Source of the DNA: an uncultured Gammaproteobacteria bacterium
Lineage (GTDB): Bacteria; Patescibacteriota; Microgenomatia; UBA8517
Assembly (NCBI GenBank): GCA_964427735.1
Contig: CAYRUS010000002.1
Coordinates: forward strand, 131,734 to 195,733
Reading direction: 5' to 3'
Length of the DNA stretch: 64,000 nucleotides
Shown here: positions 1-64,000 of the stretch, piece after piece
Position numbering within the stretch: the stretch's first letter is position 1
Layout of the letters: every line of letters starts with the position of its first letter
Program-made: the position numbers and the translations under genes
Notes under the pieces: model-generated
Seen by the model: the letters and a program-made list of their open reading frames with translations, nothing else
What the model was told of the DNA's origin: nothing
Database searches by the model: none

Positions 1-35
1 ATCGTATAAATTTTTATGAACTCGCTCAAAGAGAG

Positions 36-650
36 ATGGAATGGAATCTCCTGGCTGCAGAAGGAAAGTATGCTAGGCTAGCTGATGCAATGGCATCAAA
101 TTTTTCTGTGCTATTTGGTATTCCTTACTATAAACTAGCAAACAATATTATTCACTCATACTTCATTCCAGCCATAAAAATGCACCGAGAATCAGATTGG
201 ACAAATGTCAGAAAAAACCTTGCATCATTTTATTCATTTCTTCAAAACTCTTCTCCAGTTTTATGTAATTTTAACCCTAATATTGTTGCAGAAGAAGAAA
301 CTGAGATTTGGAGAATTAGCGATTTAAATATTTCAGATAATAAAGTACAAAAATTGCTTGTCCCTAAATATATAGCTTTTTATTCAGAAATATTACAATT
401 ACAACCTGATCGATTACAGAATGCAGCATTTTTCAAGAGCATAGCAACAATTGCTCGGCGAAGGTACAAAAGAATCAACAATAAACCTTACCCAAAAATT
501 ATAAAAATGCCTTATAGAGAAATACAGCTACTAATTATGGAAAAACACACTTTTGATTCCTGCAGAGAGTTAGAAAAAGTTAGTTACGGATATACTTATT
601 CTTTTAGAGAAGCAGAGAAAAAGCTGAAAAATTCGAGTAGATCTACTTAA
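36..650 (+). CDS. hypothetical protein (204 aa), no recognisable motif
   Basis: Intact ORF from the six-frame track; coding-like composition; 4-nt tail-to-tail overlap with the next gene. Confidence 0.4.
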   Translation: MEWNLLAAEGKYARLADAMASNFSVLFGIPYYKLANNIIHSYFIPAIKMHRESDWTNVRKNLASFYSFLQNSSPVLCNFNPNIVAEEETEIWRISDLNISDNKVQKLLVPKYIAFYSEILQLQPDRLQNAAFFKSIATIARRRYKRINNKPYPKIIKMPYREIQLLIMEKHTFDSCRELEKVSYGYTYSFREAEKKLKNSSRST

Positions 651-874
651 TTACCTTCCTGCATTCCCAAGAGCCACAACACAGCTTCTTTTTTGTAGCG
701 GCGGTCACCTCGAGAGTTGATTCTAATTGCCGGAAGCTTTCCTCTTTTCCCCCACCTTTTAATTGTCAAAGGAGAAACTCTTAGAAGCTCAGCAACTTCT
801 GTTACTGTTAGTAAATCTGGAAGATTATCAAGCTTCAATTCTTTTTTCTTTTTCTTTGGTTTAACGTCAGACAT
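647..874 (-). CDS. small standalone HTH DNA-binding protein, MerR/excisionase (HTH_17-like) family, Lys-rich N-terminus
   Basis: 75 aa; 'LTVTEVAELLRVSPLTIKRWGKRGKLPAIRI...RRY' matches the HTH_17/excisionase-type helix-turn-helix signature. The same module recurs at the N-termini of ORFs 5701-7059 and 43499-55456. Confidence 0.6.
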   Translation of the reverse strand: MSDVKPKKKKKELKLDNLPDLLTVTEVAELLRVSPLTIKRWGKRGKLPAIRINSRGDRRYKKEAVLWLLGMQEGN

Positions 875-1099
875 TTGTATTTTAAAGAAAAAACTTTAAA
901 GGATTTATCTTGCTCAAACAATATCAAACGTTAACAAGGTATGTCAAGAGGATGTTAATAATTGGTTGTTGGGTTATAGATATTAGAAGATTGAAGTTAG
1001 AAGCTGGAAGTAAGACTTTAGACACTGGCCATTAGTTTTAGGATTCAGGACTTTGAGTACTCGATAAATTTTATTGTAAGTAAATTAGCTAAACTTAAC

Positions 1100-1879
1100 T
1101 TAATATAGATTGTATACTGACTTGTAAGGTGCTCTTCGCTTGACATCCCAGTCTGCAGATCTTTCAAAAGTCTTCCAACCCTCCACTTTTCTGCTGTCTG
1201 TTAATATGAATGCTGATTCCGGTAGTCCGAAGATTTGTCTAGTATCTTCTCCTAGAAAAACTCCGCCGATCACGTTATTATATAGCCATCTACTCACACC
1301 CAGGCTTAAACTTTCAACATTATAAAAAGTTAACACCACCGGTCTTTTATATGCCCCAAAATTAAGCCTAAGAATTTGTTCTACGACCGGGTAGGCTGCT
1401 GATTCTTCATCATATTCATGATATTGTTTTGTAAATGAAAAGTATGCAGGAGCATCGGGTATTTGCTCTAACCTTTTGAGTAAATATAATCCTAAAGCAA
1501 GCATGCAAAATTTGTCTGGATTTTCTTCGGTGGATGCAAATTTAGTAAGTTTTAAAAACTCTTTATCCGACCACCCTGCTTTGAAACGTGATTGGTATTC
1601 CTTTAAATATTCCAAGGCTGTTTGAGGGGAAGAAAAATTAGATAAATCGACTTCATCAGTAATTGCACCTTTATTTACCGCAGTTTTAATTATTTCATTA
1701 ACAACTTGTTCGTGCTTATCCGGGTTGTAACCTCCAACTAAAAACATTTTAGATGGCATTGGATTTACGAAGGATCCATATAGGTTCTCAACTGAACTGT
1801 TGAAATCTTTTTTCAGCCTGTTTGCTTCCTCAGTGTCTGTTTCAACCTGTTCTTGTCTGTCATATTCTGGCTTTGACAT
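1100..1879 (-). CDS. hypothetical protein (259 aa)
   Basis: Long intact ORF; no confidently recognisable family from sequence alone. Confidence 0.45.
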   Translation of the reverse strand: MSKPEYDRQEQVETDTEEANRLKKDFNSSVENLYGSFVNPMPSKMFLVGGYNPDKHEQVVNEIIKTAVNKGAITDEVDLSNFSSPQTALEYLKEYQSRFKAGWSDKEFLKLTKFASTEENPDKFCMLALGLYLLKRLEQIPDAPAYFSFTKQYHEYDEESAAYPVVEQILRLNFGAYKRPVVLTFYNVESLSLGVSRWLYNNVIGGVFLGEDTRQIFGLPESAFILTDSRKVEGWKTFERSADWDVKRRAPYKSVYNLY

Positions 1880-2554
1880 GGTTATAGGATTATAGTTGAA
1901 AGCATGGAGTTTTTTAATTATTTATAAATTAATATTGCCATTCAAACAACACATTTTAACCATTTAACAGGCACAGAAAGAAATAATATTAGCACTTAAC
2001 CTGCTTTATTGCTAAGTATTTAATTTTCTATCTTTCTTCTCTATTTCGGTCTTTTCTCACTATTTTTTGATTTAATTCTTACCTTATTCTTTCACTACAG
2101 GACGTGCGAACATATAAATGGCTTATTCTTATCCGTTTCCCTCTTGTGTTTATCGGATAAAATCCACTTTAGGCACAATTTACCGACAATCTTTGAAGAA
2201 ATATTTAACGATCTTTTCGTCTTATAATCTTGTTAAGGGTCTAAGATTGTTCCCAGTTTTTCGTTAGAACAACGAATGTTGTTACGGCGGTATTTTGACA
2301 GACTACAGGTTGTATTTCCTCAGAGGTTCGATTTATATATGCCCAATATTGAACACAATTTGTAGACAATTTTTAGGTTTATACTATAAGCACTTATCCT
2401 CAATTTGTCCCCAAACAGTTTTATTTCTGCTGTTTATATTATCGGGAGGTTTGACACCAAAAACACACTAAGTAAAACCGAAGTTTTTACACAGACAAGT
2501 GTGAAATACTAGAATGATTTGATTAAAAACTTGGCGTTATAACAAAACCTATAT

Positions 2555-3010
2555 TTATGAAGTAGTCTGGTTTTGATTCATCTCAGAAGCTAAAATCTCT
2601 CTTAAAGCAATACGTACAAAAAAATCAAAATCTGCAGAGCTATTTTTAAGTCTGCTGTCTTCACCAATAGCCTCCATCATAACCTTTCTTACTTCTAGCC
2701 CTGTTTGGTAAGTATTTTTGTCAAACTCGATTTTGTCTTCATCTGCTTCTGGAAGTTCATCGGTTGTAACTAGCCTCATAATCCTCATCACATTCACTAA
2801 TCCTCTTAATACAGACTCTTCATCTAAACCTAGACCAAACTGAAACTCAGCCTTAAGTGCAAGTACATATTTAGACTTTGATTCTAAATTCTTTGCCCCT
2901 TCTTCCATAATTTCCAAAATTCTTTGTCCTTGCGATTGTACTTCATTAAGCTCTGGTCTATATTTATTTATAAAAACTTCTCTTTCTTGATCGAATCTTT
3001 CTTGTACCAT
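2555..3010 (-). CDS. hypothetical protein (151 aa)
   Basis: Intact ORF immediately downstream of mreB on the same strand. Confidence 0.4.
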   Translation of the reverse strand: MVQERFDQEREVFINKYRPELNEVQSQGQRILEIMEEGAKNLESKSKYVLALKAEFQFGLGLDEESVLRGLVNVMRIMRLVTTDELPEADEDKIEFDKNTYQTGLEVRKVMMEAIGEDSRLKNSSADFDFFVRIALREILASEMNQNQTTS

Positions 3011-3055
3011 CTTATTTGCTCGAATTTTAATCTTGTCAACTTATTAAGTCAACTT

Positions 3056-4063
3056 TTACTTTGTAGTTACACTCCTTCTCCAAAGCTCAATATTCTCAAG
3101 CACTAGTCCGGTCCCCCGAACAACACACAAAAGCGGCTCTTCTGCAACATGGGCAGGAACACCAGTTTCCTGAGTTATGAGCTTATCAAAGTTCCTTAAT
3201 TGGCTTGTACCGCCACTCATAACTATTCCTTTATCTATTATGTCAGCTGCAAGCTCTGGGGGTGTGTCTTCTAATACAGCTTTAACCGCACCGATTATTT
3301 GTAATAGTGTCGCATTTATAGCCTCAGTGATTTCGTGAGAAGATACAACAATACTTCTAGGAAGACCAAAAACCAAGTCCCTACCACTTATTTCTAGTTT
3401 TTCCTCCTTCTCCAAAGGTATTGCAGAGCCTATTTTGATCTTGATAAGCTCGGCAGTCTGATCTCCAACAATTAGATTATGTTCTTTTTTAAGATAGGCT
3501 TGTATTGCACCATCAACCTTATTCCCGGATACACGCACTGATTTATGAACCACTACCCCTCCTAGTGAAATCACTGCCGCCTCTGCACTGCCCCCACCTA
3601 TATCAACAATCATATGCCCTGAGGGAGCAGAAACTGGAATTCCAGCTCCTATTGCAGCAGCTAAAGGCTCATCAATTAAATATGAACGTGCTGCACCAGC
3701 TGATAAAGTAGCCTCGAGTGCAGCTCTTCTTTCTACCTGGGTGCATCCAGCAGGGACACAAACCATTACTTCCGGTTTAATAGGCTGAAACCGTCCGCCT
3801 ACTTTTCCAATAAAATATGAAAGCATAGCCTCGGTTACTTGATAATCTGCAATTACCCCTTCCCTCAAAGGTCTACTGGCAACTAAGCTCTCCGGGGTTC
3901 TGCCAAGCATTTTCTTAGCTTCTTCTCCAACAGCCACTACTTTGCTATCATCTACAGAAATTGCCACAACAGTTGGTTCATCTGCCACAATACCTGTTCC
4001 AGCTACCCAAACAACTGTGTTTGCAGTTCCTAAATCAATTGCAATTCTTTTTCTTAAAGACAT
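3056..4063 (-). CDS. mreB: rod shape-determining actin homologue MreB
   Basis: N-terminal 'IDLGTANTVVWV' phosphate-1 motif, 'MIVDIGGGSAEAAVISLGG' phosphate-2/adenosine motifs, 335 aa; all typical of the MreB/Mbl family. Confidence 0.9.
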   Translation of the reverse strand: MSLRKRIAIDLGTANTVVWVAGTGIVADEPTVVAISVDDSKVVAVGEEAKKMLGRTPESLVASRPLREGVIADYQVTEAMLSYFIGKVGGRFQPIKPEVMVCVPAGCTQVERRAALEATLSAGAARSYLIDEPLAAAIGAGIPVSAPSGHMIVDIGGGSAEAAVISLGGVVVHKSVRVSGNKVDGAIQAYLKKEHNLIVGDQTAELIKIKIGSAIPLEKEEKLEISGRDLVFGLPRSIVVSSHEITEAINATLLQIIGAVKAVLEDTPPELAADIIDKGIVMSGGTSQLRNFDKLITQETGVPAHVAEEPLLCVVRGTGLVLENIELWRRSVTTK

Positions 4064-4250
4064 ATAGAAATTTTAAAATTTTTGGATAAAGTCTATTATA
4101 TTTGTATCACAATGATACACTTACAATGTATTAAGATCTATTATTTGACGACTTTAATTAATCTAACTAGCCATTATATGATTAAAAATAAAACACAACA
4201 AGTGTAACAAAAACTGATTTATCTACATACAAATGTTATAATTATTTGTT

Positions 4251-5486
4251 ATGCGTTCTAAAAACCTTGCCCTTATTTCCACTTTCGCATTAGCCATTCT
4301 TATAGCCTCAGGCGTAGCTCTCTATGCTCGCGGCTATAGATTTAACCTTACTTCAAGAAATATTGAACCAAACGGACATTTGGTAATTAAATCTGTACCA
4401 GACGGTGCAGAAGTTTTTATTGATGGAGAATTAGAATCAGCAACAAATGCCAACTTAAGGCTCTCTCCTCAAACCTATGATGTTGAAGTAAGGAAAGAAG
4501 GATATCACACATGGTCAAAACGTATAACAATAGAAAAGGAAGAAGTTACAGAATACACAGCTCATCTTTTTAGAGCTGCACCATCGCTTTCTGCAATCAC
4601 CTTTGCCGGAAGCATCAACCCTACTCCGTCAAATGACTTTACAAAAATTGCATATATTGTTCCTCCATCTGAAGGCACAAATGTAAATGCAACAGACTTA
4701 AATTCAGGTTTATGGGTGATGGAAACAACAAATCTTCCAATTGGATTTTCTAGAGAACCAAGAAGAATTACAGACGGTGATTTAACTAATGCCACTTTTG
4801 AATGGTCACCAAATGGTCGAGAAATTTTACTAACCACAAGAACAGGTACATTTTTATTGAACTCAGGAGAGTTCACTCCACAAGCCCAACGAATAAATAT
4901 TATAAGCAGATTAGAAGAAATAAAAGAAGAATGGGAACTACAAGAAAATGCACGTATAGAAAGCCTTATGCTTTCACTTCCCCAAGAGTTATCTGAGCTT
5001 CTGTCAAGCAAAGTGGAAAAAGTAATATTTTCACCTGATGAAGAAATGGTTTTGTATAGCGTCAAAGAGGCAGCTACACTCAGAGATAGATATAAAGATC
5101 CTATTCCTGGTTCATCTTCTCAACAACAAGAAAGACAACTTCAGCAAAATGGCGTTTATGTTTATGACATAGAAGAAGATAGGAATTATAAGATTGCAGA
5201 TATTAATACAGATGACTTGGAAGAATGTGCTTTAAATACTCCTGCAATTCAACTTTCCTGCAGCTCTACTATTGCTTGGTTTCCTACAGCTAGACACCTT
5301 GTTGTGTCAGAACCCAACAAAATCAGGATAATTGAATACGACGGAACCAATGATGTTCAAGTTTATGCAGGAAGTTATGTCGCTCCATTTGCATTCCCCA
5401 TTGCAAATATAGACAGGCTAATTGCACTTACCAATTTAGGCTCTGATTCTACAACAGCCAACCTTTATTCAGTGGGGATAAAATAG
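4251..5486 (+). CDS. membrane-anchored PEGA-domain protein
   Basis: N-terminal TM helix, then 'VIKSVPDGAEVFIDGELESATNANLRLSPQTYDVEVRKEGYHTWSKRITI', which matches the PEGA domain pattern. Confidence 0.55.
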   Translation: MRSKNLALISTFALAILIASGVALYARGYRFNLTSRNIEPNGHLVIKSVPDGAEVFIDGELESATNANLRLSPQTYDVEVRKEGYHTWSKRITIEKEEVTEYTAHLFRAAPSLSAITFAGSINPTPSNDFTKIAYIVPPSEGTNVNATDLNSGLWVMETTNLPIGFSREPRRITDGDLTNATFEWSPNGREILLTTRTGTFLLNSGEFTPQAQRINIISRLEEIKEEWELQENARIESLMLSLPQELSELLSSKVEKVIFSPDEEMVLYSVKEAATLRDRYKDPIPGSSSQQQERQLQQNGVYVYDIEEDRNYKIADINTDDLEECALNTPAIQLSCSSTIAWFPTARHLVVSEPNKIRIIEYDGTNDVQVYAGSYVAPFAFPIANIDRLIALTNLGSDSTTANLYSVGIK

Positions 5487-5700
5487 AAGCTAGAGGCTGA
5501 ATTTTAAATGCTTGAAAACTAAAGATAGAATTTGGAAGTTTGTTTCTAGATTTTGGGTATTCGACTTTAGTTATTAAAAACCAGATTTTATCTTTTTACT
5601 CCTCACCGAATTTGGACAAGCAAGAAAGTATATTTAACCATTACACAATCAAATAGATTTAACTTAGATACGCAATAAAGTGAAATATAAAGTAAACAAC

Positions 5701-7059
5701 TTACACCCCAAAATACTTGATAACAAAAGAAGCATAAATATTACTTACCTCTGGCAATGAATCTAATTCAACACACTCATTGTAGGAATTGACATTTTCC
5801 CCCCAAGGTCCATAAACCAAAACAGGTATATTTTGCTCATTAAGCAGTGTTCCTGCGTGTTCAAGAGTATCCACAGATATTTCAACTTGATCAGACCTAG
5901 ATCTTTCCAGAATTTCCTTTAAAATTTTGACTGATTTTTCTTCCCTGGAAATGATATAGCCTTCCCTGCCTGAAAGATACTCAAATTCAAACTTTGAACC
6001 ATTAATTGACTGCTGAGTTGTTAATGCATTCATGATTTCGTCTAATATTTCTCTCGTAATATCTGGAGCAGTAGAAAAATAAAGCTCGGCTTCACACTCA
6101 ATAGGAAAAGAATTTACAGTTTTGTTTGATCTTATTTTTGATACTCTTAACTTGGTACTCTCAGAAAATTCACTATGATTGGTGGGAGGAAATGTAACTT
6201 CGTTTAAATTGTTAATAAAATTTGCCATAGAATTAATGGCATTAAATCCACTTTTAAATATTCCCCCTGGCTTTACCAGAGACGGTTTAACAGTTACTTT
6301 ATACCGATGGAAACCAGTTGTACCATTTATTATTTTGTTTGGGCTTGTATTAAGTCCTAATAAAGCTAAGTCAACAGGCAAACCAGCATCATTTATTTTA
6401 TTAAGTCCATGAAATAATCCTTTATCTTGACCTCCATCAAAAACTATTTCTACTCTAATTTCTTCTTCACTTAGATATTTTTTTAAGGCTAGCACAGCGT
6501 AAACCATAGCTACAATTCCACCTTTAGCTTGCAATGCTCCTCTACCAAACATTTTTCCTTCCTCAATCACACCTTCAAACGGTGGGTAATCCCACTCTAT
6601 TTCATCCCCAGGAGGTTCCGTATACAAAGGACAATTTAGTAATATTCCTCTATCTTTGTAGCCTAAAGTAGCCTTAATGGCGATAACCCGATCTTCTGTA
6701 TAAACAAAACTTCGTACTTTGTGATCAGTAAAAATTCGATTAATTGCTTCGGCTAATTGTGCTTCATTTTGGAAATTATCTGAATGGGTAGGTATAGATA
6801 CAAATCTTTGAAGATCGTCTATCATCTCTCCTTTTTTATTTTCCAAGAACGTTCTTATCTCTGCTTGAATATTTTTTTGGACTCCTTTTCCCAAAAACCT
6901 GTCTAATTCTTCCTGAGAAATTAAGTACCTTCTTCCTATTTTTTCAGGTTCAATATTGCCCCTTTTAATCTCACGCAGAACAGTTCTTTCTGAAACCTTC
7001 AACTTATCCGCAACCTCTTGTACTGTAAGTTTAGCCTGCATTTGTCTTCTAGTGTACAC
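5701..7059 (-). CDS. HTH_17-like DNA-binding domain fused to an M20 (ArgE/DapE/carboxypeptidase G2-type) peptidase-like domain
   Basis: N-terminus 'LTVQEVADKLKVSERTVLREIKRGNIEPEKIGRRYLISQEELDRFL' (HTH). The rest carries an M20 hallmark 'MFGRGALQAKGGIVAMVYAVLAL'. The first metal-binding H-x-D-V-V motif reads 'HSDNF' and the catalytic Glu-Glu region reads 'DGGQD'. Confidence 0.65.
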   Translation of the reverse strand: MYTRRQMQAKLTVQEVADKLKVSERTVLREIKRGNIEPEKIGRRYLISQEELDRFLGKGVQKNIQAEIRTFLENKKGEMIDDLQRFVSIPTHSDNFQNEAQLAEAINRIFTDHKVRSFVYTEDRVIAIKATLGYKDRGILLNCPLYTEPPGDEIEWDYPPFEGVIEEGKMFGRGALQAKGGIVAMVYAVLALKKYLSEEEIRVEIVFDGGQDKGLFHGLNKINDAGLPVDLALLGLNTSPNKIINGTTGFHRYKVTVKPSLVKPGGIFKSGFNAINSMANFINNLNEVTFPPTNHSEFSESTKLRVSKIRSNKTVNSFPIECEAELYFSTAPDITREILDEIMNALTTQQSINGSKFEFEYLSGREGYIISREEKSVKILKEILERSRSDQVEISVDTLEHAGTLLNEQNIPVLVYGPWGENVNSYNECVELDSLPEVSNIYASFVIKYFGV

Positions 7060-7830
7060 TAGTGTCCTGTATTAATGCAATATTACTATATTTTTAAGTA
7101 AGGCTGTGGATAACTAGTGTATTAATTGGGTAAGACAAGGTTATGGGATGTAGATCATTAGCCTGGATTTGGTTATTTTAAAGATCCTGGGTAATTGTTA
7201 GGTTATATACTAATAAATCTTTATTTTTATTGAACCTTCATTAAATAAACTATCTTTTATGCTAAGTATTTAATTGCAAATACGAAGTTTAGTATTTTCC
7301 GTGCCTACTGCTTTATTAAAGCGATTTTAAATAGGCTAAAATTTAATAGATATACAAATAGTCATTTAAAAGCTATTGGGTATGGAAAAAGATGTGATAT
7401 AAAACCAAAATGCACTAAAAATAAGAAAGGGATCGTTGGATATTGTATTTTGAACACCGAAAACTAGGAGTTGGATGTTAGATACTAAATTTCAATCTCA
7501 AAATTCAAAACCTCAATAATTACTTCCAAACTTTTTAGACTTGGAATGAAGTGAGTTAGATTATTGCCTACAAAAAATTTCATCTCGACAAGTTGAGCGA
7601 ATACTTATTAAACATCGTGACTGTCCGCACTTGCTACGGCAAGCAAGTTGAGCGATATAACATGAGCAGAGCGGGAAGCTATGAAATTTTTTCTAGGCTG
7701 CCCTTCTTTGATACTTTCCTGGGCATGCAAGAAAGTATATTTAACATAGTATCAAAAGTATTTTATGAAGATGAATAGAATATTATTTCTTTTTTAACTC
7801 TCTAACAAAAAAGAAGTATTTGAATTAAAC

Positions 7831-10830
7831 TTACAGTCCAAAATACCAGTCATAGAAGGAGAATCCGTTCTTGCTTGGAGCAGAAGTTCCCACACCACTT
7901 CTGTAATTCGTACCATAAATATGATCCACTAGGTAAGGAAGACCGGAATCATCACCTTCTGCCTTCATTGGTTTACCATCTGAGAAATGACCTTCGTGAA
8001 GCCACTGTACGGATCTTCTTAGAGCCTGGTTTTGCCATTGGAATGCAGGCATTCCTTTTCTGTGCAAGAACCATGCCTGTGCCAAAGCACCTTGTAGAGC
8101 TTCCCAAACGTAATTTTCCTTGCATGGAGGCCAGCTTACTGTTTGACAACCATGCTCACCTTGTCTTCTTTGATCATCTGGCAATACTCCATCAACATTT
8201 CTTTGAGCACCATTTATGGAAATCTTTGCTCCCTGCGGATTGATTCCAACAGGCTGACTTGGATTTGCCTGCCAACCTAAATTACCATAGCTGAATCCTG
8301 AATATAGACTTCTATTTCCTAGCCATCCATGGAATACATTTGCTGCTCTTTGTAGATCTGTATTGTCCCCTAGGAAAATAGCAGCAGCAATTCTACTTGC
8401 TCCTGCGTGTGTTCCCCAATTATTGGGTCTATCTTCATGTGTACTAATAAGTGTTTTACCGTCTAAAGTTTTTGTTCGGACTGAAGAAACCCAGTTTCTG
8501 AATTTTGTTTCATCACTACTTGAGTTAAAACCTACCAAATCAGCAGCAATTATATAGCCTGCTAAGTTTCTACCTAAAGCTAAGGTTCTTCCGCCTGCTT
8601 CAGTTCCAATTGCATCCATTACATAACTTCTAGCTTTACTACAATGACTAGCTGAGCTTTGTCTTACACACACAAGTGCTGCTGCAACAGCGACTGCATC
8701 AGCCTGATTATCTTGATTACTAATATCAGGTGATGTATTTTGATTTGCCCAAGACACGATATTGTTCCAAGCTGATCCGCTTGTTGGCAAAGACATAATT
8801 TCGTTTCTTGATATTAATATTCCAGCACTACTTGAAGGTGGCGGTATTGGTGTACCTGTAGAAGTTGGTGAGGGAATAGCAGTGGCAGGTTTAGCTGTAG
8901 GAGTGGCTGTAGCAGGTTTTGGTGTTGCGGTCGCTGGTTTTGGTGTTGGCGTAGATGTTGCAGGTTTTGCTGTTGGGGTTGTAGGTGTTCCACCCACTTT
9001 TCCATAATTTGTTAACCAGATCACATAATCTAGTCCATCTACTTTCTCATTTCTATCAAAATCTCCTTTTGATGCGCCTTGGCTAGTTGTTGTGTTGTAG
9101 TTTACTAGCCAAACTACATAATCAAGTCCATCTACTTTTTTATCACCGTTTGCATCTCCAGATAGATCACCGGATGATGGTGTTGCTGTAGGATTAGTTC
9201 CTCCTGAAGTTTGTATAAGTAACTGTGGTGCATTTGAGTTTTCTTTTGATTCAACAGAGAAAGTATTTCTAGTACCTGTGTTGGTAATTCCTATTGACAA
9301 TTGTCCACCTACAGCTTGTTGTATTTGACTTGAGTTTAGGTTTATCTCTACTGGTACACCTGTTTGAGTATTTGTACTAATACTTCCTATTTGGGTTCCC
9401 ATGGAAGGTTTATTATTCCAAGCTATATTTCCCTCATTCCAATTATTGTTGGTTACTAAGTGGACTGTTTTATCTACGCTTCTGTCTAAAGCGGGAGTTA
9501 GTTTTAATTTTGCACTTATTATATTTCCTACTATTCCACTTAAATTGAATTTAATGTATGTTTCTCTGATATTTGATAAGGAATAATCTGAAGCTAGTAT
9601 TAAATTGTCACTCCCATAATTTTTACTTTGATTGCCTTCGCTTACCATCGCATCATCTGTTGGAGTAATGACATACCATCCACCACCGACGGGTGATGGT
9701 ATTGATGTGGAAGGAGAAGTAGTAGGATTTGGAGTTGCTGTTCCAGGAGGAGGTGTGGGTATTGGGCTAGAACTCGTTCCACAGCTCAAACCAGTAGCTT
9801 GTAAAATCTTATTCCAAGCTACTCCCGCTACACTTGTGTCATTCTGGATTGCGACAAAAATACCTCCTGGGTATGCGGGAGAATTTTGTTGTGTTGATGC
9901 TATTCCATCAGTATTGTAAACATAATTTCCATTTGGAAGCCTTAGTTTTATTTTTCCTAAATGCTGCCATGTTCTTCTATTGAAGATTTCATAATCATTA
10001 CCAGTAGAAGAGCTGTCAATTTGATCAGAAATAATTATAAATCCTTCTCCATTATCACCGACTCCGTTAGCGGGGCATGAATAAACCCAAATTCCTTCCT
10101 CATCTGAGTTAAAAATACTACTATCTCCAAATTTGTTTGCACCATTTCTTGTATGCACAGATCCATCAGGATTATATGCATAAACTCCACTTCTACCACC
10201 TTCGTCTGGTATATATATTATTTGGTCGAAATTATCAGCCCACATAGTCTCCAAACCTCTTACTGGTTTAAACGTTCCTAGATTTGCACCTGTACTTGGA
10301 TTTTGTATCCTGACCTCTGTGTTATATGAAGTATAGAGTCTTTTTTGTCCGTTTGAAGTTTTCAGGAGTGTTAAATTAGGTTCATTACTACTAATAGAAC
10401 TACCTGTATTAATAGTTTTTACAAAACCTAGGTTTGGTAAATTAAATACACAGATTTTATCTGTGAATGCAACAGTTACATATAGAATGTCATCTTCCTG
10501 ATCTACCCAAACGCCATTTGTACCACCAGAGATACATGAATGCTTTAATGCAGCCTGTTGGCTGGAAGATGAACTATATGGGTATTTCCATACTTCAACC
10601 AATGAGGAACCTTTGGCGGTTACAAACATCAATGATTGAGTAGGATCTGGTGCTTCCCAAAATGCGATACTGTCAACATTGTTTCCATCACCGTTAAGAT
10701 TAAAATCTACTGTTATTTCTTTTGTTCCAAAAGGATTAAAAGCAGCATCAACACGAGGCGAATTATACAAAGCAAAAACTAGTATTAAAGCTAATATAGA
10801 TATTGTTAGTGCAGCTTTTAATTTTTGCAT
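7831..10830 (-). CDS. secreted multidomain protein: signal peptide, beta-propeller (phytase-like) domain, Pro/Thr linkers, beta-sandwich carbohydrate-binding-like domain, dockerin, C-terminal polysaccharide-lyase (alginate-lyase/heparinase-like) domain
   Basis: N-terminal signal peptide 'MQKLKAALTISILALILVFALYNSP'. Two dockerin type-I Ca-binding repeats: 'DANGDKKVDGLDYVVWLVNY' and 'DFDRNEKVDGLDYVIWLTNY'. PT-rich linkers 'TPTPKPATATPKPATATPTAKPAT'. Motif 'NWNEGNIAWNNKP' in the middle domain. C-terminal 'NNWGTHAGASRIAAAIF...WLHEGHF' is reminiscent of alginate-lyase-type alpha/alpha toroids. Confidence 0.7.
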   Translation of the reverse strand: MQKLKAALTISILALILVFALYNSPRVDAAFNPFGTKEITVDFNLNGDGNNVDSIAFWEAPDPTQSLMFVTAKGSSLVEVWKYPYSSSSSQQAALKHSCISGGTNGVWVDQEDDILYVTVAFTDKICVFNLPNLGFVKTINTGSSISSNEPNLTLLKTSNGQKRLYTSYNTEVRIQNPSTGANLGTFKPVRGLETMWADNFDQIIYIPDEGGRSGVYAYNPDGSVHTRNGANKFGDSSIFNSDEEGIWVYSCPANGVGDNGEGFIIISDQIDSSSTGNDYEIFNRRTWQHLGKIKLRLPNGNYVYNTDGIASTQQNSPAYPGGIFVAIQNDTSVAGVAWNKILQATGLSCGTSSSPIPTPPPGTATPNPTTSPSTSIPSPVGGGWYVITPTDDAMVSEGNQSKNYGSDNLILASDYSLSNIRETYIKFNLSGIVGNIISAKLKLTPALDRSVDKTVHLVTNNNWNEGNIAWNNKPSMGTQIGSISTNTQTGVPVEINLNSSQIQQAVGGQLSIGITNTGTRNTFSVESKENSNAPQLLIQTSGGTNPTATPSSGDLSGDANGDKKVDGLDYVVWLVNYNTTTSQGASKGDFDRNEKVDGLDYVIWLTNYGKVGGTPTTPTAKPATSTPTPKPATATPKPATATPTAKPATAIPSPTSTGTPIPPPSSSAGILISRNEIMSLPTSGSAWNNIVSWANQNTSPDISNQDNQADAVAVAAALVCVRQSSASHCSKARSYVMDAIGTEAGGRTLALGRNLAGYIIAADLVGFNSSSDETKFRNWVSSVRTKTLDGKTLISTHEDRPNNWGTHAGASRIAAAIFLGDNTDLQRAANVFHGWLGNRSLYSGFSYGNLGWQANPSQPVGINPQGAKISINGAQRNVDGVLPDDQRRQGEHGCQTVSWPPCKENYVWEALQGALAQAWFLHRKGMPAFQWQNQALRRSVQWLHEGHFSDGKPMKAEGDDSGLPYLVDHIYGTNYRSGVGTSAPSKNGFSFYDWYFGL

Positions 10831-10983
10831 ATTGGCAGATCTCTAATTATTTTACACTAACTTGTTTTCACACCCTCTGTCAATAGGTTTTCGGTATCAT
10901 TAATCAATTTAAAACATTGAAATAACATTAAAGCAAATGGAAGATTAAAATTAAACAAACTAAATGTTATAATTAGTGTATAT

Positions 10984-11055
10984 GTCCCCGTAGTTCAACG
11001 GATAGAACGCGGGTTTCCTAAACCTGAAATGGAAGTTCGATTCTTCCCGGGGACA
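10984..11055 (+). tRNA. tRNA-Arg (anticodon CCT)
   Basis: Hand-folded cloverleaf. Acceptor GTCCCCG/CGGGGAC, D-stem GTTC/GAAC, anticodon stem CGGGT/ACCTG with loop TTCCTAA (anticodon CCT, U33, A37), T-stem GGAAG/CTTCC with loop TTCGATT. No encoded CCA. Confidence 0.8.
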
Positions 11056-11135
11056 CTAAAACTGTTTGCTAATATTTTCTTAATTTATATAATAAAACAA
11101 TTGCAATCAATATTACTATCGGTTATAATAGGGCT

Positions 11136-11651
11136 GTGTCTGAATTTAGAGAAAAGCCCCAACCAAAATACGGCCTAAGAAAAGAACTGGCAGAACAGAC
11201 GAGACCTTTCTTCAGCTCTCTCGATGACTCGGCTGCCTTGAAGGACTTATCTTTTGTCTGCAGACAAGCAACAATTGTACGTAAACATGAAGACTATGAC
11301 CCAAATAAAACTTCACCTGAACTAGTTGCTCGATTGGCAATAGAAAGACGCTTATTTAAATCACGATACCCTAACTATGACACTGTATTATATGAAGCTA
11401 AAATTATATCAACTCACCGTGCTTTACTTCATTATCTATGTAAATTAAATCAAAACGATCTAAGCCAGATTACTAATTTATTTGGTGTGCTTGTTAGATC
11501 TCAAAATAGAAGGGTTCCTAAACATCTAAAAATCGAAACTGTAGGAGATGTTAGAAAGCTAGATTATGATGATTTAATAGAACTAAATCACATAGGCGAA
11601 CCCCGTGCCACATTTATTAAATATATCCTAAACAATACTGACCTTCAATAA
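11136..11651 (+). CDS. hypothetical protein (171 aa)
   Basis: Intact ORF; 7-nt convergent overlap with rsmI. Confidence 0.4.
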   Translation: MSEFREKPQPKYGLRKELAEQTRPFFSSLDDSAALKDLSFVCRQATIVRKHEDYDPNKTSPELVARLAIERRLFKSRYPNYDTVLYEAKIISTHRALLHYLCKLNQNDLSQITNLFGVLVRSQNRRVPKHLKIETVGDVRKLDYDDLIELNHIGEPRATFIKYILNNTDLQ

Positions 11652-12346
11652 TTTTCAATTATTACCACAATCTCTCCTTTTACTGTATCATTCTGTAATT
11701 TACCAATAACATCTGTTACACTTCCTCTGTAAATTGTTTCATGAATTTTGGTTAATTCGCGAGCCACAACAATTCTCACTTCTCCAAATTCTTGTTTAAC
11801 TACTTCAAGCGATTTTAAGATTCTGTTTGGAGACTCATAAAACGCAAATGTCGTTTTGCCTTCTTTCAGCCACTTGAATAGTTTTGTACGCTTTTTTTTG
11901 GGCAGAAACCCTAAAAATACAAATTGGTTTGTATGAAAGCCTGAAATTGATAAAGCTGTGGTAATTGCAGAAGCTCCAGGAATAGGAATTGTCTTTAAAT
12001 CAGGATAATTATTTAATAAATAGTCAATCAATTCGTTCCCGGGGTCTGAGATTCCCGGCGTACCTGCATCCGTAACCAAAGCTATATTTTTCCCCTGTAA
12101 CAGAAGATTTAATATTTCAGCTTTTTTTGTATCAGAAGTATGAGCGTGATAACTTTTAATGTGATTATCTATATCATAGTGTTTCAAAAGCTTGCCAGTA
12201 ACTCTAGTGTCTTCTGCAAGAATAAGATCAACCTGTTTGAGTACATTTATTGCTCGAAAAGTAATATCTTCTAAATTGCCAATAGGTGTAGCAACGACAT
12301 ATAGTGTTCCAGTTTGAGATGTATTTATATCCTTAAAGTTCCTCAT
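11645..12346 (-). CDS. rsmI: 16S rRNA (cytidine1402-2'-O)-methyltransferase RsmI (tetrapyrrole-methylase fold)
   Basis: 'LYVVATPIGNLEDITFRAINVLKQVDLILAEDTRVTGKLLKHY' and 'VTDAGTPGISDPG' are characteristic of RsmI; 233 aa. Confidence 0.85.
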   Translation of the reverse strand: MRNFKDINTSQTGTLYVVATPIGNLEDITFRAINVLKQVDLILAEDTRVTGKLLKHYDIDNHIKSYHAHTSDTKKAEILNLLLQGKNIALVTDAGTPGISDPGNELIDYLLNNYPDLKTIPIPGASAITTALSISGFHTNQFVFLGFLPKKKRTKLFKWLKEGKTTFAFYESPNRILKSLEVVKQEFGEVRIVVARELTKIHETIYRGSVTDVIGKLQNDTVKGEIVVIIENY

Positions 12347-12386
12347 AGTTTTATATTCAATCTAATTTTTAAGATATTCAGGATTT

Positions 12387-12857
12387 TTATTGTTGAACCT
12401 TCATCTTAACTAATCGCATATTCATCGAAGGGTAATTATCTAAATCAATATTTTTCCTTAATGCCCTATTTTTTAGACGGCTCCAATACTTACTTTCTAG
12501 TAAAGCCAATCTTCTAGAATAAGTAATCATATAGCTTCTTGATGTATGGACTAGCTCTCTCCACTCCAAATTTGGGTTGTTTTTCTTTTCATATACTATA
12601 GCTGCATAACGCAATAATTCTGAAGGTTTAATGTATGTACTTTCTATTTTTTTGCTACCTCCTCGATTTCCTTCCGTGGGACCATATCCGTAATGGGGAG
12701 TAAAAAAGCCTAATCTTTTTAAAGACTCATAATCACTTTGGTCAATTCCTAAAATTTTTAATGCTGGAGATATATTTAAATAACCATAACTTTCATCCCA
12801 ATACTTTATCTGTTCAATTTCTGTACCGAAAGGATTAATTTTCTCTTGTTCTCGCAT
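12387..12857 (-). CDS. hypothetical protein (156 aa)
   Basis: Intact ORF, basic C-terminus; no family recognised. Confidence 0.4.
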   Translation of the reverse strand: MREQEKINPFGTEIEQIKYWDESYGYLNISPALKILGIDQSDYESLKRLGFFTPHYGYGPTEGNRGGSKKIESTYIKPSELLRYAAIVYEKKNNPNLEWRELVHTSRSYMITYSRRLALLESKYWSRLKNRALRKNIDLDNYPSMNMRLVKMKVQQ

Positions 12858-12937
12858 ACTTATAAGTACTTCTATTGTATCACTCCATTTATTTTACAGT
12901 GAGTTATCTCATAGAAATACTATTACTAGCATGCAAA

Positions 12938-12976
12938 CGAGCCCACCTTTAAGGGAGTCTCCCTCCAAGGTAGTCG
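12938..12976. repeat. REP-like palindromic element, copy A (CGAGCCCACCTTTAAGGGAGTCTCCCTCCAAGGTAGTCG)
   Basis: Shares the core CCACCTYTAAGGGAGTCTCCCTSCAAGGTAGTCG with copies at 20052, 22058 (inverted), 22822 and 25636. Internal GGGAG-T-CTCCC and flanking CGACNACCTT/AAGGTAGTCG arms form an imperfect hairpin. Lies 55 nt upstream of tRNA-Pro. Confidence 0.7.
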
Positions 12977-13030
12977 CAAAATATTTGAATTCCTAAGATA
13001 TGTGTCTAGCATTTTGATATAATTTTTGTA

Positions 13031-13105
13031 CGGGGACTGGCTCAATGGTAGAGTGCACGATTCGGGTTCGTGAGGTTCCGGGTTCAACTCCCGGGTCCCC
13101 GACCA
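13031..13105 (+). tRNA. tRNA-Pro (anticodon CGG), CCA encoded
   Basis: Hand-folded. Acceptor CGGGGAC/GTCCCCG + A + CCA, D-stem GCTC/GAGT, anticodon stem CACGA/TCGTG with loop TTCGGGT (anticodon CGG, G37), T-stem CCGGG/CCCGG with loop TTCAACT. Confidence 0.8.
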
Positions 13106-13180
13106 TAATTCAGTGAAACATATTGAATTTGCATTTTAATTATTCACTTAGTATCCTCTGTCTACTGCCCTTTCATAATT

Positions 13181-13753
13181 ATGAAGGGTCTTAAATTACA
13201 TACTTGGCAAAAAGTTGGTGCTCTTTTAGCACTATTTTTGATAGCAATAATCACTCCTAAAGATGAATTTTTTATAAAAACAGTTCAAGAGGATTCTCAG
13301 AGAAATAGTGAGGATGTAACAACAAATATACCTGAAATCAAAGATTCTAAAATTATCAAACCTTTTGTGGATGTATTTACAAAAGAAAAACCAAACAACG
13401 AATTGGAAACAAAAGAAACTCCTAACAATAATGTTAGTCAACCTCAAATCCAGGATGTAGCAAATGATAAGACAGCCACTCCATCCTCTATTCCAGATCA
13501 AGGAATTGACCAAAACGAAAAGCAAGAGAGTTCAGAACAAATTTTATCCCCACCACCAACCGAAATTCCTGCTCCTACATTTACACCACATTATTCTCCA
13601 TTAATAAGTCCTACACCAACCTCAACACCAACTAATACTCCATCTGCTACTTTGGAACCAATAGGAGGAAAAGAAATTGAGTCAGAATGCCCTTGTGGGA
13701 ATGCTTCGGGATTGCCACCTAACAAATGCCCTGTGATTATGTGTGTTAGGTAA
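13181..13753 (+). CDS. membrane-anchored Pro/Thr-rich protein with Cys-rich C-terminus
   Basis: N-terminal TM 'VGALLALFLIAIITP', acidic/polar region, 'PTFTPHYSPLISPTPTSTPTNTPSATLEP' linker, C-terminal 'ECPCGNASGLPPNKCPVIMC'. Confidence 0.45.
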   Translation: MKGLKLHTWQKVGALLALFLIAIITPKDEFFIKTVQEDSQRNSEDVTTNIPEIKDSKIIKPFVDVFTKEKPNNELETKETPNNNVSQPQIQDVANDKTATPSSIPDQGIDQNEKQESSEQILSPPPTEIPAPTFTPHYSPLISPTPTSTPTNTPSATLEPIGGKEIESECPCGNASGLPPNKCPVIMCVR

Positions 13754-13776
13754 GTTTAAAGTTCTATGATCTCGCT

Positions 13777-14220
13777 TTACAATCTTTGATGTAATATTGC
13801 AGAAAAAATAGTATCTAGCAAACCAACCCCTGTTAAATCTTGTTCTGCCAATTGCTCCATCCCAGGCATAGTAGAGTTAAATAATCTTTCATACTTTAAT
13901 ATTAGATCTTCAGTATATGCATCTAAATTTTCTGGTATGTCAGGTGTTAAACCTAAACTTTGAACAACCTCATTCCTCTCATTTATAATTTCTTCAACAC
14001 TAATATTCAACCCGGAAGAATTCTTTAATTGTCTTAAATCCTCGGAAAAAACTTCTACCAAATCTGAATAATCATCAGAACCTAAGTAATTACCGTGTAT
14101 TCGAAGTTCAACTTTTGAATTTGGATATTTGGGCTGATTACTTAAAGTAAGCTCAACCTCCCCGATCATATACACAATTCTGCTAGGTTCTTCTGTGGTA
14201 CTAGATATTTCTCTATCCAT
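13777..14220 (-). CDS. hypothetical acidic protein (147 aa)
   Basis: Intact ORF; overlaps the 3' end of ORF 14213-15331 by 8 nt, so probably co-transcribed with it. Confidence 0.45.
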   Translation of the reverse strand: MDREISSTTEEPSRIVYMIGEVELTLSNQPKYPNSKVELRIHGNYLGSDDYSDLVEVFSEDLRQLKNSSGLNISVEEIINERNEVVQSLGLTPDIPENLDAYTEDLILKYERLFNSTMPGMEQLAEQDLTGVGLLDTIFSAILHQRL

Positions 14221-15331
14221 TGCTAGTTTGGTTTCTACGCATATTTCGATCTCTTCTCCCTATAATCCAACCCAAACCAGCCAATCCTAACATCGAGACT
14301 AATCCACCTAGAGTCCCTTTTTGTTGCCATGTTAAATCATCAGGTGAAATTGGATTTGGAACTTCAACGCCCGCACTTGGTACAGGGACCACACTAAACT
14401 CATTTGTGCCTTCTGAACCTTCAGTCGATTTTTCTTGCATTGGTTGAGGCACATTTACAGATGATGGAACAGTTCCACAATTGGTTCCTGTTAATTTGCT
14501 CAAATTACCATTCACTTTATTTACTTCATTTTGATCTGCTAAATTAATTCGTTTAAAACCTCTTTCGGGTGAAGTGTCAAAACCTTTTGCTTGATTTATA
14601 CGAAAAGCTGTACCACTATTTACCCCCTTCCCACCATATTTTGAGAAAATCAACATTATTTCATCCGGAAACCTACCTGCCAATGTATCGATCAAAAATC
14701 CTTTTACAAAAACACTTCCATTAGATTCGAATACATATACACTTACATCCCTAAAAAGCTGTGTCAAAGAATTTATTCCACCATCTGCCACTCTTCCCAT
14801 CCAAGCTGGCACACAAGGAAGAACATCTTTATGCTCTGAAGAAGTTTTTGAATTATTTGAACTTCTTGCTTCTACATGTCTTAAAAGTTCTTCAACTACT
14901 TTTTTCATTTGAGGATCAACAACAGTACCTGCAACCATACCTTTTTCTGCAATTTCATTTAAATTAGCGTCACTAAGTGGAATAGTTTGACCATTATTCT
15001 CAAGGGCGAGCGGTATTGCATACTCGAATGTATGACCTTGCAATTGACCATTAGTCATTTCATTTAATTCTCCAAATAAATCAGCTGCATAATGCCTATA
15101 TTCATATAGGTGTGACGCATTCGGGTCTTGTATGCTTGGGTAAGTATCTAAAAAATATTGGAAATCAGAAACAATGCTATCATCTGGTGTTTGTGAAGTC
15201 TCCGGACCACTAAAAATACCACTACCTTGGAGGGAGCCTGGAATATCCATTCTACTAATACCTGTAGCCTCTGTTACTAAAAATCCAGCAAAACCTTTAA
15301 GAAATCCCCTACGAGTAATTGTCTCTGACAT
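14213..15331 (-). CDS. Tat-signal exported protein with C-terminal hydrophobic anchor + Arg-rich tail
   Basis: N-terminus 'MSETITRRGFLKGFAGFLV' is a twin-arginine signal. C-terminus 'TLGGLVSMLGLAGLGWIIGRRDRNMRRNQ' is a TM segment followed by a basic tail, a sorting-signal-like architecture. Confidence 0.5.
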   Translation of the reverse strand: MSETITRRGFLKGFAGFLVTEATGISRMDIPGSLQGSGIFSGPETSQTPDDSIVSDFQYFLDTYPSIQDPNASHLYEYRHYAADLFGELNEMTNGQLQGHTFEYAIPLALENNGQTIPLSDANLNEIAEKGMVAGTVVDPQMKKVVEELLRHVEARSSNNSKTSSEHKDVLPCVPAWMGRVADGGINSLTQLFRDVSVYVFESNGSVFVKGFLIDTLAGRFPDEIMLIFSKYGGKGVNSGTAFRINQAKGFDTSPERGFKRINLADQNEVNKVNGNLSKLTGTNCGTVPSSVNVPQPMQEKSTEGSEGTNEFSVVPVPSAGVEVPNPISPDDLTWQQKGTLGGLVSMLGLAGLGWIIGRRDRNMRRNQTSNG

Positions 15332-15447
15332 GATTGTATTATAGGCTATTAGTGTTCCTATGTCAATAACTTAATCATACATTTTAATTCGAGTATGTGC
15401 TAATGTAATTTAACAGTATCATATAAACTAGAAAATATACTAAACTC

Positions 15448-15675
15448 ATGCCTGTTACTGCCTCAGATCTACTTAACCAAATAAGCATAGGGATTAACCT
15501 ATTAAAAATTGACCCATATCCAGTAGTTCTCTTTGTTGTCTTTGTAGCTTCTTTTGCAATTGCCTACTTGATATCCAAAATAAATTTTATCTTAGCACTG
15601 CTAATGACTGCTTTAGTGACTATTGGTGTTGGAACAATAATTGTCCTTTACGAGTTCTCTAAATTAGGCTACTAA
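15448..15675 (+). CDS. small hydrophobic protein (75 aa, two predicted TM segments)
   Basis: Intact ORF with two hydrophobic stretches; could be spurious. Confidence 0.3.
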   Translation: MPVTASDLLNQISIGINLLKIDPYPVVLFVVFVASFAIAYLISKINFILALLMTALVTIGVGTIIVLYEFSKLGY

Positions 15676-15718
15676 AGATCAAGTTGACAAATATTAAGAT
15701 ATTAGCTTATCTTAAGTT

Positions 15719-16246
15719 ATGGAACAAAACAATAAAGATCCAATAGCTTCACAGGTAGAAACAACACCCCAAAACAATCCCACACCTCAAATGCCAACAG
15801 TCCCCTCTGCAACTGAAACAACCAGTAATCAAGCTAATTTGTCATATGCTTCAGTACCAAGAAGATTTATAGCCTCATTTGTAGATGGTGTTATTGTTGT
15901 TGTTTTGATAATGATAATATCTATTCCCTTAGCAATTTTACTCGGTCGCAGCTCAGCCTACAATACTTTGACGCAGCTCCTCAACATGATCGTAGGAAGT
16001 TTATACTATGTAATACTAATTGCCCGATCAGGTCAAACTATTGGCAAAAAGCTATTTAAAATAAAGGTAGTCAGTCTCAGTACAAACACGCCACCAAGTT
16101 ACGGGAAAGCTTTTTTAAGAGAAGTAGTTGGCAAATTGATTTCAAGTGTAATTGTAGGACTTGGTTATTTCTGGGCAATTTGGGACAAGAAAAAACAGAC
16201 ATGGCACGACAAGATTGCAGGCACAGTGGTTATTAAAACCAATTGA
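15719..16246 (+). CDS. RDD-family membrane protein
   Basis: 'RRFIASFVDGVIVVVL...' and C-terminal 'WHDKIAGTVVIK' match the RDD domain arrangement (Arg-Asp-Asp family transporter-like). Confidence 0.65.
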   Translation: MEQNNKDPIASQVETTPQNNPTPQMPTVPSATETTSNQANLSYASVPRRFIASFVDGVIVVVLIMIISIPLAILLGRSSAYNTLTQLLNMIVGSLYYVILIARSGQTIGKKLFKIKVVSLSTNTPPSYGKAFLREVVGKLISSVIVGLGYFWAIWDKKKQTWHDKIAGTVVIKTN

Positions 16247-16313
16247 TCTTTAATCCAGAGCATAACTCCTTCAAATCCTGTTAAATTATTAGAATTTATA
16301 GTAAATTATAAAC

Positions 16314-17306
16314 ATGCCTGACTTTGGTAGTATTTTAAGCAAATCCTGGGAAACTGCAAAAAACTTTAAGTGGCTTTGGGTATACGGAGCTATTTTGGCC
16401 GTGGGCTCAGCTGGGAGTATGCAAACTTTCTCAAGAGGCACTAGCAGCGATTCTATAAGAGAAACAGATATTCCTGAAGAGGCATCAGAAGTTCTAGGAT
16501 ATTTTACAAACTCAACCATTGAATGGTTCAAGAATGTTCCTCTTTCTACTTGGCTTTGGCTAGCTTTAGCTTTACTAGTTTCATTGGGATTTTCAATGAT
16601 AATAAAACTTATCTTAACCAACTGGGCTAAAGGAGCTTTAATCCATGGCATTTACAAAGCACACTTAGAAGATGGTGAGGTAAATTTAGGAAATACTTCA
16701 CCTGCAGGAATTAATTCATTTAAAAGCTTAATCATATTTTCACTGCTTATGCTTGGAGTGATTTTAGCATCATTAATCATCTTACCTGGAGTTTGGTTTT
16801 TGGTTTATTTACTTCTAGGGGGAATGGAAAGTATGCAACTACTTTGGATAATCTTAGGAGCCATCGTAGGCTTTGTTTGCTTACTTATTGGAATAATTGT
16901 ACTTAGTCTAATATCCGTATTTGCAGAAAGAATTATTGTTATTTATAAAGAAACTCCAATAAACGCTTGGAAGCGTGCCTGGAAATTAACCCGTTCAAAT
17001 ATAACCTCTGGCACAATAATGGGGCTATTAACAAATATCACAGAATCAGCAATTGGGTGTGTGGGTACAATCATTACTGTTATTTCCTTGGGTATACCTG
17101 CCCTTATTATTGTTTGGCCCAATGTCCAAAACAAAACGTTCCCTGGAATTGCAAGCCTTATATTTTTAACTCTACTTTTGCTAATATTTATTTTTCTAAA
17201 CTTAATTATCAGAGCATTTATTACAGTTTTCAACTACAGCAATTGGAACCAATTATTTTATTTTGTAATCCAAAATGAGGACAAAAATCACAAAAAAGGT
17301 AAATAA
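16314..17306 (+). CDS. polytopic integral membrane protein (330 aa), unknown family
   Basis: At least 6 long hydrophobic segments; sits between two RDD genes on the same strand with short gaps. Confidence 0.5.
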   Translation: MPDFGSILSKSWETAKNFKWLWVYGAILAVGSAGSMQTFSRGTSSDSIRETDIPEEASEVLGYFTNSTIEWFKNVPLSTWLWLALALLVSLGFSMIIKLILTNWAKGALIHGIYKAHLEDGEVNLGNTSPAGINSFKSLIIFSLLMLGVILASLIILPGVWFLVYLLLGGMESMQLLWIILGAIVGFVCLLIGIIVLSLISVFAERIIVIYKETPINAWKRAWKLTRSNITSGTIMGLLTNITESAIGCVGTIITVISLGIPALIIVWPNVQNKTFPGIASLIFLTLLLLIFIFLNLIIRAFITVFNYSNWNQLFYFVIQNEDKNHKKGK

Positions 17307-17308
17307 AA

Positions 17309-17926
17309 ATGCAAAACAAACAAAACATAAAATCTGATTCAAAAAAAATAGCTAGTGGCTGGATGCGACTCATCGCCGCAATAATTGACAGTACGCTATG
17401 GTTTTTATTTTTCCTAATATTAATTAACTGGATTTCTAGGGCTAATGATTTGCAACCACTTCTTGATTCACTTCTCTCCACAATAATTATTCTTTTAATT
17501 TCATATGTTCTCTGGCAAATTGTACAAGCTTTGCTTACATCCAAACTGGGAGGTAGTATAGGTAAGCTCATCACAGGAATAAAAGTAGTAAATCAAAGTG
17601 GAAAAACTCTAACTTTTAAACGTGCCCTTTTCCGTGAGCAGATCGGGAAAGCAACCTCTTCTCTTTTCTTTGGTCTAGGATACTTTTGGATAATTATTGA
17701 TGATAAAAACCAAGGCTGGCACGATATGGTAACTGGCAGCAAGGTTGTAAAAGAAGGGAAGTATGGAATAGGGCTAGGTATTCTTGGATTAGCCTCACTC
17801 TTTATAATTAATTTTCTTGTTATTTCATCGACAATTTCTAACTTCCAAAGAAACAAGCACATATACCTAAATCTAATTCAAGATGCTGCTCGTGAGATTC
17901 AAAGAACAATAAATGAGGTTGATTAA
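17309..17926 (+). CDS. RDD-family membrane protein (second copy)
   Basis: 'RLIAAIIDSTLWFLFF' and 'WHDMVTGSKVVK' parallel ORF 15719-16246; starts 3 nt after the preceding ORF. Confidence 0.65.
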   Translation: MQNKQNIKSDSKKIASGWMRLIAAIIDSTLWFLFFLILINWISRANDLQPLLDSLLSTIIILLISYVLWQIVQALLTSKLGGSIGKLITGIKVVNQSGKTLTFKRALFREQIGKATSSLFFGLGYFWIIIDDKNQGWHDMVTGSKVVKEGKYGIGLGILGLASLFIINFLVISSTISNFQRNKHIYLNLIQDAAREIQRTINEVD

Positions 17927-18052
17927 AAGTAAGGTATCGCCATCCTCTAAAAAAGATCTCCTCTGTAACATATCCTCGGTCGATTAGTCTTTTATATCAA
18001 ACTGTAAACATGTATAATATACTAATACTATTGAATTTGCTTTGCGAACGTT

Positions 18053-19306
18053 ATGGAGTTAGATAAAAAATATAGTCCTGAAAGAAAATGGAGTCATGGT
18101 GCAGTTGCAGAACTTTTAACTAAATTTCTCCATCAAACCAATATATATGAAGAGGTTAGATCTGAACTCTACCCTATTCTATTCCGTCCAAATTCACCGC
18201 ACAAAAGAACTATAGACAATATCGTCGATACTGGCTTTATACCAATTACAAAAAAGTGGATTGTACTAGGAGAATCCAGAAGTAAAATTCATTACGAGAA
18301 ATACCTTAAGTCTCTTTTCTTACTTGACCCTAGCAAATTCACAGAAAGCGATATACTTAACCTCTTCTTAGCACAATATAAACTAAAATGTGCTTCTAAA
18401 GGAATTGCATCTGGACGGAAATATGATGGGAAAATAGAATTTTGGGGAAGAGAAAGAGAAATTACAGACAGGTATTTTGACGGTGAAGCAGGCAAACCCA
18501 ATTATGATACAGTGGTTAGATCTTTGGGACCTGATTTAGCAGTTAATACATATTTAGCTTATCTATTATCTAGTAAAAAGTTGAAGATACCCGGTAAAAA
18601 TGTGCCATTTGAGTTTATTGAAGACATTGAAAACCTCCTAGCTCCTTACTCAATTGAGTTGGATTCGCAATTATTACTTGATAGATTCAACTTTTTAATT
18701 AGTGATAAATTTATAAGCTACCTTAACCAAAATGGACACATTAAAGAAAACGAACTTACTCATTTTTTTGAAGAAGCAAGCTCTTGGATGCTTACACTAT
18801 CACTTAAATTGCAAAAAGATAGTCCTAGACCTAATACACTTATACTGCCATACACTCCTCCACGCGCTGTGGAATTGTACCCCTCGATAGATTTCATTCC
18901 GTATATTGCAAGAACAATGCATAACTATCTCACTCTTATACCTAATTTTGTATCAGACAATTCTAACTTAGCCTTAAGTGATTTTGATTATGTGATTACG
19001 GATTTAATTAAATGCATAGAAAGATACTTATCCCATTATCTGAACAACTTATCCGGAAGAAATATGAGGTCTAAGATCCCAAAAGTAGCAGGTGAAGTTT
19101 TAACATATGTACCCAAATACGAAAACTTGCTAAGCCATTATAGACATCATATAGGTCTTATAAATAAGACCCAGGATAAAGGAAGGTCTGGTTCATCTGT
19201 TAGAAGCTACAGAGAAACACTGGAGAAAATAAAGGAGAGTGGCGGCAGGACGAGTAGCAAAAGAATCAGAATAAAAATGAAATACTTTAAGGAATCAATT
19301 CTTTAA
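18053..19306 (+). CDS. hypothetical protein (417 aa)
   Basis: Long intact ORF; no recognisable family. Confidence 0.45.
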   Translation: MELDKKYSPERKWSHGAVAELLTKFLHQTNIYEEVRSELYPILFRPNSPHKRTIDNIVDTGFIPITKKWIVLGESRSKIHYEKYLKSLFLLDPSKFTESDILNLFLAQYKLKCASKGIASGRKYDGKIEFWGREREITDRYFDGEAGKPNYDTVVRSLGPDLAVNTYLAYLLSSKKLKIPGKNVPFEFIEDIENLLAPYSIELDSQLLLDRFNFLISDKFISYLNQNGHIKENELTHFFEEASSWMLTLSLKLQKDSPRPNTLILPYTPPRAVELYPSIDFIPYIARTMHNYLTLIPNFVSDNSNLALSDFDYVITDLIKCIERYLSHYLNNLSGRNMRSKIPKVAGEVLTYVPKYENLLSHYRHHIGLINKTQDKGRSGSSVRSYRETLEKIKESGGRTSSKRIRIKMKYFKESIL

Positions 19307-19308
19307 GG

Positions 19309-19935
19309 TCATTTCTTCTCAACTAATTCTTCTCTAGTGGTTTCCCAATCTTTATCATAAAGAATTTTTTCTATGGCCAGATCATAGTTATGCAGTTCAT
19401 CTGCATCAAACCATAACTTAATCTCTCTTTCTGCTTCTTCAATAGAACCGGATGCGTGAACTAAATTACGAATTGAACGCTCATCTGGATCAGAGATAAA
19501 ATAAGAATCAATAGTCAAGTCAGCAGTAATTGTACCGACATCAGCTGAAAGTGGATTTGTATGACCTCTTATTTTTCTAACGTGCTGAATAGCATGCGCT
19601 CCTTCGATAACCATAGCAACAACTGGACCAGTAACAAGATACCTCATCAATCTTTTTTGGATATCCTCTGCAATTTCAATTGGGGTCCTTTTTATATCCT
19701 CTCCTTTTTCCTTGTACGCCGCAATAGTTCTTTCCCCTAACAGTTGTTTATCTTCTTTTGGCATATCATAGTGGTTTTTTGCCAAAGTAGCAGTTGACCA
19801 AACCATCTTCAATCCAACAACTTTTAACCCCTTTCTTTCGAACCTTGAAATTATTTCTCCAACTAAACCCCTTTGTACTCCATCTGGTTTAACTAAAACT
19901 AATGTTCGCTCGTGATGTTTTGTTTTCCTTGGCAT
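19309..19935 (-). CDS. ndk: nucleoside diphosphate kinase with ~60-aa C-terminal extension
   Basis: 'RTLVLVKPDGVQRGLVGEIISRFERKGLKVVGLKMV' and the catalytic His region 'NLVHASGSIEEAEREIKLWF' are typical NDK; 208 aa is longer than the canonical ~140-150. Confidence 0.85.
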   Translation of the reverse strand: MPRKTKHHERTLVLVKPDGVQRGLVGEIISRFERKGLKVVGLKMVWSTATLAKNHYDMPKEDKQLLGERTIAAYKEKGEDIKRTPIEIAEDIQKRLMRYLVTGPVVAMVIEGAHAIQHVRKIRGHTNPLSADVGTITADLTIDSYFISDPDERSIRNLVHASGSIEEAEREIKLWFDADELHNYDLAIEKILYDKDWETTREELVEKK

Positions 19936-20051
19936 TCTTTTATCCTATTAATAAATCTGACCAATTACTTTACTGATAGTAATATACCACAATTTTAAAA
20001 GACTTTTTAATACAAGATCTGTTTGTAAAAATCTAAAAACAGATTGTTATT

Positions 20052-20096
20052 GTGCGACCACCTCTAAGGGAGTCTCCCTGCAAGGTAGTCGTGACA
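20052..20096. repeat. REP-like palindromic element, copy B (GTGCGACCACCTCTAAGGGAGTCTCCCTGCAAGGTAGTCGTGACA)
   Basis: Near-identical to the copy at 22822-22866 (1 mismatch). Intergenic, between the ndk start and the M16 peptidase 3' end. Confidence 0.75.
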
Positions 20097-20114
20097 ACAA
20101 TACTGTCTGTGGCT

Positions 20115-21386
20115 TTATTTGAGCAAGTCCTCAAATTGTTTCTCATTTTTAAACGGTCCAATTATTGCTAAATTTAATTTCTCTTTTACAAACACATCTT
20201 TAGCAACTTCAACAAGATCTTCTACTGTTACCTTATTTATTCCTTCAAATACTTCCTCTGGTGTCTCAACTCTTCCTAACATCAATTCCTTGATTCCAAA
20301 AAAACTATTTATTGCTTTTGTATCTTCTAGCCCTAATGCCAGATGTCCTTTGAGATACTCCTTTGCTTTTTTAAGTTCATCGTCCTTTATATCATGTCTG
20401 CCATTTGCAATTTGGTAATGTAAATCAAGTATTACCTTTATTGCCTCTGTTGCTCTTTTGGGATCAACTCCAGCATACGCAGAAATATAACCTGTATCCA
20501 GATAATGATCTACATCACTTCTAACTGCATATGCCAAGCCTCTTTTTTCTCTGACTTCAGTAAACAACCTGGAACTCATACCTCCTCCAAGAAGCGTGGT
20601 GAGAACTGCCTCTGCAAATCTTTTATTACTACCGTAAGGGTAACCAATAAATCCAAGAACAAAATGAGCTTGTTCAATATTTTTATTTTTCAAAAAGATT
20701 CTAGGCTCTTTCTGATCAGAGTTGAATTTTTCGTAGTCAGTTACATCTCCATCTTTAAGACTTCCAAAATACTTCTCTGCAAGTTCTATTACTTTATCTT
20801 GATCTATCCCTCCTGAAACAGTTAACAACATATTGTGAGTTTTATAATGTGTATTTCTATACTCCACAAAATCTTCTCTCTTTAGTGAGGTAACTGTTTC
20901 TCTTAGTCCAATAATGTCTCTTCCTAAATCATGGTCATTAAAAATCAAATTCTCGAAATAATCTCCAACTTTGCTCATAGGGATGTCTTCATACATACCC
21001 ATTTCTTCTAAAATAACACCCTTTTCTCTTTCTATCGCATCCTCTTTTAATAATGGTGAAACAACCATGTCTGACAGCACATCAAAGGCAGTTTCAATGA
21101 CACCTGAACGCGATTTTATATAGTAGTTAGTCCATTCCTTCGAGGTAGATGCATTAAATTGAGCACCAATTGCATCCACTGCTGTTGCTACTTCTTGAGA
21201 TGTAGGACGCTTTTTTGTTCCCTTAAAGACCATATGCTCCAAGAAATGAGATATACCTGCGTTAGAGTCTTTTTCAAAACGTGAACCAACACGGGTCCAA
21301 ACTGTAACTGTTGCCGACTCAAAATCCTCAAGAGGAACTGTTAATACTCTTAAACCGTTTTTAAGTTTAGTAATTTGATAGTCCAT
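20115..21386 (-). CDS. M16 family (pitrilysin/insulinase-like) zinc peptidase
   Basis: Inverted zinc motif 'HFLEHMVFKGT' (HxxEH) near the N-terminus; 423 aa, typical for the single-chain M16B type. Confidence 0.85.
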   Translation of the reverse strand: MDYQITKLKNGLRVLTVPLEDFESATVTVWTRVGSRFEKDSNAGISHFLEHMVFKGTKKRPTSQEVATAVDAIGAQFNASTSKEWTNYYIKSRSGVIETAFDVLSDMVVSPLLKEDAIEREKGVILEEMGMYEDIPMSKVGDYFENLIFNDHDLGRDIIGLRETVTSLKREDFVEYRNTHYKTHNMLLTVSGGIDQDKVIELAEKYFGSLKDGDVTDYEKFNSDQKEPRIFLKNKNIEQAHFVLGFIGYPYGSNKRFAEAVLTTLLGGGMSSRLFTEVREKRGLAYAVRSDVDHYLDTGYISAYAGVDPKRATEAIKVILDLHYQIANGRHDIKDDELKKAKEYLKGHLALGLEDTKAINSFFGIKELMLGRVETPEEVFEGINKVTVEDLVEVAKDVFVKEKLNLAIIGPFKNEKQFEDLLK

Positions 21387-21599
21387 TTAGTAAAAGATTG
21401 TATCACCATTTAAGTAAGTTGTCTTGATATAAAAATGTTAGAAACAATCAATTGCAATGGACAAAATATTCATGCGATAATTTATAAATCAAGTTAAATA
21501 AATAGTAATTGGGATTTACCTGAATCAAAGTTTTTATGTTTATATTACCTACTTATTCTGAAGATTAAACTGTGATATATATAAATTAGGAGAAATAAA

Positions 21600-21998
21600 A
21601 TGAATGAGCATTTCAGAAAAATAGCCGCTAAAATCTCACTGGTTGTAGGAACACCATGGGCATTTGTACTCGCGATAGTCATAATTCTAGCCTGGTTTCT
21701 TAGCGGACCTTTATTTGGCTTTTCAGATACATGGCAATTAATAATTAATACAGGTACAACAATAATTACCTTTTTAATGGTATTTCTTATCCAAAACACA
21801 CAGAACAGAGATGCGAAAGCCATTCATCTTAAACTTGATGAGCTAATAAAATCAACAAGAAGCGCAAATAATCAAATGCTAAATGTCGAAGACGTTCCAG
21901 ATGAAGAATTGGAAAGACTGCACCAGGAGTTTAAATCCTTTAACGATAATCATAATCACCCAAAAAGAACCTCTCAAAACAAAAACAAAAAAATATAA
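21600..21998 (+). CDS. small two-TM membrane protein, possibly low-affinity iron permease-like family
   Basis: Two TM helices followed by a 'QNTQNRDAKAIHLKLDELI' amphipathic segment; resemblance to the small bacterial Fet4-like 'iron permease' family is from memory only. Confidence 0.4.
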   Translation: MNEHFRKIAAKISLVVGTPWAFVLAIVIILAWFLSGPLFGFSDTWQLIINTGTTIITFLMVFLIQNTQNRDAKAIHLKLDELIKSTRSANNQMLNVEDVPDEELERLHQEFKSFNDNHNHPKRTSQNKNKKI

Positions 21999-22057
21999 TC
22001 TTTTGATAGAAATTGATCACAAAACTTTCTTATTTCACTAACTAATATCGTTATTGT

Positions 22058-22092
22058 ACGACTACCTTGCAGGGAGACTCCTTGCAAGGTAT
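22058..22092. repeat. REP-like palindromic element, copy C, inverted orientation and more perfectly palindromic (ACGACTACCTTGCAGGGAGACTCCTTGCAAGGTA)
   Basis: Reverse complement of the REP core; arms TACCTTGCA / TGCAAGGTA form a 9-bp stem. Lies immediately upstream of the likely true start (22102) of the RAYT gene and inside the annotated 5' ORF extension. Confidence 0.75.
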
Positions 22093-22101
22093 ACTCCATT
22101 T

Positions 22102-22785
22102 ATGCCTCGCAAAAATACTCTGAAGATGTATGTAGATGATGCCTATTACCACGTTTATAATCGCGGAACCGACAAACGAAATATCTATGAAGATGAAGAA
22201 GACCATCGTGTTTTTCTTGGGTATCTTAAAGAATATTTATCCCCAACTGAAGGCTCAGAACCAAAAAAAGTGCTAGTTAATATAAACAATAAAATATTCC
22301 AAGGTACACCCCGCAAAAGAAAAAACTATTATGAAAACATTGAACTAGTAGCCTATTGTTTAATGCCGAATCATTTTCATCTCTTGATTAAGCAAACAGA
22401 TAAAGAAGCAATGTCTCGCTTTTTGAGATCTCTTCTAACGCGCTATTCAATGTATTTTAATAAGAAATATAATAGAGTTGGTAAGCTCTTTGAAGGACCA
22501 TATAAAGCTGTCTTAATAGATAATGATAGTTATTTGCTTTATCTCACTCGCTATATCCATAAAAACCCTGGAAAGTATAAATTTGATTTGACTAAAGCAT
22601 ACTCATCTTACGCTGAATATTTGGGAATTAGAAAAACACCATGGATAAAGCCAAACTTAATACTTTCTCAATTTTATAATAAAAAATCTCCAGAGATAAA
22701 GAAGTTTATCTCATACGAAGAATTTGTAGAAGGAAAAATTCATTACCCTGTAAGAATGGATGAATATACAATCGAACAAGAATAA
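22102..22785 (+). CDS. IS200/IS605-family-like Y1 (HuH) transposase of the REP-associated tyrosine transposase (RAYT / TnpA_REP) type
   Basis: 'YHVYNRG' N-terminal motif, HuH motif 'MPNHFHLLIKQ', catalytic-Tyr motif 'YLTRYIHKNPGK' (Y-x3-NP). Flanked by inverted REP copies at 22058 and 22822. The track ORF starts at 22054, but the first 16 codons overlap the REP; the start at the Met at 22102 ('MPRKNTL') is preferred. Confidence 0.85.
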   Translation: MPRKNTLKMYVDDAYYHVYNRGTDKRNIYEDEEDHRVFLGYLKEYLSPTEGSEPKKVLVNINNKIFQGTPRKRKNYYENIELVAYCLMPNHFHLLIKQTDKEAMSRFLRSLLTRYSMYFNKKYNRVGKLFEGPYKAVLIDNDSYLLYLTRYIHKNPGKYKFDLTKAYSSYAEYLGIRKTPWIKPNLILSQFYNKKSPEIKKFISYEEFVEGKIHYPVRMDEYTIEQE

Positions 22786-22821
22786 GTAATAAATTGACCC
22801 TCCAAAATCCTTTCTGTCCTT

Positions 22822-22866
22822 GTGCGACCACCTTTAAGGGAGTCTCCCTGCAAGGTAGTCGTGACA
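22822..22866. repeat. REP-like palindromic element, copy D (GTGCGACCACCTTTAAGGGAGTCTCCCTGCAAGGTAGTCGTGACA)
   Basis: 36 nt downstream of the RAYT stop, and 11 nt beyond the 3' end of the convergent argS. Confidence 0.75.
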
Positions 22867-22876
22867 ATTCTAATAG

Positions 22877-24604
22877 CTACATTTTAGTAGGCACCTTAAT
22901 ACCTAGCAAATTCAACCCGTTTTCTAGTACCTGTCTAACCCCATTAGTCAGAGCTAGACGAAAATTCTGATTATCTGATCCAATCATATGGTGCTTGTTA
23001 TAAAACGTATTATATGTTTGTGCCAAATCATATATATAATTAATAAACGTATTGGGTGAGTAAGTCTTTGCCACACTTTCGATCTCTTCTTGATATCGAT
23101 ATAATTTTCGAAGTAACAAATCTTCTTCTTGATTTATTTCTATATTATTGTTCTCCAGACCCTTCAAATCTTTATAGTTTGCCCCCAGAGCCTTAACCAA
23201 TACATTAGAAGCCCGAGCAACAGTATACTGAACATAAGGTCCAGAATTACCTTCTGTAGATATGCTACTTTTTATATCAAATATAATATCCTGTACTGGA
23301 TTTGTCTTTAAAAAGGCATATTTAACTGCCCCAATACCAACTATTTCCGAAATACTTGCCTTCTCTATTTCATTAAGATCTTCTCTACTTTCTACAATCT
23401 CTCTAATCTCCCTGACTATGGTATCCACGAGCTCAACCGCACCGACTATATTACCTGTACGTGAACCCATTTTCCCCTCTTTGAGTTGAATCATACCAAA
23501 ACCAATATGCTCAAGTCTTCCTTTCAAAAGGGGATCAATCTCTTCAAGAGCTTTAAATACTACCTTAAAATATTCATTTTGTTCTGCTGCTGTTGAGATA
23601 ATAAGAAGATCATAAGGCCAATCTTTCATCTTCATCTGCTCCAATGCTAACTCTTTAGCTTCGTATGTAGGAGTTCCATAGCTTGTTATAAAAACTCTAT
23701 CATGTAACCCATACTTGCTACCTTCAAAGATAACTGCCCTTTCACTTTTAGTAAAAACATCATTTAAATTACGCTTCACTTCCTCAATGCCCTTTTCGTA
23801 AACTTCAGACTCAAAATAATACTTGTTGTATACAATACCCAATCTCTCCTCGAAGTGCTTGTAAAACTCAACACTCCATTCTCTTGTTTCTTGCCAAAGA
23901 TCCAGTATCTCAGGATCTTTGGCATAAATTAATCTGTTTAAAGTTTTGATTTCCTCTTGAATTTTTTCATCATCTTTGTATGCCTTTGAGCCGTTTTGAT
24001 ACATTTCTTGAAGGAGTTTAACCTTATCTTCTAAACCTTCCGGTATCAGAGGCTTTTCTTTTTGAAAAGCCCAAAGACATTTTGCCACATGTAAGCCAAC
24101 ATCACCTTGGTAGTTGGCACGAAAAACTTCCGCACCAGTTGCCTCAAGAAATCTACTCATACTTTCGCCGTAGATATATGAAAAAAGATGACCGATGTGA
24201 GGCATTTTATGGGTATTCGGTTGGCCAAACTCAAACATTATACGTTTACCTTGAAATAAATCAGACTTCCCATACTTGTCACCTCTTGTATTTACCGTTT
24301 TTAAGTTATCGGTCAATACTTCTTTTTTAATCCAAAAATTAATAAAACCGGGACCAGCCACTTCGATTTTTGATATATAATTTTTTAGATTGTTATCTTT
24401 TGATAGCTTAGATACAATTTCTTCAGCAGCTTTTCTAGGATCTTTTTTTTCCTTACTTGCTATTTGCATTGCTATATTTGATGAATAGTCACCATTATCC
24501 ATACTCTGAGGAAACTCTATATGGACATTTTTTTCTTCGGTTACATTTTGTAACGCTTCGTGGATTTTATTTCTTACCTGCATTATGCTATTGTACACGC
24601 TCAA
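22877..24604 (-). CDS. argS: arginine--tRNA ligase
   Basis: Class I 'HIGH' motif 'PHIGHLFSYIYGESMSRF', 575 aa, C-terminal DALR-type anticodon-binding region. Confidence 0.9.
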   Translation of the reverse strand: MSVYNSIMQVRNKIHEALQNVTEEKNVHIEFPQSMDNGDYSSNIAMQIASKEKKDPRKAAEEIVSKLSKDNNLKNYISKIEVAGPGFINFWIKKEVLTDNLKTVNTRGDKYGKSDLFQGKRIMFEFGQPNTHKMPHIGHLFSYIYGESMSRFLEATGAEVFRANYQGDVGLHVAKCLWAFQKEKPLIPEGLEDKVKLLQEMYQNGSKAYKDDEKIQEEIKTLNRLIYAKDPEILDLWQETREWSVEFYKHFEERLGIVYNKYYFESEVYEKGIEEVKRNLNDVFTKSERAVIFEGSKYGLHDRVFITSYGTPTYEAKELALEQMKMKDWPYDLLIISTAAEQNEYFKVVFKALEEIDPLLKGRLEHIGFGMIQLKEGKMGSRTGNIVGAVELVDTIVREIREIVESREDLNEIEKASISEIVGIGAVKYAFLKTNPVQDIIFDIKSSISTEGNSGPYVQYTVARASNVLVKALGANYKDLKGLENNNIEINQEEDLLLRKLYRYQEEIESVAKTYSPNTFINYIYDLAQTYNTFYNKHHMIGSDNQNFRLALTNGVRQVLENGLNLLGIKVPTKM

Positions 24605-24764
24605 GCTAGAATATTTCTAGTTTGTGTGGTTTGAAGCAGAGGTCGAAATATTGCGAGAACCCGATTTATAGAGAGATCAAAATAGATTTAATCTATAATT
24701 AGAAACAAAAACTGATACATTAACTCAATTTGCAAACTAGTTTAGACATATATAGAAAAATACA

Positions 24765-25628
24765 ATGAGTGAAGTATTACCACCCAATGACAAAGACAAG
24801 GGAGAACAAATTAAAACTCCCTACGAACTTATTGAGTACATTTGGGATAAAGCATTAGAAGATCCTGGCAGGAAATCAATCGAAGAAGAAAGACAGTCAG
24901 GTTTAACTTCTATGGAAAAAGATTTATTAGCACTTGTTCCAAGTCACAGTAGCGCATGGAAAAAATTTTCTTTGGATTTCATCTCTGATCCTACTAGTGT
25001 GGAACTTCATGACCCAGAAATCATAGAAAGCAAAGATATCCAGTTTGTCGAACACGCCACTGGTTCTCCGGACAACCCAATAGAGAATCTACCACTAAAA
25101 TATTCTATAATGGAAGCATCTATAGATAAAACCGAATTTCAAAGATTGCCTCATGACTTTGAAAAAGCACCACCACAAGTATACGTAAATGTGAGAGAGA
25201 TATTCAGCGACTCTGAAAGAGATGTTCAAAATATACTTAGAGGGTTACTAGAAGAATATATTAACCCTCTAAGATCAAATAGGTACGGAGAACGAATTAA
25301 GAAGAAAAGAGATACTTTAAGAAACGAGATTTTAAAGATATCTAGCATACTACTAACAGACCTGACTCTTATAGGAAAAGTTGTTTACTACAATCCAAAT
25401 GTTAGAAATCGAGAACCGTTGAATATTCTCGGATTTAGGCTGCTATTTACAGCTGGTGGAAATTTGATTGTCTACAAACTACTAAAATGGCATGGTAAGA
25501 ACACACAATCAAAAATGAATTTGGACCTACCAAGTTATGATATTGTAAAAAATAAAATCCACCCAGAGCTTGAAATACCGATGAGAAAATTTTCTCAAGA
25601 AATCAGAAAACGAGCTGGTAAGTTGTAA
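24765..25628 (+). CDS. hypothetical protein (287 aa)
   Basis: Intact ORF divergent from argS; no recognisable family. Confidence 0.4.
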   Translation: MSEVLPPNDKDKGEQIKTPYELIEYIWDKALEDPGRKSIEEERQSGLTSMEKDLLALVPSHSSAWKKFSLDFISDPTSVELHDPEIIESKDIQFVEHATGSPDNPIENLPLKYSIMEASIDKTEFQRLPHDFEKAPPQVYVNVREIFSDSERDVQNILRGLLEEYINPLRSNRYGERIKKKRDTLRNEILKISSILLTDLTLIGKVVYYNPNVRNREPLNILGFRLLFTAGGNLIVYKLLKWHGKNTQSKMNLDLPSYDIVKNKIHPELEIPMRKFSQEIRKRAGKL

Positions 25629-25635
25629 TTCAAGT

Positions 25636-25670
25636 ACTTTAAAGGAGTCTCCGCATGAGGTGGTCGCGCA
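25636..25670. repeat. REP-like element, partial/rearranged copy E (CTTTAAAGGAGTCTCCGCATGAGGTGGTCGCGCA)
   Basis: Contains the REP centre 'TTTAAAGGAGTCTCC' followed by the reverse complement of the left arm (AGGTGGTCGC). Intergenic, between the 24765 ORF and the ComEC-MBL gene. Confidence 0.55.
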
Positions 25671-25686
25671 ATAACTAATTATGTAA

Positions 25687-26580
25687 CTATCTGCTGGTAT
25701 TTATACTGTAGCTGCTACCATCTGTACTCAATATCACATGTCCAGATGTATCAGTTCTATATACTTCTAATCCTTTTGTTCTTAACATTTCTAGAATTTC
25801 TTTATGTGGATGTCCCCATGGATTCTTACCAGACGAAATAACAGCAATCTCTGGATTAGATTTTTCTAGCAAGTCTCTAGTAAGCCCATTTTTGCTTCCG
25901 TGATGAGGTACTTTTAGATACTCTATATCACTTACCTCTCCTGCTAAAATCATGTCGTCGGTTATTTCTGGTTCAATATCCCCTGTCAACAACGCATCAA
26001 ACTCACCATACCTCATATGAATAACAACCGAAAAATTATTAGGATTTTCATCACTATCATATACTCCAAGCACATTAGAATCTTTAACACTAATTTTATT
26101 TGAACTGATAAAATTGCTTGTTGGCCAAATTACATCTAAATTAATCTCTCCAATATTAATGTTTCTTGTACTTTGCAATTCAATGGTGTCAGTATTACTA
26201 TTTCCAACTAATCCTTCTAATGTCTCCCACTCTATCCCTTCAGCATCTAACCCACTAGTAGCAAAATACTTCACATTATATCTTTCTACTACATCAATAA
26301 GACCGCCAAAATGATCTTTTTGTGGGTGAGTTACTATAACCATATCAATACTCCTATCCCAAAATGGAATATATCTACTCAGGCAATCCATAACTTTGCT
26401 ATTAGGTCCACCATCTATTAATATCTGGTTTTTGCCATGAACAACTAAAATTGCATCCCCCTGTCCTACATCACATGCAATTAATTTTAATTTAGGACTT
26501 GGCCAGTTAATTAGTATTAAAATTAGAAGACTAAGAGCAAGTAGTGTAAAAAACAAAAATACTTTCGTCCCTTTTGACAT
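25687..26580 (-). CDS. ComEC-type metallo-beta-lactamase-fold domain protein (separate gene), N-terminal signal/anchor
   Basis: 'LIACDVGQGDAILVVHGKNQILIDGGP' and 'MVIVTHPQKDHFGGL' (HxHxDH-like MBL motif), as in the C-terminal nuclease-like domain of ComEC/Rec2. Confidence 0.75.
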   Translation of the reverse strand: MSKGTKVFLFFTLLALSLLILILINWPSPKLKLIACDVGQGDAILVVHGKNQILIDGGPNSKVMDCLSRYIPFWDRSIDMVIVTHPQKDHFGGLIDVVERYNVKYFATSGLDAEGIEWETLEGLVGNSNTDTIELQSTRNINIGEINLDVIWPTSNFISSNKISVKDSNVLGVYDSDENPNNFSVVIHMRYGEFDALLTGDIEPEITDDMILAGEVSDIEYLKVPHHGSKNGLTRDLLEKSNPEIAVISSGKNPWGHPHKEILEMLRTKGLEVYRTDTSGHVILSTDGSSYSINTSR

Positions 26581-26623
26581 TAATTCAGCTTGAAGTTAAA
26601 TTGAAGATAAATCAAGATACTAG

Positions 26624-27133
26624 TTATTCCTTGCTTAATCTTGACTGCATATATTGCAGTGCCTCATTAAGATCTTCTATAGTGACATCTTCAGGTCTAA
26701 CAAGGTTGTATCCGGATCTATTCCATGGCATGGTAGCACGTAAACCTTCCATAAACTTTTTATATCCTTCAGGTAACTCTTCTGCTCTACCTTCTGCTTC
26801 AGCCAATTGTTTATATCTAGCATTTGTTGTCATTAAAAAAACCTTTGCTTCAGTGTCAGTAAAGCTAATTTGGGGATATGATAATTTTTTTTGTCTATCG
26901 ATTTCTGCTTCCCGCTTCCTAGATGCTATTATTTTCAGTCTTTTTTCCCAATCTCTATAAAAAAAACGCTCCTTTAAAGTTAGCGATATCAGCAAATCAT
27001 GTTGTATATCTTTGCCTTTTTTAGACTCTACAGACTCTAGGTCATTAACAAACATTTCCCAGGCTTTTAACAAACATTTCTCTCTCAAAATCTCCTTTTG
27101 TGCTTCTGGGTTTGGTCCTTCATAGCTTTCCAT
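26624..27133 (-). CDS. hypothetical charged cytoplasmic protein (169 aa), sits between the two ComEC fragments
   Basis: Intact ORF; no family recognised. Confidence 0.4.
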   Translation of the reverse strand: MESYEGPNPEAQKEILREKCLLKAWEMFVNDLESVESKKGKDIQHDLLISLTLKERFFYRDWEKRLKIIASRKREAEIDRQKKLSYPQISFTDTEAKVFLMTTNARYKQLAEAEGRAEELPEGYKKFMEGLRATMPWNRSGYNLVRPEDVTIEDLNEALQYMQSRLSKE

Positions 27134-27327
27134 TTATTAATTATATCATTTTAAGAAAAGCCTGTTAAAATGATAAAGGCTCTAAAAACTAGATCATATA
27201 AAATCAAAACATATCACTTTAATTTCCGCATGGACAATTCTTGTATAAAGTTTTCATTATTTTTAGCAGACATACTTCTAGACTGATAATTTTAGCCTCC
27301 CACAAATTCTGGATCTAAAATATTATA

Positions 27328-28419
27328 CTAAACAAAAATCTCTATTACTTTTACAAACAAAAAACTTAATGGATAACTAAAATAGAGTAAAGCTCTCCCC
27401 ATAGGTTCATAAATCATGCCTAAAATTCCTGCCATCATACCAAACACTGTAATCAATGGAATTGTCCAAAGTACCAAGGCATTAATTAGTGGTGACAAAA
27501 GGTTAAACTGACCAAATACATAATACAATATTGGAGCCACTCCTATTTGAGCTGCCAAAGTGGTAGATAAATCTTTTCTTAAAACGAGCGGCATTTTATG
27601 GATCAATCTATCTATTTTTGGTTCAAAAAGCATCATACTTGTTGTTGCAGCAAACGATAATATAAACCCTAAATCTGTTAACCAAGTGGGCCAAACAAGA
27701 AGCATTACAACTGCTGATACGACAAGTGCTCTTATTGCAGAACTAACCCTGCCTAGTGTTTGTGCAGTAAAAGCAATTGATCCCATTATTCCCGCTCTTA
27801 CAAGCGGTGCTTCTAACCCTGCAATTAGGACATAAATCCAAATTCCAAATATAGAAAACAAAACAGCACGTTTCCTAGGCAAAAATAACATGAATATTCC
27901 TAACAAAAATCCTGCCACCAGAGTTACATTCATACCCGATGCTACAACAACATGAAGCGTGCCGGTTTTTTGGAGCATTTCAAAAAAACTTTCTGGCATT
28001 GCCTCTTTTGATCCAAAAGTCACCCCACCAATAAGTGAGGCATAGGGATCTGTTAAATTTTTTTTGTAAAACGATAAAATCTTCTTCCTTAATGAATAAA
28101 GTATGGAATTAGATTCTCTATGAAACAATAATTCTGGGTCCTTAAGACTACTTTCTTCTACTACACCTTCAATTACCACATAATCTCCATAATAAACTCT
28201 TGGAATTAATGGTAAATATATTTGTAGTCCTTTTAGTTTTAGTCCTTGAGAGTTTGAATACCTAACTGGCTCTGATGTAACATTTGATCTGATTCTTATT
28301 TTATCTCCGTTATTAAATACTGGTTTTGTTGAGTTGTAACGATAACCAATTAAAATTATGAAAAACAACAATACTACAACATTTATGCCACCTATAGTCA
28401 ATTTTGTTTTTGACATCAA
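27328..28419 (-). CDS. comEC: ComEC/Rec2 DNA-uptake channel, membrane (competence) domain only
   Basis: N-terminal TM plus OB-like 'DUF4131'-type region, then a multi-TM segment 'HVVVASGMNVTLVAGFLLG...' typical of the ComEC competence domain. No MBL domain in this ORF. Confidence 0.7.
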   Translation of the reverse strand: MMSKTKLTIGGINVVVLLFFIILIGYRYNSTKPVFNNGDKIRIRSNVTSEPVRYSNSQGLKLKGLQIYLPLIPRVYYGDYVVIEGVVEESSLKDPELLFHRESNSILYSLRKKILSFYKKNLTDPYASLIGGVTFGSKEAMPESFFEMLQKTGTLHVVVASGMNVTLVAGFLLGIFMLFLPRKRAVLFSIFGIWIYVLIAGLEAPLVRAGIMGSIAFTAQTLGRVSSAIRALVVSAVVMLLVWPTWLTDLGFILSFAATTSMMLFEPKIDRLIHKMPLVLRKDLSTTLAAQIGVAPILYYVFGQFNLLSPLINALVLWTIPLITVFGMMAGILGMIYEPMGRALLYFSYPLSFLFVKVIEIFV

Positions 28420-28454
28420 TACATTTCTAACACCAAGTTATAAGTTTTTAAGTT

Positions 28455-29120
28455 TTAGTAGACTGAAAACAAATCTTTATTTCTCTCATAAACATTTGTT
28501 TTCAAAATCTTCTTTTGTAAGAGTTCTTCTACAGATGAGTACGGTCTGTGTTCAATTATGCTTTTGGCTGTAACTGGGCCAATTCCCCACAGGTCTTCTA
28601 ATTTTGATTGACTTGCTTCGTTTATGTTCACTTTTTCTTCGGTTTGTCCTAAAATAGTGGTTGATGTTGTTTGATCCCCTCCTGTATTGTTAGCACTCGC
28701 CTCTTGTGACTGCTCATTAAATTTTTTTATGTATACTTTTTGTCCATCTGTTAGTTTAGCTGCACGGTTTATAGTTTTTGCTATCCACTCAATATCAGCG
28801 TCATTATTTATCCCACCTGCGGCTTCAAGTGCTTCTTCTATTCTTGATTCTAGGGGCAATTCATAAACTCCCGGTTTGTTAACTGCACCGGAAACTTCGA
28901 CAACTATTTTCCCTGTTGTTTCTTCTGCCTCAACTGATTCATCTATTATTTGAATTTCATCTTCTGCAGAGTTTTGATTATGGATAGAGGAGAATATTCC
29001 CGTTCCAGTTAGAAGTATCCCAATCAGAAAAAATACAACAGCGGGAAGATTTTGAGAGGCAAAGGAAAGAGGATTAAATTTTTCGTTATTATCATCGAAG
29101 TACTCAAACTCCTCTGCCAT
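28455..29120 (-). CDS. comEA: competence protein ComEA (SLBB + helix-hairpin-helix DNA-binding)
   Basis: N-terminal TM, 'KIVVEVSGAVNKPGVYELPLESRIEEALEAAGG' (SLBB-like), C-terminal 'INEASQSKLEDLWGIGPVTAKSIIEHRP' HhH motif. Confidence 0.75.
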   Translation of the reverse strand: MAEEFEYFDDNNEKFNPLSFASQNLPAVVFFLIGILLTGTGIFSSIHNQNSAEDEIQIIDESVEAEETTGKIVVEVSGAVNKPGVYELPLESRIEEALEAAGGINNDADIEWIAKTINRAAKLTDGQKVYIKKFNEQSQEASANNTGGDQTTSTTILGQTEEKVNINEASQSKLEDLWGIGPVTAKSIIEHRPYSSVEELLQKKILKTNVYERNKDLFSVY

Positions 29121-29316
29121 TAATTTATATTAATACGAAAGTTTTTAGGGAGTAAAGAAGATGATTTTAAATTGCCAAAAAAACAAAGGAAATATTTGAA
29201 TTCTGTGGCTTAAATCCTACTCCCCTCCCAAATCTAGACTAAAATTCTTTAGGTTTTCAAAGGTTCTCTCTGACTGCAGATAGGAAGGCTTTAAAGATAA
29301 GGCACAATACAAATTC

Positions 29317-30312
29317 TCAAGGTCTAACTTTTACGTATGCGAGTGATGGATTAGTTTCTACAGATGTTGCCTCTTCTTGGACCTTATCGTCAAGTAATGG
29401 AAGTTCAGATCCTGAATATATATGGTAATTGATATTTCCAATTTCCACTGTACCTAACTTGACCACAGTAAATTCATTATTTTTTCTCTGCCCTAATCCA
29501 TAAATTTCATAATCTTGTGGTTTGAACATTGGGTTTCTATCATCCTGGTACTTGACTCTGTTCCTGTTCAGCATATCCCTAACTCCTTCAGAATCAAATA
29601 AATACTTTGTTATTTCAAATTTACCAATTTTTTGTCTTCCTGCATGTTGAATGTAATTTAAATACTTGTCCCCATATCCTGCGAACTGTAACAAATCCTG
29701 AGCTGAAGCTGGTTCAGGAAACATCAGGTAATTTAGCACAAAAGCTTTCTCCGGTTCAAACCAGCTAAAACGACCTCTGCTTTTAATACTTGAATTATAA
29801 TGACAATCAATAAAATCACTATCAAAAATGGTTGCTCCACCCCAATGGAAATATATATACCTGAGACTCCAAATCCCTTCCTTAAATCCAATCAAGTTTA
29901 CTTCCATATTAACATCCCTTGCTGAAGAAGAGAAAGCATTCACATAAAGAGAATTATAATGGTCAGCAATGATATATGTATCACCTATACTTTCACTCCT
30001 ATGTAGGATATCAGCCTCTCCACCTAAATCGTAATGGCTGATTCCTCTTTCCCAAGACTTTATTCTATAATCTTTAGGAGAATTGACGATTCCCAACATA
30101 GACCTGAAGTGTTGTGTGGTTGTATTGGAGTATCTGAGCAATTCTGGAAGTTTCACTGCACCCGCAGCTTTCTCTTTTAGTATTGGTTTGTTTGATTCTG
30201 CTACCCCAAAGTATCCTAAATCTAGTACAGATTCACAAACTTGTACTGCTATTTCGTGATTTGAGAGAACATTTTCTTTTTTGTTCCCTCTTTCTATTAA
30301 CCTTCTCAACAT
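29317..30312 (-). CDS. hypothetical protein (331 aa)
   Basis: Long intact ORF; no family recognised. Confidence 0.45.
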   Translation of the reverse strand: MLRRLIERGNKKENVLSNHEIAVQVCESVLDLGYFGVAESNKPILKEKAAGAVKLPELLRYSNTTTQHFRSMLGIVNSPKDYRIKSWERGISHYDLGGEADILHRSESIGDTYIIADHYNSLYVNAFSSSARDVNMEVNLIGFKEGIWSLRYIYFHWGGATIFDSDFIDCHYNSSIKSRGRFSWFEPEKAFVLNYLMFPEPASAQDLLQFAGYGDKYLNYIQHAGRQKIGKFEITKYLFDSEGVRDMLNRNRVKYQDDRNPMFKPQDYEIYGLGQRKNNEFTVVKLGTVEIGNINYHIYSGSELPLLDDKVQEEATSVETNPSLAYVKVRP

Positions 30313-30549
30313 AACCGGGGAAATTATATTATAGAGTACGGTGAAATTCTACTCTCATACTTTTTAAGTGATTAAATTACAAATTAACCTGCCTCTACGG
30401 TACAGATAAATAAATTTGCTCAATTCTTGAGTTCTTAAATATTTGGGTTTGAAACCAAAACTTTTAATTTTAATTTCAAATGTTGGATATCTTTTAATTA
30501 TCAGAAGCGTTGATCGTAATATAATTTATATTTTAATCCTTGTTTGTTA

Positions 30550-30906
30550 TTACTCTTCACTAGTATCTGGAGTGTCATCGAAAACAATTTCTTCTACTTC
30601 GGGATATATTTCTAATACTTCTTCCCCTCCCTCGGGAGTTACAGTCAATATCTCTAGTACTTCAAGAACACGACCTTTATTATCAATGATTATTTCAAAT
30701 TCCTTATCACCATAACGAATAATCATTGGTTTACCCTCCTCGAAAGAGAGTCCGTCAAGCAATTCATCAAGATGCGTTAAAACATACTCAGAGTCAACTT
30801 CATCTTCTGATCCAAATTTTTCTCTAAGCCCTTCATCAAAATCAGATAACCTTTCTGCCATAATATAATATTTTATCACAATAGCACAAAATTGACACTT
30901 ATACAA
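30550..30906 (-). CDS. small acidic hypothetical protein (118 aa)
   Basis: Intact ORF; highly acidic. Confidence 0.35.
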   Translation of the reverse strand: MYKCQFCAIVIKYYIMAERLSDFDEGLREKFGSEDEVDSEYVLTHLDELLDGLSFEEGKPMIIRYGDKEFEIIIDNKGRVLEVLEILTVTPEGGEEVLEIYPEVEEIVFDDTPDTSEE

Positions 30907-31019
30907 AAATTGTATCCTTTAGATCTCTGTCTAACAGATTTTGTACTGCAGATTCTCGTTTTCTCTTGCTAGGCTCCTTTATCTTCTGCCTTGATTGGCA
31001 AATAGGTACTGTTGTATCC

Positions 31020-31520
31020 TCAAATCCATAAGTGAGACTCTAAAAGTTTTTCGTCATTCCACTCTTCTTGAAGTAGTTGAGGAGTATAGATATCTCTTTT
31101 TTCAGCGAAAATGGTGTTTAGATTGCGAATATATTTTGCTGCTTGATCTTTAAATTTTTTATGTTCACCTTCGTATTTACTATTAGAATCACTTTTTATT
31201 GACTCTGGAGTGATACCAAAATATACATTAGGATATACTTGCTCGTTTAAAAATAATGCAGACTGAAGCAAGAGTGATGTAAATGTCACTTTCTGATCCG
31301 TTTCTTTTAATAATCTATAGGAAACGATAAGTAATGACTGTCCAATATTATCTTTAAATAAATTTTGACGGAAAGGCTCAAATCCCTGCTGAATCCTAGA
31401 TATTAAAGTCCGTTCAGCTCGTGACAGATCTTCTTCAAATTCCTCTAACCTGCCAGGTATTAAAATTATGTCATCCTCACGTCGGAACTTTTCTGAATGA
31501 TTTGCTGAATTTTCAGTCAT
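31020..31520 (-). CDS. hypothetical protein (166 aa)
   Basis: Intact ORF. Confidence 0.4.
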   Translation of the reverse strand: MTENSANHSEKFRREDDIILIPGRLEEFEEDLSRAERTLISRIQQGFEPFRQNLFKDNIGQSLLIVSYRLLKETDQKVTFTSLLLQSALFLNEQVYPNVYFGITPESIKSDSNSKYEGEHKKFKDQAAKYIRNLNTIFAEKRDIYTPQLLQEEWNDEKLLESHLWI

Positions 31521-31696
31521 GGGAGTATGTTATAAGGTAAATCATTCTGGATCAATACTTAAGTTACTCGAAACCTTGTGAAGAGTATCCCTGTCAGCCG
31601 ACAGTAAGGCTGTAAAGATATTCACTATTAAGTAGTTTCACTGATCCAGATATAACTGAAAAAAAGTAATAGCTCCAACCATTTAAAGGTCAATAC

Positions 31697-34378
31697 CTAC
31701 CTCACAACAAAATTAACCAACTTCCCAGGCACGAAGATTGTATCTTTTACTTCAACACCATTTAAATAACTTGATACATTATCGATACTTCTCACCTCAT
31801 TCAATACAAACTCTTTATCCACTGCCTTATCTCTTGGCAAATCAAGCTGACCTCGTAGCTTACCATTAACCTGAACAACTACAGTCGCAATATCATCTTT
31901 AGTTAACTCCGGGTCATAATCTGGCCATTTGGATGTATGTACACTATTCTCATGCCCTAGTTTCTCTCTCCATAACTCTTCAGCCATAAAAGGTGCAAAT
32001 GGTGCTATAAGTTGTGCTAATGCAGCCAAAGCTTCTTTTAAGCTGGATGGGTTATTTTCATCGGTGGATTGATGATCTGAACTAGAAAATTCACGTATTG
32101 TATTTACTAACTCCATAATTGCTGATATTGCAGTGTTGTATTTAAATTGGTGTAAATCACTGGTTACCTTTTTTATAGTTTGGTGTAGTTTGATATTTAA
32201 TATGCGATTTTCTTCTTTTGTCAAAACCTTATTTTCAAGGTCATCATATAAATTCCAAACCCTCATCAAAAATCTATTCATTCCTTCTATCCCTGTATCT
32301 CTAAAATCTCCACCTTGATCATAAGGACCTAAAAACATCAAATAGGTTCTTAGTGTATCAGCACCAAACTTTTCAATATATTCATCAGGGTTTATTACGT
32401 TTCCCCTGGATTTACTCATTTTTGCACCTTCAGCAATTATTAGTCCATGGCTAAAAAGGAATGGAAATGGTTCTTCAAAATCAATATATCCCCAATCATT
32501 TAATGCCATTGTGACAAATCTTGAATACAAAAGATGTAAAACAGCATGCTCTGCACCACCAATATACGAATGTACAGGTAACCATTTTTTTGTGATTTCT
32601 TTATTAAAAGGATCTTTATTGCTTTTCCATTCCTCTGATTTCAAATTTGGATATGCCAAGAAGTACCACGAACTATCTAAAAATGTATCAGACACTTCCA
32701 TCTCTCTTACTGCCTTCCCTCCGCACTCTGGACACTTTGTATATTTCCATTCCTCAGGAGCATTACTTAATGGTGTGGTTCCATCTCCTTTAGGTTTAAA
32801 GTCTTCTATGTCTGGCAGGACGACTGGTAACTGATCCTCTGGTACAGAATACCAACCCGACATTTCACTTTTCTCTCCTTTGCCTTCTTGATTACAATTT
32901 TCGCAAAAGATCATAGGAATTGGAGGGCCCCAATATCTTTGTCTGGATATCAACCAATCACGTAAGTGATAATTTACTTCTTTATCTGCCCAATCTTCGT
33001 TTTCTACTATCTTTTCTCGAGCCTCGGTACTGCTCATTCCAGAATATTTACCTGAATCAACCAACTCGCCTTCACCATCATATGGCAATTCTTCATCGCT
33101 TTTTATTACTTGCTGTATTTTTAAGTTATACTTACTTGCAAATTCAAAATCTCTCTCGTCGTGTGCAGGGACTCCCATTACTACTCCTGTTCCATAATCC
33201 ATAAGTACATAATCAGCCACGTAAACAGGAATTTCTGCACCATCTGCGGGATTTTTAGCCTTAATTCCTGAATCGACTCCAGTTTTTTCTTTTTCTCCTT
33301 CTTTACGCTCTTGATCTGATTTATTAAGTGCCTGGTCAATATATCTAACTACATCTTTTCTATTGTTTTCTGGAACATATTCCATCAAATATTCTTTCGC
33401 AAACTCAGGAGCTACTACAATAAATGTTGATCCAAAAATAGTATCAACTCTGGTTGTAAAAGCTTCTATTGTAACTCCGGATTTTGCAATCTGGAACTTA
33501 ACCAGTACACCTTCTTTTTTCCCTATCCAATTTCTTTGGGCTGTTTTAATCTTTTCTGGCCATATCAAACCATACTTTTTTACATCATACTCGTGCATAT
33601 TCGGCAATCCATCCTTTAACCAGGATTGTAAAGTGTTATCTTGATTGTAATTATGAGTCTGCGATGCAGCCTTCCCAGACGCACTCTTTGGGTTTTTATG
33701 GGACCCAAAAGTAGAGCTGGCATGCTGTTGAGCAGACGATTGAGTACCATCTATATTCTTAAGCAGTCTCTCTGCATAATCTGTAATCCTAAAATACCAA
33801 GAGGCCATCTCACGTCTTTCAACTTTAGTTTTGCAGCGTTCGCACAATCCAGCCTCTACTTGTTCATCTGCAAGAACTGTCTTGCAGTTTGGACACCAAT
33901 TAACCATAGCAACCCCTCTATAAGCAAGCCCGTGCTTAAACATTTGAATAAAAAGCCATTGTGTCCATTTATAGTAATTTGGGTCGTATGTCTCTAAACG
34001 ATAATTCCACGCATAACCATTACCTATCGATTTGAGTTGGTTGTAGAAATTCTTTTCAGTTATTTCAGCGTTTTCTTTAGGGTGTCTACCCACTTTAATA
34101 GAATAGTTTTCGCTGTGTATTCCAAAACCATCCAACCCAATAGGCTCAAACACATCTGCTCCTTGCATTCTATTAAACCTTCCATACACATCAGCTCCAG
34201 TAAATGCGTACATATTTCCTACATGTAAACCTTCTGCTGAAGGATAAGGAAACATCATTAAGTTATAAAATGGGTTATTGGCATTTTTTAAATCCGGATG
34301 ATATAGATTTTCCTTTTGCCAGTTTTCTTTCCATTTTTTTTCTATGGACTGGTGGTCAAAATTTCTTTTTAACGTCAT
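31697..34378 (-). CDS. leuS: leucine--tRNA ligase (bacterial type) with low-complexity insertions
   Basis: 'PYPSAEGLHVGNMYAFTGADVYGRFNRMQG' (HIGH region), 'KMSKSRGN' (KMSKS), Zn-knuckle cysteines 'CPNCKT...CERCKT'; 893 aa. Confidence 0.9.
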   Translation of the reverse strand: MTLKRNFDHQSIEKKWKENWQKENLYHPDLKNANNPFYNLMMFPYPSAEGLHVGNMYAFTGADVYGRFNRMQGADVFEPIGLDGFGIHSENYSIKVGRHPKENAEITEKNFYNQLKSIGNGYAWNYRLETYDPNYYKWTQWLFIQMFKHGLAYRGVAMVNWCPNCKTVLADEQVEAGLCERCKTKVERREMASWYFRITDYAERLLKNIDGTQSSAQQHASSTFGSHKNPKSASGKAASQTHNYNQDNTLQSWLKDGLPNMHEYDVKKYGLIWPEKIKTAQRNWIGKKEGVLVKFQIAKSGVTIEAFTTRVDTIFGSTFIVVAPEFAKEYLMEYVPENNRKDVVRYIDQALNKSDQERKEGEKEKTGVDSGIKAKNPADGAEIPVYVADYVLMDYGTGVVMGVPAHDERDFEFASKYNLKIQQVIKSDEELPYDGEGELVDSGKYSGMSSTEAREKIVENEDWADKEVNYHLRDWLISRQRYWGPPIPMIFCENCNQEGKGEKSEMSGWYSVPEDQLPVVLPDIEDFKPKGDGTTPLSNAPEEWKYTKCPECGGKAVREMEVSDTFLDSSWYFLAYPNLKSEEWKSNKDPFNKEITKKWLPVHSYIGGAEHAVLHLLYSRFVTMALNDWGYIDFEEPFPFLFSHGLIIAEGAKMSKSRGNVINPDEYIEKFGADTLRTYLMFLGPYDQGGDFRDTGIEGMNRFLMRVWNLYDDLENKVLTKEENRILNIKLHQTIKKVTSDLHQFKYNTAISAIMELVNTIREFSSSDHQSTDENNPSSLKEALAALAQLIAPFAPFMAEELWREKLGHENSVHTSKWPDYDPELTKDDIATVVVQVNGKLRGQLDLPRDKAVDKEFVLNEVRSIDNVSSYLNGVEVKDTIFVPGKLVNFVVR

Positions 34379-34873
34379 GTACGTATTATATACAAAAATA
34401 GACTTATCTGCGAAATAAGAGAAAAAACTCCTCTCTTTTTGTCTTTAAAGTGTTTTTTGCGTTAATTATGTGCTTGTGCGGAAATTTATTTGCGGTTATT
34501 ATTAAGTACAATTTGTACAATTACAAAATCAGAAATAAAAATAAGTTAAAACAAAGACAAAAACTTGCTTGTTACCTATAGCTAAAAATAGTTTTCAGAA
34601 TTTTTTTGCAAGTCCAAAGCAAAAATATTACTTTTGCCCTGTTTCTTGAATTATCTTCAACCTCCAATTTGCCTAGCAGAAACACTTGTCGAGTGACAAA
34701 CTGTAAAAGTAAAAACTCATAGTTAATTTTAAATACATAGTAATAGCCTTAATATTTACCGCTTTTTGCAAATTTCAAAGAACGTTTCCAGTTTTTTTAG
34801 GAATATTTGGAAAAATTTCCTAAATTAATGAAAAAATGCTGAAAAGGAATATGTCTAAATATATATAAGTATA

Positions 34874-37393
<2,520 letters not shown>

Positions 37394-37412
37394 GATATTT
37401 ACTTATATAGAT

Positions 37413-38870
37413 TTACATATTTTGTTGTATTATCAGTTGGTCATCTTGTTTCAAATAATTAACTAAATCCATAAAATTTTCGTGTTTCTCCAATAGATTG
37501 TCTACTGACTCTTTATAAGTTTTATCTGAATAATATTTTGATATAATCATATTCATATGATTTTTCATTTTGGCTATCTCCGTTTCAGCCCAAATATTTG
37601 CCCACAGACCGGCTAGCATAAGAGTATTTATGTTATTTGGGATAATTGTTGTTGGCGACTGGTTAAAATAAGCATAAATTTTGTCACCCATGTCGAGAAT
37701 CCTTCTGGTCTCCTCTCCTATCTCTGCTCCAAAGTGCATAAATTGGGTCATTCTATCGTGCTTAACTAAAAAACTACTAATCTCTCTACTCATGCTTCTA
37801 CTAAGCGGTCTTTGAGTATTGTGACCAACTCTAGTGACAGACAAGAATGGATTTACTGCAGGTCTTCGACCCTTATCAAATAAATCAATATCAAAATATA
37901 TGTGTCCATCAGTCATCGCCATCAAATTAGTTTGAATGTAATCTGACAAATTTCCTAGTACTGAATCTGCAATTGGAAGACAGGTAATTGACCCTTTATC
38001 AAAATTGCCTGCTCGCTCAAGCAACTTTGCATGGATATAAAAAATGTCTCCTGGGTAGGAACTTCTACCTGGAAACTTTTTAGCAAGCAAAGAGATTTCT
38101 CGATAATTTTTTGCATGAGCAGTAAGATCATCAAGAACTAACAAAACATCAAGCCCTCTATCTCTAAAATATTCCGCAATTGTCATTGCTGTATAAGGTG
38201 TAAAATGTATGGTTCCCGGAGGATCAGATGAACGAGAAGAAACTACGATTGATTTATCTGCAACACCAGATTTTTCGAGAGTCCTTAAAACAGAGTCAAT
38301 ATCCGTAGATCTTTTCCCGATAAGTGCATAAATACAAACTACACCATTATTCGCTTGAGAAATAATAGTCTGAAGTAAAAAACTACTTTTACCTGTACCT
38401 TTGTCACCTATTACAAGTTCCCTTTGCCCTTTAGCAAGCGGTACAATTACATCTACAACACTTACACCAGTATCAAGTGGTTTCTCTACTTGCTTCCTGT
38501 TCATTAAAGGAGGTGGTTCAATATCAATTGCTCTCATCTCAACATTACTGATACTCTTCTCTGATATTACTTTGCCAAACACATCAACATGACATCCTAG
38601 AAGGTCAGCACTCACTTGTGCTTCCACCATTTTTGTACTTCTAGCTGCTTTTTGTCCAACACTAACCTGGTCACCTGATATAAACAAAACTTGTACATAA
38701 TCTTCATTTATACCAATAGATTGCCCTATACTTTCGTTCTCAAAATAGATAATTTCTCCTATGCGTACACCTGGAAGTCCTCTAACATAAATAACTGAGT
38801 GTATAATTTGATCCACAGTACCTATTTCTTTTGTTGACTCCAATAGTTTTTGAAAATTATTAGCGATCAT
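37413..38870 (-). CDS. atpA: F-type ATP synthase alpha subunit
   Basis: Walker A 'GDKGTGKS', 485 aa, operon position. Confidence 0.9.
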   Translation of the reverse strand: MIANNFQKLLESTKEIGTVDQIIHSVIYVRGLPGVRIGEIIYFENESIGQSIGINEDYVQVLFISGDQVSVGQKAARSTKMVEAQVSADLLGCHVDVFGKVISEKSISNVEMRAIDIEPPPLMNRKQVEKPLDTGVSVVDVIVPLAKGQRELVIGDKGTGKSSFLLQTIISQANNGVVCIYALIGKRSTDIDSVLRTLEKSGVADKSIVVSSRSSDPPGTIHFTPYTAMTIAEYFRDRGLDVLLVLDDLTAHAKNYREISLLAKKFPGRSSYPGDIFYIHAKLLERAGNFDKGSITCLPIADSVLGNLSDYIQTNLMAMTDGHIYFDIDLFDKGRRPAVNPFLSVTRVGHNTQRPLSRSMSREISSFLVKHDRMTQFMHFGAEIGEETRRILDMGDKIYAYFNQSPTTIIPNNINTLMLAGLWANIWAETEIAKMKNHMNMIISKYYSDKTYKESVDNLLEKHENFMDLVNYLKQDDQLIIQQNM

Positions 38871-38882
38871 AAATATATCTTT

Positions 38883-39347
38883 CTATTGTTTATTCTTAAC
38901 ATCTGTATCATTTTTAACTTCCTGATGCATAATATTTGCAACTTTCTTTCCCAGAGAATAATCACCGTACATACCTTTGTACTCAAAGATCGCACCTGCT
39001 ACTAAATTGGGGTTTATTTTTATATCAAGTATAAATTTACTTTTTAATGCTTCTTGAAATTTTGCATATATTTTATCTACTTCCCTTTTCGATGGCTCAT
39101 AAGCCAAAGTTACAGTCAGTTTCTCTAACTTTGATAATTCTTCTGCCAAATCAGTTAAAAATTTTTCTTTATCTTTTTGAGCAGTAAAATCATCTTTTAT
39201 TGCATCATAAACCCAAAATCGAACTTTACTCTCAAGAGATTCAGCCAGATCTTCTTGGTATAAACTTTCTTTTAAAGTTTGAATTTCTTCAAGAAGAATC
39301 TGCACATCATTCCTAGTTTTAATTTTTTCAAATATTTGTAAGTACAT
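38883..39347 (-). CDS. atpH: F-type ATP synthase delta (OSCP) subunit
   Basis: Size and operon position between b and alpha; helical OSCP-like. Confidence 0.65.
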   Translation of the reverse strand: MYLQIFEKIKTRNDVQILLEEIQTLKESLYQEDLAESLESKVRFWVYDAIKDDFTAQKDKEKFLTDLAEELSKLEKLTVTLAYEPSKREVDKIYAKFQEALKSKFILDIKINPNLVAGAIFEYKGMYGDYSLGKKVANIMHQEVKNDTDVKNKQ

Positions 39348-40005
39348 CTCTCTTAAATTCCTCTACTGATTCATTTACAATTTTTTCGTGATCTTTTTTA
39401 TTGATCTCTTCTGATATTATTTGCATAATAATTTTTTGACTTAGTTGAGAAACTGTTTTCTCAAATTCCTGAATTCGTTGTTTTTTGTAAGATTGAATTT
39501 CTTTATTAGCTTCAACTTGAAGTCTTTCAAATAATTGTTTAGTTTCCTTGGCAGCATTTGATATCTCTTGTTTAAAAATTTTAACACCTTCATCTGAACT
39601 ATCAGCCATAGATTGCTGCAACTGACTTGATACATTTTGAACCGCTTTTATAACTTCTGTTTTAATTTGAGATAGTTCATTTTTATACTCATCTAAATAA
39701 CTTTCTGTTGCTTGACTGACAAGAGCATTTATTTGCTCTGATTCTCCCCGAACTAACTTTGATGCATCGGTAAGCATTTGTTGAGACTTTTGATGTGCCT
39801 CATTAATCAACCTATCTGACTCAATTCGTGCTTGATTTATAATATCTCTAGCCTTTTCTTCAGCCTGATTATTTTCATCTCTTAGCTTATTACTTTGATC
39901 ATTTAATTTACCTTGAAGCTTAAAGTACTGAATTAAAACCAAAGCCAATAAAATTCCAAATACAGAAACCAAGAGTATAAATAGGTAGATTATTGTAGAT
40001 TGCAT
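39328..40005 (-). CDS. atpF: F-type ATP synthase subunit b
   Basis: Single N-terminal TM 'IIYLFILLVSVFGILLALVLI', then a long charged coiled-coil; position at the head of the F1 genes. Confidence 0.65.
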   Translation of the reverse strand: MQSTIIYLFILLVSVFGILLALVLIQYFKLQGKLNDQSNKLRDENNQAEEKARDIINQARIESDRLINEAHQKSQQMLTDASKLVRGESEQINALVSQATESYLDEYKNELSQIKTEVIKAVQNVSSQLQQSMADSSDEGVKIFKQEISNAAKETKQLFERLQVEANKEIQSYKKQRIQEFEKTVSQLSQKIIMQIISEEINKKDHEKIVNESVEEFKRDVLTNI

Positions 40006-40085
40006 GTATTTCTATTTAATAAGCTCTATTGAATAAATGCAAGTAGAGTTGATACTTAGTCTAAAAGTAATTTATATTGCTTTAA

Positions 40086-41774
40086 TCAAGGTTTAAGCAA
40101 ATATCTTCCGGTCATTTCTTTGGGTATTTCTAAGTTCATAAGACCTAAAATTGTAGGTGCTACATCAGCTAATGAGGCTCCGTCTAAATGCATTTTCTTT
40201 CCTTGAAAATTTTTGTTAATTAGAATCAAAGGTACAGGATTTCCAGAGTGATCAGTGCTTACACTTCCTTTACTTGTAGTATAAAAAAATGTAGAGCTAG
40301 GAAAAGTTAACATTTCTTCTGCATTACCATGATCAGCAGTAACAATAACCGTTCCGCCTACCTCTAACACGGCGTCAACCATTTGCTTAAGATACTTATC
40401 AATAGCTTCTATAGCTATTATTGCCTTGTCAAGAATACCAGAATGAGCAACCATATCAGCATTAGCAATATTTAATACAAAAAAATGATATTTATCTCTA
40501 GAAAGCTCTTTCTTAAACGCAGATGTTAACTTGGGAAGTGACATTTCAGGAGCTTTATCATAAGTAGATACCTTTGGTGACTGAACAATATGCACGTCCT
40601 CCCCTTCAACTTTTTCTTCCCTTAATCCATCAAAGTAGTATGTAACGAATCTTTCTTTTTCAGATTCAGCCATATGCATTTGATTGAGAGCTTTTGCAGA
40701 CAATACCTGGCTTAGGGAATTTCCAACTTTTTCAGGACCAAATGCTACAGCTGATACAGGCAGACCTTTTTGATATTCGGTCATGGTAACAAAAAATAAA
40801 TTTTGTACTACCTTTTCTCTTTTAAAGGTAGTACCAACAGGAACGTCATCTTTTCTTTGGGCAGTATCAGGGTCATAACCCCAATCCACATTTTTAATAT
40901 TTTCAAAATCAGGACGAACAAAAGCCATTGTTAATTGCCTTGGTCTATCAATCCTAAAGTTATAAAAAATAACAGCGTCATTATGCTCTATAAGAGCTAG
41001 AGGGACTGAATCATCTTTAATAATTACAGTAGGTTCAATAAATTCATCAGTAATTCCACGGCTGTAGGAAGATTTAATTGCATCTATTGCTGATTTAGCT
41101 TGAACTCCTTTACCTTGCACTAATGCCTGGTAAGTTCTTTGAGTTCTATTCCATCTCCTATCTCGATCCATTGCATAGTATCTACCGTGTAAAGAAGCAA
41201 TTTTGCCAACGCCAATATTTTTTAAAATACTTTCTATATTCTCGATTACTTCTGCTCCTTGTTTAGGAGGAGAATCTCTTCCATCCGTAAACAAATGAAG
41301 ATAAACATTTTGCAAATCTTGCCTTTTGCAAAATTGAATCAAAGCTTTTAAATGTTCAACAGAAGAATGAACTTGACCTGTACCAATAAGACCCATTATG
41401 TGTAGTTTTGAGTTGTTTTTTCTGACGTGACTAGCAGCAGAAACAAAAGCTCTATTATCAAAAAAATATCCCTTTTCAATTGCAATATTGATTCGTTTCA
41501 ATTCCTGATATATCACCCTCCCTGCTCCGAGAGTAAGGTGGCCAACTTCTGTATTACCAACTTCATTAGCAGGCAAACCCACTGATTCTCCTGAAGCTAT
41601 TATTTTTCCAGATGGAAAATTTGACATATAAAAATCAATGTTTGGTGTTCTCGCTTTCTCTACCGCGTTTCCTTGAGATGGTGGTGCTATTCCAAATCCA
41701 TCAAGGATAACTAAAACCATGGGTTTAATATTTTTTTCTTTTTTTTTACTGAAAAATGGCAGCTTAAGTATCAT
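40086..41774 (-). CDS. gpmI: 2,3-bisphosphoglycerate-independent phosphoglycerate mutase
   Basis: 'MVLVILDGFGIAP' N-terminal motif and 'ADHGNAE' C-terminal metal site are typical of iPGM. True start is probably the internal Met ('MVLVILDG') about 54 nt downstream of the track ORF start. Confidence 0.9.
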   Translation of the reverse strand: MILKLPFFSKKKEKNIKPMVLVILDGFGIAPPSQGNAVEKARTPNIDFYMSNFPSGKIIASGESVGLPANEVGNTEVGHLTLGAGRVIYQELKRINIAIEKGYFFDNRAFVSAASHVRKNNSKLHIMGLIGTGQVHSSVEHLKALIQFCKRQDLQNVYLHLFTDGRDSPPKQGAEVIENIESILKNIGVGKIASLHGRYYAMDRDRRWNRTQRTYQALVQGKGVQAKSAIDAIKSSYSRGITDEFIEPTVIIKDDSVPLALIEHNDAVIFYNFRIDRPRQLTMAFVRPDFENIKNVDWGYDPDTAQRKDDVPVGTTFKREKVVQNLFFVTMTEYQKGLPVSAVAFGPEKVGNSLSQVLSAKALNQMHMAESEKERFVTYYFDGLREEKVEGEDVHIVQSPKVSTYDKAPEMSLPKLTSAFKKELSRDKYHFFVLNIANADMVAHSGILDKAIIAIEAIDKYLKQMVDAVLEVGGTVIVTADHGNAEEMLTFPSSTFFYTTSKGSVSTDHSGNPVPLILINKNFQGKKMHLDGASLADVAPTILGLMNLEIPKEMTGRYLLKP

Positions 41775-41794
41775 TTTTATATATTATGTTCTAT

Positions 41795-42559
41795 TTAGAG
41801 TATTAAAATTAAATAGGCGATTCCAAGTCCTACTAAAATTATCACAAGTGTTAAGCCTACACTTAAAATTAGATTTGCTTGGATTAATCTTTTAGCCATT
41901 GGATTTCTCCCTATTGCTTCAAGTCCTGTACGCGTAGCCTTTCCAAAGTAAGTCATACCTAAACCAACAGATATTATAACCATTGCTGCAGCAAATAAAT
42001 ACCTTAAGTAACTAATCGGCTCTAGAAGAGGTGTCGCAAATCCTTGCCTAAGCTGATTAATTAGATTAGAACGAGCAGATGTGATTCCAACTGCAGGATG
42101 TATATTTATCGCAATTTGTATTGTTCCCACTTCTTCTCCTGAGAAAGGATCCAGGGCAATTCCTAATATATACCCATCATTTGTGGCAAGTTGAGCAACT
42201 CCAGGAGTTTCTGACGTTGTAATATAGTCCCCCTCTTCAATTTCCCCATTTGAAGCTGTAATACGTACATTTGCTATCCCACTAGAAATTACCGCATATC
42301 CATCTTCAATCTCACTGTCCTCAACTGCAATAACAGGATTAAGTGATATTACGCCAGTCATTGAAGGATCATAAGCTCTATTGCATTTCCTTAAACTATT
42401 GTCACTTAAACAAATAATATCTCCATCATTTATATCCTCATCAGAAATTGGCATGTATAGTCCTAATCCGGATGAAGTAAACTGTGCTTCTGATATACTC
42501 GGTATCATCAAGGCTGCTAAAAAAATTGAGATGGTAAAGAAAATATAGGCAGTTCTCAT
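41795..42559 (-). CDS. secreted/membrane protein (signal peptide + C-terminal TM helices), unknown function
   Basis: N-terminal 'MRTAYIFFTISIFLAALMIPSISEA' signal; C-terminal hydrophobic segments. Confidence 0.45.
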   Translation of the reverse strand: MRTAYIFFTISIFLAALMIPSISEAQFTSSGLGLYMPISDEDINDGDIICLSDNSLRKCNRAYDPSMTGVISLNPVIAVEDSEIEDGYAVISSGIANVRITASNGEIEEGDYITTSETPGVAQLATNDGYILGIALDPFSGEEVGTIQIAINIHPAVGITSARSNLINQLRQGFATPLLEPISYLRYLFAAAMVIISVGLGMTYFGKATRTGLEAIGRNPMAKRLIQANLILSVGLTLVIILVGLGIAYLILIL

Positions 42560-43498
42560 AAGTAAATGTCTAAATTATTGTAGCATGTTGCCAAGATTGT
42601 TACTTGTATTTTTGTACCTTTTAATAAATCGCCGTGCAACAATGTCCTAGAGTCATTGTTTTCAACTAATTAATATTAGTCTAAATTGGACATACCGACC
42701 TCCTCCAGTATTAATTGTCCAACTTTTACAATAATTATCAAATAGATATAGTAATCATATTTCCTTCTAAATATTGATTTATAGGTTGTACTTTGAGTAT
42801 AACTAAGCACCAAATCTAATAAAATTTCTTAAATTTCTTCGAAATATTAGCTATGTAAAGCTTTTATATCCTAAATAATATTCTAATTCTCAAATTGGAG
42901 AGAAATATAAGTGGATATGTTTTTTCTGCAAGTAATGCGTTATTTTACGAGCCTTATTTGTCCGTAATTTGTAAATAGATATAATTTCTGCATTCTATTT
43001 ATGGAAAATAATAGATATTTGTATTGATTTTGTTGCGGTTTAATATGCGTATATTTTATTTCCGCACGGTATTTGTTCGTTTATCATGCCTATTTTTAGT
43101 AAATTGATGTCGCTAATGCTTATGTGACAATTGTATGATTAAATTTCTCACTTATTTCTGCAAATATGGCAAATTGCGGAAATATACCTTCGCTTATCAT
43201 CTTATGGCATTGAACACGGATGCCAATAATTTGACTGATATATACCGCATGACGTGCGTTTATTATGCCTAAATTTCATTTTTACCTTTAGTTGCAAGAT
43301 TAAAACTTATTTAGCAAGAAGTCTTCAAGTATTTACCTAACTAAAATTTCAACCTAGCCTGATTAAGGTTTTAAGTAGAAGCATCTTCCAACGTATTAAT
43401 CTAAAAATTACCACAATAATGCCCCATAAATAAATATAAAACGATATTGACAACAACAGCCAAAACTGTATTAATGATATTGGACATTACAAACTTAA

Positions 43499-46400
43499 AT
43501 GTCCATTTTTAATACCTGTCCAATGCCCAACAGTACAAAAGTCTATCTATCAATACACGAAGCTGCTGATTACTTGAATGTATCACGCAAAACATTAAGG
43601 CGATGGGAAAAGACTAAAGTGTTAATTCCCTTGCGCACTTCAGGTGGCCATAGAAGATATACAAAAGACCAGCTAGATAAGTTTAAAAAGATTAAAGGTA
43701 GAAAAAGAATAACAAGCAAAGTAAAGACTAAAGTATTCGAAAACAAGACTAGCCAAGCGGTACAGTTACCTACTTTGAGTAATACTAACAAAACTCAAGA
43801 AAGAACGTCAGAAGATAGTAATATTAATCTTCTTGACACAAATATAAATAATAGCCCAAAAGACGAATATATAGATTACAATGACAACCATGAACACACT
43901 ATCAAATATCATAAGGATCACATTCCTATAATCGAAACAGAAACACCATCTCAAATCACCACCGAAAATCTAATTTTGCCTCAGAATAATATCCAGACTA
44001 ATTCCAAACCTAAAAATAACGCAAGTAAATTGAGATCTGTTTCCTACTTCTTTGTGTTTCTACTCTTGTTTGGTGGATTTGTATACTCTGTAAAAGCACT
44101 CCCTGGAGTGGATCTAAATATATCAAAAGGTATCAAGTCTAGTATGGCAGGCTCATCAAACAGTGGGAATATCCAATCAGCCTTTGAAAGGGTCCTTGCT
44201 GCAACCTCTTTTAATCTTTCCTTATTACGCGTAAATGTAAACTCAATTTTCGAAGAAGACATTGCAATTAATGGTGAGAATATAACTACATCATCAGATA
44301 CAATCAATTTATTCAATGAGAACGCTACAACAATTTCCTTTGGAGGCGAAGCTGAAGCAATAAACATAGGAGCTCCCACAGGAACTACAGTTATTAATAA
44401 TGCATTAAATGTAGGATTAGATTTAGCTGTTAATGGTAATTTGTCTGTAGTAGGTATTGCTACTCTAAACACGCTTACTTTAGGAGCAGACACTATTACA
44501 GATATTACTGGAGATGGATTAATTGTGGTTGATGGTGCTCTTACTTCTACATTTGGATCGTCAATAGATTCTACTGATATAACAGATGGAACTATCTCTT
44601 CAGTAGATCTTAATATATCAAACTCTCCCTCTGATGGATTAATCCTAGCCTATGATGAATCCACCGGAGGTTTTACCTGGGTAGTAGACCAAACCGGGGC
44701 TGGAGGAAGCTTGTTCACAGACGCTGGCACAGTAACATATTTAACCGATACTACTGATGACTTGGTTATCGGCGGGACAGTTGCACTCTCCTCCAGTAAA
44801 GTATCAATAGATGGAGATAGTGACCAAATACAATTCTTAGTTCAAGGAAATTCAACCCAAACTACAAACCTTGCAGTTTTCGAACAATCAGATGGAACAG
44901 ACGTATTAACAATTGACAACTCAGGAAACTTAATAACCGCAGGAAGCATTTCAGCGGCCACCAATGAAACTATTAACGGAATTGATATTAGTGCTGGTAC
45001 TATTTCTGATGTTGTTAATTTACTCATTAATGCTGGCGGGGATTTATCAATTGGAGGAATTGGTTTAAGTGATACTGGAGCTAATAATCTAACATCAGGT
45101 GCAAGCCTAATTGGTGTTTTTGACGAATTCACAAATTCTAACTCCACTACACTCCAAGCTGTATTAAATGACCTTGATGCGGCAATAGGATCTGGTTCAT
45201 CCAAGTGGACACAAGATGTTGGATTTATTTATCTCACTAACTCGACAGACTCTATTACAATTGGAGGAAACACAGAGCTTGGAAAACTTGCTATAGCAGG
45301 TGATGCTGACGAATTGCAGTTTGTTGTTAGAGGAAATGCAACCCAAACAGCAAACCTAGCTACCTTTGAAAACTCCTCAGGGGATGATCTTTTGGCAGTT
45401 ACAAGTATGGGAGATCTTCTATCGGGATTTACACAGTTAGATGGAAGTTCAACTGCAAACGGTGCAGGTGCAGCCTCAAAAACTTTGGTCTTACAAGCAG
45501 GTGGTGGCGCCAATTTTGATATTGGAAACTATGTAAGAATTGATAGTACAAACTGCGACGGTGCCGCTGACACTTGTTATTCAAAAATTAGAGGTAAATC
45601 TGGCGACACACTTACACTAAGCAATTCCCTAACCTGGGCAAATGGTAGTGTTGTTTTAGAATATCATATACCCGAAGTCGGAGGAACTAACCTAGCTGAT
45701 ACTCTTGATAATAGATATGGTCTAGGTTATTTCATCAGCGGTGTAACCACAGGAAATGCCTCAACTTTCTATGGGGATGGCGAAATAACAACCTCAAGTG
45801 TTACTAATTTGAATTCTAAAAGCTTATCCATTCGTACAGGAAACTCAGTTGTTTCAGGAAACTCCGGAGATATAATAATTGATACTGGATCTGCAGAAGG
45901 TACAGCAGGTACAATTTCTATTGGAGAAAATAACACAAGCGGTATCACAATAGGTCATAGTGGTATAAATACTACCATATCAGGAAATCTTATTTTCAAC
46001 AGCCAAACAATTAATAACTTTACCGGCAATGGTCTAACAACATCCTCAGATGCTCTAACGATTCAACTAACAAATGCAGCAGACGAACTATCTTCTACAA
46101 CAAGCTCAGGGTCTGGTTTGGAAGTATTATCATCTGGTTTGACCCTTCTCCAAGGATGCGATAACGGTCAAGTTCTAAAGTGGAATGAATCAAATAATTC
46201 ATGGGAATGTGCAAATGACACAGGAGCCTCAAGTGCTGTAATAAATGTAGAAAACAATGATGTAGAAGTTGGTACAGACGTAGACACATTGGACTTTAGC
46301 ACAGATTTTATTCTTACAGCTTCTCCTTCTAACGAGGTCAACATATCCATAGCGGATGATGTTATAAACTTTACGGAAATTAGTGATTCGTTAACACTAG

Positions 46401-49400
46401 ACGCAAATACAAATGTAGCGCTAGGAGCTTTAACTTTTTCCACTTCAGGCACAGGATCTTTAGATTTTAATTCAACTGGTCAAGTATCCTTTGCGGGAAA
46501 TGTTGATGCGGAAAATGGACTTGACGTTACTGGATCATCATTAACTGTAGGTGGCACGGCATTTGTAGTTGGTACAGACGGAACGATTAGCGCAGGAACC
46601 TGGAGTGGAACTGCAATTGCTGCTCAGTACGGTGGAACAGGTATCGACACATCAGGAGCTACAGGTGTTCCTTATGTTTCTTCAGGTATTTGGAATACTG
46701 AATCCACTTTATCTCTTTCTCGCGGAGGTACAGGAGCATCACTTACTGATCCTAACGCTGATAGAATCCTCTTCTGGGATGACTCCGCAAACTCCACTGC
46801 CTTCCTTACTGTAGGATCTGGTCTTTCTCTCTCTGATACCACTCTCTCTGCTGTTGATACTTCTGCTACTAATGAATTGCAAAACCTCTTCTCTACTATC
46901 TCTGTCTCTGGACAAAGTAATGTAGTCGCTGATTCAATCACTGATACTCTTACTCTTGCAGCCGGATCTAATATCTCCATCACTACTGATGCATCTAATG
47001 ACATTATTACTATCGCTGCCTCTGACTCTGATACTAACAACTTCACTACAAGCATCGCTTTTACCGGTACCTCTACAAAAACTTTAACTCTAACTAGAAA
47101 TGGTCTAGCTGATCTAACTGCAAACTTTACTGATATTGGCTTTGATAACCCTATGACTACTGCAGGAGATATTATTTATGGCGGTGTTAGTGGAACAGCA
47201 ACCAGACTAGCAGGTTCTGCTAATGATGGTTACGTACTAAAATTTGATGCTAATACCAATGCTCCATTTTGGGCAGAACTCATAGATAATGATACAAACT
47301 ATTGGGAATTAAGTGAAGGCATTCTCTCTCCAGATACATCTCAAAACGCAGAAGGTATCGCAGCAACATCTTCTGCGACAACAGTTGCTACATTCACAAG
47401 CACTGGTTCAAATGATTCTTTTTGGGCAGGATCCGTAGGTAATTATTTGACAATTTCCTCTACCGGAGGTCTTACTGTCCCGGGAGCAACAAATCTTAAC
47501 GGTTCCTTTAGTTTAGGAGATGGTGGCGACACAGGATCAATTAATACATCGACATGGGACATTTCATCCACAGGAGCAATTACTGGTGCTACTTATGAAG
47601 GATTAACTATCACTACAACTACCGGTACTCTTACTATCGCATCTGGAAAGACATTAACCGCAAATAACTCCCTTACCCTTGTAGGTAATGATTCTGATAC
47701 TTGGACTTTCCCCTCTGCTTCTGGAGCGTCAGGGACAGTAGTTGGCACTGATGAATCTCAAACCTTAACAAACAAAACACTCACAAGTCCTAGAATCGGT
47801 ACCTCTATTCTTGATACTAACGAAAATCCTCTTTTTTCTCTCTCTGCAACCGGTTCAGCTGTCAATTACCTAACTTATGCTAATGCAGCTACAGGAAACA
47901 ATCCCACCTGGACTGCTACTGGGTCTGATACGAATATTTCCCTCACTACGTTGCTTAAAGGCACTGGAGCTGTTCTGTTTGGCTCAACTATTGCGAATTC
48001 TGATACAATCAGTATCAAACCACAAACTTCTACTACAACTAACCCTTTTTCTGGAACTATTACCTCTGAAGATTTAACTGCTGATAGGACCTGGACTTTC
48101 CAAGATGCAGACGGCACCCTGGCTTTCTTATCTGATATTCCTACTTCTGATAACTACCAATACTGGACATTATCTGATGGTTCTAATACAGCTCAAATCA
48201 ATAGCACTGAAACTTTTCAAATAAATACAGGTACAGGAATTACTGCTCTTGTAGCAGAAGGATCGCCAAATACATTGACGCTTTCTGTAACGGATGATTC
48301 TGATACTAATGAATTGCAAAATCTCTTCTCAACTATCGCCGTTTCCGGGCAAAATAATGTCGTCGCAGATTCAATTACTGATACTCTTACCCTTGCAGCC
48401 GGATCTAATATCTCTATAACAACAGATGATACTAATGACATTATTACCATAGCAGCCACAGATACAAATACTACCTACTCCGCAGGGAATGATCTAGATT
48501 TATCGGGTACTCAATTTAATATCGAATCTGAGCTTAATTTTGTAACCAGTATAAACCCAACAAATTCTGCACTTTCTTTAGCATCAAATGGATCTGGTAA
48601 TGATATAAATTTAACATCAGCAAACGCCATTGCCTTTGATGATGCCACATTAACTACAGCGATTACACTCACAGATACAGACACTGCTTTTGATTCTGGT
48701 CATACAGCCATAGTAGATGCTATAAATGCAGCTTATAATGCAGCAACGGGTGGAGGTGCAGGACTTTGGGAGGTAAATTCTGGTGTGTTAAATCCTTCAA
48801 GTTTAACTCAAGATCTAGCCATTGGAGGTACTGATAACACTGCAGCGCTTTTCTTTGATACAAGTACCTCTGCTTTAACATTAAATCCTTTTGGTACATC
48901 AACAGGCAATACGGGAGAGTTAAGACTTACAGAACTTGCTGCAGAAGGTACTAATTATACCGGATTTAAATCTCCTGACTCTTTAGATGCAAACTTGATG
49001 TATACACTTCCTTCCTCAGCAGGATCTAATAATTATGTACTTACAACAGATGGTTCTGGAGGTCTATCCTGGCAAGCTGTAGGAGATGTTGGCGCTGGTT
49101 CTGGAGACGTAACTGCTGTCGGTGATTGTTCTGGAAATGATTGCTTTACTCAATCAGGAACAGGAAATACTCTCTATTTTGAAGGAGCTACGGCAAATGA
49201 CTTTGAAATTGCTCTGACAACCACAGGAGACCCAGATCAAGACTACACAATCACATTGCCAAATGCTTCTGGTGAAATTACAGTATTAGGCCAAAGTATT
49301 GATTTGACAAGCGAAGTTACAGGTGTACTTCCTTTGGCTAGCGGAGGTACAGGAGCATCACTTACTGATCCTAACGCTGATGGAATCCTCTTCTGGGATG

Positions 49401-52400
49401 ACTCCGCAAACTCCACTGCCTTCCTTACTGTAGGATCTGGTCTTTCTCTCTCTGATACCACTCTCTCTGCTGTTGATACTTCTGCTACTAATGAATTGCA
49501 AAACCTCTTCTCTACTATCTCTGTCTCTGGACAAAGTAATGTAGTCGCTGATTCAATCACTGATACTCTTACTCTTGCAGCCGGATCTAATATCTCCATC
49601 ACTACTGATGCATCTAATGACATTATTACTATCGCTGCCTCTGACTCTGATACAACCTATACATTTACTAATGGTTTAACTGAATCTGGTGGCACTGCTA
49701 AACTAGGTGGAACTTTAACCGAAAATACAACTCTTACTACTGACACTTTTGCATTTATAGTTGATTCTCTTAACTTTGATGGCACTACAATTGGCTTAAC
49801 ATCAGATACTGACCTGCTCTCTTTATCTTCTGGAGCTCTAACTGTTAACGGAACTGGTACCTTTACAGGAGATCTGACTGCTAGTGCAGACTTGATTGTT
49901 AGCGGAAGAGGAAGTTTCTCCCATGGCAATAACCAAGGTCTTAATATACCAACTGTAGCAGGTACACCGTCTGCTGTTACAGGTACATCAGAAGGAGATA
50001 TTGTTTATGACTCTACTGGAGATGCTCTTTATATCTATGATGGTAGCCAATTCTCCCAAATTGGTGGTGGTGGCTACAGTGGTTGGACGTTAACCGGTGA
50101 TACGGGTTCGCAGGTTATTAGCTCCGGAGATACAGTATCTGTCATAGGCGGAACTAATTTAACTTCAGTGGTTACTGCTACTGATACTCTTACTCTCAAC
50201 CTCGATGATAATATTACCTTGGCTGGTACCACTGGTATTACACTAACGGGAACTGGCTCTGGAATAACTTTTGAAAATTCAAGCATCATTACCAATCCAT
50301 CGGCTTCGGTGTTTGCCTTTGGTGATAGTACTAACACTCTTTCACTGAACCTGGCAGCAGAATCTGCTGGGAGCATAGATTTCACCACCAACGACACCGT
50401 AAACCTCACCCTCAACCCGGGAGGAAACGTCGGGATTGGGACGACTGATCCATCAGAGATGCTACATGTGGCAGGAGATGTACTCTTTGAGCAAAATCTC
50501 GCAATCAACGATGCCTCTATACATGATAATTATGTCATCAACATGAAAGTCGGCAACACTACAAGCGGAAGTGGTCACAGAGGCATTAATATGTCAGGTG
50601 AAAATATTAGCAAAAACGTTACTGGATTGTTTTTGAGCGTAAACAACACAAGCGCAAATACCACTGGAGTAAATACCTTTGTGATTGGAACTGATGCAGC
50701 TTCTCTCTACGGGGCTTCGAATATTTTGATTACAAATTATGCAGCTTATGGAGTCAATAACTCTATTACTGCTAAAGATGACGCCACTCAACAAAGACTA
50801 TATGGAACCCGCACTGAATTGACAACCTACACCAATGATGTTGGGTACGGACTTTTTGTCAAGCCTTCCATTTTTGCCACCGGAGGTACTCAATACGGCG
50901 CCTATTTTGATTTTACAAGCTCCAACACAACTAACTATGGTGTCTACCAAACTGGTGAAGCCACCAACTATTTCGCAGGTACGGTGGGGATTGGTGATGA
51001 TGCTCCGGATTTTGCGCTGCAGATTGGCGAGGTGGCAGCGGGAGTGGATACGGCTAATGGAGTCGGGATTGCCGGGGACTTACAGGTGGATGACTTTGCC
51101 CTCATAAATGCACTTAGAGTAGGATCAACTGCTACGGATCCAGGAGATGGAAATGCATACATTGAGGGGAATTTGACAGTGAACGGTCGAGGAATCTTTA
51201 CTCATGGCAATAACCAAGGTCTTAATATACCAACTGTAGCAGGTACACCGTCTGCTGTTACAGGTACATCAGAAGGAGATATTGTTTATGACTCTACTGG
51301 AGATGCTCTTTATATCTATGATGGTAGCCAATTCTCCCAAATTGGTGGTGGTGGCTACAGTGGTTGGACGTTAGATGGTGATACAGGAACTCCTGAAAGT
51401 ATAAATTCATCAGACACAGTAACTTTTGCAGGAGGGAATGGTTTAGCATCTGTGGTGTCCTCTACTGACACACTTACCTTTAACTTAGCAGCCCTTACAT
51501 CTGACTGGGATCAAACAGGCGCAAACGACATCATACTAAATCATGCTGACTCAGAACTTAAGATTTTAGAGAGTACAGGAGGAACATATTATGCCACTAT
51601 TGACGCTGGAGATTTAGACCAAGATGCAACTTTGAGAATAGATTCAGGAATTAACCTTGATGGAAATGGCAATACCCTCACCTTATCAGGAAATCTAAAT
51701 GTTGAAAGCATTTCAGCCATTAACCAAGATCTAACCACTGATGCAACAGGTGTGGCATTTGGAGATTTAACCTTAGCAGGTTCAGCTGAAGGTACAGATG
51801 CATTGACCATCACCGCAGGTGACCTCACTCTGGAAGATGGCGATCTAGTACTATCCTCTGGACAATTTACTCTAAATTCTGATGATACTGATGTTACCAC
51901 CGATGAACTTAAGGCATTTAACTTAACTTCCTCTGTCACATTTGATACAACATCAGCAAGCCTTATAAATTATGGTGCTTATATCAGTAACACGAGCAGT
52001 ATCAGCAGTGGTGCAAACACTCTTACTAATATTGGTCTTTATGCAACTGCATCTGGTGCAGACAATAATTATGCAGCGATATTTGAAAATGGAAATGTAG
52101 GAATTGGAACTACATCTCCTACAGAAAAACTACACGTATCTGGTGATGCCTTGCTAAGTGGGCAACTTGCCCTTCATGGAGCTAGTGTAAATGACGACTA
52201 CGCAATTAATATTGGAAATCTCTCAACGAACCAACGAGGTATTAACATCTCTGCAGGAAGCCCAACTAGTCCAGTGTATGGAGTGTACTTTGACATTAGC
52301 AACCCCGGTAGCACTGGTGCAAGTTATGCGTACTATGCCAATGCAACTAATCCCGGCGATTTTGCTGGTTTGATGACAAACGTAACGGGCGGCCGATCAC

Positions 52401-55400
52401 ACGGAGTGGTTAACAACCTCACTGTGACTAGTGATTATGGATATGGTGTAAGAAACACCATCACCTCAAGCAGTACTGGATTTAACTCAATTTATGGCGT
52501 CAGGTCAGACTTAACCTCAGCTGGTACTGACTCTCTAGGAATCAACAACGCTTATGGAAATTTTAATATTATCAAGGGAACCAATGACGAATTTGCGCAA
52601 AAGCTGTTCGGATCGTACACAGAATTAACTACCCACGCAAATGATCTAGGATACGGCATGATGGTAACCAACGCAGCAGCCTCAACTGGAGGTACTACCT
52701 ATGGAGTTTATCTTAATCTTACCGACACGGATGTGACTCGCTACGGTATTTATGAAGCCGGAGGCGCTACAAACTACTTCGAAGGTAGTATTGGAGTTGG
52801 AACCAACAATCCAGGTGCAAAACTGGATGTTCAAGGAGGGCTAAGATTAGGAGCTGATACAGGTGCAAATAACATCTTAAATACAACTGCAGCAGCAGGA
52901 GCAGCGAGCGGAGATCTTTACTGGGGAGACAAACTTCTTTGTGATTCAAGCGAGTCAAACTGTGGTTGGACTACTAGTTCAAGTGGATCAAATTACTGGA
53001 CTGCAGATTCAGGTGTACTCTCTCCAAACGGTACTGACGGAGAAGTTATTGCTGCAACATCCTCAGCTACGACAGTTGCTACATTTACCTCAGAAGGGTC
53101 AAATGATGCTCTAAAAGCCGGCTCTACTGATAACTACTTTACAGTTGGAAATGGTGGACACGCTAGACTGGTTGATGGCTCTGTCTCAACTCCTGGACTT
53201 GGATTTGTTAACGATCCTGATACTGGAATTTATAGATCTGCTTCTGACACACTTGATTTTACTGCAGGTGGAGTTAGAGGTCTTTCTATCAATACAATCG
53301 CAAGCGGTGTGAACTACTTGTCTCTTACCCCTTCAGCAACCGGTAATTCAGTTGACCTAGGAGTGGCAGGAAGTGATGCTAATATTGGACTAGATATTGC
53401 AAGCAAAGGTACAGGTTCAATTTCATTTACATCTGGAAATATAACTGGAACTGGATCATCAAGTTCGTTTGTATTTAATGCAAATGCCTTAACCTCCGGT
53501 TATGGAATAGATTTGACATCAACCTCTACAGGACTTACTACAGGAAGACTGCTTAATCTCTCATGGGAACCAGGCTCTGCAACTACAGCTACAGGTGATC
53601 TATTCCGATTAAACATTGGGGCAAATGGAAATATAGGCAATCTGTTCCATATCACAGACAATGGCTCTACCCTCTTTAGAGTAAGCGAAAGCCAAATAGA
53701 ATCAGCACTTCCTCACGCATTTACAGCTACAGGAGATGTCTCTGTTGCTTATGACCTTGTCTTTACAAACCAATCATCAGGTGAAATTCAATCTTATGGA
53801 CCATTGACTATAGCTTCTGGAGAAAGATTTGAAAACAATAACTTAACTCTTAGAACCTACGGGACAGGAGATTTGGTAGCAGACTTAGGAGCATCTGGAG
53901 AATTTATCCCGGGAACAGATGATGCACACAATTTAGGAAACAGCACCAATAGATGGAAAGAGGTATTCTCTGCTCTTGGAACAATTAACACATCTGATGC
54001 AAGGCTCAAAACTGATGTAGTCGAAATGGATTATGGACTAGAGACACTTATGCAACTTAGACCAGTTAGTTACACACTCAAAGGAAACGAAGAAAGTGGA
54101 ACTCAATTAGGATTAATCGCACAAGAAGTTTTAGGAATTATTCCAGAAGTTGTGAGAGTTCCAGAAGACATTAATAATGGCTATTATGGAATTCGATACT
54201 CCAGCTTAATACCAGTATTAATAAATTCAATTCAAGAACAACAAGAAATTATAACTAATCAAAAAAGTCAGCTTACCACTCTACAATCAGACTTAGCATC
54301 CATCAGCACTAAAGTTGGTAATATTGAGTTAAACTCTACAGGAGAAATTGCAAGTATAGCAGCTGACTTAATTGCAACAAATGAAATTAAAGCTAGAAAT
54401 GGAAATCTTGAAATTGATCTTGCTGAAAGCAACGCAGAAGGTAAATTAGTGATAACAGGACAAAATGAAAAAACTGTAGCAGAAATAGATAGCGAAGGAA
54501 ATGCCAGATTTGATGGAAAAATTAAAGCAGAAGAAATCAATACTCAAAACCTAGAAACTGAAAATGCTACAGTTTCTGGCGAGCTAAGAGCAAAGAAAAT
54601 AATAGCTGATGAAATAATTGGATTTGAATCAAACTCTATAACCAGATCAGAAATCGAAGCAATGCTTGCAGAGTACGAACAAGATCAATCTTTACTTAAT
54701 GAAGCTTCAGAATGGGAATTAGGAACTACTGAAGGAGTTGCATCCCTAACTGAACTGATGACAGAAAATCTCTATGTTACTCAAACAGCAGCATTGGATT
54801 CATTATCTGTTTCAAACTCTGCAGTAATTGGTGGAGATATTATAATTTCACCTTCAAATATTGAAGCAGGTCTTGGAAATAGCATTAATACATTGACTTC
54901 TCCTCTCGAACTTCAATCTGCTGCATCTCAACCATTGAAGATCATGGCTGGTTTAGTAACTATTGATACAAATGGTAATGTAACTATCTCAGGAGATTTG
55001 GCTGTTGCTGGAAAAGTAACAACATCCGGAATAAACTTGGTACAAGATGATACACAAGAGGCTACTGAAAGCGCAACTGTACTTTCTGTTACCGATAAAG
55101 AAGGCTCAGAAGTAGCAACTGTAACAGCAACAGGTTCGGCTACATTTAAAGAATTGTCTGCAGATCGATTTGCAGTAAAACAGGACGAAGAAGCAACCTC
55201 GACTGAAAACTCTGCCGGTACAACATTTACAAACAATGCATCAGCTGGATCTGCAATAATTCCTGCTGGATCAAAACAAGTAATAATCAAAAATAATATA
55301 GTAAAAGAAAATTCGCTGATTTTTGTTACACCAACATCACCAACACCTAATACTATATATATAAAGGATCAAGTAGAGGGTGCATTTATGGTTGGATTTG

Positions 55401-55456
55401 ATACTGGAACTCAAGACGAGGTTAAATTTAACTGGTGGGTGGTTGATGTCCAATAA
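43499..55456 (+). CDS. giant (3985 aa) membrane-anchored fibre-like surface protein: N-terminal HTH_17-like domain, single TM, ~3,200-aa Ser/Thr/Gly/Asn-rich repeat ectodomain, then a phage tail-spike-type intramolecular chaperone auto-processing (peptidase S74-like) domain and a C-terminal coiled-coil
   Basis: One uninterrupted ORF. aa ~15-65 'LSIHEAADYLNVSRKTLRRWEKTKVLIPLRTSGGHRRYTKDQLDKF' is an HTH. TM 'VSYFFVFLLLFGGFVYSV' at nt ~44039-44092. Recurring 'xGNVGIGTTxPxxxLHVxGD' tail-fibre-like modules. nt ~53918-54270 'SDARLKTDVVEMDYGLETLMQLRPVSYTLKGNEESGTQLGLIAQEVLGIIPEVVRV...YSSLIPVLINSIQEQQ' matches the conserved S74/CIMCD signature. Near-identical internal DNA repeats are listed separately. 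Confidence 0.8.
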   Translation: MSIFNTCPMPNSTKVYLSIHEAADYLNVSRKTLRRWEKTKVLIPLRTSGGHRRYTKDQLDKFKKIKGRKRITSKVKTKVFENKTSQAVQLPTLSNTNKTQERTSEDSNINLLDTNINNSPKDEYIDYNDNHEHTIKYHKDHIPIIETETPSQITTENLILPQNNIQTNSKPKNNASKLRSVSYFFVFLLLFGGFVYSVKALPGVDLNISKGIKSSMAGSSNSGNIQSAFERVLAATSFNLSLLRVNVNSIFEEDIAINGENITTSSDTINLFNENATTISFGGEAEAINIGAPTGTTVINNALNVGLDLAVNGNLSVVGIATLNTLTLGADTITDITGDGLIVVDGALTSTFGSSIDSTDITDGTISSVDLNISNSPSDGLILAYDESTGGFTWVVDQTGAGGSLFTDAGTVTYLTDTTDDLVIGGTVALSSSKVSIDGDSDQIQFLVQGNSTQTTNLAVFEQSDGTDVLTIDNSGNLITAGSISAATNETINGIDISAGTISDVVNLLINAGGDLSIGGIGLSDTGANNLTSGASLIGVFDEFTNSNSTTLQAVLNDLDAAIGSGSSKWTQDVGFIYLTNSTDSITIGGNTELGKLAIAGDADELQFVVRGNATQTANLATFENSSGDDLLAVTSMGDLLSGFTQLDGSSTANGAGAASKTLVLQAGGGANFDIGNYVRIDSTNCDGAADTCYSKIRGKSGDTLTLSNSLTWANGSVVLEYHIPEVGGTNLADTLDNRYGLGYFISGVTTGNASTFYGDGEITTSSVTNLNSKSLSIRTGNSVVSGNSGDIIIDTGSAEGTAGTISIGENNTSGITIGHSGINTTISGNLIFNSQTINNFTGNGLTTSSDALTIQLTNAADELSSTTSSGSGLEVLSSGLTLLQGCDNGQVLKWNESNNSWECANDTGASSAVINVENNDVEVGTDVDTLDFSTDFILTASPSNEVNISIADDVINFTEISDSLTLDANTNVALGALTFSTSGTGSLDFNSTGQVSFAGNVDAENGLDVTGSSLTVGGTAFVVGTDGTISAGTWSGTAIAAQYGGTGIDTSGATGVPYVSSGIWNTESTLSLSRGGTGASLTDPNADRILFWDDSANSTAFLTVGSGLSLSDTTLSAVDTSATNELQNLFSTISVSGQSNVVADSITDTLTLAAGSNISITTDASNDIITIAASDSDTNNFTTSIAFTGTSTKTLTLTRNGLADLTANFTDIGFDNPMTTAGDIIYGGVSGTATRLAGSANDGYVLKFDANTNAPFWAELIDNDTNYWELSEGILSPDTSQNAEGIAATSSATTVATFTSTGSNDSFWAGSVGNYLTISSTGGLTVPGATNLNGSFSLGDGGDTGSINTSTWDISSTGAITGATYEGLTITTTTGTLTIASGKTLTANNSLTLVGNDSDTWTFPSASGASGTVVGTDESQTLTNKTLTSPRIGTSILDTNENPLFSLSATGSAVNYLTYANAATGNNPTWTATGSDTNISLTTLLKGTGAVLFGSTIANSDTISIKPQTSTTTNPFSGTITSEDLTADRTWTFQDADGTLAFLSDIPTSDNYQYWTLSDGSNTAQINSTETFQINTGTGITALVAEGSPNTLTLSVTDDSDTNELQNLFSTIAVSGQNNVVADSITDTLTLAAGSNISITTDDTNDIITIAATDTNTTYSAGNDLDLSGTQFNIESELNFVTSINPTNSALSLASNGSGNDINLTSANAIAFDDATLTTAITLTDTDTAFDSGHTAIVDAINAAYNAATGGGAGLWEVNSGVLNPSSLTQDLAIGGTDNTAALFFDTSTSALTLNPFGTSTGNTGELRLTELAAEGTNYTGFKSPDSLDANLMYTLPSSAGSNNYVLTTDGSGGLSWQAVGDVGAGSGDVTAVGDCSGNDCFTQSGTGNTLYFEGATANDFEIALTTTGDPDQDYTITLPNASGEITVLGQSIDLTSEVTGVLPLASGGTGASLTDPNADGILFWDDSANSTAFLTVGSGLSLSDTTLSAVDTSATNELQNLFSTISVSGQSNVVADSITDTLTLAAGSNISITTDASNDIITIAASDSDTTYTFTNGLTESGGTAKLGGTLTENTTLTTDTFAFIVDSLNFDGTTIGLTSDTDLLSLSSGALTVNGTGTFTGDLTASADLIVSGRGSFSHGNNQGLNIPTVAGTPSAVTGTSEGDIVYDSTGDALYIYDGSQFSQIGGGGYSGWTLTGDTGSQVISSGDTVSVIGGTNLTSVVTATDTLTLNLDDNITLAGTTGITLTGTGSGITFENSSIITNPSASVFAFGDSTNTLSLNLAAESAGSIDFTTNDTVNLTLNPGGNVGIGTTDPSEMLHVAGDVLFEQNLAINDASIHDNYVINMKVGNTTSGSGHRGINMSGENISKNVTGLFLSVNNTSANTTGVNTFVIGTDAASLYGASNILITNYAAYGVNNSITAKDDATQQRLYGTRTELTTYTNDVGYGLFVKPSIFATGGTQYGAYFDFTSSNTTNYGVYQTGEATNYFAGTVGIGDDAPDFALQIGEVAAGVDTANGVGIAGDLQVDDFALINALRVGSTATDPGDGNAYIEGNLTVNGRGIFTHGNNQGLNIPTVAGTPSAVTGTSEGDIVYDSTGDALYIYDGSQFSQIGGGGYSGWTLDGDTGTPESINSSDTVTFAGGNGLASVVSSTDTLTFNLAALTSDWDQTGANDIILNHADSELKILESTGGTYYATIDAGDLDQDATLRIDSGINLDGNGNTLTLSGNLNVESISAINQDLTTDATGVAFGDLTLAGSAEGTDALTITAGDLTLEDGDLVLSSGQFTLNSDDTDVTTDELKAFNLTSSVTFDTTSASLINYGAYISNTSSISSGANTLTNIGLYATASGADNNYAAIFENGNVGIGTTSPTEKLHVSGDALLSGQLALHGASVNDDYAINIGNLSTNQRGINISAGSPTSPVYGVYFDISNPGSTGASYAYYANATNPGDFAGLMTNVTGGRSHGVVNNLTVTSDYGYGVRNTITSSSTGFNSIYGVRSDLTSAGTDSLGINNAYGNFNIIKGTNDEFAQKLFGSYTELTTHANDLGYGMMVTNAAASTGGTTYGVYLNLTDTDVTRYGIYEAGGATNYFEGSIGVGTNNPGAKLDVQGGLRLGADTGANNILNTTAAAGAASGDLYWGDKLLCDSSESNCGWTTSSSGSNYWTADSGVLSPNGTDGEVIAATSSATTVATFTSEGSNDALKAGSTDNYFTVGNGGHARLVDGSVSTPGLGFVNDPDTGIYRSASDTLDFTAGGVRGLSINTIASGVNYLSLTPSATGNSVDLGVAGSDANIGLDIASKGTGSISFTSGNITGTGSSSSFVFNANALTSGYGIDLTSTSTGLTTGRLLNLSWEPGSATTATGDLFRLNIGANGNIGNLFHITDNGSTLFRVSESQIESALPHAFTATGDVSVAYDLVFTNQSSGEIQSYGPLTIASGERFENNNLTLRTYGTGDLVADLGASGEFIPGTDDAHNLGNSTNRWKEVFSALGTINTSDARLKTDVVEMDYGLETLMQLRPVSYTLKGNEESGTQLGLIAQEVLGIIPEVVRVPEDINNGYYGIRYSSLIPVLINSIQEQQEIITNQKSQLTTLQSDLASISTKVGNIELNSTGEIASIAADLIATNEIKARNGNLEIDLAESNAEGKLVITGQNEKTVAEIDSEGNARFDGKIKAEEINTQNLETENATVSGELRAKKIIADEIIGFESNSITRSEIEAMLAEYEQDQSLLNEASEWELGTTEGVASLTELMTENLYVTQTAALDSLSVSNSAVIGGDIIISPSNIEAGLGNSINTLTSPLELQSAASQPLKIMAGLVTIDTNGNVTISGDLAVAGKVTTSGINLVQDDTQEATESATVLSVTDKEGSEVATVTATGSATFKELSADRFAVKQDEEATSTENSAGTTFTNNASAGSAIIPAGSKQVIIKNNIVKENSLIFVTPTSPTPNTIYIKDQVEGAFMVGFDTGTQDEVKFNWWVVDVQ
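46722..47034 (+). repeat. 313-bp intragenic direct repeat, copy 1 (~99% identical to 49341-49653)
   Basis: Direct reading: identical except for a single visible substitution (gatagaatcc vs gatggaatcc). Encodes 'RGGTGASLTDPNAD(R/G)ILFWDDSANSTAFLTVGSGLSLSDTTLSAVDTSATNELQNLFSTISVSGQSNVVADSITDTLTLAAGSNISITTDASNDIITIAASDSDT'. Confidence 0.9.
48301..48465 (+). repeat. diverged (~85%) third copy of the 3' part of the 313-bp intragenic repeat
   Basis: '...TNELQNLFSTIAVSGQNNVVADSITDTLTLAAGSNISITTDDTNDIITIAATDT' at protein level; nucleotide similarity clear by eye. Confidence 0.7.
49341..49653 (+). repeat. 313-bp intragenic direct repeat, copy 2
   Basis: See copy 1; offset 2619 nt (a multiple of 3, so the frame is preserved). 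Confidence 0.9.
49922..50092 (+). repeat. 171-bp intragenic perfect direct repeat, copy 1 (identical to 51203-51373)
   Basis: Encodes 'HGNNQGLNIPTVAGTPSAVTGTSEGDIVYDSTGDALYIYDGSQFSQIGGGGYSGWTL' in both places; offset 1281 nt (in frame). Confidence 0.9.
51203..51373 (+). repeat. 171-bp intragenic perfect direct repeat, copy 2
   Basis: See copy 1. Confidence 0.9.
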
Positions 55457-58400
55457 AATGAAAAAACTAAAAAGACTAAAAATATTTAGAACAAAAAAAC
55501 AGAGATTATTAGCCTTATTTATGCTAGTGGTCTTTTTAGGATCTATCGTACTTTTTAATTTAATTTTTATTAAAGATGCAAGCGCTGCTTGGTGGGACGA
55601 CAACTGGGCTTACAGAGTAAGAGTACCTGTAACAAACAATACAACTACAGAGACAGACGTATACATTGTCTTTGATGGAGACACACTATTTATAGACACA
55701 TCTGATACAAATAAATTTCAGGCAGATTGTGGTGACTTAAGATTCCTAAAAGAAAACGGAGATCTTCTTCCCTATCGCGTAGTCTCTGGATGTGGTACTG
55801 CAAATACAGAAGTTCATGTCAATTTTGACAAGTTTCCTACGGGATCACAAAACATATACTATTATTATGGTAATCCCGATGCTCCAGATGGTTTTGTCAC
55901 CTCTTCTTTTTCTACAGAAGCATCTGATTACACAATTGGCACACCAGCCTCAGAAGAAAAAGGTCCGACACCTGCAATTTATTTAAAATTTGATGAAGGA
56001 TATGGAACAACTGCCTTTGATAGTTCCTCAAATGGTAATGATGGTTCAATCTCATCGGCAAGATGGAAAAACAAAGATTACTGCATTTATGGTAATTGTC
56101 TATTTTTTGACGGAATAGATGATGTAGTAACTGTAGCAAATGCCAATTCAATTGACTTTGATAGTGATTTGGCAGACGGGTTTACCATTGGTATGTGGGT
56201 TAGAGTTAATTCAGATGGTGAAAGTTCAACAGGAGAAATTCTAGATAAAGGAACTAACACTTATATTAAAGTTCATTCAGAAGATACTGACGGCAAAGCT
56301 GATTTAGAAGTCAAACTGGACCTAACAACAACGGACGCAAATTTAAATATTACCGATGGGATAACCATTGATAGATGGCATCACCTATCAGTGATATACG
56401 ACGGAAACAGTTCTATAACTGTATACATAGATGGAGAAAATTCGGGAAGCAATACTGGATCCGGAAGTCTGGAAACTGATACCAGTGATTTATTAATTGG
56501 TGGTGATTCAGCGAATAATTTCCACGGCTTTATTGACGAATTTAAAATATACAATTACATCCGTACCGCTAACCAAATACAATCAGACATTATAAATCTT
56601 GCTTCAGATAGAGGCAACAGTGCCACTTTTGGAACTAGTAATAAATTTTTATCAGATGGACTGATGGGATATTGGAACTTGGACGAAGAAAGCGGTAATG
56701 CAACTGATAATAGTGGGCATGGAGTTACTTTAACAAACAATAACACTACTACTTTAACTGGAGGTAAATACGGACATTCAGGTGATTTTGAGAGTTCCAA
56801 CTCTAATTTTTTTAATGCCATCCAGGGAAGTTCAAGCACTGTAAATACTGCCATAGTGAGACAAAATGCTCCAACCACATTTGGGACACAAGACTTTACA
56901 TCTACTGGGTTTGGTACACCAAAAGCAGCACTTTTTATTATGTCAGAAGCACCTTCTGAGGGATCAGTAACCGCAAATGCATCTCTTAGCATTGGTTTTA
57001 CAGATGGGGTTAGTCAATTTGTAAATGCTGTAAAAAGTGTGGATAACGTTTCTCCTGTTGATACATTTACGCAGTTAAGCAATGCTGCTGTCATTGAAGA
57101 AGGAACTACTTCCAGTTCACGAGCACGAGCATCATTTGATTCTTGGATTACAGATGGTGTACGAATCAATTGGGCGAGTAATAGTGGTGGAGGGAATCGA
57201 TTGGTTACTGTGATTTTGTTTGGTGGCGATGATCTTAATGCAAAAGTCACATCTTTTACCACAAATTCCACCAGTGGAAACTCTACAAATGTAGATTTGG
57301 GATTCGTACCAGACCTGGCATTTTTTATGACAGGATCTTCCGGAACATCAACGATCTCAAATGCATGGACGAGCTTTGGTTTTTCCAGTAACACAACTCC
57401 TATCGTGAATAGTTCTGTTAACATTTTCTCTGGCGACAACATATCGACTTCTGAAACATTCATGTTCGCACATACCAACAGAGCCTACTTGAGAATGAGA
57501 TCTAACGCAAGTACAGTTCAACATTCTGCTGAAGTCACGGGTTATATAAGCACACCTGTCCAGGGCATACAGGTTACAACCAGAGATGTAAACAGAAGTG
57601 CGGATATAGCAACATTAGCTTTTAAGTTTAATGATGGAGCAGAATTCTGGGCTGGTATGGTCGATTCTCCAACTACAACCGGTGATCATTCTGTTACCTC
57701 ACCTGGATTCGAACCTTCATTCGTTTGGCAGTTTATGTCAAATGTCACAGCTTTGAATACAAAAATCGACGGGGTCGCATTGGGTTCTTCAACCTTTAAT
57801 TCTACTACAAGTTACAGCAACAGTATGACAGATCAAGACAATGTGTCTACATCAGTTGCAAAATCTCTATCTGAATCAAAAGCAGTTAAACAAAATTTAC
57901 AAAATAACACGACCGGCTTTACAGGAACACTATCTTCTATGGATTCATCAGGTTGGACAATAAATTATACAGATACCCAATCTACTTCAGCTAAATGGCC
58001 TGCTATGGCGATTGGCGGTGGCAACGGTGGAAGTCAATCAGCAACTTCCCATGATCACCTAAATCCACCAGAAAGTCTAACAATTTCTACTTGGATTAAA
58101 CCAGAATCTGTTACTGCTGATACCCAATTTAATATTGTTGGTAAATGGGACAGTAGTGAAGAAGGATATTTGCTTGCTCAATATGGAGATGAAATAAGAA
58201 TGTATATAAATTCAAACTCAAACTATGTAACTACAAATTCTGCCAACCTTTCTACTGGAGTTTGGTACCACATAACAAGCATATATGACGCTCAAGAGCA
58301 AAAAGTAAAAATTTTTATTAATGGTAATGAATCTCCTGCCACAACAACCGGCACAATACCGTCTGCTATTACAAACACCGGAGGAGTTTTCCATATAGGT

Positions 58401-61295
58401 GCAGCAAATTCTACAAACACTGCAGAAAACTTTTATGATGGAAAAATTGATGATGTGAGAATTTACAACCGTGCATTTCTAATTTCCGAAATTACCAAAC
58501 TCTATCAATGGTCCCCCGGTCCTGTAGCTCACTGGAAATTAGACGAAGGGACAGGAACAATTGCAAATGATTCATCTACTTATATTAAAGGCGGAACGCT
58601 AGGTGGAGATGGTGTAGGAACTGACATCCCTACCTGGACTGATGGAAAATACTCCAAGGGACTTCATTTTGACGGCACAGATGACTATGTAGATGTAGGC
58701 ACTGAAATTGGATTTAGATACAGCTTTACTGCAATGGGGTGGATATATTTAGAAGAAGATCCTTCAGCTGGAGGTGATGATTGTGATACTCCGATTATAA
58801 ACAAGCAGGGCGATTTGAGTTCAAGAGATTTTGAACTACAAAACGAATGCGGGTCATGGCAGTTCAGAGTAGCTTCTTCAGACGGATCTGCAAATATTGA
58901 TTTATACGCTGATACGAATGCAAATGAAGATATCGGAGTCTGGACACACGTTGCAGGAGTATATGATTCTGAAAACCAGACGATGGACATATATATAAAT
59001 GGTGTTAAGTCAAATGGACTTTTAACTAATTCTGTACCATCCTCTATAAACAAAACTAACAATCCTGTTTGGTTGGGTGCAAGAGAAAGTGTAGGGTTTT
59101 TGGAGGGTAGGCTGGATGATATTAAACTTTATAATTATCCCCGATCTTCAAAACAAGTAATAGAAGATTTGAATGCAGGGACCCCTTCCCCCGGATCTCC
59201 TATAGGGTCAGCAGTAGCTAGATGGAAATTTGACGAAGGCTATGGAACTACTGCCTATGATTCAAATACCGAAAACGGTGACGCTCTAGACTTGACTTTA
59301 TCAACAGAAGACTCTGCATGGATAAATGATGGGAAGTTTGGAAAAGCATTTAGTGCAGGTGGATCTCGTTGGCTAACAAGAGCTGATGATGACCATCTGG
59401 ATTTCGAAGCAAGCGAAGATATGACAATAAGCTTTTGGCTCCGATCAACAATTGCCGCTGGAGGAAACCCAACTTCTACCGAATATATTATTAACAAACC
59501 ACCATCAGGAACTACAAACGGCGGCTATGCAATCTATGCTAATACTTCTGGTCAAATTTGCTTCGGAATTGACGATGATAATAGCAGTTTCCCAGAAGAT
59601 GAAACCTGCACTAGTGATGATATCTATGACAATGAATGGCATCACGTCACAGCTGTTAAAGATGGTGTTTCTAGCCTTAGAATGTATGTTGATGGCCGTC
59701 AAAACGGTAATCCTGACTTATCTATATCTGCAACAACAAATACTCTTGCAAACTCCTCAGACTTTTTTGTCGGGTCAGCAGATGCAGTAGACAATGACGA
59801 CGACTTTAACGGAGATCTGGATGAGATACAAATATTTAGATCTACACTAGATTCTAGTCAGGTCAAAATTCTTTATAATCAAGGTTTTGCACAAACAATG
59901 GGAACAACCAGTACAGATTCCTCTGGTGATGGCACATATTCTTCTAGTAATGAATATTGTCCTCCAGGATTTGAGTCTACCTGTGCTCCACCAATTGCTC
60001 ATTGGAAGATGGATGAAAATACAGGCACTATAGTAAATGATATTTCTGGCAACAATTTAACTGGCAATCTAACCTCCTCCCCTGCTACAGCCACATGGAC
60101 TCAAGGAGTAAAAGGTGCAGGACTAAAATTTAATGGAGTTGATACTGCAGAAGAATTTATTACTGTTCCAGATGCAGATAGTAGTATTGCTGACTTTGGT
60201 GCAAGTGATAGCTTCTCTATTAGTTTGTGGGTAAAAGGTGACACACTCACAGATCGCCAAGTATTAGTAGCTAACGATGGACCGGGATATCTGATTCAGA
60301 TTGGAGGAAGCGCCAACAGTGGATATGCTCTTTTCCAGGTTCGTGATGGAACTTTTACACCAACTGTCAACTCTGGCTCCACCTCAATTGGCGATAACAA
60401 ATGGCACCATGTGGTTGGCATTAGAGATAAATCTTCAACTCAGTTGCATATATATGTTGATGGAATTTTAAGAGGCGTCAGTACAGACACCACCACAGGT
60501 TCTCTAGATAATACTGCCGATATATTAATAGGTGGAACATTATCATTCCCTTCTCAAGCATATATGGATGATGTAAAAATTTTTGACTATGCTTTGACTC
60601 CTGCACAAGTAGCATGGGATTACAATAGAGGCGGTCCTGTGGGATGGTGGAAGTTTGATGAATGTGAAGGACCAACAGGTTATGATTCGAGTGGATTTGA
60701 AAACAACGGAACAATTAATCCTGGTGACTCCACTGGAGCTAATGACTCAGTGGGTACTTGTACAGGAGGTTCTGGAGAAATGAGATCCGAAGGTGCAAAT
60801 GGAAAAAGAAACACTTCTCTTGATTTTGATGGTACCAATGATAATGTAAGCATAACTGGTATTGGAGTATTTAATAATCTAACTCAGTTCACTACTTCTG
60901 CTTGGTTTAAATGGGATAGCACAGGTTCTCAACAAGTGATCGTTAACAAATCAACTTCTGCACACTTGTATATTAATTCCAGCAATATTTTAAGTAGTTT
61001 TATAGGTGGCTCAGAATGCTCGTCTGGTGTTTCAATTTCACAAGATGTTTGGTACTACGGCACTGTAACTTATGATAGTACTAATGTAAAAATATACGTT
61101 AATGGTAATCTTAAATCGACTTGCGCAAGAACAGCTACTACAGGAACTGGTGATTTAACAATTGGATCAGACAGTACGCCATCCCAATATTTTGACGGAC
61201 AGATTGATGATGTAAAAATTTATAACTATCCTCAGACAGTAAACCAAATAAGAGCATCAATGAATGAAGGAGCTGTAAGGTTTGGAAATAATTAG
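55446..61295 (+). CDS. giant (~1,950 aa) secreted/anchored protein built from at least six tandem LamG / concanavalin-A-like lectin (Laminin_G_3-type) domains plus an S/T/N-rich region
   Basis: Start is ambiguous: ATG 55446 overlaps the upstream stop by 11 nt, and ATG 55458 follows it directly. N-terminal 'MKKLKRLKIFRTKKQRLLALFMLVVFLGSIVLFNLIFIKDASA' is a signal/anchor. Repeated modules begin 'W(K/N)(F/L/M)DE(G)xG' and contain 'L(H/K)FDG(T/V)DDYV.V', 'F(T/S)(I/A)..W(V/I)', 'WHHV..V(Y/K)D', 'IY(I/V)(N/D)G' and 'G.(I/L)D(D/E)(V/I)(K/R)I(Y/F)N'. This is the canonical LamG_3 pattern. Confidence 0.8.
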   Translation: MSNKMKKLKRLKIFRTKKQRLLALFMLVVFLGSIVLFNLIFIKDASAAWWDDNWAYRVRVPVTNNTTTETDVYIVFDGDTLFIDTSDTNKFQADCGDLRFLKENGDLLPYRVVSGCGTANTEVHVNFDKFPTGSQNIYYYYGNPDAPDGFVTSSFSTEASDYTIGTPASEEKGPTPAIYLKFDEGYGTTAFDSSSNGNDGSISSARWKNKDYCIYGNCLFFDGIDDVVTVANANSIDFDSDLADGFTIGMWVRVNSDGESSTGEILDKGTNTYIKVHSEDTDGKADLEVKLDLTTTDANLNITDGITIDRWHHLSVIYDGNSSITVYIDGENSGSNTGSGSLETDTSDLLIGGDSANNFHGFIDEFKIYNYIRTANQIQSDIINLASDRGNSATFGTSNKFLSDGLMGYWNLDEESGNATDNSGHGVTLTNNNTTTLTGGKYGHSGDFESSNSNFFNAIQGSSSTVNTAIVRQNAPTTFGTQDFTSTGFGTPKAALFIMSEAPSEGSVTANASLSIGFTDGVSQFVNAVKSVDNVSPVDTFTQLSNAAVIEEGTTSSSRARASFDSWITDGVRINWASNSGGGNRLVTVILFGGDDLNAKVTSFTTNSTSGNSTNVDLGFVPDLAFFMTGSSGTSTISNAWTSFGFSSNTTPIVNSSVNIFSGDNISTSETFMFAHTNRAYLRMRSNASTVQHSAEVTGYISTPVQGIQVTTRDVNRSADIATLAFKFNDGAEFWAGMVDSPTTTGDHSVTSPGFEPSFVWQFMSNVTALNTKIDGVALGSSTFNSTTSYSNSMTDQDNVSTSVAKSLSESKAVKQNLQNNTTGFTGTLSSMDSSGWTINYTDTQSTSAKWPAMAIGGGNGGSQSATSHDHLNPPESLTISTWIKPESVTADTQFNIVGKWDSSEEGYLLAQYGDEIRMYINSNSNYVTTNSANLSTGVWYHITSIYDAQEQKVKIFINGNESPATTTGTIPSAITNTGGVFHIGAANSTNTAENFYDGKIDDVRIYNRAFLISEITKLYQWSPGPVAHWKLDEGTGTIANDSSTYIKGGTLGGDGVGTDIPTWTDGKYSKGLHFDGTDDYVDVGTEIGFRYSFTAMGWIYLEEDPSAGGDDCDTPIINKQGDLSSRDFELQNECGSWQFRVASSDGSANIDLYADTNANEDIGVWTHVAGVYDSENQTMDIYINGVKSNGLLTNSVPSSINKTNNPVWLGARESVGFLEGRLDDIKLYNYPRSSKQVIEDLNAGTPSPGSPIGSAVARWKFDEGYGTTAYDSNTENGDALDLTLSTEDSAWINDGKFGKAFSAGGSRWLTRADDDHLDFEASEDMTISFWLRSTIAAGGNPTSTEYIINKPPSGTTNGGYAIYANTSGQICFGIDDDNSSFPEDETCTSDDIYDNEWHHVTAVKDGVSSLRMYVDGRQNGNPDLSISATTNTLANSSDFFVGSADAVDNDDDFNGDLDEIQIFRSTLDSSQVKILYNQGFAQTMGTTSTDSSGDGTYSSSNEYCPPGFESTCAPPIAHWKMDENTGTIVNDISGNNLTGNLTSSPATATWTQGVKGAGLKFNGVDTAEEFITVPDADSSIADFGASDSFSISLWVKGDTLTDRQVLVANDGPGYLIQIGGSANSGYALFQVRDGTFTPTVNSGSTSIGDNKWHHVVGIRDKSSTQLHIYVDGILRGVSTDTTTGSLDNTADILIGGTLSFPSQAYMDDVKIFDYALTPAQVAWDYNRGGPVGWWKFDECEGPTGYDSSGFENNGTINPGDSTGANDSVGTCTGGSGEMRSEGANGKRNTSLDFDGTNDNVSITGIGVFNNLTQFTTSAWFKWDSTGSQQVIVNKSTSAHLYINSSNILSSFIGGSECSSGVSISQDVWYYGTVTYDSTNVKIYVNGNLKSTCARTATTGTGDLTIGSDSTPSQYFDGQIDDVKIYNYPQTVNQIRASMNEGAVRFGNN

Positions 61296-61433
61296 TTTTT
61301 TATGTTTATACCATTATTTAGGGAAAATATTAATTTATTGAACAAATAATGCAATTTATAATTTATATACTTTTGCTGTCAAATTTACTTGACATTCAGT
61401 CACCGAAACCAATATAGTTTATAAGCAGAGAAT

Positions 61434-63503
61434 ATGGAAAAAACAATTAAAGCAATTCGCCTTACCATACTTTATTCACTTATCTTTCTATTGCCAATAA
61501 CAGTTCTTCCTATTTCAGCAAACCCATTTGTAGTTAGCAAAATTGCTTTATTGGTTTTTGGAATTGCAGCTTTACTTATTCTAAGAGCAATAGAAGTTAT
61601 CCATTCTGGTAAATTGAAGTTTTCGTTATCATCTTATGATTTGCCTGTAGCAATCATAATCCTGGCTTATATTTTAAGTTCTGTTTTCCAAACACAAAAT
61701 ATTATGGATGCTGTTTTGCTTCCTGGAACAGCTACAGCAGTAGTTGCTGGAGGAATTCTTTTCTTTTTGATTAATCAAGAAAGCAAAACTGACAAATACA
61801 GAATAAAAATGGCATTAGTGATCTCATCAGCTTTATATGCATTGCTAACTTTTTTTGGATTTGCAAAAGTTTTTGCACTTATTCCTCAGTTACCAACCTT
61901 TTTGCAAAACCCCAACTTCACTCCTGAAGGAGGATATTTACCATCACTGGTATTCCTAGTTGCTTTATTGCCTATTGCAGTAACTACTTTTATTAAAGAG
62001 AAAGATCTTGTTAACAAGTCATTTTTAGGAGTAAGCATTGCAATAATGGTACTTGGAGTTGGTTTATCTATTTATCAGATACTACCTGGGCGACCCACTA
62101 CTCCACAACTAAGTCCTTATCAAACCAGTTGGTCTGTTGCTGTTGAAGTATTAAAGAGAGAACCGATTTTAGGAATCGGACCAGGAGACTATCTTACAGC
62201 TTTTAGCCGTTTTCGACCAATTGAATACAATGCCACTGATTTTTGGGCAATACGATTTTCTAGCGCAAGAAGCTTTTTCCTAACTTTGCTTACTGAAACA
62301 GGATTATTGGGTCTTGCAGGACTAGCAATTCTTCTTGTTGTTGTTTACAGAAATGTTAAGCAGCTCATTAAATCTGAAAAAATATATACTGAAAATTATG
62401 GAAGCTGGATTTCATTAATAATACTAATAGTATTACTTGCTCTTTTCCCCGCAACTGTTTTGATTACAACATTGTTTTTTGTCTTGCTATCATTCTCTGC
62501 CAAAACAACCAGAACAGAACTAACACTCACAGCTAAATCTGCACATTCTTCAGCTGCATCCAGATTCCCTGCTGTAATGATTACTCTACCAATATTTCTT
62601 CTAGTATTAGCTGGATTATATTACTCGATTGTCATATTAACAGCTGAATACCGATTCGCTAGAGCATTGTCTTATCTCTCTCAAAATAAAGTCCAGCCAA
62701 CAGTAAATACTTTAGTAAGCGCAATTAACCTTAACCCAAGTGTTGACAGATATCGTGCTACTTATGCTCGTGTTAACCTAGCTTTAGCAGATTCATTGGC
62801 AAGAAAAGAAGAAATAACTGACCAAGACAGAGAAACCCTTGCACAACTAGTCCAATTATCAATTTCTGAAGCAAAGTCTGCAGTAGCCGCTAACCCACTA
62901 CGAGCTGGAAACTGGGAAGTTCTAGGAAGAACCTACCAAGCAATAATTCCTGTTGCACAAGGAGCGGATGTGTTTGCTGCACAATCTATTCAACAAGCCG
63001 TTGCTTTAGATCCTTTAAACCCTAATTTAAGAATCGCTCTAGGAGGACTCTTTTATCAAGCAGAAAATTATAAGGAGGCAATAAAAATATTCGAATTGGC
63101 TGTTCAGGTAAAACCAGATCTTGCTAATGCTCACTACAATTTAGCACATGCTTACAAGCAAGATGGTCAACTAGAAAATGCAGTGAGAGAAATGACAGTT
63201 GTGTTATCTTTAATTGACAGCAGTTCACAAGACTACCAAATTGCTAAACAAGCACTGGAAGAAATGGAAAAAACACTCGAATCACAGAGCGAAAGCACTG
63301 AAACACCAAGTACAGAAGGCGGTGAAGAGCTTTCTGCTCCACCAGAAGGTGAAGATCCACTGTTAGACCCACAGCTTGAACTACCTGAGGATGCTGCACC
63401 ACCTGAAGCACCAGAAACAGATATACAATCTGATGGCGATAATGGTGCATCACCGTCACCATCGCCAAGCCCTACACCATCACCCAGTGCAAGTCCCAGA
63501 TAA
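61434..63503 (+). CDS. polytopic membrane protein of the O-antigen ligase / O-oligosaccharyltransferase (Wzy_C) family with C-terminal TPR repeats and a Pro/Ser tail
   Basis: About 12 TM segments; Wzy_C-type loop 'GIGPGDYLTAF...ARSFFLTLLTETGLLGLAG' (G-x-G-x-G ... [H/R]-[N/S]-x-[YF]-L ... E-x-G motif). C-terminal TPR-like helices 'AIKIFELAVQVKPDLANAHYNLAHAYKQDGQLENAV'. Ends 'SPSPSPTPSPSASPR'. Confidence 0.65.
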   Translation: MEKTIKAIRLTILYSLIFLLPITVLPISANPFVVSKIALLVFGIAALLILRAIEVIHSGKLKFSLSSYDLPVAIIILAYILSSVFQTQNIMDAVLLPGTATAVVAGGILFFLINQESKTDKYRIKMALVISSALYALLTFFGFAKVFALIPQLPTFLQNPNFTPEGGYLPSLVFLVALLPIAVTTFIKEKDLVNKSFLGVSIAIMVLGVGLSIYQILPGRPTTPQLSPYQTSWSVAVEVLKREPILGIGPGDYLTAFSRFRPIEYNATDFWAIRFSSARSFFLTLLTETGLLGLAGLAILLVVVYRNVKQLIKSEKIYTENYGSWISLIILIVLLALFPATVLITTLFFVLLSFSAKTTRTELTLTAKSAHSSAASRFPAVMITLPIFLLVLAGLYYSIVILTAEYRFARALSYLSQNKVQPTVNTLVSAINLNPSVDRYRATYARVNLALADSLARKEEITDQDRETLAQLVQLSISEAKSAVAANPLRAGNWEVLGRTYQAIIPVAQGADVFAAQSIQQAVALDPLNPNLRIALGGLFYQAENYKEAIKIFELAVQVKPDLANAHYNLAHAYKQDGQLENAVREMTVVLSLIDSSSQDYQIAKQALEEMEKTLESQSESTETPSTEGGEELSAPPEGEDPLLDPQLELPEDAAPPEAPETDIQSDGDNGASPSPSPSPTPSPSASPR

Positions 63504-63623
63504 TGTATTTCAAAAGAGCACAAACTGGCTAACGTCTTTTGATATTTCTTAAAATAAATAATTAGCTAAGCTTTTTGAATAATTTAGTCTATTTCTTCTT
63601 AAGACTACTCAATATAGATTTAT

Positions 63624-63980
63624 TTACCAATCCTCAAGCTCTGCTTTAGAAGCAGCTAGAATGATTGTGGCCGAGTAGGAACCGGGAATTGTATTTTGAG
63701 GTACTTCTATAGCCCAATATGTACTTGATGCAGAAGGTGATAAATCTGACAATGTCTTGGGACAATTTAACTCTATTTCGGTAGAATTGGTAGTAAGCGG
63801 AGTAGCTAATGCAAAGGGTGTAGAACTACTCATTGTGTACCTTTGACTAGATACGGGTATAACGTCTCCTTCATTGCTTGTCAGGTTACTTCCATAAACA
63901 GCTGCATCCAGACCCGTATTACCTGTTGCTCTGATAATAACTTCATTGTCTGTAAACTGAGTTCTCTTTCCTTGTATCAA
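63624..63980 (-). CDS. hypothetical Ser/Thr-rich protein, possibly N-terminally truncated by the window edge
   Basis: ORF reaches to within 20 nt of the window end; the true start may lie beyond nt 64000. Confidence 0.3.
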   Translation of the reverse strand: MIQGKRTQFTDNEVIIRATGNTGLDAAVYGSNLTSNEGDVIPVSSQRYTMSSSTPFALATPLTTNSTEIELNCPKTLSDLSPSASSTYWAIEVPQNTIPGSYSATIILAASKAELEDW

Positions 63981-64000
63981 AGTTCCATAGTTTAAAAAGC

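Follow-up and report, generated by a model that had tools for sequence, protein, structure and literature searches.

BldC of Streptomyces (PDB 6AMK/6AMA; NF033787) is a 68-aa MerR-like winged-helix (wHTH) protein which forms head-to-tail multimers on direct repeats containing AATT, and the ToxR-like membrane-bound one-component regulators (ToxR, CadC, TcpP and PsaE) combine sensing and DNA binding in one polypeptide (PMC5859096, PMC5430869, PMC11484849). In the latter, a cytoplasmic N-terminal winged helix of the OmpR/PhoB type is followed by a flexible linker, a single transmembrane (TM) helix and a compact extracytoplasmic C-terminal sensor of 150-250 aa. A cytoplasmic N-terminal HTH, one TM helix and an external domain are found in the same order in RodZ, the HTH of which is of the Xre type, with DNA contacts not conserved, and binds MreB. 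Sensor domains derived from enzymes are also known in transcription factors, such as MocR/GabR (aminotransferase-like), NrtR (Nudix) and BirA.

The window analysed here, a stretch of 64,000 nucleotides from a Woesebacteria-like member of the Microgenomates (CPR/Patescibacteria), contains exactly three HTH_17/MerR-type winged-helix domains in a six-frame HMM scan of its entire length (E 3e-28, 3e-20 and 2e-19), and no further HTH_17 domain below E ~1. All three exceed the Pfam gathering score of 27 for HTH_17 (PF12728), which bears out the first-pass annotation of such a domain at three places, and all three pass the threshold of TIGR01764 (‘excisionase family DNA-binding domain’). The genes concerned are:

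647 to 874, minus strand: standalone 75-aa BldC-like winged-helix protein with a Lys-rich N-terminal tail (wHTH aa 21-69; HTH_17 43.3 bits, MerR_1 41.1 bits)
5701 to 7059, minus strand: HTH-M20, a protein with HTH_17 and a degenerate M20 (DapE/ArgE-like) part (Pfam HTH_17, Peptidase_M20, M20_dimer)
43499 to 55456, plus strand: giant membrane-anchored fibre protein, 3985 aa from ATG 43499 (HTH_17 37.5 bits, MerR_1 39.7 bits, MerR 34.1 bits)

The fusion partners are unrelated, as had been stated. The single motif proposed for the three domains fits approximately and not literally, as the M20 copy has a wing with four residues fewer (KIG----RRY) and no Trp in its recognition helix. The gene boundaries first used need correction, both fused genes probably beginning at a later ATG: the giant gene at ATG 43523 (M9, giving 3977 aa), because its homologues begin MPN..., and HTH-M20 at ATG 7041 (M7, 446 aa) instead of GTG 7059 (452 aa).

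A lineage-specific expansion of one module, or a mobile N-terminal cassette, had been proposed as the origin of the three domains. Such a recent duplication or transfer, followed by grafting onto three unrelated genes, would be in keeping with their matching the same Pfam and TIGRFAM models and lying within 44 kb, but is very unlikely. The three HTH cores share only 35-44% pairwise protein identity, while their coding DNA (47-49% identity in codon register) shows no similarity, with shared words of chance length only (≤12 nt). Neither are they closer to each other than to domains from other phyla, the comparison proposed along with the one-module reading, as the core of the 75-aa protein is 52% identical to Streptomyces BldC, above its identity to either neighbour in the window; this refutes that reading on its own terms. 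HTH identity is 55-97% inside each family compared to 30-37% across families, and the M20 domain differs from the other two in wing length. Each fusion is kept at 35-60% identity over many genomes, and synteny of all three genes is fixed in other genomes of Woesebacteria-like Microgenomates, in the orders HTH-M20 / PEGA / MreB / ... / small HTH and ATP synthase - iPGM | giant gene. The window also contains the gene for MreB. Neither integrase nor IS domains are present among the scanned neighbours, and no repeats or mobile-element genes were seen adjoining the three genes. Judged by their sequences, the three domains do not represent a single reused cassette but are ancient, separate relatives from three different conserved gene families.

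The fused architectures recur widely. HTH plus M20 is found again in 22 further protein clusters (35-42% identity) and in 15 metagenome loci, and HTH plus TM helix plus fibre in 10 homologues. Of the 146 closest cluster representatives, 86 have one or two HTHs followed by a TM helix and a long C-terminus, 17 of these 86 measuring 1,000-5,310 aa, and relatives of the giant-protein N-terminus occur at 425 loci or more in species-representative genomes. The HTH is followed by a TM helix in 77 of the 80 genome loci retained; as the peptide patterns VSxKTLRRWE and RT[SA]GGHRRY served to retrieve these loci, the residues in question are invariant among them by construction, and independent support for invariance comes from the 11-sequence giant-protein family. 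The taxonomic spread of the loci is not fully certain, many records being titled ‘uncultured Gammaproteobacteria’ and probably representing mislabelled MAGs. Merging of a small HTH gene with the gene downstream, through a sequencing or assembly error or a missed stop codon, is a general possibility in metagenome-assembled genomes and nothing more; with identical uninterrupted architectures in dozens to hundreds of independent assemblies from differing sources, its probability is negligible here. The view that large extracytoplasmic or enzyme-like domains are joined to a DNA-binding head is thereby strengthened, both fusions being conserved. Both fused HTHs also model as intact winged helices with the recognition helix present, and a conserved cis-element specific to each fused gene immediately precedes its start codon. 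The fused heads presumably bind DNA and autoregulate.

The giant protein is a type-II membrane protein made up of the following parts, with a fibre of ~3,780 aa beyond the TM helix:

43544 to 43696, plus strand: cytoplasmic BldC-type wHTH, aa 16-66 (recognition helix KTLRRWE, wing RTSGGHRRY)
43697 to 44017, plus strand: low-complexity linker of ~107 aa, predicted disordered (low pLDDT)
44018 to 44095, plus strand: single TM helix, aa 174-199, type-II signal anchor (helix in the model; hydrophobic 19-mer SVSYFFVFLLLFGGFVYSV)
53993 to 54157, plus strand: Peptidase_S74 intramolecular-chaperone domain, aa 3499-3553, beginning SDARLK

The head (model pLDDT 92-95) has BldC (6AMK, E 7e-6) as its closest solved structure. 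Residues K31-E37, R46, T47 and G49-Y54 are invariant in the 11-member family and are equivalent to the DNA-contact residues of BldC (K26, T27, R30, W31, K33, H46, R47 and R48), all of which the giant head retains. However, it scores below the curated cut-off of NF033787 (36 compared to 77 bits), continues into a TM helix and a fibre, and belongs to a phylum other than that of BldC. The linker has pLDDT <50 at aa 71-113 and 131-169 and low values over the whole of 71-169, and varies in length and sequence among homologues. Positive charges (K+R) flanking the TM helix average 3.0 on the N-side compared to 2.1 on the C-side across the family (N>C in 46 proteins, N<C in 14). The head would thus lie in the cytoplasm and be connected, via the linker of ~100 aa and the TM helix, to an extracellular fibre of ~3,780 aa.

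This topology is that of ToxR and CadC, and DNA binding and sensing may likewise be united in one polypeptide. The DNA-binding fold is a different one (MerR/HTH_17), however, the hosts are CPR bacteria, and in place of a compact sensor the family has a repetitive, S74-bearing fibre of 1,000 to >5,000 aa as its ectodomain. The ectodomain, rich in Thr, Gly and Ser (14/12/11%), resembles phage tail fibres and endosialidases, which have S74 as a C-terminal intramolecular chaperone, in that a long repetitive region precedes an S74 domain above threshold (52.6 bits; gathering score 22), and one of the homologues bears the label ‘virion structural protein’. The giant gene, however, is chromosomal, its synteny with the ATP synthase operon being conserved, and the encoded protein is membrane-anchored with an N-terminal HTH in the cytoplasm. 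Counted from the Ser of S74, the protein extends over 487 aa up to its C-terminus, the chaperone domains of phage S74 proteins being generally shorter; an S74 domain is also found near the C-terminus of a tandem-HTH relative (P0244). We infer that the fibre probably trimerises via the S74 domain, and likewise any signalling through it.

Half-sites of one type are found around the start of the giant gene:

43480 to 43506, no strand: operator-like palindrome TTGGACAttacaaacttaaaTGTCCAt, 17-43 nt upstream of ATG 43523
43517 to 43523, no strand: third half-site TGTCCAA, overlapping the probable start codon ATG 43523
42686 to 42722, no strand: distal half-site pair TTGGACA-N23-TGTCCAA within the intergenic region of 939 bp, lying 127-163 bp upstream of the divergently oriented gene (254 aa)

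The palindrome has the consensus TTGGACA-N11-14-TGTCCAA, and the exact pattern yields 18 matches in 1.22 Mb compared to ~0.1 in shuffles, all of them ≤650 bp upstream of giant-gene starts, while at ≤1 mismatch per arm it is present near the start at only 34 of 77 giant-gene loci. Second, distal sites 400-650 bp upstream are also seen at four loci (L004, L059, L071 and L077). The half-site GGACA(A/T)TT resembles GGACAATT of the BldC whiI-opt site (PMC5859096), although the element is an inverted repeat and BldC sites are direct repeats. The head of the giant protein most likely binds this palindrome at its own gene start. It could also be bound by a different factor, for example the 75-aa protein, or be partly a promoter, since the 4-65 nt to the ATG would then imply short or absent leaders.

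The second fusion would be a soluble one-component regulator, with a DapE/ArgE-like M20 domain attached to a short-wing wHTH; no description of such a regulator was found in the literature searched. Its parts and upstream elements are:

6892 to 7029, minus strand: short-wing wHTH, aa 11-56 (HTH_17 48.6 bits)
5722 to 6612, minus strand: M20 part, aa 150-446, comprising the catalytic and the dimerisation domain (di-zinc site destroyed, as seen on alignment to canonical M20 enzymes)
7042 to 7066, minus strand: conserved cis-element GACACTAGTGTACACTAGAAGACAA, directly upstream of ATG 7041
7105 to 7113, minus strand: perfect DnaA-box-like 9-mer TTATCCACA, upstream of HTH-M20

The AlphaFold2 model (mean pLDDT 90) matches the fold of DapE, ArgE and CPG2, which is intact and includes the dimerisation domain; the wHTH is modelled as b10-12, a13-20, a24-32, b39-41, b44-48 and a49-56, with a flexible break at aa 59-61 after it. 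H67 is replaced by P and E163 by Y (L in the window copy) in all 23 HTH-M20 fusion proteins, and E135 by Q in 21 of the 23, and the window protein additionally carries D69Y, D100Q, E134Q, E135D and H349N and reaches 141 bits against a TIGR01910 cut-off of 218. With its zinc ligands lost, the M20 domain appears to be a pseudoenzyme, so that its role is most likely dimerisation and ligand sensing, not catalysis; other family members may have residual metal binding or activity, as they retain D100, E134 and H349. The N-terminal HTH, the full-length enzyme fold which also dimerises and the degenerate catalytic residues recall MocR/GabR and several other enzyme-derived sensors, but the partner is here of the M20 (DapE/ArgE-like) metallopeptidase fold.

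The element GACACTAGTGTACACTAGAAGACAA contains three (G)ACA motifs spaced ~10 bp, with the palindrome ACACTAGTGT inside. The pattern GACANTANNGTAC gives 15 matches in 2.0 Mb of fetched DNA compared to ~1 in shuffles, 13 of them directly upstream of HTH-M20 genes (12 distinct loci). HTH-M20 most likely binds this GACA-repeat element abutting its own start codon. The DnaA-box-like 9-mer lies upstream of HTH-M20 at five of 13 loci (0.1 expected) and shows no enrichment over the window as a whole.

The 75-aa protein is ultra-conserved and BldC-like, with >6,600 homologous clusters, the best 120 of which measure 70-104 aa with HTH cores averaging 97% identity. BldC is its closest solved structure (6AMK, E 7e-9) and NF033787 (HTH_BldC) its top NCBIfam match, under the cut-off (45 compared to 77 bits). 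Like BldC it is a bare wHTH lacking an effector or dimerisation domain; unlike BldC, it carries L at K26 and D at H46 and comes from another phylum. It is most likely a stand-alone DNA-binding protein acting as a general regulator or nucleoid-associated protein. Its gene is preceded by a putative promoter:

918 to 947, minus strand: candidate sigma-70-type promoter (consensus TTGACA-N18-TATTGT, TG before it)

The pattern TTGACA ... TG-n-TAnnnT recurs upstream of the small HTH gene at six other loci.

Taken together, it is reasonably probable that the three domains of the window diverged anciently within the HTH_17/MerR winged-helix superfamily, each residing in a different conserved core gene, and that both fused heads bind elements at their own genes. 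Which protein binds which element, the palindrome or the GACA repeat, we infer from sequence. The giant head may instead be an architectural DNA anchor which, in a RacA-like manner, tethers to the fibre base either the chromosome or, while the protein is inserted into the membrane co-translationally, its own locus, with the palindrome as docking site or as the site of another regulator such as the 75-aa BldC-like protein. RacA and Xis, which have the same fold, are architectural proteins, RacA models are among the weak matches, and the head is permanently membrane-tethered, while a 12-kb membrane-protein gene would in any case be membrane-coupled when expressed. The promoter- or operator-like position of the palindrome at the gene start, gene-specific within 1.22 Mb, fits regulation at least equally well, however, and pure anchoring appears rather unlikely; the two roles are not mutually exclusive.

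Still less likely is that the fused HTHs are protein-protein interaction modules which do not bind DNA, the upstream elements then being unrelated promoters or 5'-UTR RNA structures. RodZ offers a precedent, MreB is a conserved neighbour of HTH-M20, the M20 element includes TACAAT resembling a -10 box, and the window transcript can fold at the palindrome into a hairpin (-13.4 kcal/mol, z -2.95). Yet RNAalifold on 36 sequences gave no covariation in support of such a structure (consensus -1.1 kcal/mol, one compensatory change), unmatched single-arm G-to-A changes being common, and the real -35 box of the lineage reads TTGACA and not TTGGACA. In the giant family the residues by which BldC contacts DNA are invariant, the HTH is MerR/HTH_17 and not Xre, and RodZ domains were not detected. 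The giant gene is unlinked to mreB, lying 39 kb apart in another syntenic block.

If the head of the giant protein binds the palindrome at its own gene, as we favour, fibre production or the state of the fibre would feed back on transcription. A cell-surface fibre of an ultrasmall (CPR) bacterium would in this way be anchored to an intracellular DNA-binding head.

The first-pass annotation had claimed three HTH_17-like domains in this stretch (GC about 0.34), and curated models bear this out. HTH_17 (PF12728, threshold 27 bits) scores 43.3 bits in the 75-aa protein, 48.6 in HTH-M20 and 37.5 in the giant protein, and TIGR01764, an excisionase-family DNA-binding domain (threshold 28.8 bits), scores 37.0, 43.8 and 38.8 in the same order. 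As all three pass the curated thresholds, and as a six-frame scan of the window with a profile from the three families finds exactly these domains and no others, the observation is real. The literal motif proposed for them holds as an approximate fit and breaks down in the wing of the M20 copy, which is four residues shorter. The proteins concerned are:

647-874, minus strand: 75-aa protein, HTH_17/MerR-type winged helix (wHTH)
5701-7059, minus strand: 452-aa protein (HTH-M20), HTH_17 (aa 11-56) with Peptidase_M20 and M20_dimer
43499-55456, plus strand: 3985-aa protein (the giant protein), HTH (aa 16-66) with Peptidase_S74 (aa 3499-3553)

The further proposal that these are copies of the same module or a mobile cassette was to stand or fall by whether the three resemble each other more than HTH_17 proteins of other phyla, and on those terms it is refuted. 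Pairwise identity of the three HTH cores is 35-44%, BLASTP of the small against the giant HTH copy returns no alignment whatever, and the coding DNA of the three is 47-49% identical in register, with shared words at chance level only. Core identity within the families is 97% (small, 120 clusters), 55% (M20) and 58% (giant), and 30-37% between the three families. The 75-aa core is closer to Streptomyces BldC (52% identical) than to either of its neighbours in the window. A second check, that the fused heads retain a recognition helix, came out in their favour, the b-a-a-b-b-a winged helix being present in both AlphaFold2 models (HTH-M20, aa 10-56, pLDDT blocks of 86-93 across aa 11-50; giant, aa 16-66, pLDDT 92-95, the confident part of helix 56-72 ending at about aa 66). 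The classical MerR plan, in which the wHTH leads into a long coiled-coil helix for dimerisation and an effector-binding region at the C-terminus, is not found: MerR_1 matches cover profile positions 2-50 of 69, and the wHTH gives way to disorder in the giant protein and to the M20 fold in HTH-M20.

All three genes are conserved core genes. The order HTH-M20, PEGA-domain protein (convergent), MreB and, further on, a 71-75-aa HTH protein is found at 647-7059 of the window and at six or more independent loci. A block of ATP synthase, iPGM and a 258-aa gene lies divergently to homologues of the giant gene, which are followed by further giant genes (LamG, beta-helix), and the window repeats this arrangement at 35133-61295. 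The names on homologues and locus titles are Woesebacteria, Levybacteria, Amesbacteria, Microgenomates and 'Patescibacteria group'. Many TPA assemblies with a Microgenomates-type giant gene are titled 'uncultured Gammaproteobacteria' or 'Pseudomonadales' (among fetched loci L008-L081); from gene content and a GC of 0.32-0.49, the 'uncultured Gammaproteobacteria' titles are probably mislabels, and the taxonomy given for the other such records is probably wrong too.

The giant gene is preceded by a 939-bp AT-rich intergenic region (42560-43498) at which gene orientation switches. Between about 19.3 and 42.6 kb virtually every gene is read from the minus strand (before that the strands are mixed), and every gene beyond the region from the plus strand. 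Cumulative GC skew, which declines steadily up to about this point, then stops falling, and several short repeated motifs are spaced about 113-115 bp apart. A replication origin at this switch (about 42.5-43.5 kb) was considered, and no DnaA boxes were found there. Rfam and tRNA scans of this region and of the intergenic region 7060-7830 found nothing. Downstream, a plus-strand gene (55380-61295) encodes a 1971-aa protein with six LamG-type (Laminin_G_3) domains and DUF2341, whose likely start (MSNKMKKLK...) overlaps the stop of the giant gene, and is followed by a Wzy_C/O-antigen-ligase-like membrane protein with TPR repeats (61434-63503, plus strand). Together the three look like a surface-structure gene cluster, and this cluster is conserved in the fetched locus L005. 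Upstream of HTH-M20, the minus-strand gene 7831-10830 encodes a 999-aa secreted protein with CBM96, an alginate-lyase-like domain, Pro/Thr-rich linkers and, by eye, two dockerin-like repeats (GDANGDKKVDGLDYVVW, GDFDRNEKVDGLDYVIW), possibly a polysaccharide-degrading surface enzyme.

A search with the 75-aa protein returned more than 6,600 homologous clusters at 90% identity, the best 120 of which span 70-104 aa, most with 80-98% identity (minimum 72%). In all seven loci inspected its gene is preceded by a near-consensus promoter, TTGACA-N17/18-TG-n-TAnnnT, as judged against the consensus. The gene stands in conserved chromosomal synteny, and the integrase neighbour in a mobile element expected of an excisionase was not found, the scanned neighbours having no Pfam domain or being housekeeping genes such as that of MreB; nothing thus links the protein to excision. 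We infer it to be a general DNA-binding regulator or nucleoid-associated protein, and its conservation suggests an essential, radiation-wide DNA-binding protein that is apparently unstudied.

In the model of HTH-M20 (mean pLDDT 90) the intact wHTH is separated by a flexible break (aa 59-61) from a complete two-domain M20 fold, and the plan of a catalytic and a dimerisation domain is likewise seen in the Pfam matches to Peptidase_M20 and M20_dimer. Foldseek retrieves DapE and ArgE (both at E about 1e-28 to 1e-29) and CPG2. In H. influenzae DapE numbering, the di-zinc ligands are H67, D100, E135, E163 and H349 and the general base is E134. Aligned to canonical M20 sequences, which fix these positions, the fusion proteins have H67 replaced by P and E163 by Y (L in the window) in 23 of 23 cases and E135 by Q in 21 of 23, and the window protein has lost all six residues as well as D69. 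Since the zinc ligands are changed and the score against TIGR01910 (DapE/ArgE) is 140.8 bits, below the cut-off of 217.6, the M20 domain is predicted to be a pseudoenzyme; its dimerisation domain would pair two heads.

Abutting the HTH-M20 start codon is a conserved element, GACAsTAnnGTACAmTrG..GACA. Over 2.0 Mb of fetched sequence the pattern GACANTANNGTAC has 15 matches where shuffles give about one, and 13 of the 15 lie directly upstream of HTH-M20 genes, at 12 distinct loci. As the annotated GTG at 7059 falls inside this element and homologues align from M7, the true start is likely to be the ATG at 7041. HTH-M20 would be a one-component regulator that controls its own gene and senses through a domain of enzyme origin; that its ligand is a cell-envelope metabolite is a speculation based on the DapE-like origin and the mreB/PEGA neighbourhood. 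A perfect DnaA-box 9-mer, TTATCCACA, lies at 7105-7113 (minus strand) beside an ACACTAG half-element, and is found 50-100 bp upstream of HTH-M20 in five of 13 loci (0.1 expected), among them the fetched loci L001, L003, L088 and L090; DnaA regulation or a second operator is possible. The sequence elements at the two fused genes are:

7066-7042, minus strand: HTH-M20 upstream element, candidate target sequence GACACTAGTGTACACTAGAAGACAA
43480-43506, at the giant-gene start: operator-like palindrome, candidate 27-bp target TTGGACATTACAAACTTAAATGTCCAT
overlapping ATG 43523: further half-site
42686-42722: distal half-site pair

Both the small protein (E 7e-9) and the giant's head, its N-terminal wHTH (E 7e-6), have BldC as their top match among solved structures (6AMK/6AMA, identified via PMC5859096). 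The BldC residues contacting DNA bases and backbone are K26, T27, R30, W31, K33, H46, R47 and R48 (PMC5859096). Both proteins miss the 77-bit cut-off of the BldC family NF033787, the small protein with 45.4 bits (its top-ranking NCBIfam family) and the giant's head with 35.8, and on sequence they are BldC-like, not curated BldC members. Like BldC, the 75-aa protein is a bare wHTH without an effector or oligomerisation domain, unlike the two fused proteins. It has six of the eight contact residues (T27, R30, W31, K33, R47, R48), with K26L and H46D, while the M20 head retains T27, R30, K33, R47 and R48, carries R in place of K26 and is missing W31 and H46; its wing is the shorter one. The HTH-M20 upstream element holds (G)ACA motifs about 10 bp apart.

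In the AlphaFold2 model of aa 1-300 of the giant protein the wHTH is followed by a disordered linker (aa 71-169) and a transmembrane (TM) helix (aa 174-199). Across the family K+R averages 3.0 on the N-side and 2.1 on the C-side of this helix (N>C in 46 proteins, N<C in 14), and this excess favours a predicted N-in orientation. The remaining approximately 3,780 aa are Thr/Gly/Ser-rich repeats ending in an S74 intramolecular-chaperone domain (52.6 bits against a threshold of 22), which opens S3499-D-A-R-L-K3504 and so has the Ser...Lys motif of autocleavage, in the spacing of the S74 dyad. In phage fibres the S74 domain goes with trimerisation and self-cleavage, and the giant fibre is probably trimeric. 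The likely start is the ATG at 43523 (M9) and not 43499, since homologues begin MPN... and align from M9. In both fused genes the earlier start codons sit inside the conserved upstream cis-elements, and judged by alignment the annotated starts are probably too early. Within the fibre shaft, three near-identical segments of about 50 aa (NELQNLFSTI(S/A)VSGQ(S/N)NVVADSITDTLTLAAGSNISITTD...; aa 1125, 1604 and 1998, window 46871-49650) lie inside longer duplicated blocks, which indicates recent internal duplication. GC is 0.39-0.43 over the fibre-coding part and 0.32-0.36 elsewhere in the window.

The plan is kept in four independent samples. A search with the first 600 aa gave 10 close homologues with HTH, TM helix and long C-terminus. 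Queried with aa 1-75, an exhaustive HMMER search reached 2,717 cluster representatives at E<=1e-3. Among the best 146 of these, 86 place a hydrophobic helix no more than 160 aa after the HTH, which is single in 15, a tandem pair in 69 and present in more copies in 2, and 17 of the 86 are 1,047-5,310 aa long; one relative, P0244 (3356 aa), reads 2xHTH-TM-...-S74. With each species represented by one genome, a scan turned up no fewer than 425 loci that encode relatives of the giant N-terminus; among 80 kept, 77 have the HTH and then the TM helix, most running on as a long ORF (many >3,300 aa at the locus end), and as these loci were fetched by patterns fixing key HTH residues, residue invariance there is by construction. 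The two tandem heads in most membrane-anchored relatives recall a covalent BldC head-to-tail dimer. Five relatives (P0163, P0167, P0171, P0176 and P0189) carry arrays of 4-8 tandem BldC-type HTHs per polypeptide, in P0163 eight followed by a TM helix.

Enrichment of k-mers in the upstream regions of the giant genes yielded TTGGACA/TGTCCAA, usually arranged as TTGGACA-N11-14-TGTCCAA and ending 4-65 nt before the start codon. The exact pattern has 18 matches in 1.22 Mb (about 0.1 in shuffles), 14 within -150 to +30 of a giant-gene start and the other four within 650 bp upstream; allowing one mismatch per arm, it is near the start in 34 of 77 loci, under half. The single word TTGGACA is not enriched in the window (13 matches, 10.4 expected). 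Half-site variants TTAGACA and TTGGACA could show no covariation with the recognition helix among these loci, since the retrieval patterns fix that helix.

Several readings of this element and of the head compete. The palindrome transcript of the window folds alone at -13.4 kcal/mol, as an RNA hairpin would; the 36-sequence consensus reaches only -1.1 kcal/mol, has essentially no compensatory pairs and frequently shows unmatched changes in a single arm, and a hairpin is not supported. Nor is TTGGACA simply a -35 box, since the small HTH promoters of the lineage use TTGACA; the motif moreover forms an inverted pair. Across 42560-43560 a generic scan for promoters did not outperform shuffled sequence. 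Another protein might bind the palindrome. The element is an inverted repeat; BldC binds head-to-tail on direct repeats. The half-site GGACA(A/T)TT is similar to GGACAATT inside the BldC site CAATTCGGACAATTCGGACA. The giant's head might also be non-DNA-binding, or serve as an architectural DNA anchor. All eight BldC contact residues are present in it and invariant in 11 homologues, the recognition helix KTLRRWE and wing RT.GGHRRY that align with them being likewise invariant in this 11-sequence family.

Beside the observed architecture, conserved residues and upstream element, the binding partner of the palindrome, the sign of the regulation and any signalling are what we infer. The head of a membrane-anchored fibre would bind the palindrome at its own promoter, the 100-aa flexible linker letting the tethered head reach the nucleoid in cells a few hundred nanometres across, and oligomerisation of the fibre, or the tandem heads of relatives, would provide the multivalency used by BldC-type domains. 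Fibre synthesis would be placed under feedback, with a possible modulation by the state of the fibre, through a ToxR/CadC-like topology built on a MerR/BldC-type fold. The giant protein shares with ToxR the predicted order of cytoplasmic N-terminal DNA-binding domain, single TM helix and C-terminal extracytoplasmic domain, but has no OmpR/PhoB-type winged helix (Trans_reg_C), only the MerR and HTH_17 models matching. Unlike in RodZ, a Pfam scan finds neither an Xre-type HTH nor the RodZ C-terminal domain. With phage tail fibres and endosialidases it shares the above-threshold S74 domain and Ser...Lys motif, autoproteolysis and trimerisation being putative. The two architectures are classed as new forms of membrane-bound one-component regulators and of regulators with enzyme-derived sensors. 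Searches on HTH_17/BldC-like domains in CPR, membrane-anchored MerR-type regulators and giant Microgenomates proteins gave nothing relevant in the searchable literature, an absence that does not equal novelty. Taken whole, it is a tentative idea, and one we rather doubt than expect, that the giant, probably trimeric surface fibres of Microgenomates are themselves transcription factors, their assembly, load or host-contact state passing by way of a single TM helix to one or two BldC-type heads that sit on a palindromic operator where the fibre gene begins.

The 'excisionase' and 'succinyl-diaminopimelate desuccinylase' labels on these families are misleading. BldC-type domains reach well beyond Streptomyces development, few small DNA-binding proteins of the radiation are as conserved as the 75-aa protein, and the HTH-M20 proteins form a family of enzyme-derived regulators, linked to mreB by synteny and apparently undescribed. 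CPR/Patescibacteria are thought to depend on host attachment, the sensing and regulation of which are largely unknown, and a giant surface fibre bearing a DNA-binding head offers a concrete candidate for gene control coupled to contact. The protein class is widespread, occurring in hundreds of species-level genomes with tandem heads in many relatives, and the conserved, gene-specific palindrome at the giant-gene start means that a 70-aa domain and a 27-bp oligonucleotide would suffice for a direct test of the hypothesis. If true, it would provide reduced, episymbiotic cells with a one-protein circuit for contact sensing and feedback, and would hold the gene locus physically at the point of the membrane where the fibre is inserted.

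Follow-up and report, generated by a model that had tools for sequence, protein, structure and literature searches.

Work on REP-RAYT systems has been confined almost entirely to Proteobacteria, and class-2 Y1 genes are linked to large genomes in published surveys. Rickettsia palindromic elements (RPE) are ~100–150 bp long and are not known to have a dedicated enzyme. RPE were reportedly described by Ogata et al. in 2000 (Science 290:347).

TnpA of IS200 exhibits a Y-x3-Q catalytic motif and comprises ~150 amino acids, and the signature of subclass 2.1 consists of NH[YF]H, FQ (or W[EQ]), Y[IV]HLNP and an SS tail in proteins of ~238 amino acids (PMC6006769, Table 1). Subclass 2.1 has been reported to lack REP-like sequences (PMC6006769), and TIRYT/TIRtron units possess plain TIRs with GGGGWSAS (Di Nocera 2013, PMC3733652).

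The locus described here lies in a 64-kb stretch of DNA (the window, meaning the whole stretch analyzed) from a CPR bacterium whose genome is ~90% coding. We read it, with a probability of roughly 0.7, as a REPtron-like unit that comprises a chromosomal, probably domesticated class-2 Y1/HUH RAYT-like endonuclease and its cognate hairpin (Table 1). The unit resembles the E. coli TnpA-REP/REP-BIME REPtron (subclass 2.2, Bertels group 2) in the Y1/HUH fold seen in PDB entry 4ER8, the Y-x3-NP motif, the inverted palindrome copies that bracket the gene, the solo extragenic copies and the presumably low gene copy number. In contrast to the E. coli system, which has hundreds of hairpin copies in a large proteobacterial genome, the copy number here is apparently a handful and the host genome is ultra-small.

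Table 1 Features of the RAYT-like unit and its hairpin copies in the 64-kb window.
Feature	Position	Strand	Remarks
RAYT-like Y1/HUH tyrosine endonuclease gene	22102..22785	+	open ORF, 227 aa
Upstream hairpin copy	22049..22092 (repeat copy 22058-22092)	+	5' arm GTTATTGTACGAC, then hairpin TACCTTGCAGGGAGACTCCTTGCAAGGTA
Downstream hairpin copy	22815..22867 (repeat copy 22822-22866)	-	inverted relative to upstream copy
Solo hairpin copy	20045..20097 (repeat copy 20052-20096)	-	identical to the 22822 copy at 44/45 positions
Solo hairpin copy, outer left arm diverged	12930..12982 (repeat copy 12938-12976)	-	
Degenerate copy	25637..25675	-	core GGAGTCTCC and arm AGGTGGTCGCGCAATAAC kept, left arm lost
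Relic of in-frame hairpin insertion	22270..22311	+	residues 57-70, VLVNINNKIFQGTP; from family alignment

The RAYT-like endonuclease

The gene is flanked by an Fe-permease gene and argS. Its product contains the HUH motif N90-H91-F92-H93 (NHFHLL, residues 90–95), the catalytic tyrosine motif R150-Y151-I-H-K-N155-P156 (RYIHKNP, of the Y-x3-NP type) and the tail motif AYSSY at residues 166–170. An alignment with 28 homologs shows N90, H91, H93, R150, Y151, N155 and P156 to be invariant. Because the catalytic residues do not vary over the family, the enzyme is under selection.

The NCBIfam profile REP_Tyr_transpos (NF047646) matches only residues 78–159 of the window protein, at 38.3 bits, which misses the curated cut-off of 80, and the transpos_IS200 profile yields 13.1 bits and does not reach its cut-off of 55. 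The RAYT profile is therefore ahead by 25 bits. All 28 aligned family members match REP_Tyr_transpos (best E 1e-13); six match the IS200 profile, weakly. PDB sequence searches with the window protein and with a family profile returned marginal ISDra2 matches only, with no RAYT and without reaching 4ER8, so that a fold search was needed. Foldseek analysis of an AF2 model (pLDDT 82.6, pTM 0.79) identified the E. coli RAYT-REP complex 4ER8_A as the top PDB match (E 1.3e-4, probability 1.00), above the IS608 and ISDra2 TnpA structures. The window protein has the HUH and Y-x3-NP motifs and, in its predicted structure, the TnpA-REP fold.

Compared with E. coli TnpA-REP, to which it shows no significant sequence match, the 227-residue window protein is distinguished by an insertion of 25 amino acids ahead of the HUH motif and by a C-terminal helical tail. 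The insertion, located between helix A and strand 2, is specific to the CPR clade. No C-terminal HTH domain of the Bac_DnaA_C, HTH_23 or HTH_28-like type was matched by Pfam in the window protein.

The Pfam Y1_Tnp match (E 7e-11) and the HUH/Y1 chemistry, as judged by motif, are also those of the IS200/IS605 TnpA proteins (IS608, ISDra2; subclass 1.1). They are consistent with an autonomous insertion sequence of this type, in which the hairpins mark its two ends (left and right), the 0.8-kb unit as a whole is mobile, and the solo copies represent MITE-like derivatives or excision scars. We consider this unlikely. The Y-x3-NP motif, the length of 227 rather than ~150 amino acids, and the IS200 score far below its cut-off all argue against it, and the window contains no tnpB and a single RAYT-like gene without a near-identical duplicate. 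A preliminary description of this DNA had recognized the HUH (NHFHLL) and Y-x3-NP motifs in the ORF and assigned it to the RAYTs rather than to classical IS200. The open reading frame and the located motifs bear out the former; the profile scores (38 versus 13 bits), the 4ER8 match and the gene content support the latter. The profile comparison proposed there did rank RAYT over IS200, but the RAYT score remained below the curated cut-off. In genome annotation, these CPR genes should be kept apart from IS200 insertion sequences.

Hairpin structure and copies in the window

The element is an imperfect palindrome of ~45 nt, the length given in the preliminary description; with a conserved additional arm, ATTGY(N)CGAC, the stem reaches ~57 nt (GTTATTGTGCGAC...GTCGTGACAA). 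An asymmetric 2x2 internal loop (GC opposite TA) is conserved. The four intact copies fold with z-scores of -2.7 to -4.9. The upstream copy has a folding energy of -11 kcal/mol (z -4.2), and the downstream copy folds better on the minus strand (-13.5 kcal/mol, z -4.9) than on the plus strand (-11.5 kcal/mol), because a G-T pair takes the place of a C-A mismatch. The degenerate copy shows no fold (z +1.1 and +0.15), and the hairpin structure anticipated earlier is thus confined to the intact copies. In contrast to the E. coli REPs, the element has no GT[AG]G foot: this motif is absent 5' of the stem on both strands, and GTAG/GTGG occur only within the 3' arms. An Rfam search of the window, with gathering and E-value thresholds, identified two tRNAs only and no hairpin family.

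A covariance model of the hairpin, run with filters off over all 64 kb, matched the upstream copy at 22063–22092 on the plus strand (36.2 bits; 27.9 bits on the minus strand) and the downstream copy at 22828–22857 on the minus strand (41 bits; 24.5 bits on the plus strand), which agrees with the inverted bracketing of the gene that had been noted. The solo copies were matched at 12943–12972 (36.8 bits) and 20058–20087 (35.5 bits), both on the minus strand. Nothing beyond the four intact copies was detected in the 64 kb, and the degenerate copy was missed. The 27-nt core occurs four times with up to three mismatches (0.00 expected in 64 kb) and the 9-mer GGAGTCTCC five times (0.17 expected), so that chance is excluded as the origin of the copies. 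The three further copies listed in the preliminary description, at 12938, 20052 and 25636, were all found, two as intact solos and the third as the degenerate copy. The similarity of the 20052 and 22822 copies was overstated there as 99%, since one difference in 45 positions corresponds to 97.8%.

The upstream copy stops 9 nt ahead of the ATG and lacks its gene-proximal outer arm. The downstream copy is placed in the 91-nt stretch that separates the stop codons of the RAYT-like gene (22785) and argS (22877). The 20052 copy lies 18 nt beyond the stop codon of the M16 peptidase gene (20115), upstream of ndk; the only match of an exact protein look-up, a 2.8-kb Logan contig (L001), begins within this copy and ends within the 22822 copy. 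The degenerate copy lies between the convergent stops of ORF 24765–25628 and an MBL/ComEC-like gene (25687–26580). The 12938 copy occupies a head-to-head gap, upstream of ORF 12387–12857 on the minus strand and 55 nt upstream of tRNA-Pro (13031). Short gaps at gene 3' ends, the location initially ascribed to the three further copies, hence hold for two of them but not for this one.

Four of the five copies lie 8–36 nt from stop codons, REPs are known to stabilize mRNA 3' ends (PMC2817692), and the upstream copy, being next to the start codon, could control translation. Such positions would suit host regulatory or structural elements (transcript-end stabilizers, attenuators or protein-binding sites) beside a decaying transposase gene that no longer acts on them. 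This interpretation is improbable, more so than an insertion sequence. The copy upstream of the tRNA, in the head-to-head gap, does not fit a role at transcript ends, and the catalytic residues invariant across the family do not fit a decaying gene. An intrinsic-terminator reading, a role that the preliminary description gives for REPs in general, was rejected because a terminator scan called none of the copies; they have no T-tract.

All five copies lie at 12.9–25.7 kb, within 13 kb of one another, and the solo copies are at most 10 kb from the gene. The copies therefore cluster around the gene and are not evenly dispersed, which corrects the dispersal described earlier. The covariance model found no copy in the remaining 51 kb, and the exact 23-mer of the window element (GGAGTCTCCCTSCAAGGTAGTCG) had no match in a set of metagenome contigs that does not include the source organism. 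Together with the presence of only five copies, these results suggest that the genome-wide copy number is probably low. Four of the five copies are on the minus strand and lie to the left of a putative origin at about 43 kb. With no more than five copies, and the origin itself only putative, a lagging-strand orientation bias is not claimed.

A family of related units in CPR bacteria

About 90 homologs, nearly all from Patescibacteria/CPR, share the hairpin-gene-hairpin anatomy, and clustering at 50% identity divides the family into at least 373 groups, which span hundreds of GTDB species. Literature searches for RAYT/REP with CPR/Patescibacteria, or for RPE with CPR, found nothing relevant. 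The window unit belongs to a large, apparently undescribed CPR family of hairpins with RAYT-like genes.

The similarity between the two flanks of a gene exceeds the 99th percentile of non-cognate flank pairs for 66 of 90 homologs. The homologs carry the template TACCTTGCA-(inner hairpin)-TTAAAGGTA 8–16 nt ahead of the ATG, and the closest relatives have ACCTTGCA-inner hairpin-TTAAAGGT in common. In the hairpin alignment of these closest relatives, 88% of the cells pair and seven of 11 pairs show two-sided changes; as judged from the aligned sequences, the flank hairpins keep their pairing through compensatory changes. The flank hairpin sequences are genome-specific. Twelve within-genome pairs of paralogs are 38–66% identical, none is near-identical in the manner of IS duplicates, and each paralog has its own hairpin. 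That the hairpin tracks the adjacent gene in this way, genome by genome and paralog by paralog, further argues against host elements independent of the enzyme.

The RAYT-like gene directly adjoins ndk, M16, Fe-permease, argS or MBL-ComEC in eight relatives (L003, L004, L014, L026, L043, L045, L085 and L086). Within this conserved neighborhood the gene occupies different intergenic slots in different genomes (L003, L014, L085 and the window), which may reflect movement of the whole unit. In L014 a RAYT-like paralog occupies the ndk-M16 slot that harbors the 20052 solo copy in the window, and in L043 and L086 the gene adjoins the orthologous MBL gene, where the window has its degenerate copy. 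Solo copies were counted by blastn-short and by an element-first scan; the use of one strict core per locus misses the solos of the window itself. By blastn-short, solo copies were found no more than 10 kb away at 25 of 89 homolog loci. The element-first metagenome scan yielded 142 exact matches, 88 of them without an adjoining RAYT-like gene, and exact-pattern matches number only 1–3 per large contig in relatives. Solo hairpins are a frequent finding in metagenomes.

The orientation of the flank copies among the homologs is direct in 43 cases and inverted in 15. Inverted bracketing, taken as the rule in the preliminary description, is therefore not the prevailing arrangement. Same-strand hairpins resemble the left and right ends of IS608, and along with the differing slots of the unit and the window solos that occupy gene-bearing slots of relatives, they are the family-level features that favor an IS200/IS605-type element. 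The nearest RAYT group, group 1, is also among the most IS-like (Bertels 2017, PMC5581495). Against such an element, the flank copies are inverted in the window, none of the 12 within-genome pairs is near-identical, and the neighborhood is conserved among relatives at only 41–59% protein identity. Among 2.9 million viral contigs only one distant relative was found, so that the family is essentially missing there and phage carriage was rejected. Hence Y-x3-Q, near-identical multiple copies, frequent tnpB and horizontal transfer, all features of IS200/IS605, were not seen here, and a REPtron-like unit remains the preferred reading.

Class assignment

The family consensus is NHFH, LFQG, YIHLNP and AYSSY in proteins of 226–230 amino acids, with LFEG and YIHKNP as the variants in the window protein. 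In a comparison made at the level of motifs only, the CPR clade is nearest to subclass 2.1 (Bertels group 1, TIRYT). The two have in common FQ in place of W, a length of ~230–240 amino acids and divergent within-genome paralogs, and the best non-CPR sequence matches of the CPR clade are of the subclass 2.1 type. In contrast to subclass 2.1, the CPR clade has self-folding hairpins on both sides of the gene as well as solo copies, lacks the Bac_DnaA_C/HTH C-terminal domain, and contains the insertion between helix A and strand 2 that is specific to it. L082 and L083, its closest relatives outside CPR, possess the C-terminal DnaA_C/HTH domain and GGGGTCAGG-type TIRs, which are of the GGGGWSAS type.

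The fit of the NH[YF]H / FQ / Y[IV]HLNP / SS tail signature to subclass 2.1 (PMC6006769, Table 1) suggests a further possibility, that the hairpins around the RAYT-like gene are incidental self-complementarity of TIR arms. The nearest annotated relatives, on Sporomusa and Legionella plasmids (29–31% identity), have GGGGWSAS-type TIRs, and some CPR hairpin cores (AGGGTCAGACCCT) include GGGTCAG of that consensus. Moreover, self-complementarity has been noted for some TIRs, which make up small repeat families (Di Nocera 2013, PMC3733652). Nevertheless, we regard this explanation as very improbable. Either flank copy alone constitutes a complete hairpin, compensatory change preserves its pairing, and solo hairpins outnumber the gene-linked ones in the element-first scan; the CPR proteins, in addition, carry the 25-residue insertion instead of the C-terminal DnaA_C/HTH domain.

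The term clean, canonical REP-RAYT system, as used in the preliminary description, is appropriate for the combination of a hairpin with a RAYT-like gene but not for the missing GT[AG]G foot, the sub-cut-off profile score or the proximity to subclass 2.1. The logic of a hairpin with a dedicated HUH endonuclease is now seen in ultra-small, gene-dense CPR genomes, and with a 2.1-like protein type that had been reported as REP-free.

Proposed mechanism

If the enzyme works like E. coli TnpA-REP and IS608 TnpA, it may bind the hairpin once this is extruded in single-stranded DNA such as the lagging-strand template; recognition of a subterminal DNA hairpin on ssDNA would be a further likeness to IS200/IS605. 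The 2x2 internal loop and the 5' arm could allow strand discrimination. Y151 would then cleave beside the hairpin by forming a 5'-phosphotyrosine, H91 and H93 would hold the metal ion, and the hairpin might be copied or moved to new sites at low frequency. Insertion would presumably take place in short intergenic gaps and, among the relatives, also in permissive protein loops. More speculatively, the 3' arm (AAGGT) of the upstream copy may double as a sequestered ribosome-binding site. The hairpin might therefore act as a brake on translation of the enzyme itself, as in IS200, whose 5'UTR offers a parallel to the possible start-codon-proximal hairpin of the window. The system is tractable for the study of target choice, persistence and hairpin-enzyme co-evolution, and is a possible source of short, strand-specific ssDNA recognition modules.

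In-frame hairpin copies in relatives

The residue 57–70 segment of the window protein is absent from non-CPR relatives and forms a β-hairpin in the AF2 model. The same codons hold an intact copy of the flank hairpin in L002, L004, L005, L007 and L084–L087, where it encodes F-T-L-Q-G-x-x-F-K-G-I/V-P. Only the 3' half (TTCCAAGGTACACC) is still recognizable in the window gene, and no intact in-frame hairpin was seen inside any gene of the 64-kb window. Two hot spots exist within the enzyme gene of relatives, codons ~57–68 before the HUH motif and codons ~157–170 just after the tyrosine. Relatives also carry the hairpin in frame inside RadA, Fmt, FolD, DinB and a GT2 glycosyltransferase; these copies in housekeeping genes differ in orientation and use several reading frames, for which a function at transcript 3' ends offers no explanation. 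Intergenic space is scarce in CPR genomes, and the hairpins evidently settle in protein loops too, including those of their own enzyme.

Tentatively, and with rather less confidence than the REPtron-like reading of the window unit, these observations may point to a large, vertically persisting RAYT-like clade in CPR bacteria, in which the hairpin inside the enzyme gene tracks the flanking copies and has also entered housekeeping genes, and which has given rise to SH3-fused derivatives. Such a clade would represent an RPE-like case of 'selfish DNA in proteins' with an identified enzyme, in genomes far smaller than those thought to house class-2 Y1 genes. As with RPE, the palindrome occurs in frame within conserved housekeeping genes of the relatives, in varied orientations and frames, and in reduced genomes with little intergenic space. 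In contrast to RPE, the element of the relatives is ~30 bp long and has a Y1 endonuclease gene as its partner, and the in-frame phenomenon is one of the relatives and not of the window.

A cognate hairpin in frame inside its own enzyme gene, as in the relatives of the window unit, is also a feature of subclass 2.4 (Bertels group 4; Cyanobacteria and Bacteroidetes). There the sites lie between HUH and Y, whereas the CPR sites lie before HUH and just after the Y motif. The subclass 2.4 motifs WQ and YIxNNP are absent from the window protein, and the window gene has the relic only. Membrane-anchored (TM) SH3-fused derivatives exist among the relatives and, should the vertically persisting clade be real, would point to a further host function.

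The protein encoded at 22102-22785

We read the unit around ORF 22102-22785 (+) as REPtron-like (a REPtron being a REP-associated tyrosine transposase, RAYT, with its REP), and give this reading a probability of roughly 70%. The 227-residue product has the motifs NHFHLL (residues 90-95) and RYIHKNP (residues 150-156), in agreement with the HUH and Y-x3-NP motifs noted in the preliminary description, and Pfam places Y1_Tnp at residues 78-155. Sequence searches of the PDB returned nothing beyond marginal ISDra2 matches. The closest structural match of the AlphaFold model (pLDDT 82.6) is 4ER8, the E. coli RAYT-REP complex, followed by the IS608, ISDra2 and IS200 transposases. The catalytic residues N90, H91, H93, R150, Y151, N155 and P156 are invariant across the family alignment. 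In the comparison of RAYT and IS200 profiles proposed earlier, here made with the NCBIfam models, RAYT is favored (38 versus 13 bits), but the score lies below the RAYT cut-off of 80 bits and the protein is thus not an equivalog. All 28 aligned relatives match the RAYT model, and six of them match IS200, weakly.

Hairpin elements in the window

A palindromic element of ~45 nt (~57 nt including the outer arms) occurs in five copies, all clustered within 13 kb, whereas shuffled sequence yields 0.00 matches to the 27-nt core and 0.17 to the 9-mer core. The palindromes described at and near the ORF are therefore genuine. Each of the four intact copies folds into an outer stem of 9-10 bp and, beyond a small internal loop, an inner stem of 5 bp closed by a 3-nt loop, with folding z of -2.7 to -4.9; only the degenerate copy yields no fold. 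A covariance model run over the whole 64 kb recovered the four intact copies and no others, the upstream copy in the orientation opposite to the other three. Three details of the preliminary description require amendment. The copies at 20052 and 22822 are 97.8% identical rather than 99%, the copy at 12930-12982, upstream of tRNA-Pro, does not lie at a gene 3' end, and the copies are clustered within the 13 kb rather than dispersed. T-tracts are absent from all window copies, a terminator scan called none, and an Rfam search matched no family to any of them.

The exact window protein is recorded on one contig only, the 2.8-kb L001 (Logan SRR7082976_18473), which corresponds to window 20068-22864. 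Its two ends lie inside the 20052 and 22822 hairpin copies; these share >31 identical nt, where a k-mer assembler would break.

Hairpin copies and related features in the window and at homologous loci (L, loci or contigs from genomes, plasmids and metagenomes; P, protein cluster representatives)
Feature	Position or locus	Remark
Upstream copy	22049-22092	ends 9 nt 5' of window gene ATG
Downstream copy	22815-22867	36 nt past window gene stop; 10 nt before convergent argS stop
Solo copy	20045-20097	18 nt past M16 peptidase stop; ndk downstream of copy
Solo copy	12930-12982	head-to-head gap; tRNA-Pro 55 nt downstream
Degenerate copy	25637-25675	between two convergent stops
Doublets	L006 470-546, 1242-1313; L014 9550-9621, 10313-10380	
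Further doublet flanks	L012, L013, L030, L041, L050, L079	
Plain TIRs	L082 1417-1450 / 2369-2402; L083 1339-1364 / 2309-2334	
ndk and M16 neighbours	L003, L014, L085	
Fe-permease neighbour	L026	
argS neighbour	L004, L045, L086	
MBL/ComEC neighbour	L043, L086	
In-frame hairpin in RAYT-like gene	L002, L004, L005, L007, L011, L018, L045, L059, L065, L072, L076, L077, L084-L087	among others
In-frame hairpin, metagenome loci	L093, L101, L109, L112, L116, L122, L125, L133, L135, L136, L141, L148, L156, L190, L196, L198, L206	
SH3_3-bearing representatives scanned	P0124, P0126, P0128, P0133, P0146, P0166, P0201, P0265	

Cognate pairing of gene and hairpin

The hairpin sequence is genome-specific among homologs (for example, AAGGTCCGACCTT, AGGGTCAGACCCT, GAGGACTGTCCTC and GGAGTCTCC), and in 66 of 90 the up- and downstream flanks match more closely than do 99% of non-cognate flank pairs. 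Gene and hairpin are thus cognate. The inverted flank copies reported for the window are correct there, but do not represent the family, in which 43 direct arrangements compare with 15 inverted ones. The flanks of many homologs hold doublets, two inverted hairpins separated by a 3-20 nt spacer, which are akin to REPINs; the spacer is alike in L006 and L014.

The closest relatives share the window template TACCTTGCA-(inner hairpin)-TTAAAGGTA, located 8-16 nt before the ATG, in which the outer stem and asymmetric internal loop are constant while the inner stem varies with pairing kept. This covariation was quantified over 29 template elements, a set chosen partly for inner pairing: 88% of cells are paired, and in 7 of 11 pairs both partners have changed, values that exceed both controls. 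Within-genome paralogs are 38-66% identical, every one with its own hairpin, and no near-identical paralog pair was found within any genome compared. IS-like duplicates are thus absent, and an autonomous IS is an unlikely identity for the window unit. That the hairpins belong to the host and have no link to the enzyme's activity we consider improbable.

By analogy to E. coli TnpA-REP and IS608, the REPtron-like enzyme would recognize the extruded hairpin on single-stranded DNA in a strand-specific manner, may cleave via Y151, and would copy the hairpin at low frequency. More speculatively, the upstream hairpin might sequester the ribosome-binding site.

Hairpins within coding sequences

Relatives also carry a copy of their own flank hairpin in frame inside the RAYT-like gene. 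There are two hot spots for it, codons ~57-68 (26/93 genes) and directly after RYIHxNP (25/93). Both are occupied in 5/93 genes, and control segments of the gene give 0-3/93. Within a genome, intragenic and flank copies match; in L086 the intragenic and upstream copies share 30/30 nt. Hot spot 1 encodes the family-conserved FTLQGxxFKG(I/V)P (ACC TTG CAA GG. ....CC TTT AAA GGT), which is exactly the insertion specific to the clade from CPR (Patescibacteria). The window gene retains only a relic of this hairpin (VLVNINNKIFQGTP, 22270-22311).

At metagenome loci, the same ~30-nt hairpin is also found in frame in RadA, Fmt, FolD, DinB and a GT2 glycosyltransferase, on several contigs each, and is read there in different frames as LQGxxFKG, FKGxxLQG or PLKxxPCKV. 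These resemble the Rickettsia palindromic elements. RadA carries the hairpin in both orientations at one site, and its hairpin-free homologs (L103, L124) are only 2 aa shorter there, which indicates that more than a simple insertion is involved.

Solo copies and chromosomal neighborhood

For 25 of 89 homolog loci, solo copies of the cognate flank element lie no farther than 10 kb away. An element-first metagenome scan with the pattern CCTTGCARGGNNNNNCCYTTAAAGG returned at least 120 stretches; among the 142 exact matches listed, 54 are at or in a RAYT-like gene and 88 are solo. An extra complementary pair in unspecified loop positions (125/142 listed) marks them as real hairpins. Large contigs (<=956 kb) carry 1-3 exact element matches apiece among the matches listed, so the copy number per genome looks low.

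Homologs directly adjoin members of the window gene's own neighbor set. The neighborhood found repeatedly is ndk - M16 peptidase - (Fe-permease) - RAYT-like gene - argS - MBL/ComEC (compare window 19309-26580), with the RAYT-like gene in different slots genome by genome. The ndk-M16 slot of window solo copy 20052 holds a RAYT-like gene in L014, and the slot beside MBL, occupied in the window by copy 25637, does so in L043 and L086. Six direct adjacencies in the 80 genome loci (L003, L004, L014, L026, L043, L045), against ~1 expected by a rough estimate that does not include the further look-ups L085 and L086, argue that the gene has long resided in a single part of the chromosome and has been reshuffled locally.

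Family, hosts and relation to known groups

The 90%-identity collection holds >7,500 relatives (226-230 aa, top identity 62%), those named being Patescibacteria, and in the 50%-identity library 373 clusters reach E <= 1e-30 and 9,599 reach E <= 1e-10. A scan of GTDB species representatives yielded at least 600 stretches, of which 589 were confirmed and 80 loci kept. The latter are nearly all from CPR (Woese-, Gottesman-, Levy- and Daviesbacteria, Saccharibacteria), whose genomes are among the smallest known; some TPA MAGs among them bear other lineage labels, as deposited. Among 2.9 million viral contigs only one distant relative was found. RAYT-like proteins of L072 and L080, from MAGs labeled Gastranaerophilales and Saccharibacteria, share 98% identity, and their flank hairpins are the same, which indicates mis-binning or recent transfer.

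Among the best 150 cluster representatives, about half have a length of 340-470 aa. Eight of eight long representatives scanned with Pfam combine Y1_Tnp with a C-terminal SH3_3; one, P0128, has an additional N-terminal MerR HTH domain. A TM-like hydrophobic stretch separates the two domains in 4/4 long representatives read, and 4/4 SH3_3-fused sequences read have lost the Tyr-motif NP. These sequence features point to a second host function, other than that of a transposase.

TnpA-Y1 proteins fall into two groups, IS200 (subclass 1.1) and, as class 2, those with Y-x3-NP, low copy number and divergent paralogs (Quentin et al. 2018, PMC6006769). Class-2 genes reside mostly in large genomes, and for subclass 2.1, equivalent to Bertels group 1 (PMC5581495) and Di Nocera's TIRYT (PMC3733652), no REP-like sequences are reported (PMC6006769). 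The CPR consensus (NHFH / LFQG / YIHLNP / AYSSY, ~227 aa) fits subclass 2.1 in motifs and length. Top annotated matches outside CPR are Sporomusa and Legionella plasmid 'transposases' (L082, L083; 287-295 aa) with a Bac_DnaA_C-like HTH domain; they are bordered by plain terminal inverted repeats (GGGGTCAGGCC / GGAGGGTCAGGCC) of the GGGGWSAS type, the TIRYT consensus. The CPR clade differs from subclass 2.1 by the absence of the HTH tail, a 25-aa insertion and true hairpins, and a plain TIRtron is a very improbable description of the window unit. In its working the unit is probably REPtron-like, yet it lies outside the curated RAYT equivalog. Many CPR hairpin cores (AGGGTCAGACCCT) resemble two L082/L083-type ends fused head to head. 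A literature search found no paper linking RAYT or REP with CPR.

Other features of the window

ORF 7831-10830 (999 aa, CBM96 protein) contains imperfect tandem repeats of 21-27-nt period (GCAGGTTTTGGTGTT...) at 8852-8974 and 9689-9763. Two giant ORFs encode a 3985-aa protein with an N-terminal MerR-type HTH and Peptidase_S74, an endosialidase chaperone (43499-55456), and a 1971-aa protein with six LamG domains (55380-61295). Internal repeats of 300 and 215 nt occur at 46719/49338 and 49892/51173; near-identical copies are 93-99% identical, and a third 300-nt copy just 60%. The GC content of this region is 0.40-0.43, compared with 0.34 elsewhere in the window. Long ORFs lie mostly on the - strand before 42.6 kb and on the + strand from 43.5 kb onward; the minimum of the cumulative GC skew is at ~48-50 kb. 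A replication origin may lie at ~43000-50000, which would place the template strand of four of the five hairpin copies on the lagging-strand template.

Follow-up and report, generated by a model that had tools for sequence, protein, structure and literature searches.

A giant surface-fibre gene of Microgenomates bacteria with a predicted membrane-tethered MerR/BldC-like DNA-binding domain and a conserved palindrome at its own promoter

The window, the whole 64,000-nucleotide stretch of DNA analysed here, contains a single uninterrupted ORF of 11,958 nt, as the earlier reading made from the sequence alone (the sequence-only reading) had it. Its 3985-residue product, identical to entry P0131 of a public protein library, is predicted to be a cell-surface fibre of roughly 3,980 residues from an ultra-small Patescibacteria/Microgenomates bacterium, with a DNA-binding domain at its cytoplasmic end. 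The 940 bp that precede the gene had been called non-coding, and no ORF of 60 or more residues was found there; an Rfam scan of the window returned two tRNAs only. The features of the locus are as follows.

41795-42559, minus strand: divergent partner gene for a 254-aa protein with a signal peptide, a conserved domain that is exported, and a hairpin resembling the F-ATPase c subunit
42686-42722, no strand: distal inverted repeat, half-sites spaced by 23 nt (TTGGACA-N23-TGTCCAA); the divergent gene 41795-42559 starts 127 bp away, with the repeat on its upstream side
43447-43475, plus strand: sigma-70-like promoter; -35 TTGACA (43447-43452), 17-nt spacer, -10-like ATTAAT (43470-43475)
43480-43506, no strand: putative operator, inverted repeat TTGGACA-N13-TGTCCAT, from cross-locus conservation
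43499-55456, plus strand: giant gene, 3985 aa as called, probably 3977 aa from ATG 43523
43517-43530, no strand: third half-site TGTCCAA (43517-43523), then TGCCCAA (43524-43530), flanking the probable start ATG 43523 (Met9)
43544-43696, plus strand: cytoplasmic MerR/BldC-like winged helix-turn-helix (HTH), aa 16-66, from Pfam, NCBIfam, AlphaFold and Foldseek
43697-44020, plus strand: disordered, low-complexity cytoplasmic linker, aa 67-174
44021-44098, plus strand: single transmembrane (TM) helix (signal anchor), aa 175-200, from hydropathy and AlphaFold
44099-53992, plus strand: ectodomain, aa 201-3498; mosaic rich in T, G, S and N, containing internal duplications and four modules of the GNVGIGTT type
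44189-44260, plus strand: conserved juxtamembrane motif RVLAATSF..(L)RVNVNSIFEED, aa 231-254, from alignment A1
53972-54343, plus strand: Peptidase_S74 intramolecular chaperone domain, aa 3492-3615, from Pfam, alignment and AlphaFold
54344-55222, plus strand: post-S74 tail, aa 3616-3908; rich in strands, a single helix of 22 aa, low to medium model confidence
55223-55453, plus strand: family-wide C-terminal beta-sandwich, aa 3909-3985, motif '...SLIFVTPTS...F(N/D)WW(I/V)VD'
55458-61295, plus strand: gene for a DUF2341 protein with six Laminin_G_3 domains and a TM/signal anchor at the N terminus; its ATG follows 1 nt past the giant-gene stop
61434-63503, plus strand: membrane protein of the Wzy_C (O-antigen ligase-like) type, with TPR repeats at its C terminus; homologues occur at related loci

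The translation start of the ORF call needed correction. ATG 43499 falls inside the conserved operator palindrome, and the start homologous to that of the relatives is Met9 (ATG 43523), which is probably the true start of the gene.

The N-terminal domain was matched by three Pfam families at residues 16 to 66, all above their gathering scores: MerR_1 (E 5e-10), HTH_17 (E 3e-9), the family that had been expected there, and MerR (E 2e-8). The NCBIfam model 'excise' also matched (E 1.8e-8). An AlphaFold model of the N-terminal region, as proposed earlier, gave the HTH with a pLDDT of about 90 together with the TM helix at 175-200. Foldseek matches to the HTH were all of the MerR-type fold (BldC, RacA, CarH, BmrR, SoxR and Xis), the best being the BldC-DNA complexes 6ama and 6amk and the RacA-DNA complex 5i44; BldC was also matched by phmmer. 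The domain thus shows both features that define the MerR superfamily, a Pfam hit that clears the gathering score as well as the beta-alpha-alpha-hairpin-alpha fold. The classical MerR layout is absent: the helix at 56-66 is followed by disordered linker, with no coiled-coil dimerisation helix and no effector-binding domain, and the MerR_1 match is incomplete (positions 2-50 of the 69 in the profile). A role as a classical MerR sensor of metals or drugs was considered and rejected. Against the NCBIfam BldC model (NF033787) the HTH scores 31.6 bits, below the cut-off of 77. The BldC residues that contact DNA (K26, T27, R30, W31, K33, G44, H46, R47 and R48; PMC5859096) have equivalents in K31, T32, R35, W36, K38, G49, H51, R52 and R53, and these are conserved family-wide, most of them invariant (alignment A1). 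The nearest structural matches and the conserved contact residues support a domain competent to bind DNA. No Trans_reg_C (OmpR/PhoB-type) match was found in the giant protein with Pfam, so that the likeness to ToxR and CadC drawn earlier holds for the topology and fails for the type of HTH, which is MerR/BldC-like. Two further proteins with the same type of HTH, noticed before, are encoded in the window at 650-895 and 5701-7059, both on the minus strand; the former is an 81-aa soluble BldC-like protein.

The linker between the HTH and the membrane is modelled with a pLDDT below 50; across the family it measures 37 to 155 residues from HTH end to TM helix. The one hydrophobic helix of the sequence-only reading was recovered as a Kyte-Doolittle peak at residues 178-196, within the AlphaFold helix, and Kyte-Doolittle analysis of the rest of the giant protein gave no further hydrophobic helix downstream of residue ~198. 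An excess of Lys and Arg lies on the N-terminal flank of the TM helix in 30 of 46 family members and on the C-terminal flank in 7.

Beyond the membrane lie some 3,300 residues rich in Thr (14.7%), Gly (12.4%), Ser (11.7%) and Asn (8.4%), in agreement with the long, tail-fibre-like ectodomain described before. The tail-fibre-like modules, of the form 'G.[VI]G[IV]G..P...L.[VI]', number four and begin at residues 2309, 2494, 2865 and 3096 (nt 50423, 50978, 52091 and 52784). Tandem Repeats Finder reported no tandem arrays in the giant gene; its internal repeats are dispersed duplications, as a chunked self-comparison revealed, including 46719-47018 against 49338-49637 (99% match) and 49892-50106 against 51173-51387 (93% match). 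Copies of the first repeat module (about positions 205-270 of the profile) were found 10 to 28 times in other proteins.

A phage-type chaperone domain had been expected at residues 3480-3590. Pfam places Peptidase_S74 (PF13884) at residues 3499-3553 (nt 53993-54157), with an E value of 5.7e-14 and 52.6 bits against a cut-off of 22. The Ser-Lys dyad is intact in S3499-D-A-R-L-K3504 (Ser3499 at nt 53993-53995, Lys3504 at nt 54008-54010); in an alignment with T5 pb1 (4uw8), Ser3499 falls at the cleavage-site position, and the S, D, R and K of the motif are at least 90% conserved among 30 homologues (alignment A2). The AlphaFold monomer model of this region has a pLDDT of 86-92. What follows the domain had been described as a 390-aa coiled-coil tail, a description that did not survive modelling: AlphaFold gives two helices only (3567-3607 and 3716-3737), and the remainder is strand-rich. 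S74 is accordingly not at the extreme C terminus, and the ~370 residues that follow it here, as they do in P0007 and P0008, are atypical for an S74 domain. The post-S74 tail is common to P0007, P0008 and other matches, and it is also found in L081 (E 5e-85). The final beta-sandwich (pLDDT about 92) was found in every complete relative but L045; Foldseek matched the C-terminal model to phage tailspike and pyocin fibre C-terminal domains with E values no better than 2e-3, matches weak enough to be used as a hint only.

The S74 domain is confined to a sub-branch of the family and does not define the architecture. It is missing from six complete relatives, so that a chaperone step does not apply family-wide, and phmmer with the S74 region of the window found no S74 among the locus-derived relatives. 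A locally built S74 HMM, which scores the giant protein at E 5e-50, was needed to detect the S74-bearing members in the protein library; with it, HTH and S74 were also found combined in P0230, P0221, P0166, P0258 and P0269.

Searches with tblastn confirmed 315 relatives, from which 80 loci were kept. At least 76 of the 80, mostly Microgenomates, combine the HTH, exactly one TM helix (within residues 80-220) and a very long ORF, and the N-in, single-pass topology with a huge ectodomain proposed for the window protein is conserved in these 76 loci. Far from being unique, the giant protein is a member of a large family conserved in Microgenomates, and the longest member in the library has 7,954 residues. 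The divergent partner gene heads the iPGM/F-ATPase gene string and occupies the c-subunit slot of that operon; in the PDB its profile matched c subunits only, and a homologue adjoins the HTH gene, in divergent orientation, in ~70 of the 80 loci. The DUF2341/LamG gene comes next after the giant gene in L060, L015, L012, L081, L011, L082, L083/84 and L075; homologues of the Wzy_C/TPR protein occupy the matching position in L083/L084, and one is also found in L020. The chromosomal location claimed earlier is borne out by the neighbours, the F-ATPase operon, iPGM and LeuRS, an arrangement that recurs in ~65 related genomes. A literature search found no account of this giant HTH-fibre family, in keeping with the earlier remark that the architecture seemed undescribed; a preprint on giant genes (10.1101/2023.11.21.568195) was set aside as a description of the same family, since it deals with proteins of Omnitrophota that carry SecA-like domains and many TM helices.

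This conservation bears on whether the ORF joins a small regulator to a fibre gene through an assembly or annotation error, or is the tail-fibre gene of a prophage. The near-identical internal repeats (99% over 300 nt) are able to mislead assemblers, an in-frame TGA splits the frame in the relative L082, and S74 and tail-fibre-like modules are typical of phages. Against this, a single frame runs through HTH, linker and TM helix in 76 independent loci and is not interrupted by a stop codon in any of them; this excludes the frameshift or fusion near 43.7 kb that had been named as a possible flaw. The housekeeping neighbours are kept in ~65 genomes, phage genes are absent nearby, and a TM anchor with a cytoplasmic HTH is foreign to virion fibres. 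A PHROGs search with the giant protein gave no tail-fibre family, only excisionase and DNA-binding families at the HTH. Both explanations are extremely improbable and, given the family-wide conservation, effectively refuted.

The promoter/palindrome block is the sole non-coding stretch that aligns at the DNA level with related loci, and the palindrome at the gene's own promoter is newly found here. The putative operator begins 4 nt past the -10 box and so covers the transcription start, predicted to lie near 43482; ATG 43499 is part of the operator's right arm. With at most one mismatch, TTGGACA-N10-18-TGTCCAA occurs 47 times in 1.2 Mb (window plus loci), against 1.5 expected as the mean over locally shuffled sequence. 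All 47 copies lie upstream of an HTH gene, the majority directly after a TTGACA/-10 promoter. TTGACA is found 27-58 nt upstream of the palindrome at 36 of 42 sites in related loci, 15 of which, the window included, have a gap of 27-28 nt. The heptamer TTGGACA lies in the upstream region of 40 of the 42 loci, where 4.8 were expected (P about 1e-35). Across the whole window neither this heptamer nor the octamer TTGGACAT is over-represented; the signal is visible only through cross-locus comparison. Distal copies of the palindrome, 350-800 bp upstream, are also present in L008, L045, L056, L063, L069 and L075; in 16 of the 80 loci the palindrome is absent within three mismatches. A further element, CTGCCCA/TGCCCAA, precedes the KTLRRWE codons by 60-66 nt in at least 20 loci, in differing reading frames, which points to conservation at the nucleotide level.

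An alternative is that the HTH does not bind DNA and instead docks or anchors proteins, much like the cytoplasmic HTH of RodZ, which binds MreB. The palindrome would then serve another regulator or form a stabilising 5' stem-loop on the 12-kb mRNA. The RodZ precedent speaks for such an arrangement, as does the start of the palindrome at about the predicted transcription start, which would make it the 5' end of the mRNA and could make it an RNA hairpin. The window also encodes the soluble BldC-like protein at 650-895, a candidate alternative reader, and symmetric changes that preserve pairing, such as TTAGACA/TGTCTAA and TTGTACA/TGTACAA, were seen in four loci. A covariation test on the base pairs of the palindrome does not discriminate between a symmetric operator and a hairpin in RNA. 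Counting against the docking explanation, 59 one-sided changes break the pairing, compared with 5 compensated changes and 8 that give G-U. The sequence of the stem, beyond its pairing, is kept between genomes whose HTH-region proteins are only ~30-35% identical, and a base-reading Arg and a minor-groove His/Arg/Arg wing are among the family-conserved BldC DNA-contact residues. In addition, HTHs with a 'GNQRRY' wing tend to be accompanied by tandem direct repeats with a period of 10-12 bp (12 of 28 loci, against 3 of 52 for the others; P 1e-4). This is a BldC-style arrangement that is unable to form an RNA hairpin, and the correlation with wing type is confounded by phylogeny. On balance, we regard the docking explanation as distinctly improbable.

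The reading that we prefer, and consider reasonably probable, is that the giant protein is a transmembrane transcription regulator with a tail-fibre-like filament as its ectodomain, autoregulating at its own operator. The gene product would be a core envelope protein of the Microgenomates (Woesebacteria-like, judging by the best-matching loci) Patescibacteria cell and a type-II single-pass membrane protein, with its N terminus in the cytoplasm and its C terminus outside. The ~3,780 exported residues would form a long filament resembling a phage tail fibre, probably glycosylated, perhaps in connection with the Wzy_C/TPR gene, and, by analogy with S74-bearing phage fibres, probably a trimer; scaled roughly from phage tail fibres, its length would be of the order of 100-200 nm. 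It may serve in attachment to a host or surface. In the lineage of the window, the S74 chaperone would aid folding and trimerisation, and its self-cleavage at Ser3499 would free the last 487 residues. We infer from the sequence comparisons that the minimal HTH, on its flexible linker of ~110 residues, binds TTGGACA-N13-TGTCCA(A/T) at its own gene, and it possibly also binds the distal palindrome that faces the divergent F-ATPase operon. An operator at the gene's own promoter suggests autoregulation first, and since it lies just past a normally spaced -35/-10 pair, repression is the most likely effect; negative feedback would then cap the amount of a very costly fibre protein, read out at the membrane. 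Several points count against this reading. The link between palindrome and HTH protein is a correlation, and as all loci were chosen for having the HTH, another soluble regulator could recognise the palindrome; and a trimeric fibre has no obvious fit with a two-fold symmetric operator. The 16 loci without the palindrome, the possible RNA hairpin, the HTH score below the BldC cut-off, the residues past S74 and the lack of a PHROGs tail-fibre match weigh on the same side.

A variant of the autoregulatory reading, which we hold to be rather unlikely, has the HTH act in cis and co-translationally. The HTH is made within seconds of the start of transcription of the 12-kb gene and so could bind the operator of the same gene copy, blocking re-initiation until the nascent chain reaches the membrane and the fibre is exported. 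If so, it would be a 'one molecule at a time' gate that couples synthesis of the giant fibre to its export, tied through the shared intergenic region to the divergent, unusual F-ATPase operon.

In line with the sensor role suggested earlier, the giant fibre could instead be the contact or tension input domain of a ToxR-like one-component system that switches a wider set of genes, which we think unlikely, though not negligibly so. Engagement of a host or surface would shift the oligomeric state or position of the HTH, or proteolysis would free it; this we consider unlikely to the same degree. The topology matches that of transmembrane transcription regulators (PMC10269533), the paired operator copies point towards the giant gene on one side and the divergent F-ATPase operon on the other, and a long flexible linker would allow the HTH access to DNA. 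However, across the 64-kb window and 1.2 Mb of flanking DNA the palindrome is limited to one intergenic region, domain searches turned up nothing recognisable as a ligand-binding or signalling domain, and no protease gene is conserved at the locus. Sensing and autoregulation are compatible and not mutually exclusive. By analogy with Notch, fibre tension or host contact might conceivably be relayed to the HTHs, in which case the family would be a mechanosensory transcription factor in minimal-genome bacteria.

Patescibacteria are generally regarded as living in attachment to other cells; to our knowledge, very little has been established about what their surfaces contain and how their few regulators work. 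The family described here is conserved, syntenic and very large, and unites a DNA-binding domain, a membrane anchor and a phage-like fibre of several thousand residues in one polypeptide. Its candidate operator is defined precisely enough to be tested with a 60-residue peptide and a 90-bp DNA, without culturing. Should the HTH bind its own promoter, membrane-bound transcription factors would extend to MerR/BldC-type domains and to an ectodomain more than 10 times larger than any described for such factors, and there would be a first handle on how a ~12-kb gene is budgeted in a genome of ~0.9 Mb (complete relatives). The many database entries named 'MerR family regulator, partial' that are cut off by the end of a contig also become recognisable to annotators as the heads of giant surface genes.

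Transmembrane transcription regulators are a recognised class that includes ToxR, TcpP, CadC and VtrA (PMC10269533). Its members presumably work on DNA while in the membrane. The giant protein shares their cytoplasmic N-terminal DNA-binding domain, single TM helix and extracytoplasmic C-terminal part, and the defining combination of a DNA-binding domain and a TM region in one protein is present in 76 of the 80 loci. It differs in its MerR/BldC-type domain, where those four have an OmpR-type winged helix; in its ~3,780-residue filament, where their outer domains, small sensors, do not exceed a few hundred residues; and in its self-cleaving chaperone, predicted for the window lineage, and its inferred target, its own promoter. 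The HTH itself most resembles BldC of Streptomyces (6ama, 6amk; PMC5859096), a minimal MerR-like HTH that likewise has neither coiled-coil dimerisation nor an effector domain (34-38% identity, TM-score about 0.7 over the domain). BldC sites are direct repeats, as are those of one family subclass (tandem, period ~10-11 bp), whereas the family operators are mostly inverted repeats; and BldC is a free, 68-residue cytoplasmic developmental regulator, whereas this HTH is membrane-tethered. RacA of Bacillus subtilis (5i44), the second-best structural match, has the same MerR-like HTH fold and links DNA to the membrane and pole. Unlike the giant protein, it is soluble, with neither TM helix nor extracellular part; it reaches the membrane via DivIVA and binds many GC-rich chromosomal sites.

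At the other end, the giant protein resembles endosialidase K1F (3gw6) and the T5 L-shaped tail fibre pb1 (4uw8) in its Peptidase_S74 match with the SD.RLK motif, in the position of S74 after a long fibre-like region, and in a helix past the domain core. Unlike these phage fibres, it is encoded at a cellular core-genome locus, has an N-terminal TM anchor, and carries ~370 residues with a beta-sandwich beyond S74; cleavage and trimerisation are here predicted only. With PHROGs hits confined to the HTH and housekeeping neighbours, it falls outside the phage tail-fibre families. Closer in setting are the cellular 'tail fiber domain-containing proteins' of Bacteroidota, Acidobacteriota and others, which are non-phage fibre genes ending in S74; a C-terminal query gave 490 matches. 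These have 350-1,000 residues and no N-terminal HTH in their listed Pfam content, and the post-S74 tail is common only to the Patescibacteria matches (P0007, P0008, P0010-12 and P0014).

The giant gene is a single uninterrupted ORF of 11,958 nt, with a TAA directly 5' of its first ATG; it encodes 3,985 residues, numbered here from ATG 43499, and the product is identical to P0131 in the public protein library. The main features are as follows.

41795-42559, minus strand: divergent partner gene; signal peptide, ~150-aa exported domain, TM hairpin
43447-43452: -35 box, TTGACA
43470-43475: ATTAAT, after a 17-nt spacer
43480-43506: palindrome, TTGGACA-N13-TGTCCAT
43499-55456, plus strand: giant gene
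46719-47018 and 49338-49637: dispersed DNA repeat pair, 99% over 300 nt
49892-50106 and 51173-51387: dispersed DNA repeat pair, 93% over 215 nt
aa 16-66: HTH; Pfam MerR_1 (E 5e-10), HTH_17 (E 3e-9), MerR (E 2e-8)
aa 178-196: TM helix, the only TM-like segment of the protein in a hydropathy scan
Ectodomain: T 14.7%, G 12.4%, S 11.7%, N 8.4%; four GNVGIGTT-type modules

All of the domains described in the sequence-only reading (an N-terminal HTH, one hydrophobic helix, an S/T/G/N-rich ectodomain with tail-fibre-like modules, and an S74 domain) were found, so its description is accurate except for the start codon and the tail; its interpretation is partly supported. The start homologous to that of the relatives is ATG 43523 ('MPNSTKVYLSIHEAA' in the window, 'MPENLLSIQEAA' in the related locus L025), and the protein is therefore probably 3,977 aa long; the right arm of the palindrome includes ATG 43499. 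The HTH also matches the NCBIfam 'excisionase family' (E 1.8e-8), and AlphaFold places the TM helix at aa 175-200, preceded by disorder at aa 70-172. The dispersed repeats in the gene, including the 300-nt pair at 99% identity, arose by recent duplication within the gene or by gene conversion; near-identical repeats such as these could collapse in short-read assembly. HTHs of the same type occur in two more proteins of the window, as had been claimed. One (5701-7059, minus strand) is a 452-aa protein with an N-terminal excisionase/MerR-type HTH (family HTH profile, E 3e-4) and a body that by eye resembles an M20/ArgE-type peptidase, a second unusual HTH fusion in this genome; the other (650-895, minus strand) is a free-standing 81-aa BldC-like HTH protein, which falls short of the NCBIfam HTH_BldC cut-off (E 6.6e-12).

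A query with the first 300 aa matched only six proteins, every one truncated at a contig end. All six share the HTH, linker, TM helix, and a 'VLAATSF..VNV.S.F' motif, and in one, from a Patescibacteria genome, the gene neighbourhood matches that in the window. With each species represented by a single genome, scanning confirmed 315 relatives, and the best 80 loci, which were kept, are nearly all from Microgenomates (Woesebacteria, Levybacteria, Amesbacteria, Chisholmbacteria); several relatives' records carry the label 'uncultured Gammaproteobacteria', which looks like mislabelling. The HTH, exactly one TM helix (aa 80-220), and a very long frame occur together in 76 of the 80. Most of these frames exceed 3,300 aa and then leave the locus sequence; complete members span 1,083 to 3,420 aa, and an exhaustive profile search (121 cluster representatives at E <=1e-30) found members of up to 7,954 aa. 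The distance from the end of the HTH to the TM helix varies from 37 to 155 aa, with never a stop codon in the linker, which rules out a sequencing fusion or frameshift artefact. Of 46 members, 30 have more K and R on the N-terminal side of the helix and 7 have more on the other side, a distribution that fits an N-in orientation. The first ectodomain module (profile positions ~205-270, '..NGGDITTSS...NLFNE....INIGG.A..I.IG...GTT.I.N') is a widespread unnamed repeat, present 10 to 28 times in other library proteins of 1,200 to 2,800 aa (P0127-P0130, P0132, P0134, and others); these were matched by the module, not the HTH head, their best stretch lying at profile positions ~200-270. All complete members but one share a C-terminal module, '...SLIFVTP...F(N/D)WW(I/V)VD', which in the window protein (aa 3909-3985) gives a confident beta-sandwich model (pLDDT about 92) with a weak likeness (E 2e-3 to 1e-2) to C-terminal domains from phage tailspikes and pyocin fibres.

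The S74 domain is bona fide, in an atypical, non-terminal position. Pfam Peptidase_S74 matches aa 3499-3553 (E 5.7e-14; 52.6 bits versus a cut-off of 22), the S3499-DARL-K3504 motif lines up with the position at which the L-shaped tail fibre of phage T5 is cleaved (4uw8), its Ser, Asp, Arg, and Lys are near-invariant across 30 homologues, and the core gives a confident structure model. Self-cleavage by S74 domains is established for endosialidase and T5 pb1. By analogy, the giant protein may trimerise and be cleaved here; if S74 cleaves as in phages, the last 487 residues, including the conserved end domain of the family, would be released. The 390-aa coiled-coil tail proposed earlier is contradicted by the model, in which, of the ~370 residues past S74, only aa 3567-3607 (the usual helix of the S74 chaperone domain) and aa 3716-3737 are helical. 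S74 is not family-wide: Pfam S74 was absent from six complete relatives, one of which shows no more than a chaperone-like Peptidase_G2 match under the threshold. A local S74 HMM identified the domain together with the HTH head in five other library members (P0230, P0221, P0166, P0258, P0269), and the nearest homologues at the C-terminal end, P0007 (42% identity) and P0008, have S74 and the entire tail in common with the window protein. In one related locus a lone in-frame TGA (L082:7373-7375) breaks a giant frame (>=3,404 aa), which resumes in the same frame into P0007; sequencing error, pseudogene formation, and recoding of the stop are all possible explanations. P0008 (L083:2413-5391, L084:546-3524) has at its start the C-terminal splicing block of an intein, '...EVEGTHNFVGNGILAHNT' (Pfam Intein_splicing), and is preceded by ORFs of 131, 430, and 237 aa, with downstream genes as in the window; an intein seems to lie within the giant gene of these two loci or to divide it.

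The next gene starts with an ATG 1 nt past the giant-gene stop and encodes 1,945 aa with DUF2341, six Laminin_G_3 domains, and its own signal anchor; a gene for a Wzy_C (O-antigen-ligase-like)/TPR membrane protein comes after it. At least nine other loci also have the former 3' of their giant gene; the latter is downstream again in L083 and L084. The DUF2341/Laminin_G_3 protein (55458-61295, plus strand) matches NCBIfam 'TafC family fimbrial protein' in five stretches (E 1.3e-44), a strong but sub-threshold match (153 bits versus a cut-off of 410); this match hints that it may also be a surface-filament component. Wzy_C-type enzymes include protein O-glycosylation enzymes, so glycosylation of the Ser/Thr-rich fibre would be a reasonable possibility. 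On the other side, the divergent gene (254 aa) adjoins the HTH gene in ~70 of 80 loci and heads an iPGM/F-ATPase b-delta-alpha-gamma-beta string. The locus is housekeeping, core-genome DNA, and because its neighbours are of this kind a prophage origin was rejected. The divergent partner has an invariant hairpin loop, '...YFGR....G(V/I)EA(I/V)GRNP(L/M)A' (partner alignment A3, loci L001-L081), the sole PDB matches to its profile were F-ATPase c subunits (E 6.5e-4 to 0.1), and its helix 2 has hydrophobic residues in place of the ion-binding carboxylate. In three loci (L018, L024, L028) it occupies the c-subunit slot, immediately 5' of b-delta-alpha-gamma-beta; no a-subunit gene was found at the locus. 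In Microgenomates it seems to be a highly unusual c subunit, or a protein derived from one.

The 940 bp 5' of the giant gene contain no ORF of at least 60 aa, as expected of the non-coding region described earlier, and the sole non-coding part conserved with other loci is a promoter-palindrome block. TTGGACA/TGTCCAA pairs were seen in this AT-rich region. The heptamer TTGGACA is not over-represented when counted within the window alone; at -600 to +60 of the gene start it occurs in 40 of 42 loci versus 4.8 expected (binomial P about 1e-35), with a density of 2.85 per kb versus 0.18 per kb elsewhere. The palindrome TTGGACA-N10-18-TGTCCAA, with at most one mismatch, has 47 copies in the 1.2 Mb of window and loci (locally shuffled mean, 1.5), all upstream of the HTH gene, most at -20 to -90, with a few second copies at -350 to -800. 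The palindrome keeps a fixed spacing downstream of a TTGACA box, the gap being 27 to 28 nt in 15 cases and 35 to 42 nt in 17. Given the layout of -35 box, ATTAAT, and palindrome in the window, the palindrome overlaps the predicted transcription start, the usual place of repressor operators. This conserved candidate operator at the promoter of the giant gene is new here. A second nucleotide motif, CTGCCCA(A)/TGCCCAA, lies at 43517-43530 and in the same place in at least 20 loci, 60 to 66 nt 5' of the KTLRRWE codons, and is like an operator half-site with a T-to-C change. It encodes 'LPN' in some loci and is out of frame just 5' of the ATG in L025, L031, L054, L063, L067, L070, and L074, and is therefore conserved at the DNA or RNA level.

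We infer that the HTH of the giant protein reads the palindrome. Among solved structures, BldC-DNA complexes (6ama/6amk; 34 to 38% identity, TM-score about 0.7) are nearest to it in both sequence and fold, with RacA-DNA second. BldC contacts DNA through K26, T27, T29, R30, W31, and K33 of the recognition helix and H46, R47, and R48 of the wing, with G44 at the interface (PMC5859096); these correspond to K31, T32, R34, R35, W36, and K38, to H51, R52, and R53, and to G49 in the window protein, and the equivalents of the contact residues are nearly all invariant in the family alignment. Tandem direct heptamer repeats with a 10- to 12-bp period, not inverted, occur in 12 of 28 loci with a 'GNQRRY' wing versus 3 of 52 others (Fisher P 1e-4), a correlation with the wing (the other form reads 'G.HRRY') that is confounded by shared ancestry, the groups probably being clades; direct repeats match the head-to-tail binding arrangement of BldC. 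In 'GNQRRY' loci (L024, L034, L040, L042, L050, L059, L061, L066, and others) three to five co-oriented TTGGACA-like heptamers lie 80 to 200 nt 5' of the HTH codons. Every locus was selected for carrying the HTH, however, and a different regulator may recognise the palindrome; the soluble 81-aa protein might compete or cooperate with the giant protein at the same operator, and no palindrome was found 5' of its own gene. The palindrome may instead be an RNA hairpin, as symmetric changes of both arms in four loci would allow, but a two-fold operator would give these too, 59 one-sided changes disrupt pairing, and direct repeats of the heptamer are unable to fold into a hairpin.

With moderate confidence, we favour a giant surface fibre, anchored in the membrane, with a cytoplasmic HTH that would bind the palindrome at the fibre's own promoter and thereby repress the giant gene. 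Membrane-anchored transcription factors are a common, recognised class, numbering 50,302 in 9,673 genomes, 56% of them single-pass (PMC10269533), so the HTH-TM-ectodomain topology is not by itself new; that survey leaves Patescibacteria unmentioned and gave no relevant match to 'MerR'. Our literature searches found no account of this family, nor of a giant fibre joined to an HTH of the MerR/BldC type, and the giant genes of Omnitrophota encode proteins of another kind, rich in TM helices and bearing SecA-like domains (preprint, 10.1101/2023.11.21.568195). The likeness to ToxR and CadC suggested previously stands as to topology but not as to family, the HTH type being wrong. The giant protein also lacks the coiled coil and effector domain of classical MerR regulators, and its HTH falls under the NCBIfam BldC cut-off. 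We classify it as a putative transmembrane transcription regulator that is unusual in three respects: a BldC-like head, an ectodomain in the form of a tail-fibre-like filament of thousands of residues, and a candidate operator at its own promoter.

Follow-up and report, generated by a model that had tools for sequence, protein, structure and literature searches.

The locus described here, part of a 64-kb window (the whole stretch of DNA analysed), raises the question of how separate segments of a single giant gene come to be almost identical in DNA while the protein around them has diverged. Two repeat pairs, A1/A3 and B1/B2, are the sole long exact repeats in the window, the next longest being 33 nt and lying elsewhere. 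We consider it probable that they are two pairs of old paralogous modules recently homogenised by intragenic non-reciprocal homologous recombination, that is, by gene conversion, in tracts that would be 313 nt long in the A1/A3 pair and 171 nt long in B1/B2.

Both pairs lie in an open reading frame (ORF) whose features are collected in Table 1. Three Pfam profiles match its N-terminus, each above its cut-off (MerR_1, 5.3e-10; HTH_17, 3e-9; MerR, 2.3e-8). This helix-turn-helix (HTH) domain is presumably cytoplasmic, and the MerR and HTH_17 domains are also present in the positional orthologue P0032. The putative anchor that follows contains the top 19-residue Kyte-Doolittle windows of the entire protein (1.9). 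Towards the other end, the Peptidase_S74 domain scores 52.6 bits against a gathering cut-off of 22 and covers the full profile (1-58). It opens with the S-D-x-R-x-K motif (SDARLK), in which Ser3499 and Lys3504, five residues apart, are what we take, by comparison with endosialidase and T5 pb1, to be the catalytic residues. About 430 residues follow the domain, and the C-terminal region matches PDB entries 4uw8 (T5 L-shaped tail fibre) and 6f45 (long tail fibre distal subunit) in sequence. Judged from its sequence, the product is a predicted membrane-anchored surface fibre of reiterated, phage-tail-fibre-like modules. The fibre is probably trimeric; we favour a trimer over a monomeric rod because the Peptidase_S74 chaperone is known from trimeric phage fibres. 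The gene is chromosomal, flanked by ATP synthase, leuS and pgm genes in synteny with another CPR genome, and the host genome looks like that of the CPR/Patescibacteria type. The order of the giant gene and its Laminin_G_3 partner is conserved at the orthologous locus (L011). The competence genes comEC and comEA also lie near the giant gene.

Table 1. Features of the giant gene and its downstream partner (positions in the window)
Feature	Position	Strand	Residues	Basis or remark
Giant ORF, 3985 aa	43499..55456	+		ORF list, translation, Pfam, PDB sequence matches; all repeats inside
N-terminal MerR / HTH_17 helix-turn-helix domain	43544..43696	+	16-66	Pfam
Putative membrane anchor, one hydrophobic segment, SVSYFFVFLLLFGGFVYSV	44036..44104	+	~180-202	Kyte-Doolittle
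Repeat A1, 313 nt	46722..47034	+	1075-1179	One mismatch to A3
Repeat A2, old diverged copy of module A	48242..48508	+	1582-1670	
Repeat A3, 313 nt, near-identical partner of A1	49341..49653	+	1948-2052	
Ancient tandem unit U1, B1 at its head	49835..51109	+	2113-2537	Protein self-comparison
Repeat B1 core, 171 nt, HGNNQGLNIPTVAGTPSAVTGTSEGDIVYDSTGDALYIYDGSQFSQIGGGGYSGWTL	49922..50092	+	2142-2198	Identical to B2
Ancient tandem unit U2, B2 at its head	51110..52873	+	2538-3125	Protein self-comparison
Repeat B2 core, 171 nt	51203..51373	+	2569-2625	Identical to B1
Peptidase_S74 intramolecular chaperone domain	53993..54157	+	3499-3553	Pfam, sequence
Downstream partner gene, six Laminin_G_3 domains	55380..61295	+		Pfam, 1.5e-138; context, outside the repeats

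Direct comparison bore out what an earlier note on this DNA had reported of the two pairs. A1 and A3, offset by 2619 nt, differ over 313 nt only at 46763 (A versus G), where AGA (Arg) becomes GGA (Gly) at residue 1089, and B1 and B2, offset by 1281 nt, show no mismatch across 171 nt. A1 codes for two sub-modules, beginning GGTGASLTDPNADRILFWDDS and TNELQNLFSTISVSGQSNVVADSITDTLTLAAGSNISITTD. The diverged third copy that had been described for family A is real: blastn finds it at 48298-48457 with 85.6% identity over 160 nt, and the coordinates first given for it (48301-48465 versus 46864-47028) yield 83.6% over 165 nt. Its offset from A1 is 1437 nt, or 3 x 479. That all offsets are multiples of 3 is likewise correct, yet this is not independent evidence, because both copies share the translation frame of one ORF and such offsets follow automatically.

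The central claim of the note, that DNA identity lies far above protein-level conservation and so implies recent homogenisation, held up: dS is 0 in the cores and the flanks are saturated. In A1/A3 there are no changes in about 81 synonymous sites and one non-synonymous change, against a pS of 0.64-0.75 in the flanks. Across the 41.7 synonymous sites of the B core there is not one change, whereas its aligned flanks have a pS of 0.69, a dS of about 1.9 and a nucleotide identity of 60%. Chance is ruled out for the B identity, since none of 20000 column shuffles of the family B codon alignment (369 nt, 80 differences) produced an identical run of at least 171 nt (maximum 65, mean 19.6). The NELQ half of A2 is 87% identical to A1/A3 in protein and 83% in DNA (dS 0.81, dN 0.063, dN/dS about 0.08); in the N-terminal half protein identity is 33%. 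Because A2 encodes the same protein module with a dS of 0.81 and about 83% DNA identity, the near-perfect match of A1 and A3 goes beyond protein constraint. As a control, a 138-aa block in the homologue L012 is 100% identical in protein and has a pS of 0.645.

The earlier note offered recent duplication and gene conversion side by side, and the evidence from family B favours the second over the first. The B cores sit inside an ancient unit of 425-585 aa, of which U1 and U2 are copies with about 45% amino acid identity and many indels, and their flanks are homologous on both sides. Similarity continues for about 30 nt to the left of the core and 14 nt to the right before it falls (49892-50106 versus 51173-51387, 93%). 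The orthologue P0032 measures 2339 aa and has its middle modules reordered; it carries B once and lacks module A, so that a comparison of core and flank relationships covers B alone. In the core, B1 and B2 are 100% identical and each is 72% identical to P0032. In the flanks, over only about 57-99 aligned residues, B1 and B2 share 42%, B1 and P0032 43% (53% in the right flank) and B2 and P0032 29%. Because core and flank relationships become incongruent once the orthologue is added, gene conversion at B is supported. By these sequence relationships, the B duplication dates back to the split from the orthologous genome or earlier, and the B core is younger. No close relative was found in the genome contigs, metagenome contigs or protein collection searched.

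At A1/A3, conversion would be indistinguishable from the very recent copying of one module onto another, and discrete copy-and-paste fits family A equally well. This leads to a different account of the locus, in which module-sized DNA (313 nt, perhaps also 171 nt) was newly placed at a second, non-homologous site in the gene through illegitimate recombination or template switching, too recently to have diverged. The edges of the A block are razor sharp, with ungapped identity at random level right outside it and left flanks that are not alignable (32% nucleotide identity). Identity plots reveal sharp-edged blocks of about 360-370 nt in unrelated contexts too, at roughly 90-95% identity, within a 6421-aa ORF of WWE3 (L003) and between a pair of genes in Dojkabacteria (L004). 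Module A is, moreover, widespread and self-contained, occurring in many fibre proteins, and its NELQ sub-module is common to annotated phage tail fibres. Nevertheless, the right flanks of A1 and A3 are still 50% identical in nucleotides and 32% in amino acids, and the old copy A2 points to a long history of the module family in this gene. The B flanks are homologous yet saturated, which implies that the module pre-existed at both sites. Two in-frame insertions exactly on module boundaries would also be less parsimonious than the overwriting of existing modules. We regard such fresh segmental copying as a rather unlikely origin of the repeats.

Exact identity with sharp edges is also what selection on the nucleotide sequence itself would leave, be it on an embedded RNA, a regulatory or selfish in-frame element, or some other conserved DNA or RNA element, and the A versus G at the sole A1-A3 difference might recall the template and variable copies of a diversity-generating retroelement. 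Rfam, however, gives nothing in 43000-56000 except a sub-threshold chance match upstream of the gene, and neither terminal inverted repeats nor notable hairpins occur in the blocks. No reverse transcriptase was found among the 40 ORFs of at least 150 aa, of which 36 were scanned with Pfam and four are housekeeping enzymes named by NCBIfam, and a lone substitution over 313 nt, with no difference over the 171 nt of B, is not the pattern of adenine mutagenesis. Given also that the repeated segments are ordinary protein modules common to many other fibre proteins, explanations of this kind are extremely improbable.

The identity of the repeats could in principle be a product of assembly, if copies that are merely similar, or a single copy threaded twice, had been given a near-perfect consensus. 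The Logan contigs (k=31) from two short-read runs, SRR7082966 and SRR7082976, are 100% identical to the window, and this base-for-base agreement makes the same short-read data the probable source of the window. Fragmentation and mis-assembly are known problems of repeat-rich giant genes (10.1101/2023.11.21.568195), and short reads cannot resolve repeat elements accurately (PMC9704523). The assembly hazard flagged in the earlier note is indeed visible: contigs from both runs stop exactly k-1 = 30 nt inside the repeat edges, L001 ending at 46751 (A1 start + 29) and SRR7082966_927 beginning at 51344 (B2 end - 29). The repeat edges are thus branch points in independent short-read graphs. The same pattern argues against an artefact, because contigs that branch exactly at these edges mean that the reads contain A with two different left contexts and B with two different right ones. 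Furthermore, the repeats are not interleaved (A..A..B..B), so that a single linear path uses each unique segment once, the A1/A3 SNP was retained, the ORF stays open across every inter-repeat segment, and the unrelated assembly GCA_964355505.1 contains a perfect 304-nt repeat of like kind. Short-read assemblers may collapse bubbles and run a single consensus through the two copies, and the identity reported here is perhaps slightly overstated; that it arose in assembly altogether seems to us decidedly unlikely.

If gene conversion is the correct reading, the process would be recombination of the RecA type, with tract edges falling where the usable homology of the diverged modules ends; the pathway is assumed, because no recA was seen in the 64-kb window. 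The resulting islands of identity would be long enough for unequal crossing-over; each such event would delete or double a stretch of 873 aa (A) or 427 aa (B). Both units are in frame, and simulated repeat-mediated deletions leave the ORF open, with products of 3112 aa (A) and 3558 aa (B). Unequal crossing-over is the likely way in which members of this gene family come to differ in shaft length and module content, and length switching within a population by such recombination appears plausible from the sequence. The differences in length and module order from the orthologue, on the other hand, represent long-term plasticity and not switching.

A stronger proposal is that length or antigenic variation is programmed, the islands of identity being selected as recombination substrates so that long- and short-fibre cells always coexist, a dispersed-repeat and trimeric parallel to the Periscope Proteins or to size variation in streptococcal M protein. 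The possible deletions, both in frame, would take out whole modules, and the orthologue differs by 1646 aa in length and has a perfect repeat of its own (304 nt, 906 nt apart, in a different module). The nearby comEC and comEA make recombination-proficient DNA handling plausible, and recombination between highly identical surface-protein repeats has been proposed for length variation in other proteins (PMC9704523). Yet each repeat has two copies, dispersed and in no tandem array. The L012 module pair, identical in protein but saturated with synonymous changes in its DNA, indicates that the family does not need DNA identity, a hint against selection for it. Passive conversion, arising as a by-product, finally accounts for all the observations. 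We therefore find programmed variation unlikely. Were the islands actively maintained, which we doubt to the same degree, the fibre would be length-polymorphic in the population, losing and gaining shaft segments of 873 and 427 aa. It would then be a dispersed-repeat, trimeric counterpart of the Periscope Proteins in an episymbiotic lineage, and the variation might tune the reach of the fibre towards host cells or evade recognition by host or phage. Our view remains that recombination in a repetitive gene leaves the DNA identity behind as a side effect, and that the identity is not a dedicated switch.

It is already well known that intragenic repeats of surface proteins evolve in concert, and the phenomenon is an ordinary one. 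The practical consequence here is that any assembly of this genome from short reads will be interrupted, or could give a wrong copy count, at 46.7-51.4 kb, and that long reads are needed before the length and module content of the giant gene are relied on. The locus offers two defined in-frame junctions that can be searched for in read data. Few structures are candidates for host contact by ultra-small CPR bacteria; giant surface fibres are one of them, and this locus suggests that such fibres evolve through module duplication, reordering and homogenisation, as phage tail fibres do.

Gene conversion and concerted evolution between bacterial paralogues are familiar from tufA/tufB and the rRNA operons. 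The giant ORF resembles these cases in that a patch identical even at synonymous sites lies within older, diverged homology, and in that patch and flanks are incongruent once the orthologue is added. In contrast to tufA/tufB, the partners here are modules in one ORF and not separate genes, and the tracts, of 171-313 nt, are short and end at module edges. Phage tail-fibre genes are mosaic, with conserved motifs acting as recombination points for module exchange. The giant ORF shares with such fibres (T5 pb1, endosialidase tailspikes, T4 long tail fibre) the S74 Ser-Lys motif, the matches to 4uw8 and 6f45, the NELQ sub-module and a modular middle that is reordered between orthologues. It differs from them in being chromosomal and far longer, in its N-terminal HTH domain and membrane helix, and in the residues that follow S74.

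Streptococcal M protein and the Periscope Proteins (Rib, alpha C, SasG/Aap and SHIRT-repeat proteins) vary in size through recombination of highly identical intragenic repeats (PMC9704523, citing Hollingshead, Fischetti and Scott 1987). The predicted fibre is likewise a surface stalk in which repeat DNA identity exceeds what protein function needs, in which recombination between in-frame repeats would alter length and spare the protein, and at whose repeats short-read assemblies fail. Periscope Proteins are recognised by a tandem array of repeat domains, highly identical and longer than 50 residues, whereas the repeats here, of 105 and 57 residues, are dispersed, with two near-identical copies each lying 873 and 427 residues apart. 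Additionally, the giant ORF contains the S74 domain of trimeric fibres, while the Periscope class is monomeric and excludes mosaic multimeric stalks (PMC9704523), and its putative anchor is an N-terminal membrane helix in place of the cell-wall sorting signal of Periscope Proteins and M protein. Although roughly ten times shorter, from another phylum, and without the dockerin, thrombospondin repeats and enzyme domains of the giant genes of Omnitrophota (10.1101/2023.11.21.568195), the gene resembles them in coding for a very long predicted membrane-anchored extracellular protein, in coming from a metagenome-derived genome and in having repeats that fragment its assembly.

Direct comparison found both repeat pairs of the giant gene where the earlier note had placed them: the 313-nt pair (A1 and A3) has a single mismatch, A/G at 46763, so that residue 1089 is Arg in A1 and its counterpart in A3 is Gly, and the 171-nt pair (B1 and B2) has none. 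The proposed third copy of family A (A2) is also real, with 85.6% identity by blastn at 48298-48457 and 83.6% over 48301-48465, the span given in the earlier note. All offsets are indeed multiples of three, but this follows automatically from both copies sharing one reading frame and carries no evidential weight. Apart from one 33-nt intergenic element elsewhere, no long exact repeats other than these pairs occur across the 64 kb. Outside block A, identity is at the random level right from the edges, and block B loses it within ~30 nt of its left edge and ~14 nt of its right edge. All repeats lie inside a single ORF. At the protein level, self-comparison with chunked queries of the giant protein recovered families A and B, together with several weaker repeat pairs; B1 and B2 head two tandem units, U1 and U2, which are long and old (~45% identical, with many indels).

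The most fitting reading of the ORF product is a surface fibre of the tail-fibre type, anchored in the membrane. PDB hits for its C-terminal region fall on the L-shaped tail fibre of phage T5 and on the distal subunit of a long tail fibre, and half of module A is common to annotated phage tail fibres. Modules A, B and C gave zero Pfam matches, even at E = 1, and a PHROGs search of the fibre protein matched the HTH domain and nothing else. The N-terminal 210 aa, used as a query, retrieved five short HTH proteins and nothing more. An HTH_17 domain (excisionase/MerR-type) heads two very different proteins in the window, the giant fibre and a Peptidase_M20 enzyme, and the same HTH is borne by P0032, the positional orthologue of the fibre in assembly GCA_964355505.1 (locus L011). 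The membrane helix of the giant fibre comes after the HTH; a DNA-binding-type domain is predicted to form the cytoplasmic terminus of an extracellular fibre of 3700 residues. At the other end, ~430 residues follow the Peptidase_S74 domain, the usual phage-fibre chaperone tail being far shorter; if autocleavage at Ser3499 occurs, a ~487-aa fragment would be set free. Module A opens with a 22-residue motif, GGTGASLTDPNADRILFWDDSA, which the alignment of the module with short metagenomic homologues shows to be near-invariant in many otherwise unrelated proteins, some with Mtd_N (PF18454) or DUF2793; in a Pfam search it fell outside every family.

Features of the fibre gene, its neighbourhood and related loci (nucleotide positions are those of the window unless a locus is named)
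Feature	Nucleotides	Residues	Remarks
Fibre gene	43499-55456 (+)	3985 aa	carries all repeats
MerR/HTH_17 domain	43544-43696 (+)	16-66	N-terminal; Pfam
Hydrophobic segment		~180-202	single, strongly hydrophobic
Modular sequence		~3300 residues	Thr/Ser/Gly-rich; no Pfam match
Family A, three copies		1071-1194, 1582-1670, 1944-2068	
A1 / A3	46722-47034 / 49341-49653		313 nt
GGTGASLTDPNADRILFWDDSA motif	46725-46790, 49344-49409		opens module A
Family B, two copies		2113-2235, 2538-2663	75% identity overall
B1 / B2	49922-50092 / 51203-51373		171 nt
Tandem unit U1		2113-2537	B1 at head
Tandem unit U2		2538-3125	B2 at head
Peptidase_S74 domain		3499-3553	intramolecular chaperone; SDARLK Ser/Lys motif
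S74 domain plus region after it (residues: the latter only)	53993-55456 (+)	~430 residues	
Laminin_G_3 gene	55380-61295 (+)	1971 aa	six domains
Laminin_G_3 gene, orthologous locus	L011 8448-11426		
Peptidase_M20 enzyme	5701-7059 (-)		HTH_17 at head
comEC + comEA	27328-29120 (-)		
CCACCTTTAAGGGAGTCTCCCTGCAAGG element	12943-12970, 20058-20097, 22828-22867 (+)		three copies
IS200-like Y1 transposase ORF	22054-22785 (+)		
P0058 duplicated block	L012 3175-3588 / 4501-4914	628-765 / 1070-1207	138 aa; ENA ERZ2772623 NODE_2644
Fibre-related ORF, WWE3 MAG	L003 770-20035 (+)	6421 aa	JBPOHV010000001.1

The earlier note had argued that DNA identity so far above the protein-level divergence of the surrounding repeats reflects recent duplication or ongoing gene conversion. 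The family B core shows 0 differences at 41.7 synonymous sites over its 171 nt, whereas DNA identity in its aligned flanks is 60% (pS 0.69, dS ~1.9), and the longest identical run in 20000 shuffles was 65 nt. Likewise, the family A core has 0 synonymous differences at ~81 synonymous sites and 1 non-synonymous change, with flanks that are saturated or not alignable. Selection on the protein would be the alternative explanation, and two controls bear on it. Within the gene, the NELQ sub-module of A2 retains 87% protein identity at dS 0.81 (dN 0.063). A more extreme case is the homologue P0058 (locus L012), which carries a duplicated 138-aa block with 100% protein identity and 74 nt differences (pS 0.645, dS ~1.5), of which 66 fall on third codon positions. 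Both indicate that selection can preserve the protein sequence of modules while their DNA drifts apart. Since protein constraint leaves the DNA free to differ, the identity in the window must stem from recent homogenisation, which is supported by cores at dS 0 against saturated flanks and by the dS of A2.

The P0058 block represents the regime opposite to the DNA-identical repeats of the window, which implies that its protein is under extreme constraint or perhaps that recombinogenic identity of its DNA is selected against. It holds DSAPAALNTLNELAAALGDD, a motif of tail fibres, and has a 90.6%-identical counterpart in a further protein, P0131.

Homogenisation could have proceeded by conversion of existing modules or by fresh duplication. 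The flanks of family B are homologous but ancient, so modules were already present at both sites. Locus L011 has the same gene order as the window (a 252-aa gene, the HTH-fibre gene P0032 and a LamG giant). In the flanks, protein identity is 42% between B1 and B2, 43% between B1 and the orthologue (53% in the right flank) and 29% between B2 and the orthologue, which makes the B duplication at least as old as the split of the two genomes. The cores are 100% identical within the genome but 72% identical to P0032 for B1 and B2 alike, and so were homogenised after that split. Judged from the sequence and a small flank sample, this pattern is the standard signature of gene conversion. For family A, with 50% nucleotide identity in the right flank and a random left flank, conversion over a module already in place and a newly pasted copy would fit equally well.

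Relatives of the fibre show similar blocks. A scan of genome_contigs and metagenome_contigs with aa 1001-2700 returned distant relatives only (33-72% identity over parts), from WWE3, Dojkabacteria and unnamed MAGs. P0032 (2339 aa) is collinear with the giant protein in its N- and C-terminal parts, has no module A and only one B, and its middle modules are reordered. A perfect repeat of 304 nt is present in P0032 too, in a different module; its copies lie 906 nt apart, with partial divergence in the left flank and an abrupt right edge. Sharp-edged blocks of ~360-370 nt occur in a 6421-aa WWE3 ORF and between two Dojkabacteria genes; identity plots put them at roughly 90-95% identity, with a three-base spacing between many of the differences. 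Of the 120 homologues of at least 700 aa, 30 have exact internal peptide repeats that span at least 20 residues. Module-sized homogenisation followed by synonymous decay looks, from these sequences, like a general property of the protein class. The WWE3 ORF is additionally rich in exact repeats of 37-116 nt, dispersed along it with several spacings.

The assembly hazard that the earlier note had raised was directly demonstrated. Logan contigs of two runs match the window at 100% identity and end at the edges of A1 and B2: SRR7082976_2943 spans at least 30086-46751 and stops 30 nt into A1, and SRR7082966_927 starts at 51344, 30 nt short of the B2 end. We take the Logan k-mer size to be 31, so that 30 nt equals k-1 and the branch points of the graphs coincide with the repeat edges; in the reads, A must therefore have two left contexts and B two right contexts. 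As the repeats are not interleaved, one linear order alone uses each unique piece once. The graph pattern would fit as well if extra copies existed, if deletion variants were mixed in, or if the consensus concealed a few SNPs specific to one copy. The inter-repeat region, used as a protein query, gave no near-identical Logan fragments. In practice, the length of the fibre gene should be treated with care.

Efficient homologous recombination in bacteria needs a minimum of ~25-30 nt. Repeats of 171-313 nt are well above this, so rare variants are expected in any large population, which does not by itself amount to a selected switch; the functional variation put forward in the earlier note, by which RecA-dependent deletion or expansion at the repeats would alter fibre length or antigenicity, is plausible. 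In simulation, A1 x A3 recombination would delete 2619 nt (873 aa) and B1 x B2 recombination 1281 nt (427 aa), both keeping the frame. These two precise junctions can be tested in read data.

The chromosomal neighbours encode phosphoglycerate mutase, F1 ATP synthase subunits, leuS, argS, mreB, comEC and comEA, and GC content is ~34%. The nearest loci elsewhere are in candidate division WWE3 and Dojkabacteria, which makes the host look like a CPR/Patescibacteria-type bacterium. Exact-sequence look-ups found no match for the giant protein or the downstream LamG protein; the neighbouring genes alone are on record. The Laminin_G_3 gene lies directly 3' of the fibre gene, overlapping it by at most 77 nt (the Logan gene call starts at ~55446), and its position is kept in L011, so the two products probably act jointly. 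The comEC and comEA genes, 15 kb upstream of the fibre gene, are consistent with DNA uptake by a reduced genome. Three copies of a short intergenic element, which contains a palindrome (CCACCTTTAAGGGAGTCTCCCTGCAAGG), are present where chance would give 0, and a partial inverted copy lies near 22058; the copies surround an IS200-like Y1 transposase gene, an arrangement resembling REP/RAYT.

Several known systems were considered for the fibre-gene repeats. An embedded RNA was rejected, as no Rfam family lies in the fibre gene; so were MITE-like or RPE-like elements, the block ends having no meaningful inverted repeats, and a DGR target, with no reverse transcriptase among the 40 ORFs of at least 150 aa and no adenine-specific pattern. 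Fragmentation by repeats is a recognised problem in giant genes (10.1101/2023.11.21.568195). In Gram-positive surface proteins, intragenic repeat number has been proposed to change by homologous recombination (PMC9704523). M protein and Periscope Proteins are closest, having, like the fibre gene, highly identical intragenic repeats. A Periscope Protein as defined in PMC9704523 was nevertheless rejected, because the fibre repeats are dispersed rather than tandem, with two copies each, and because the S74 domain would point to a trimer. The repeats behave closely like ordinary bacterial gene conversion between paralogues, and they are a new example of an already known type of feature.
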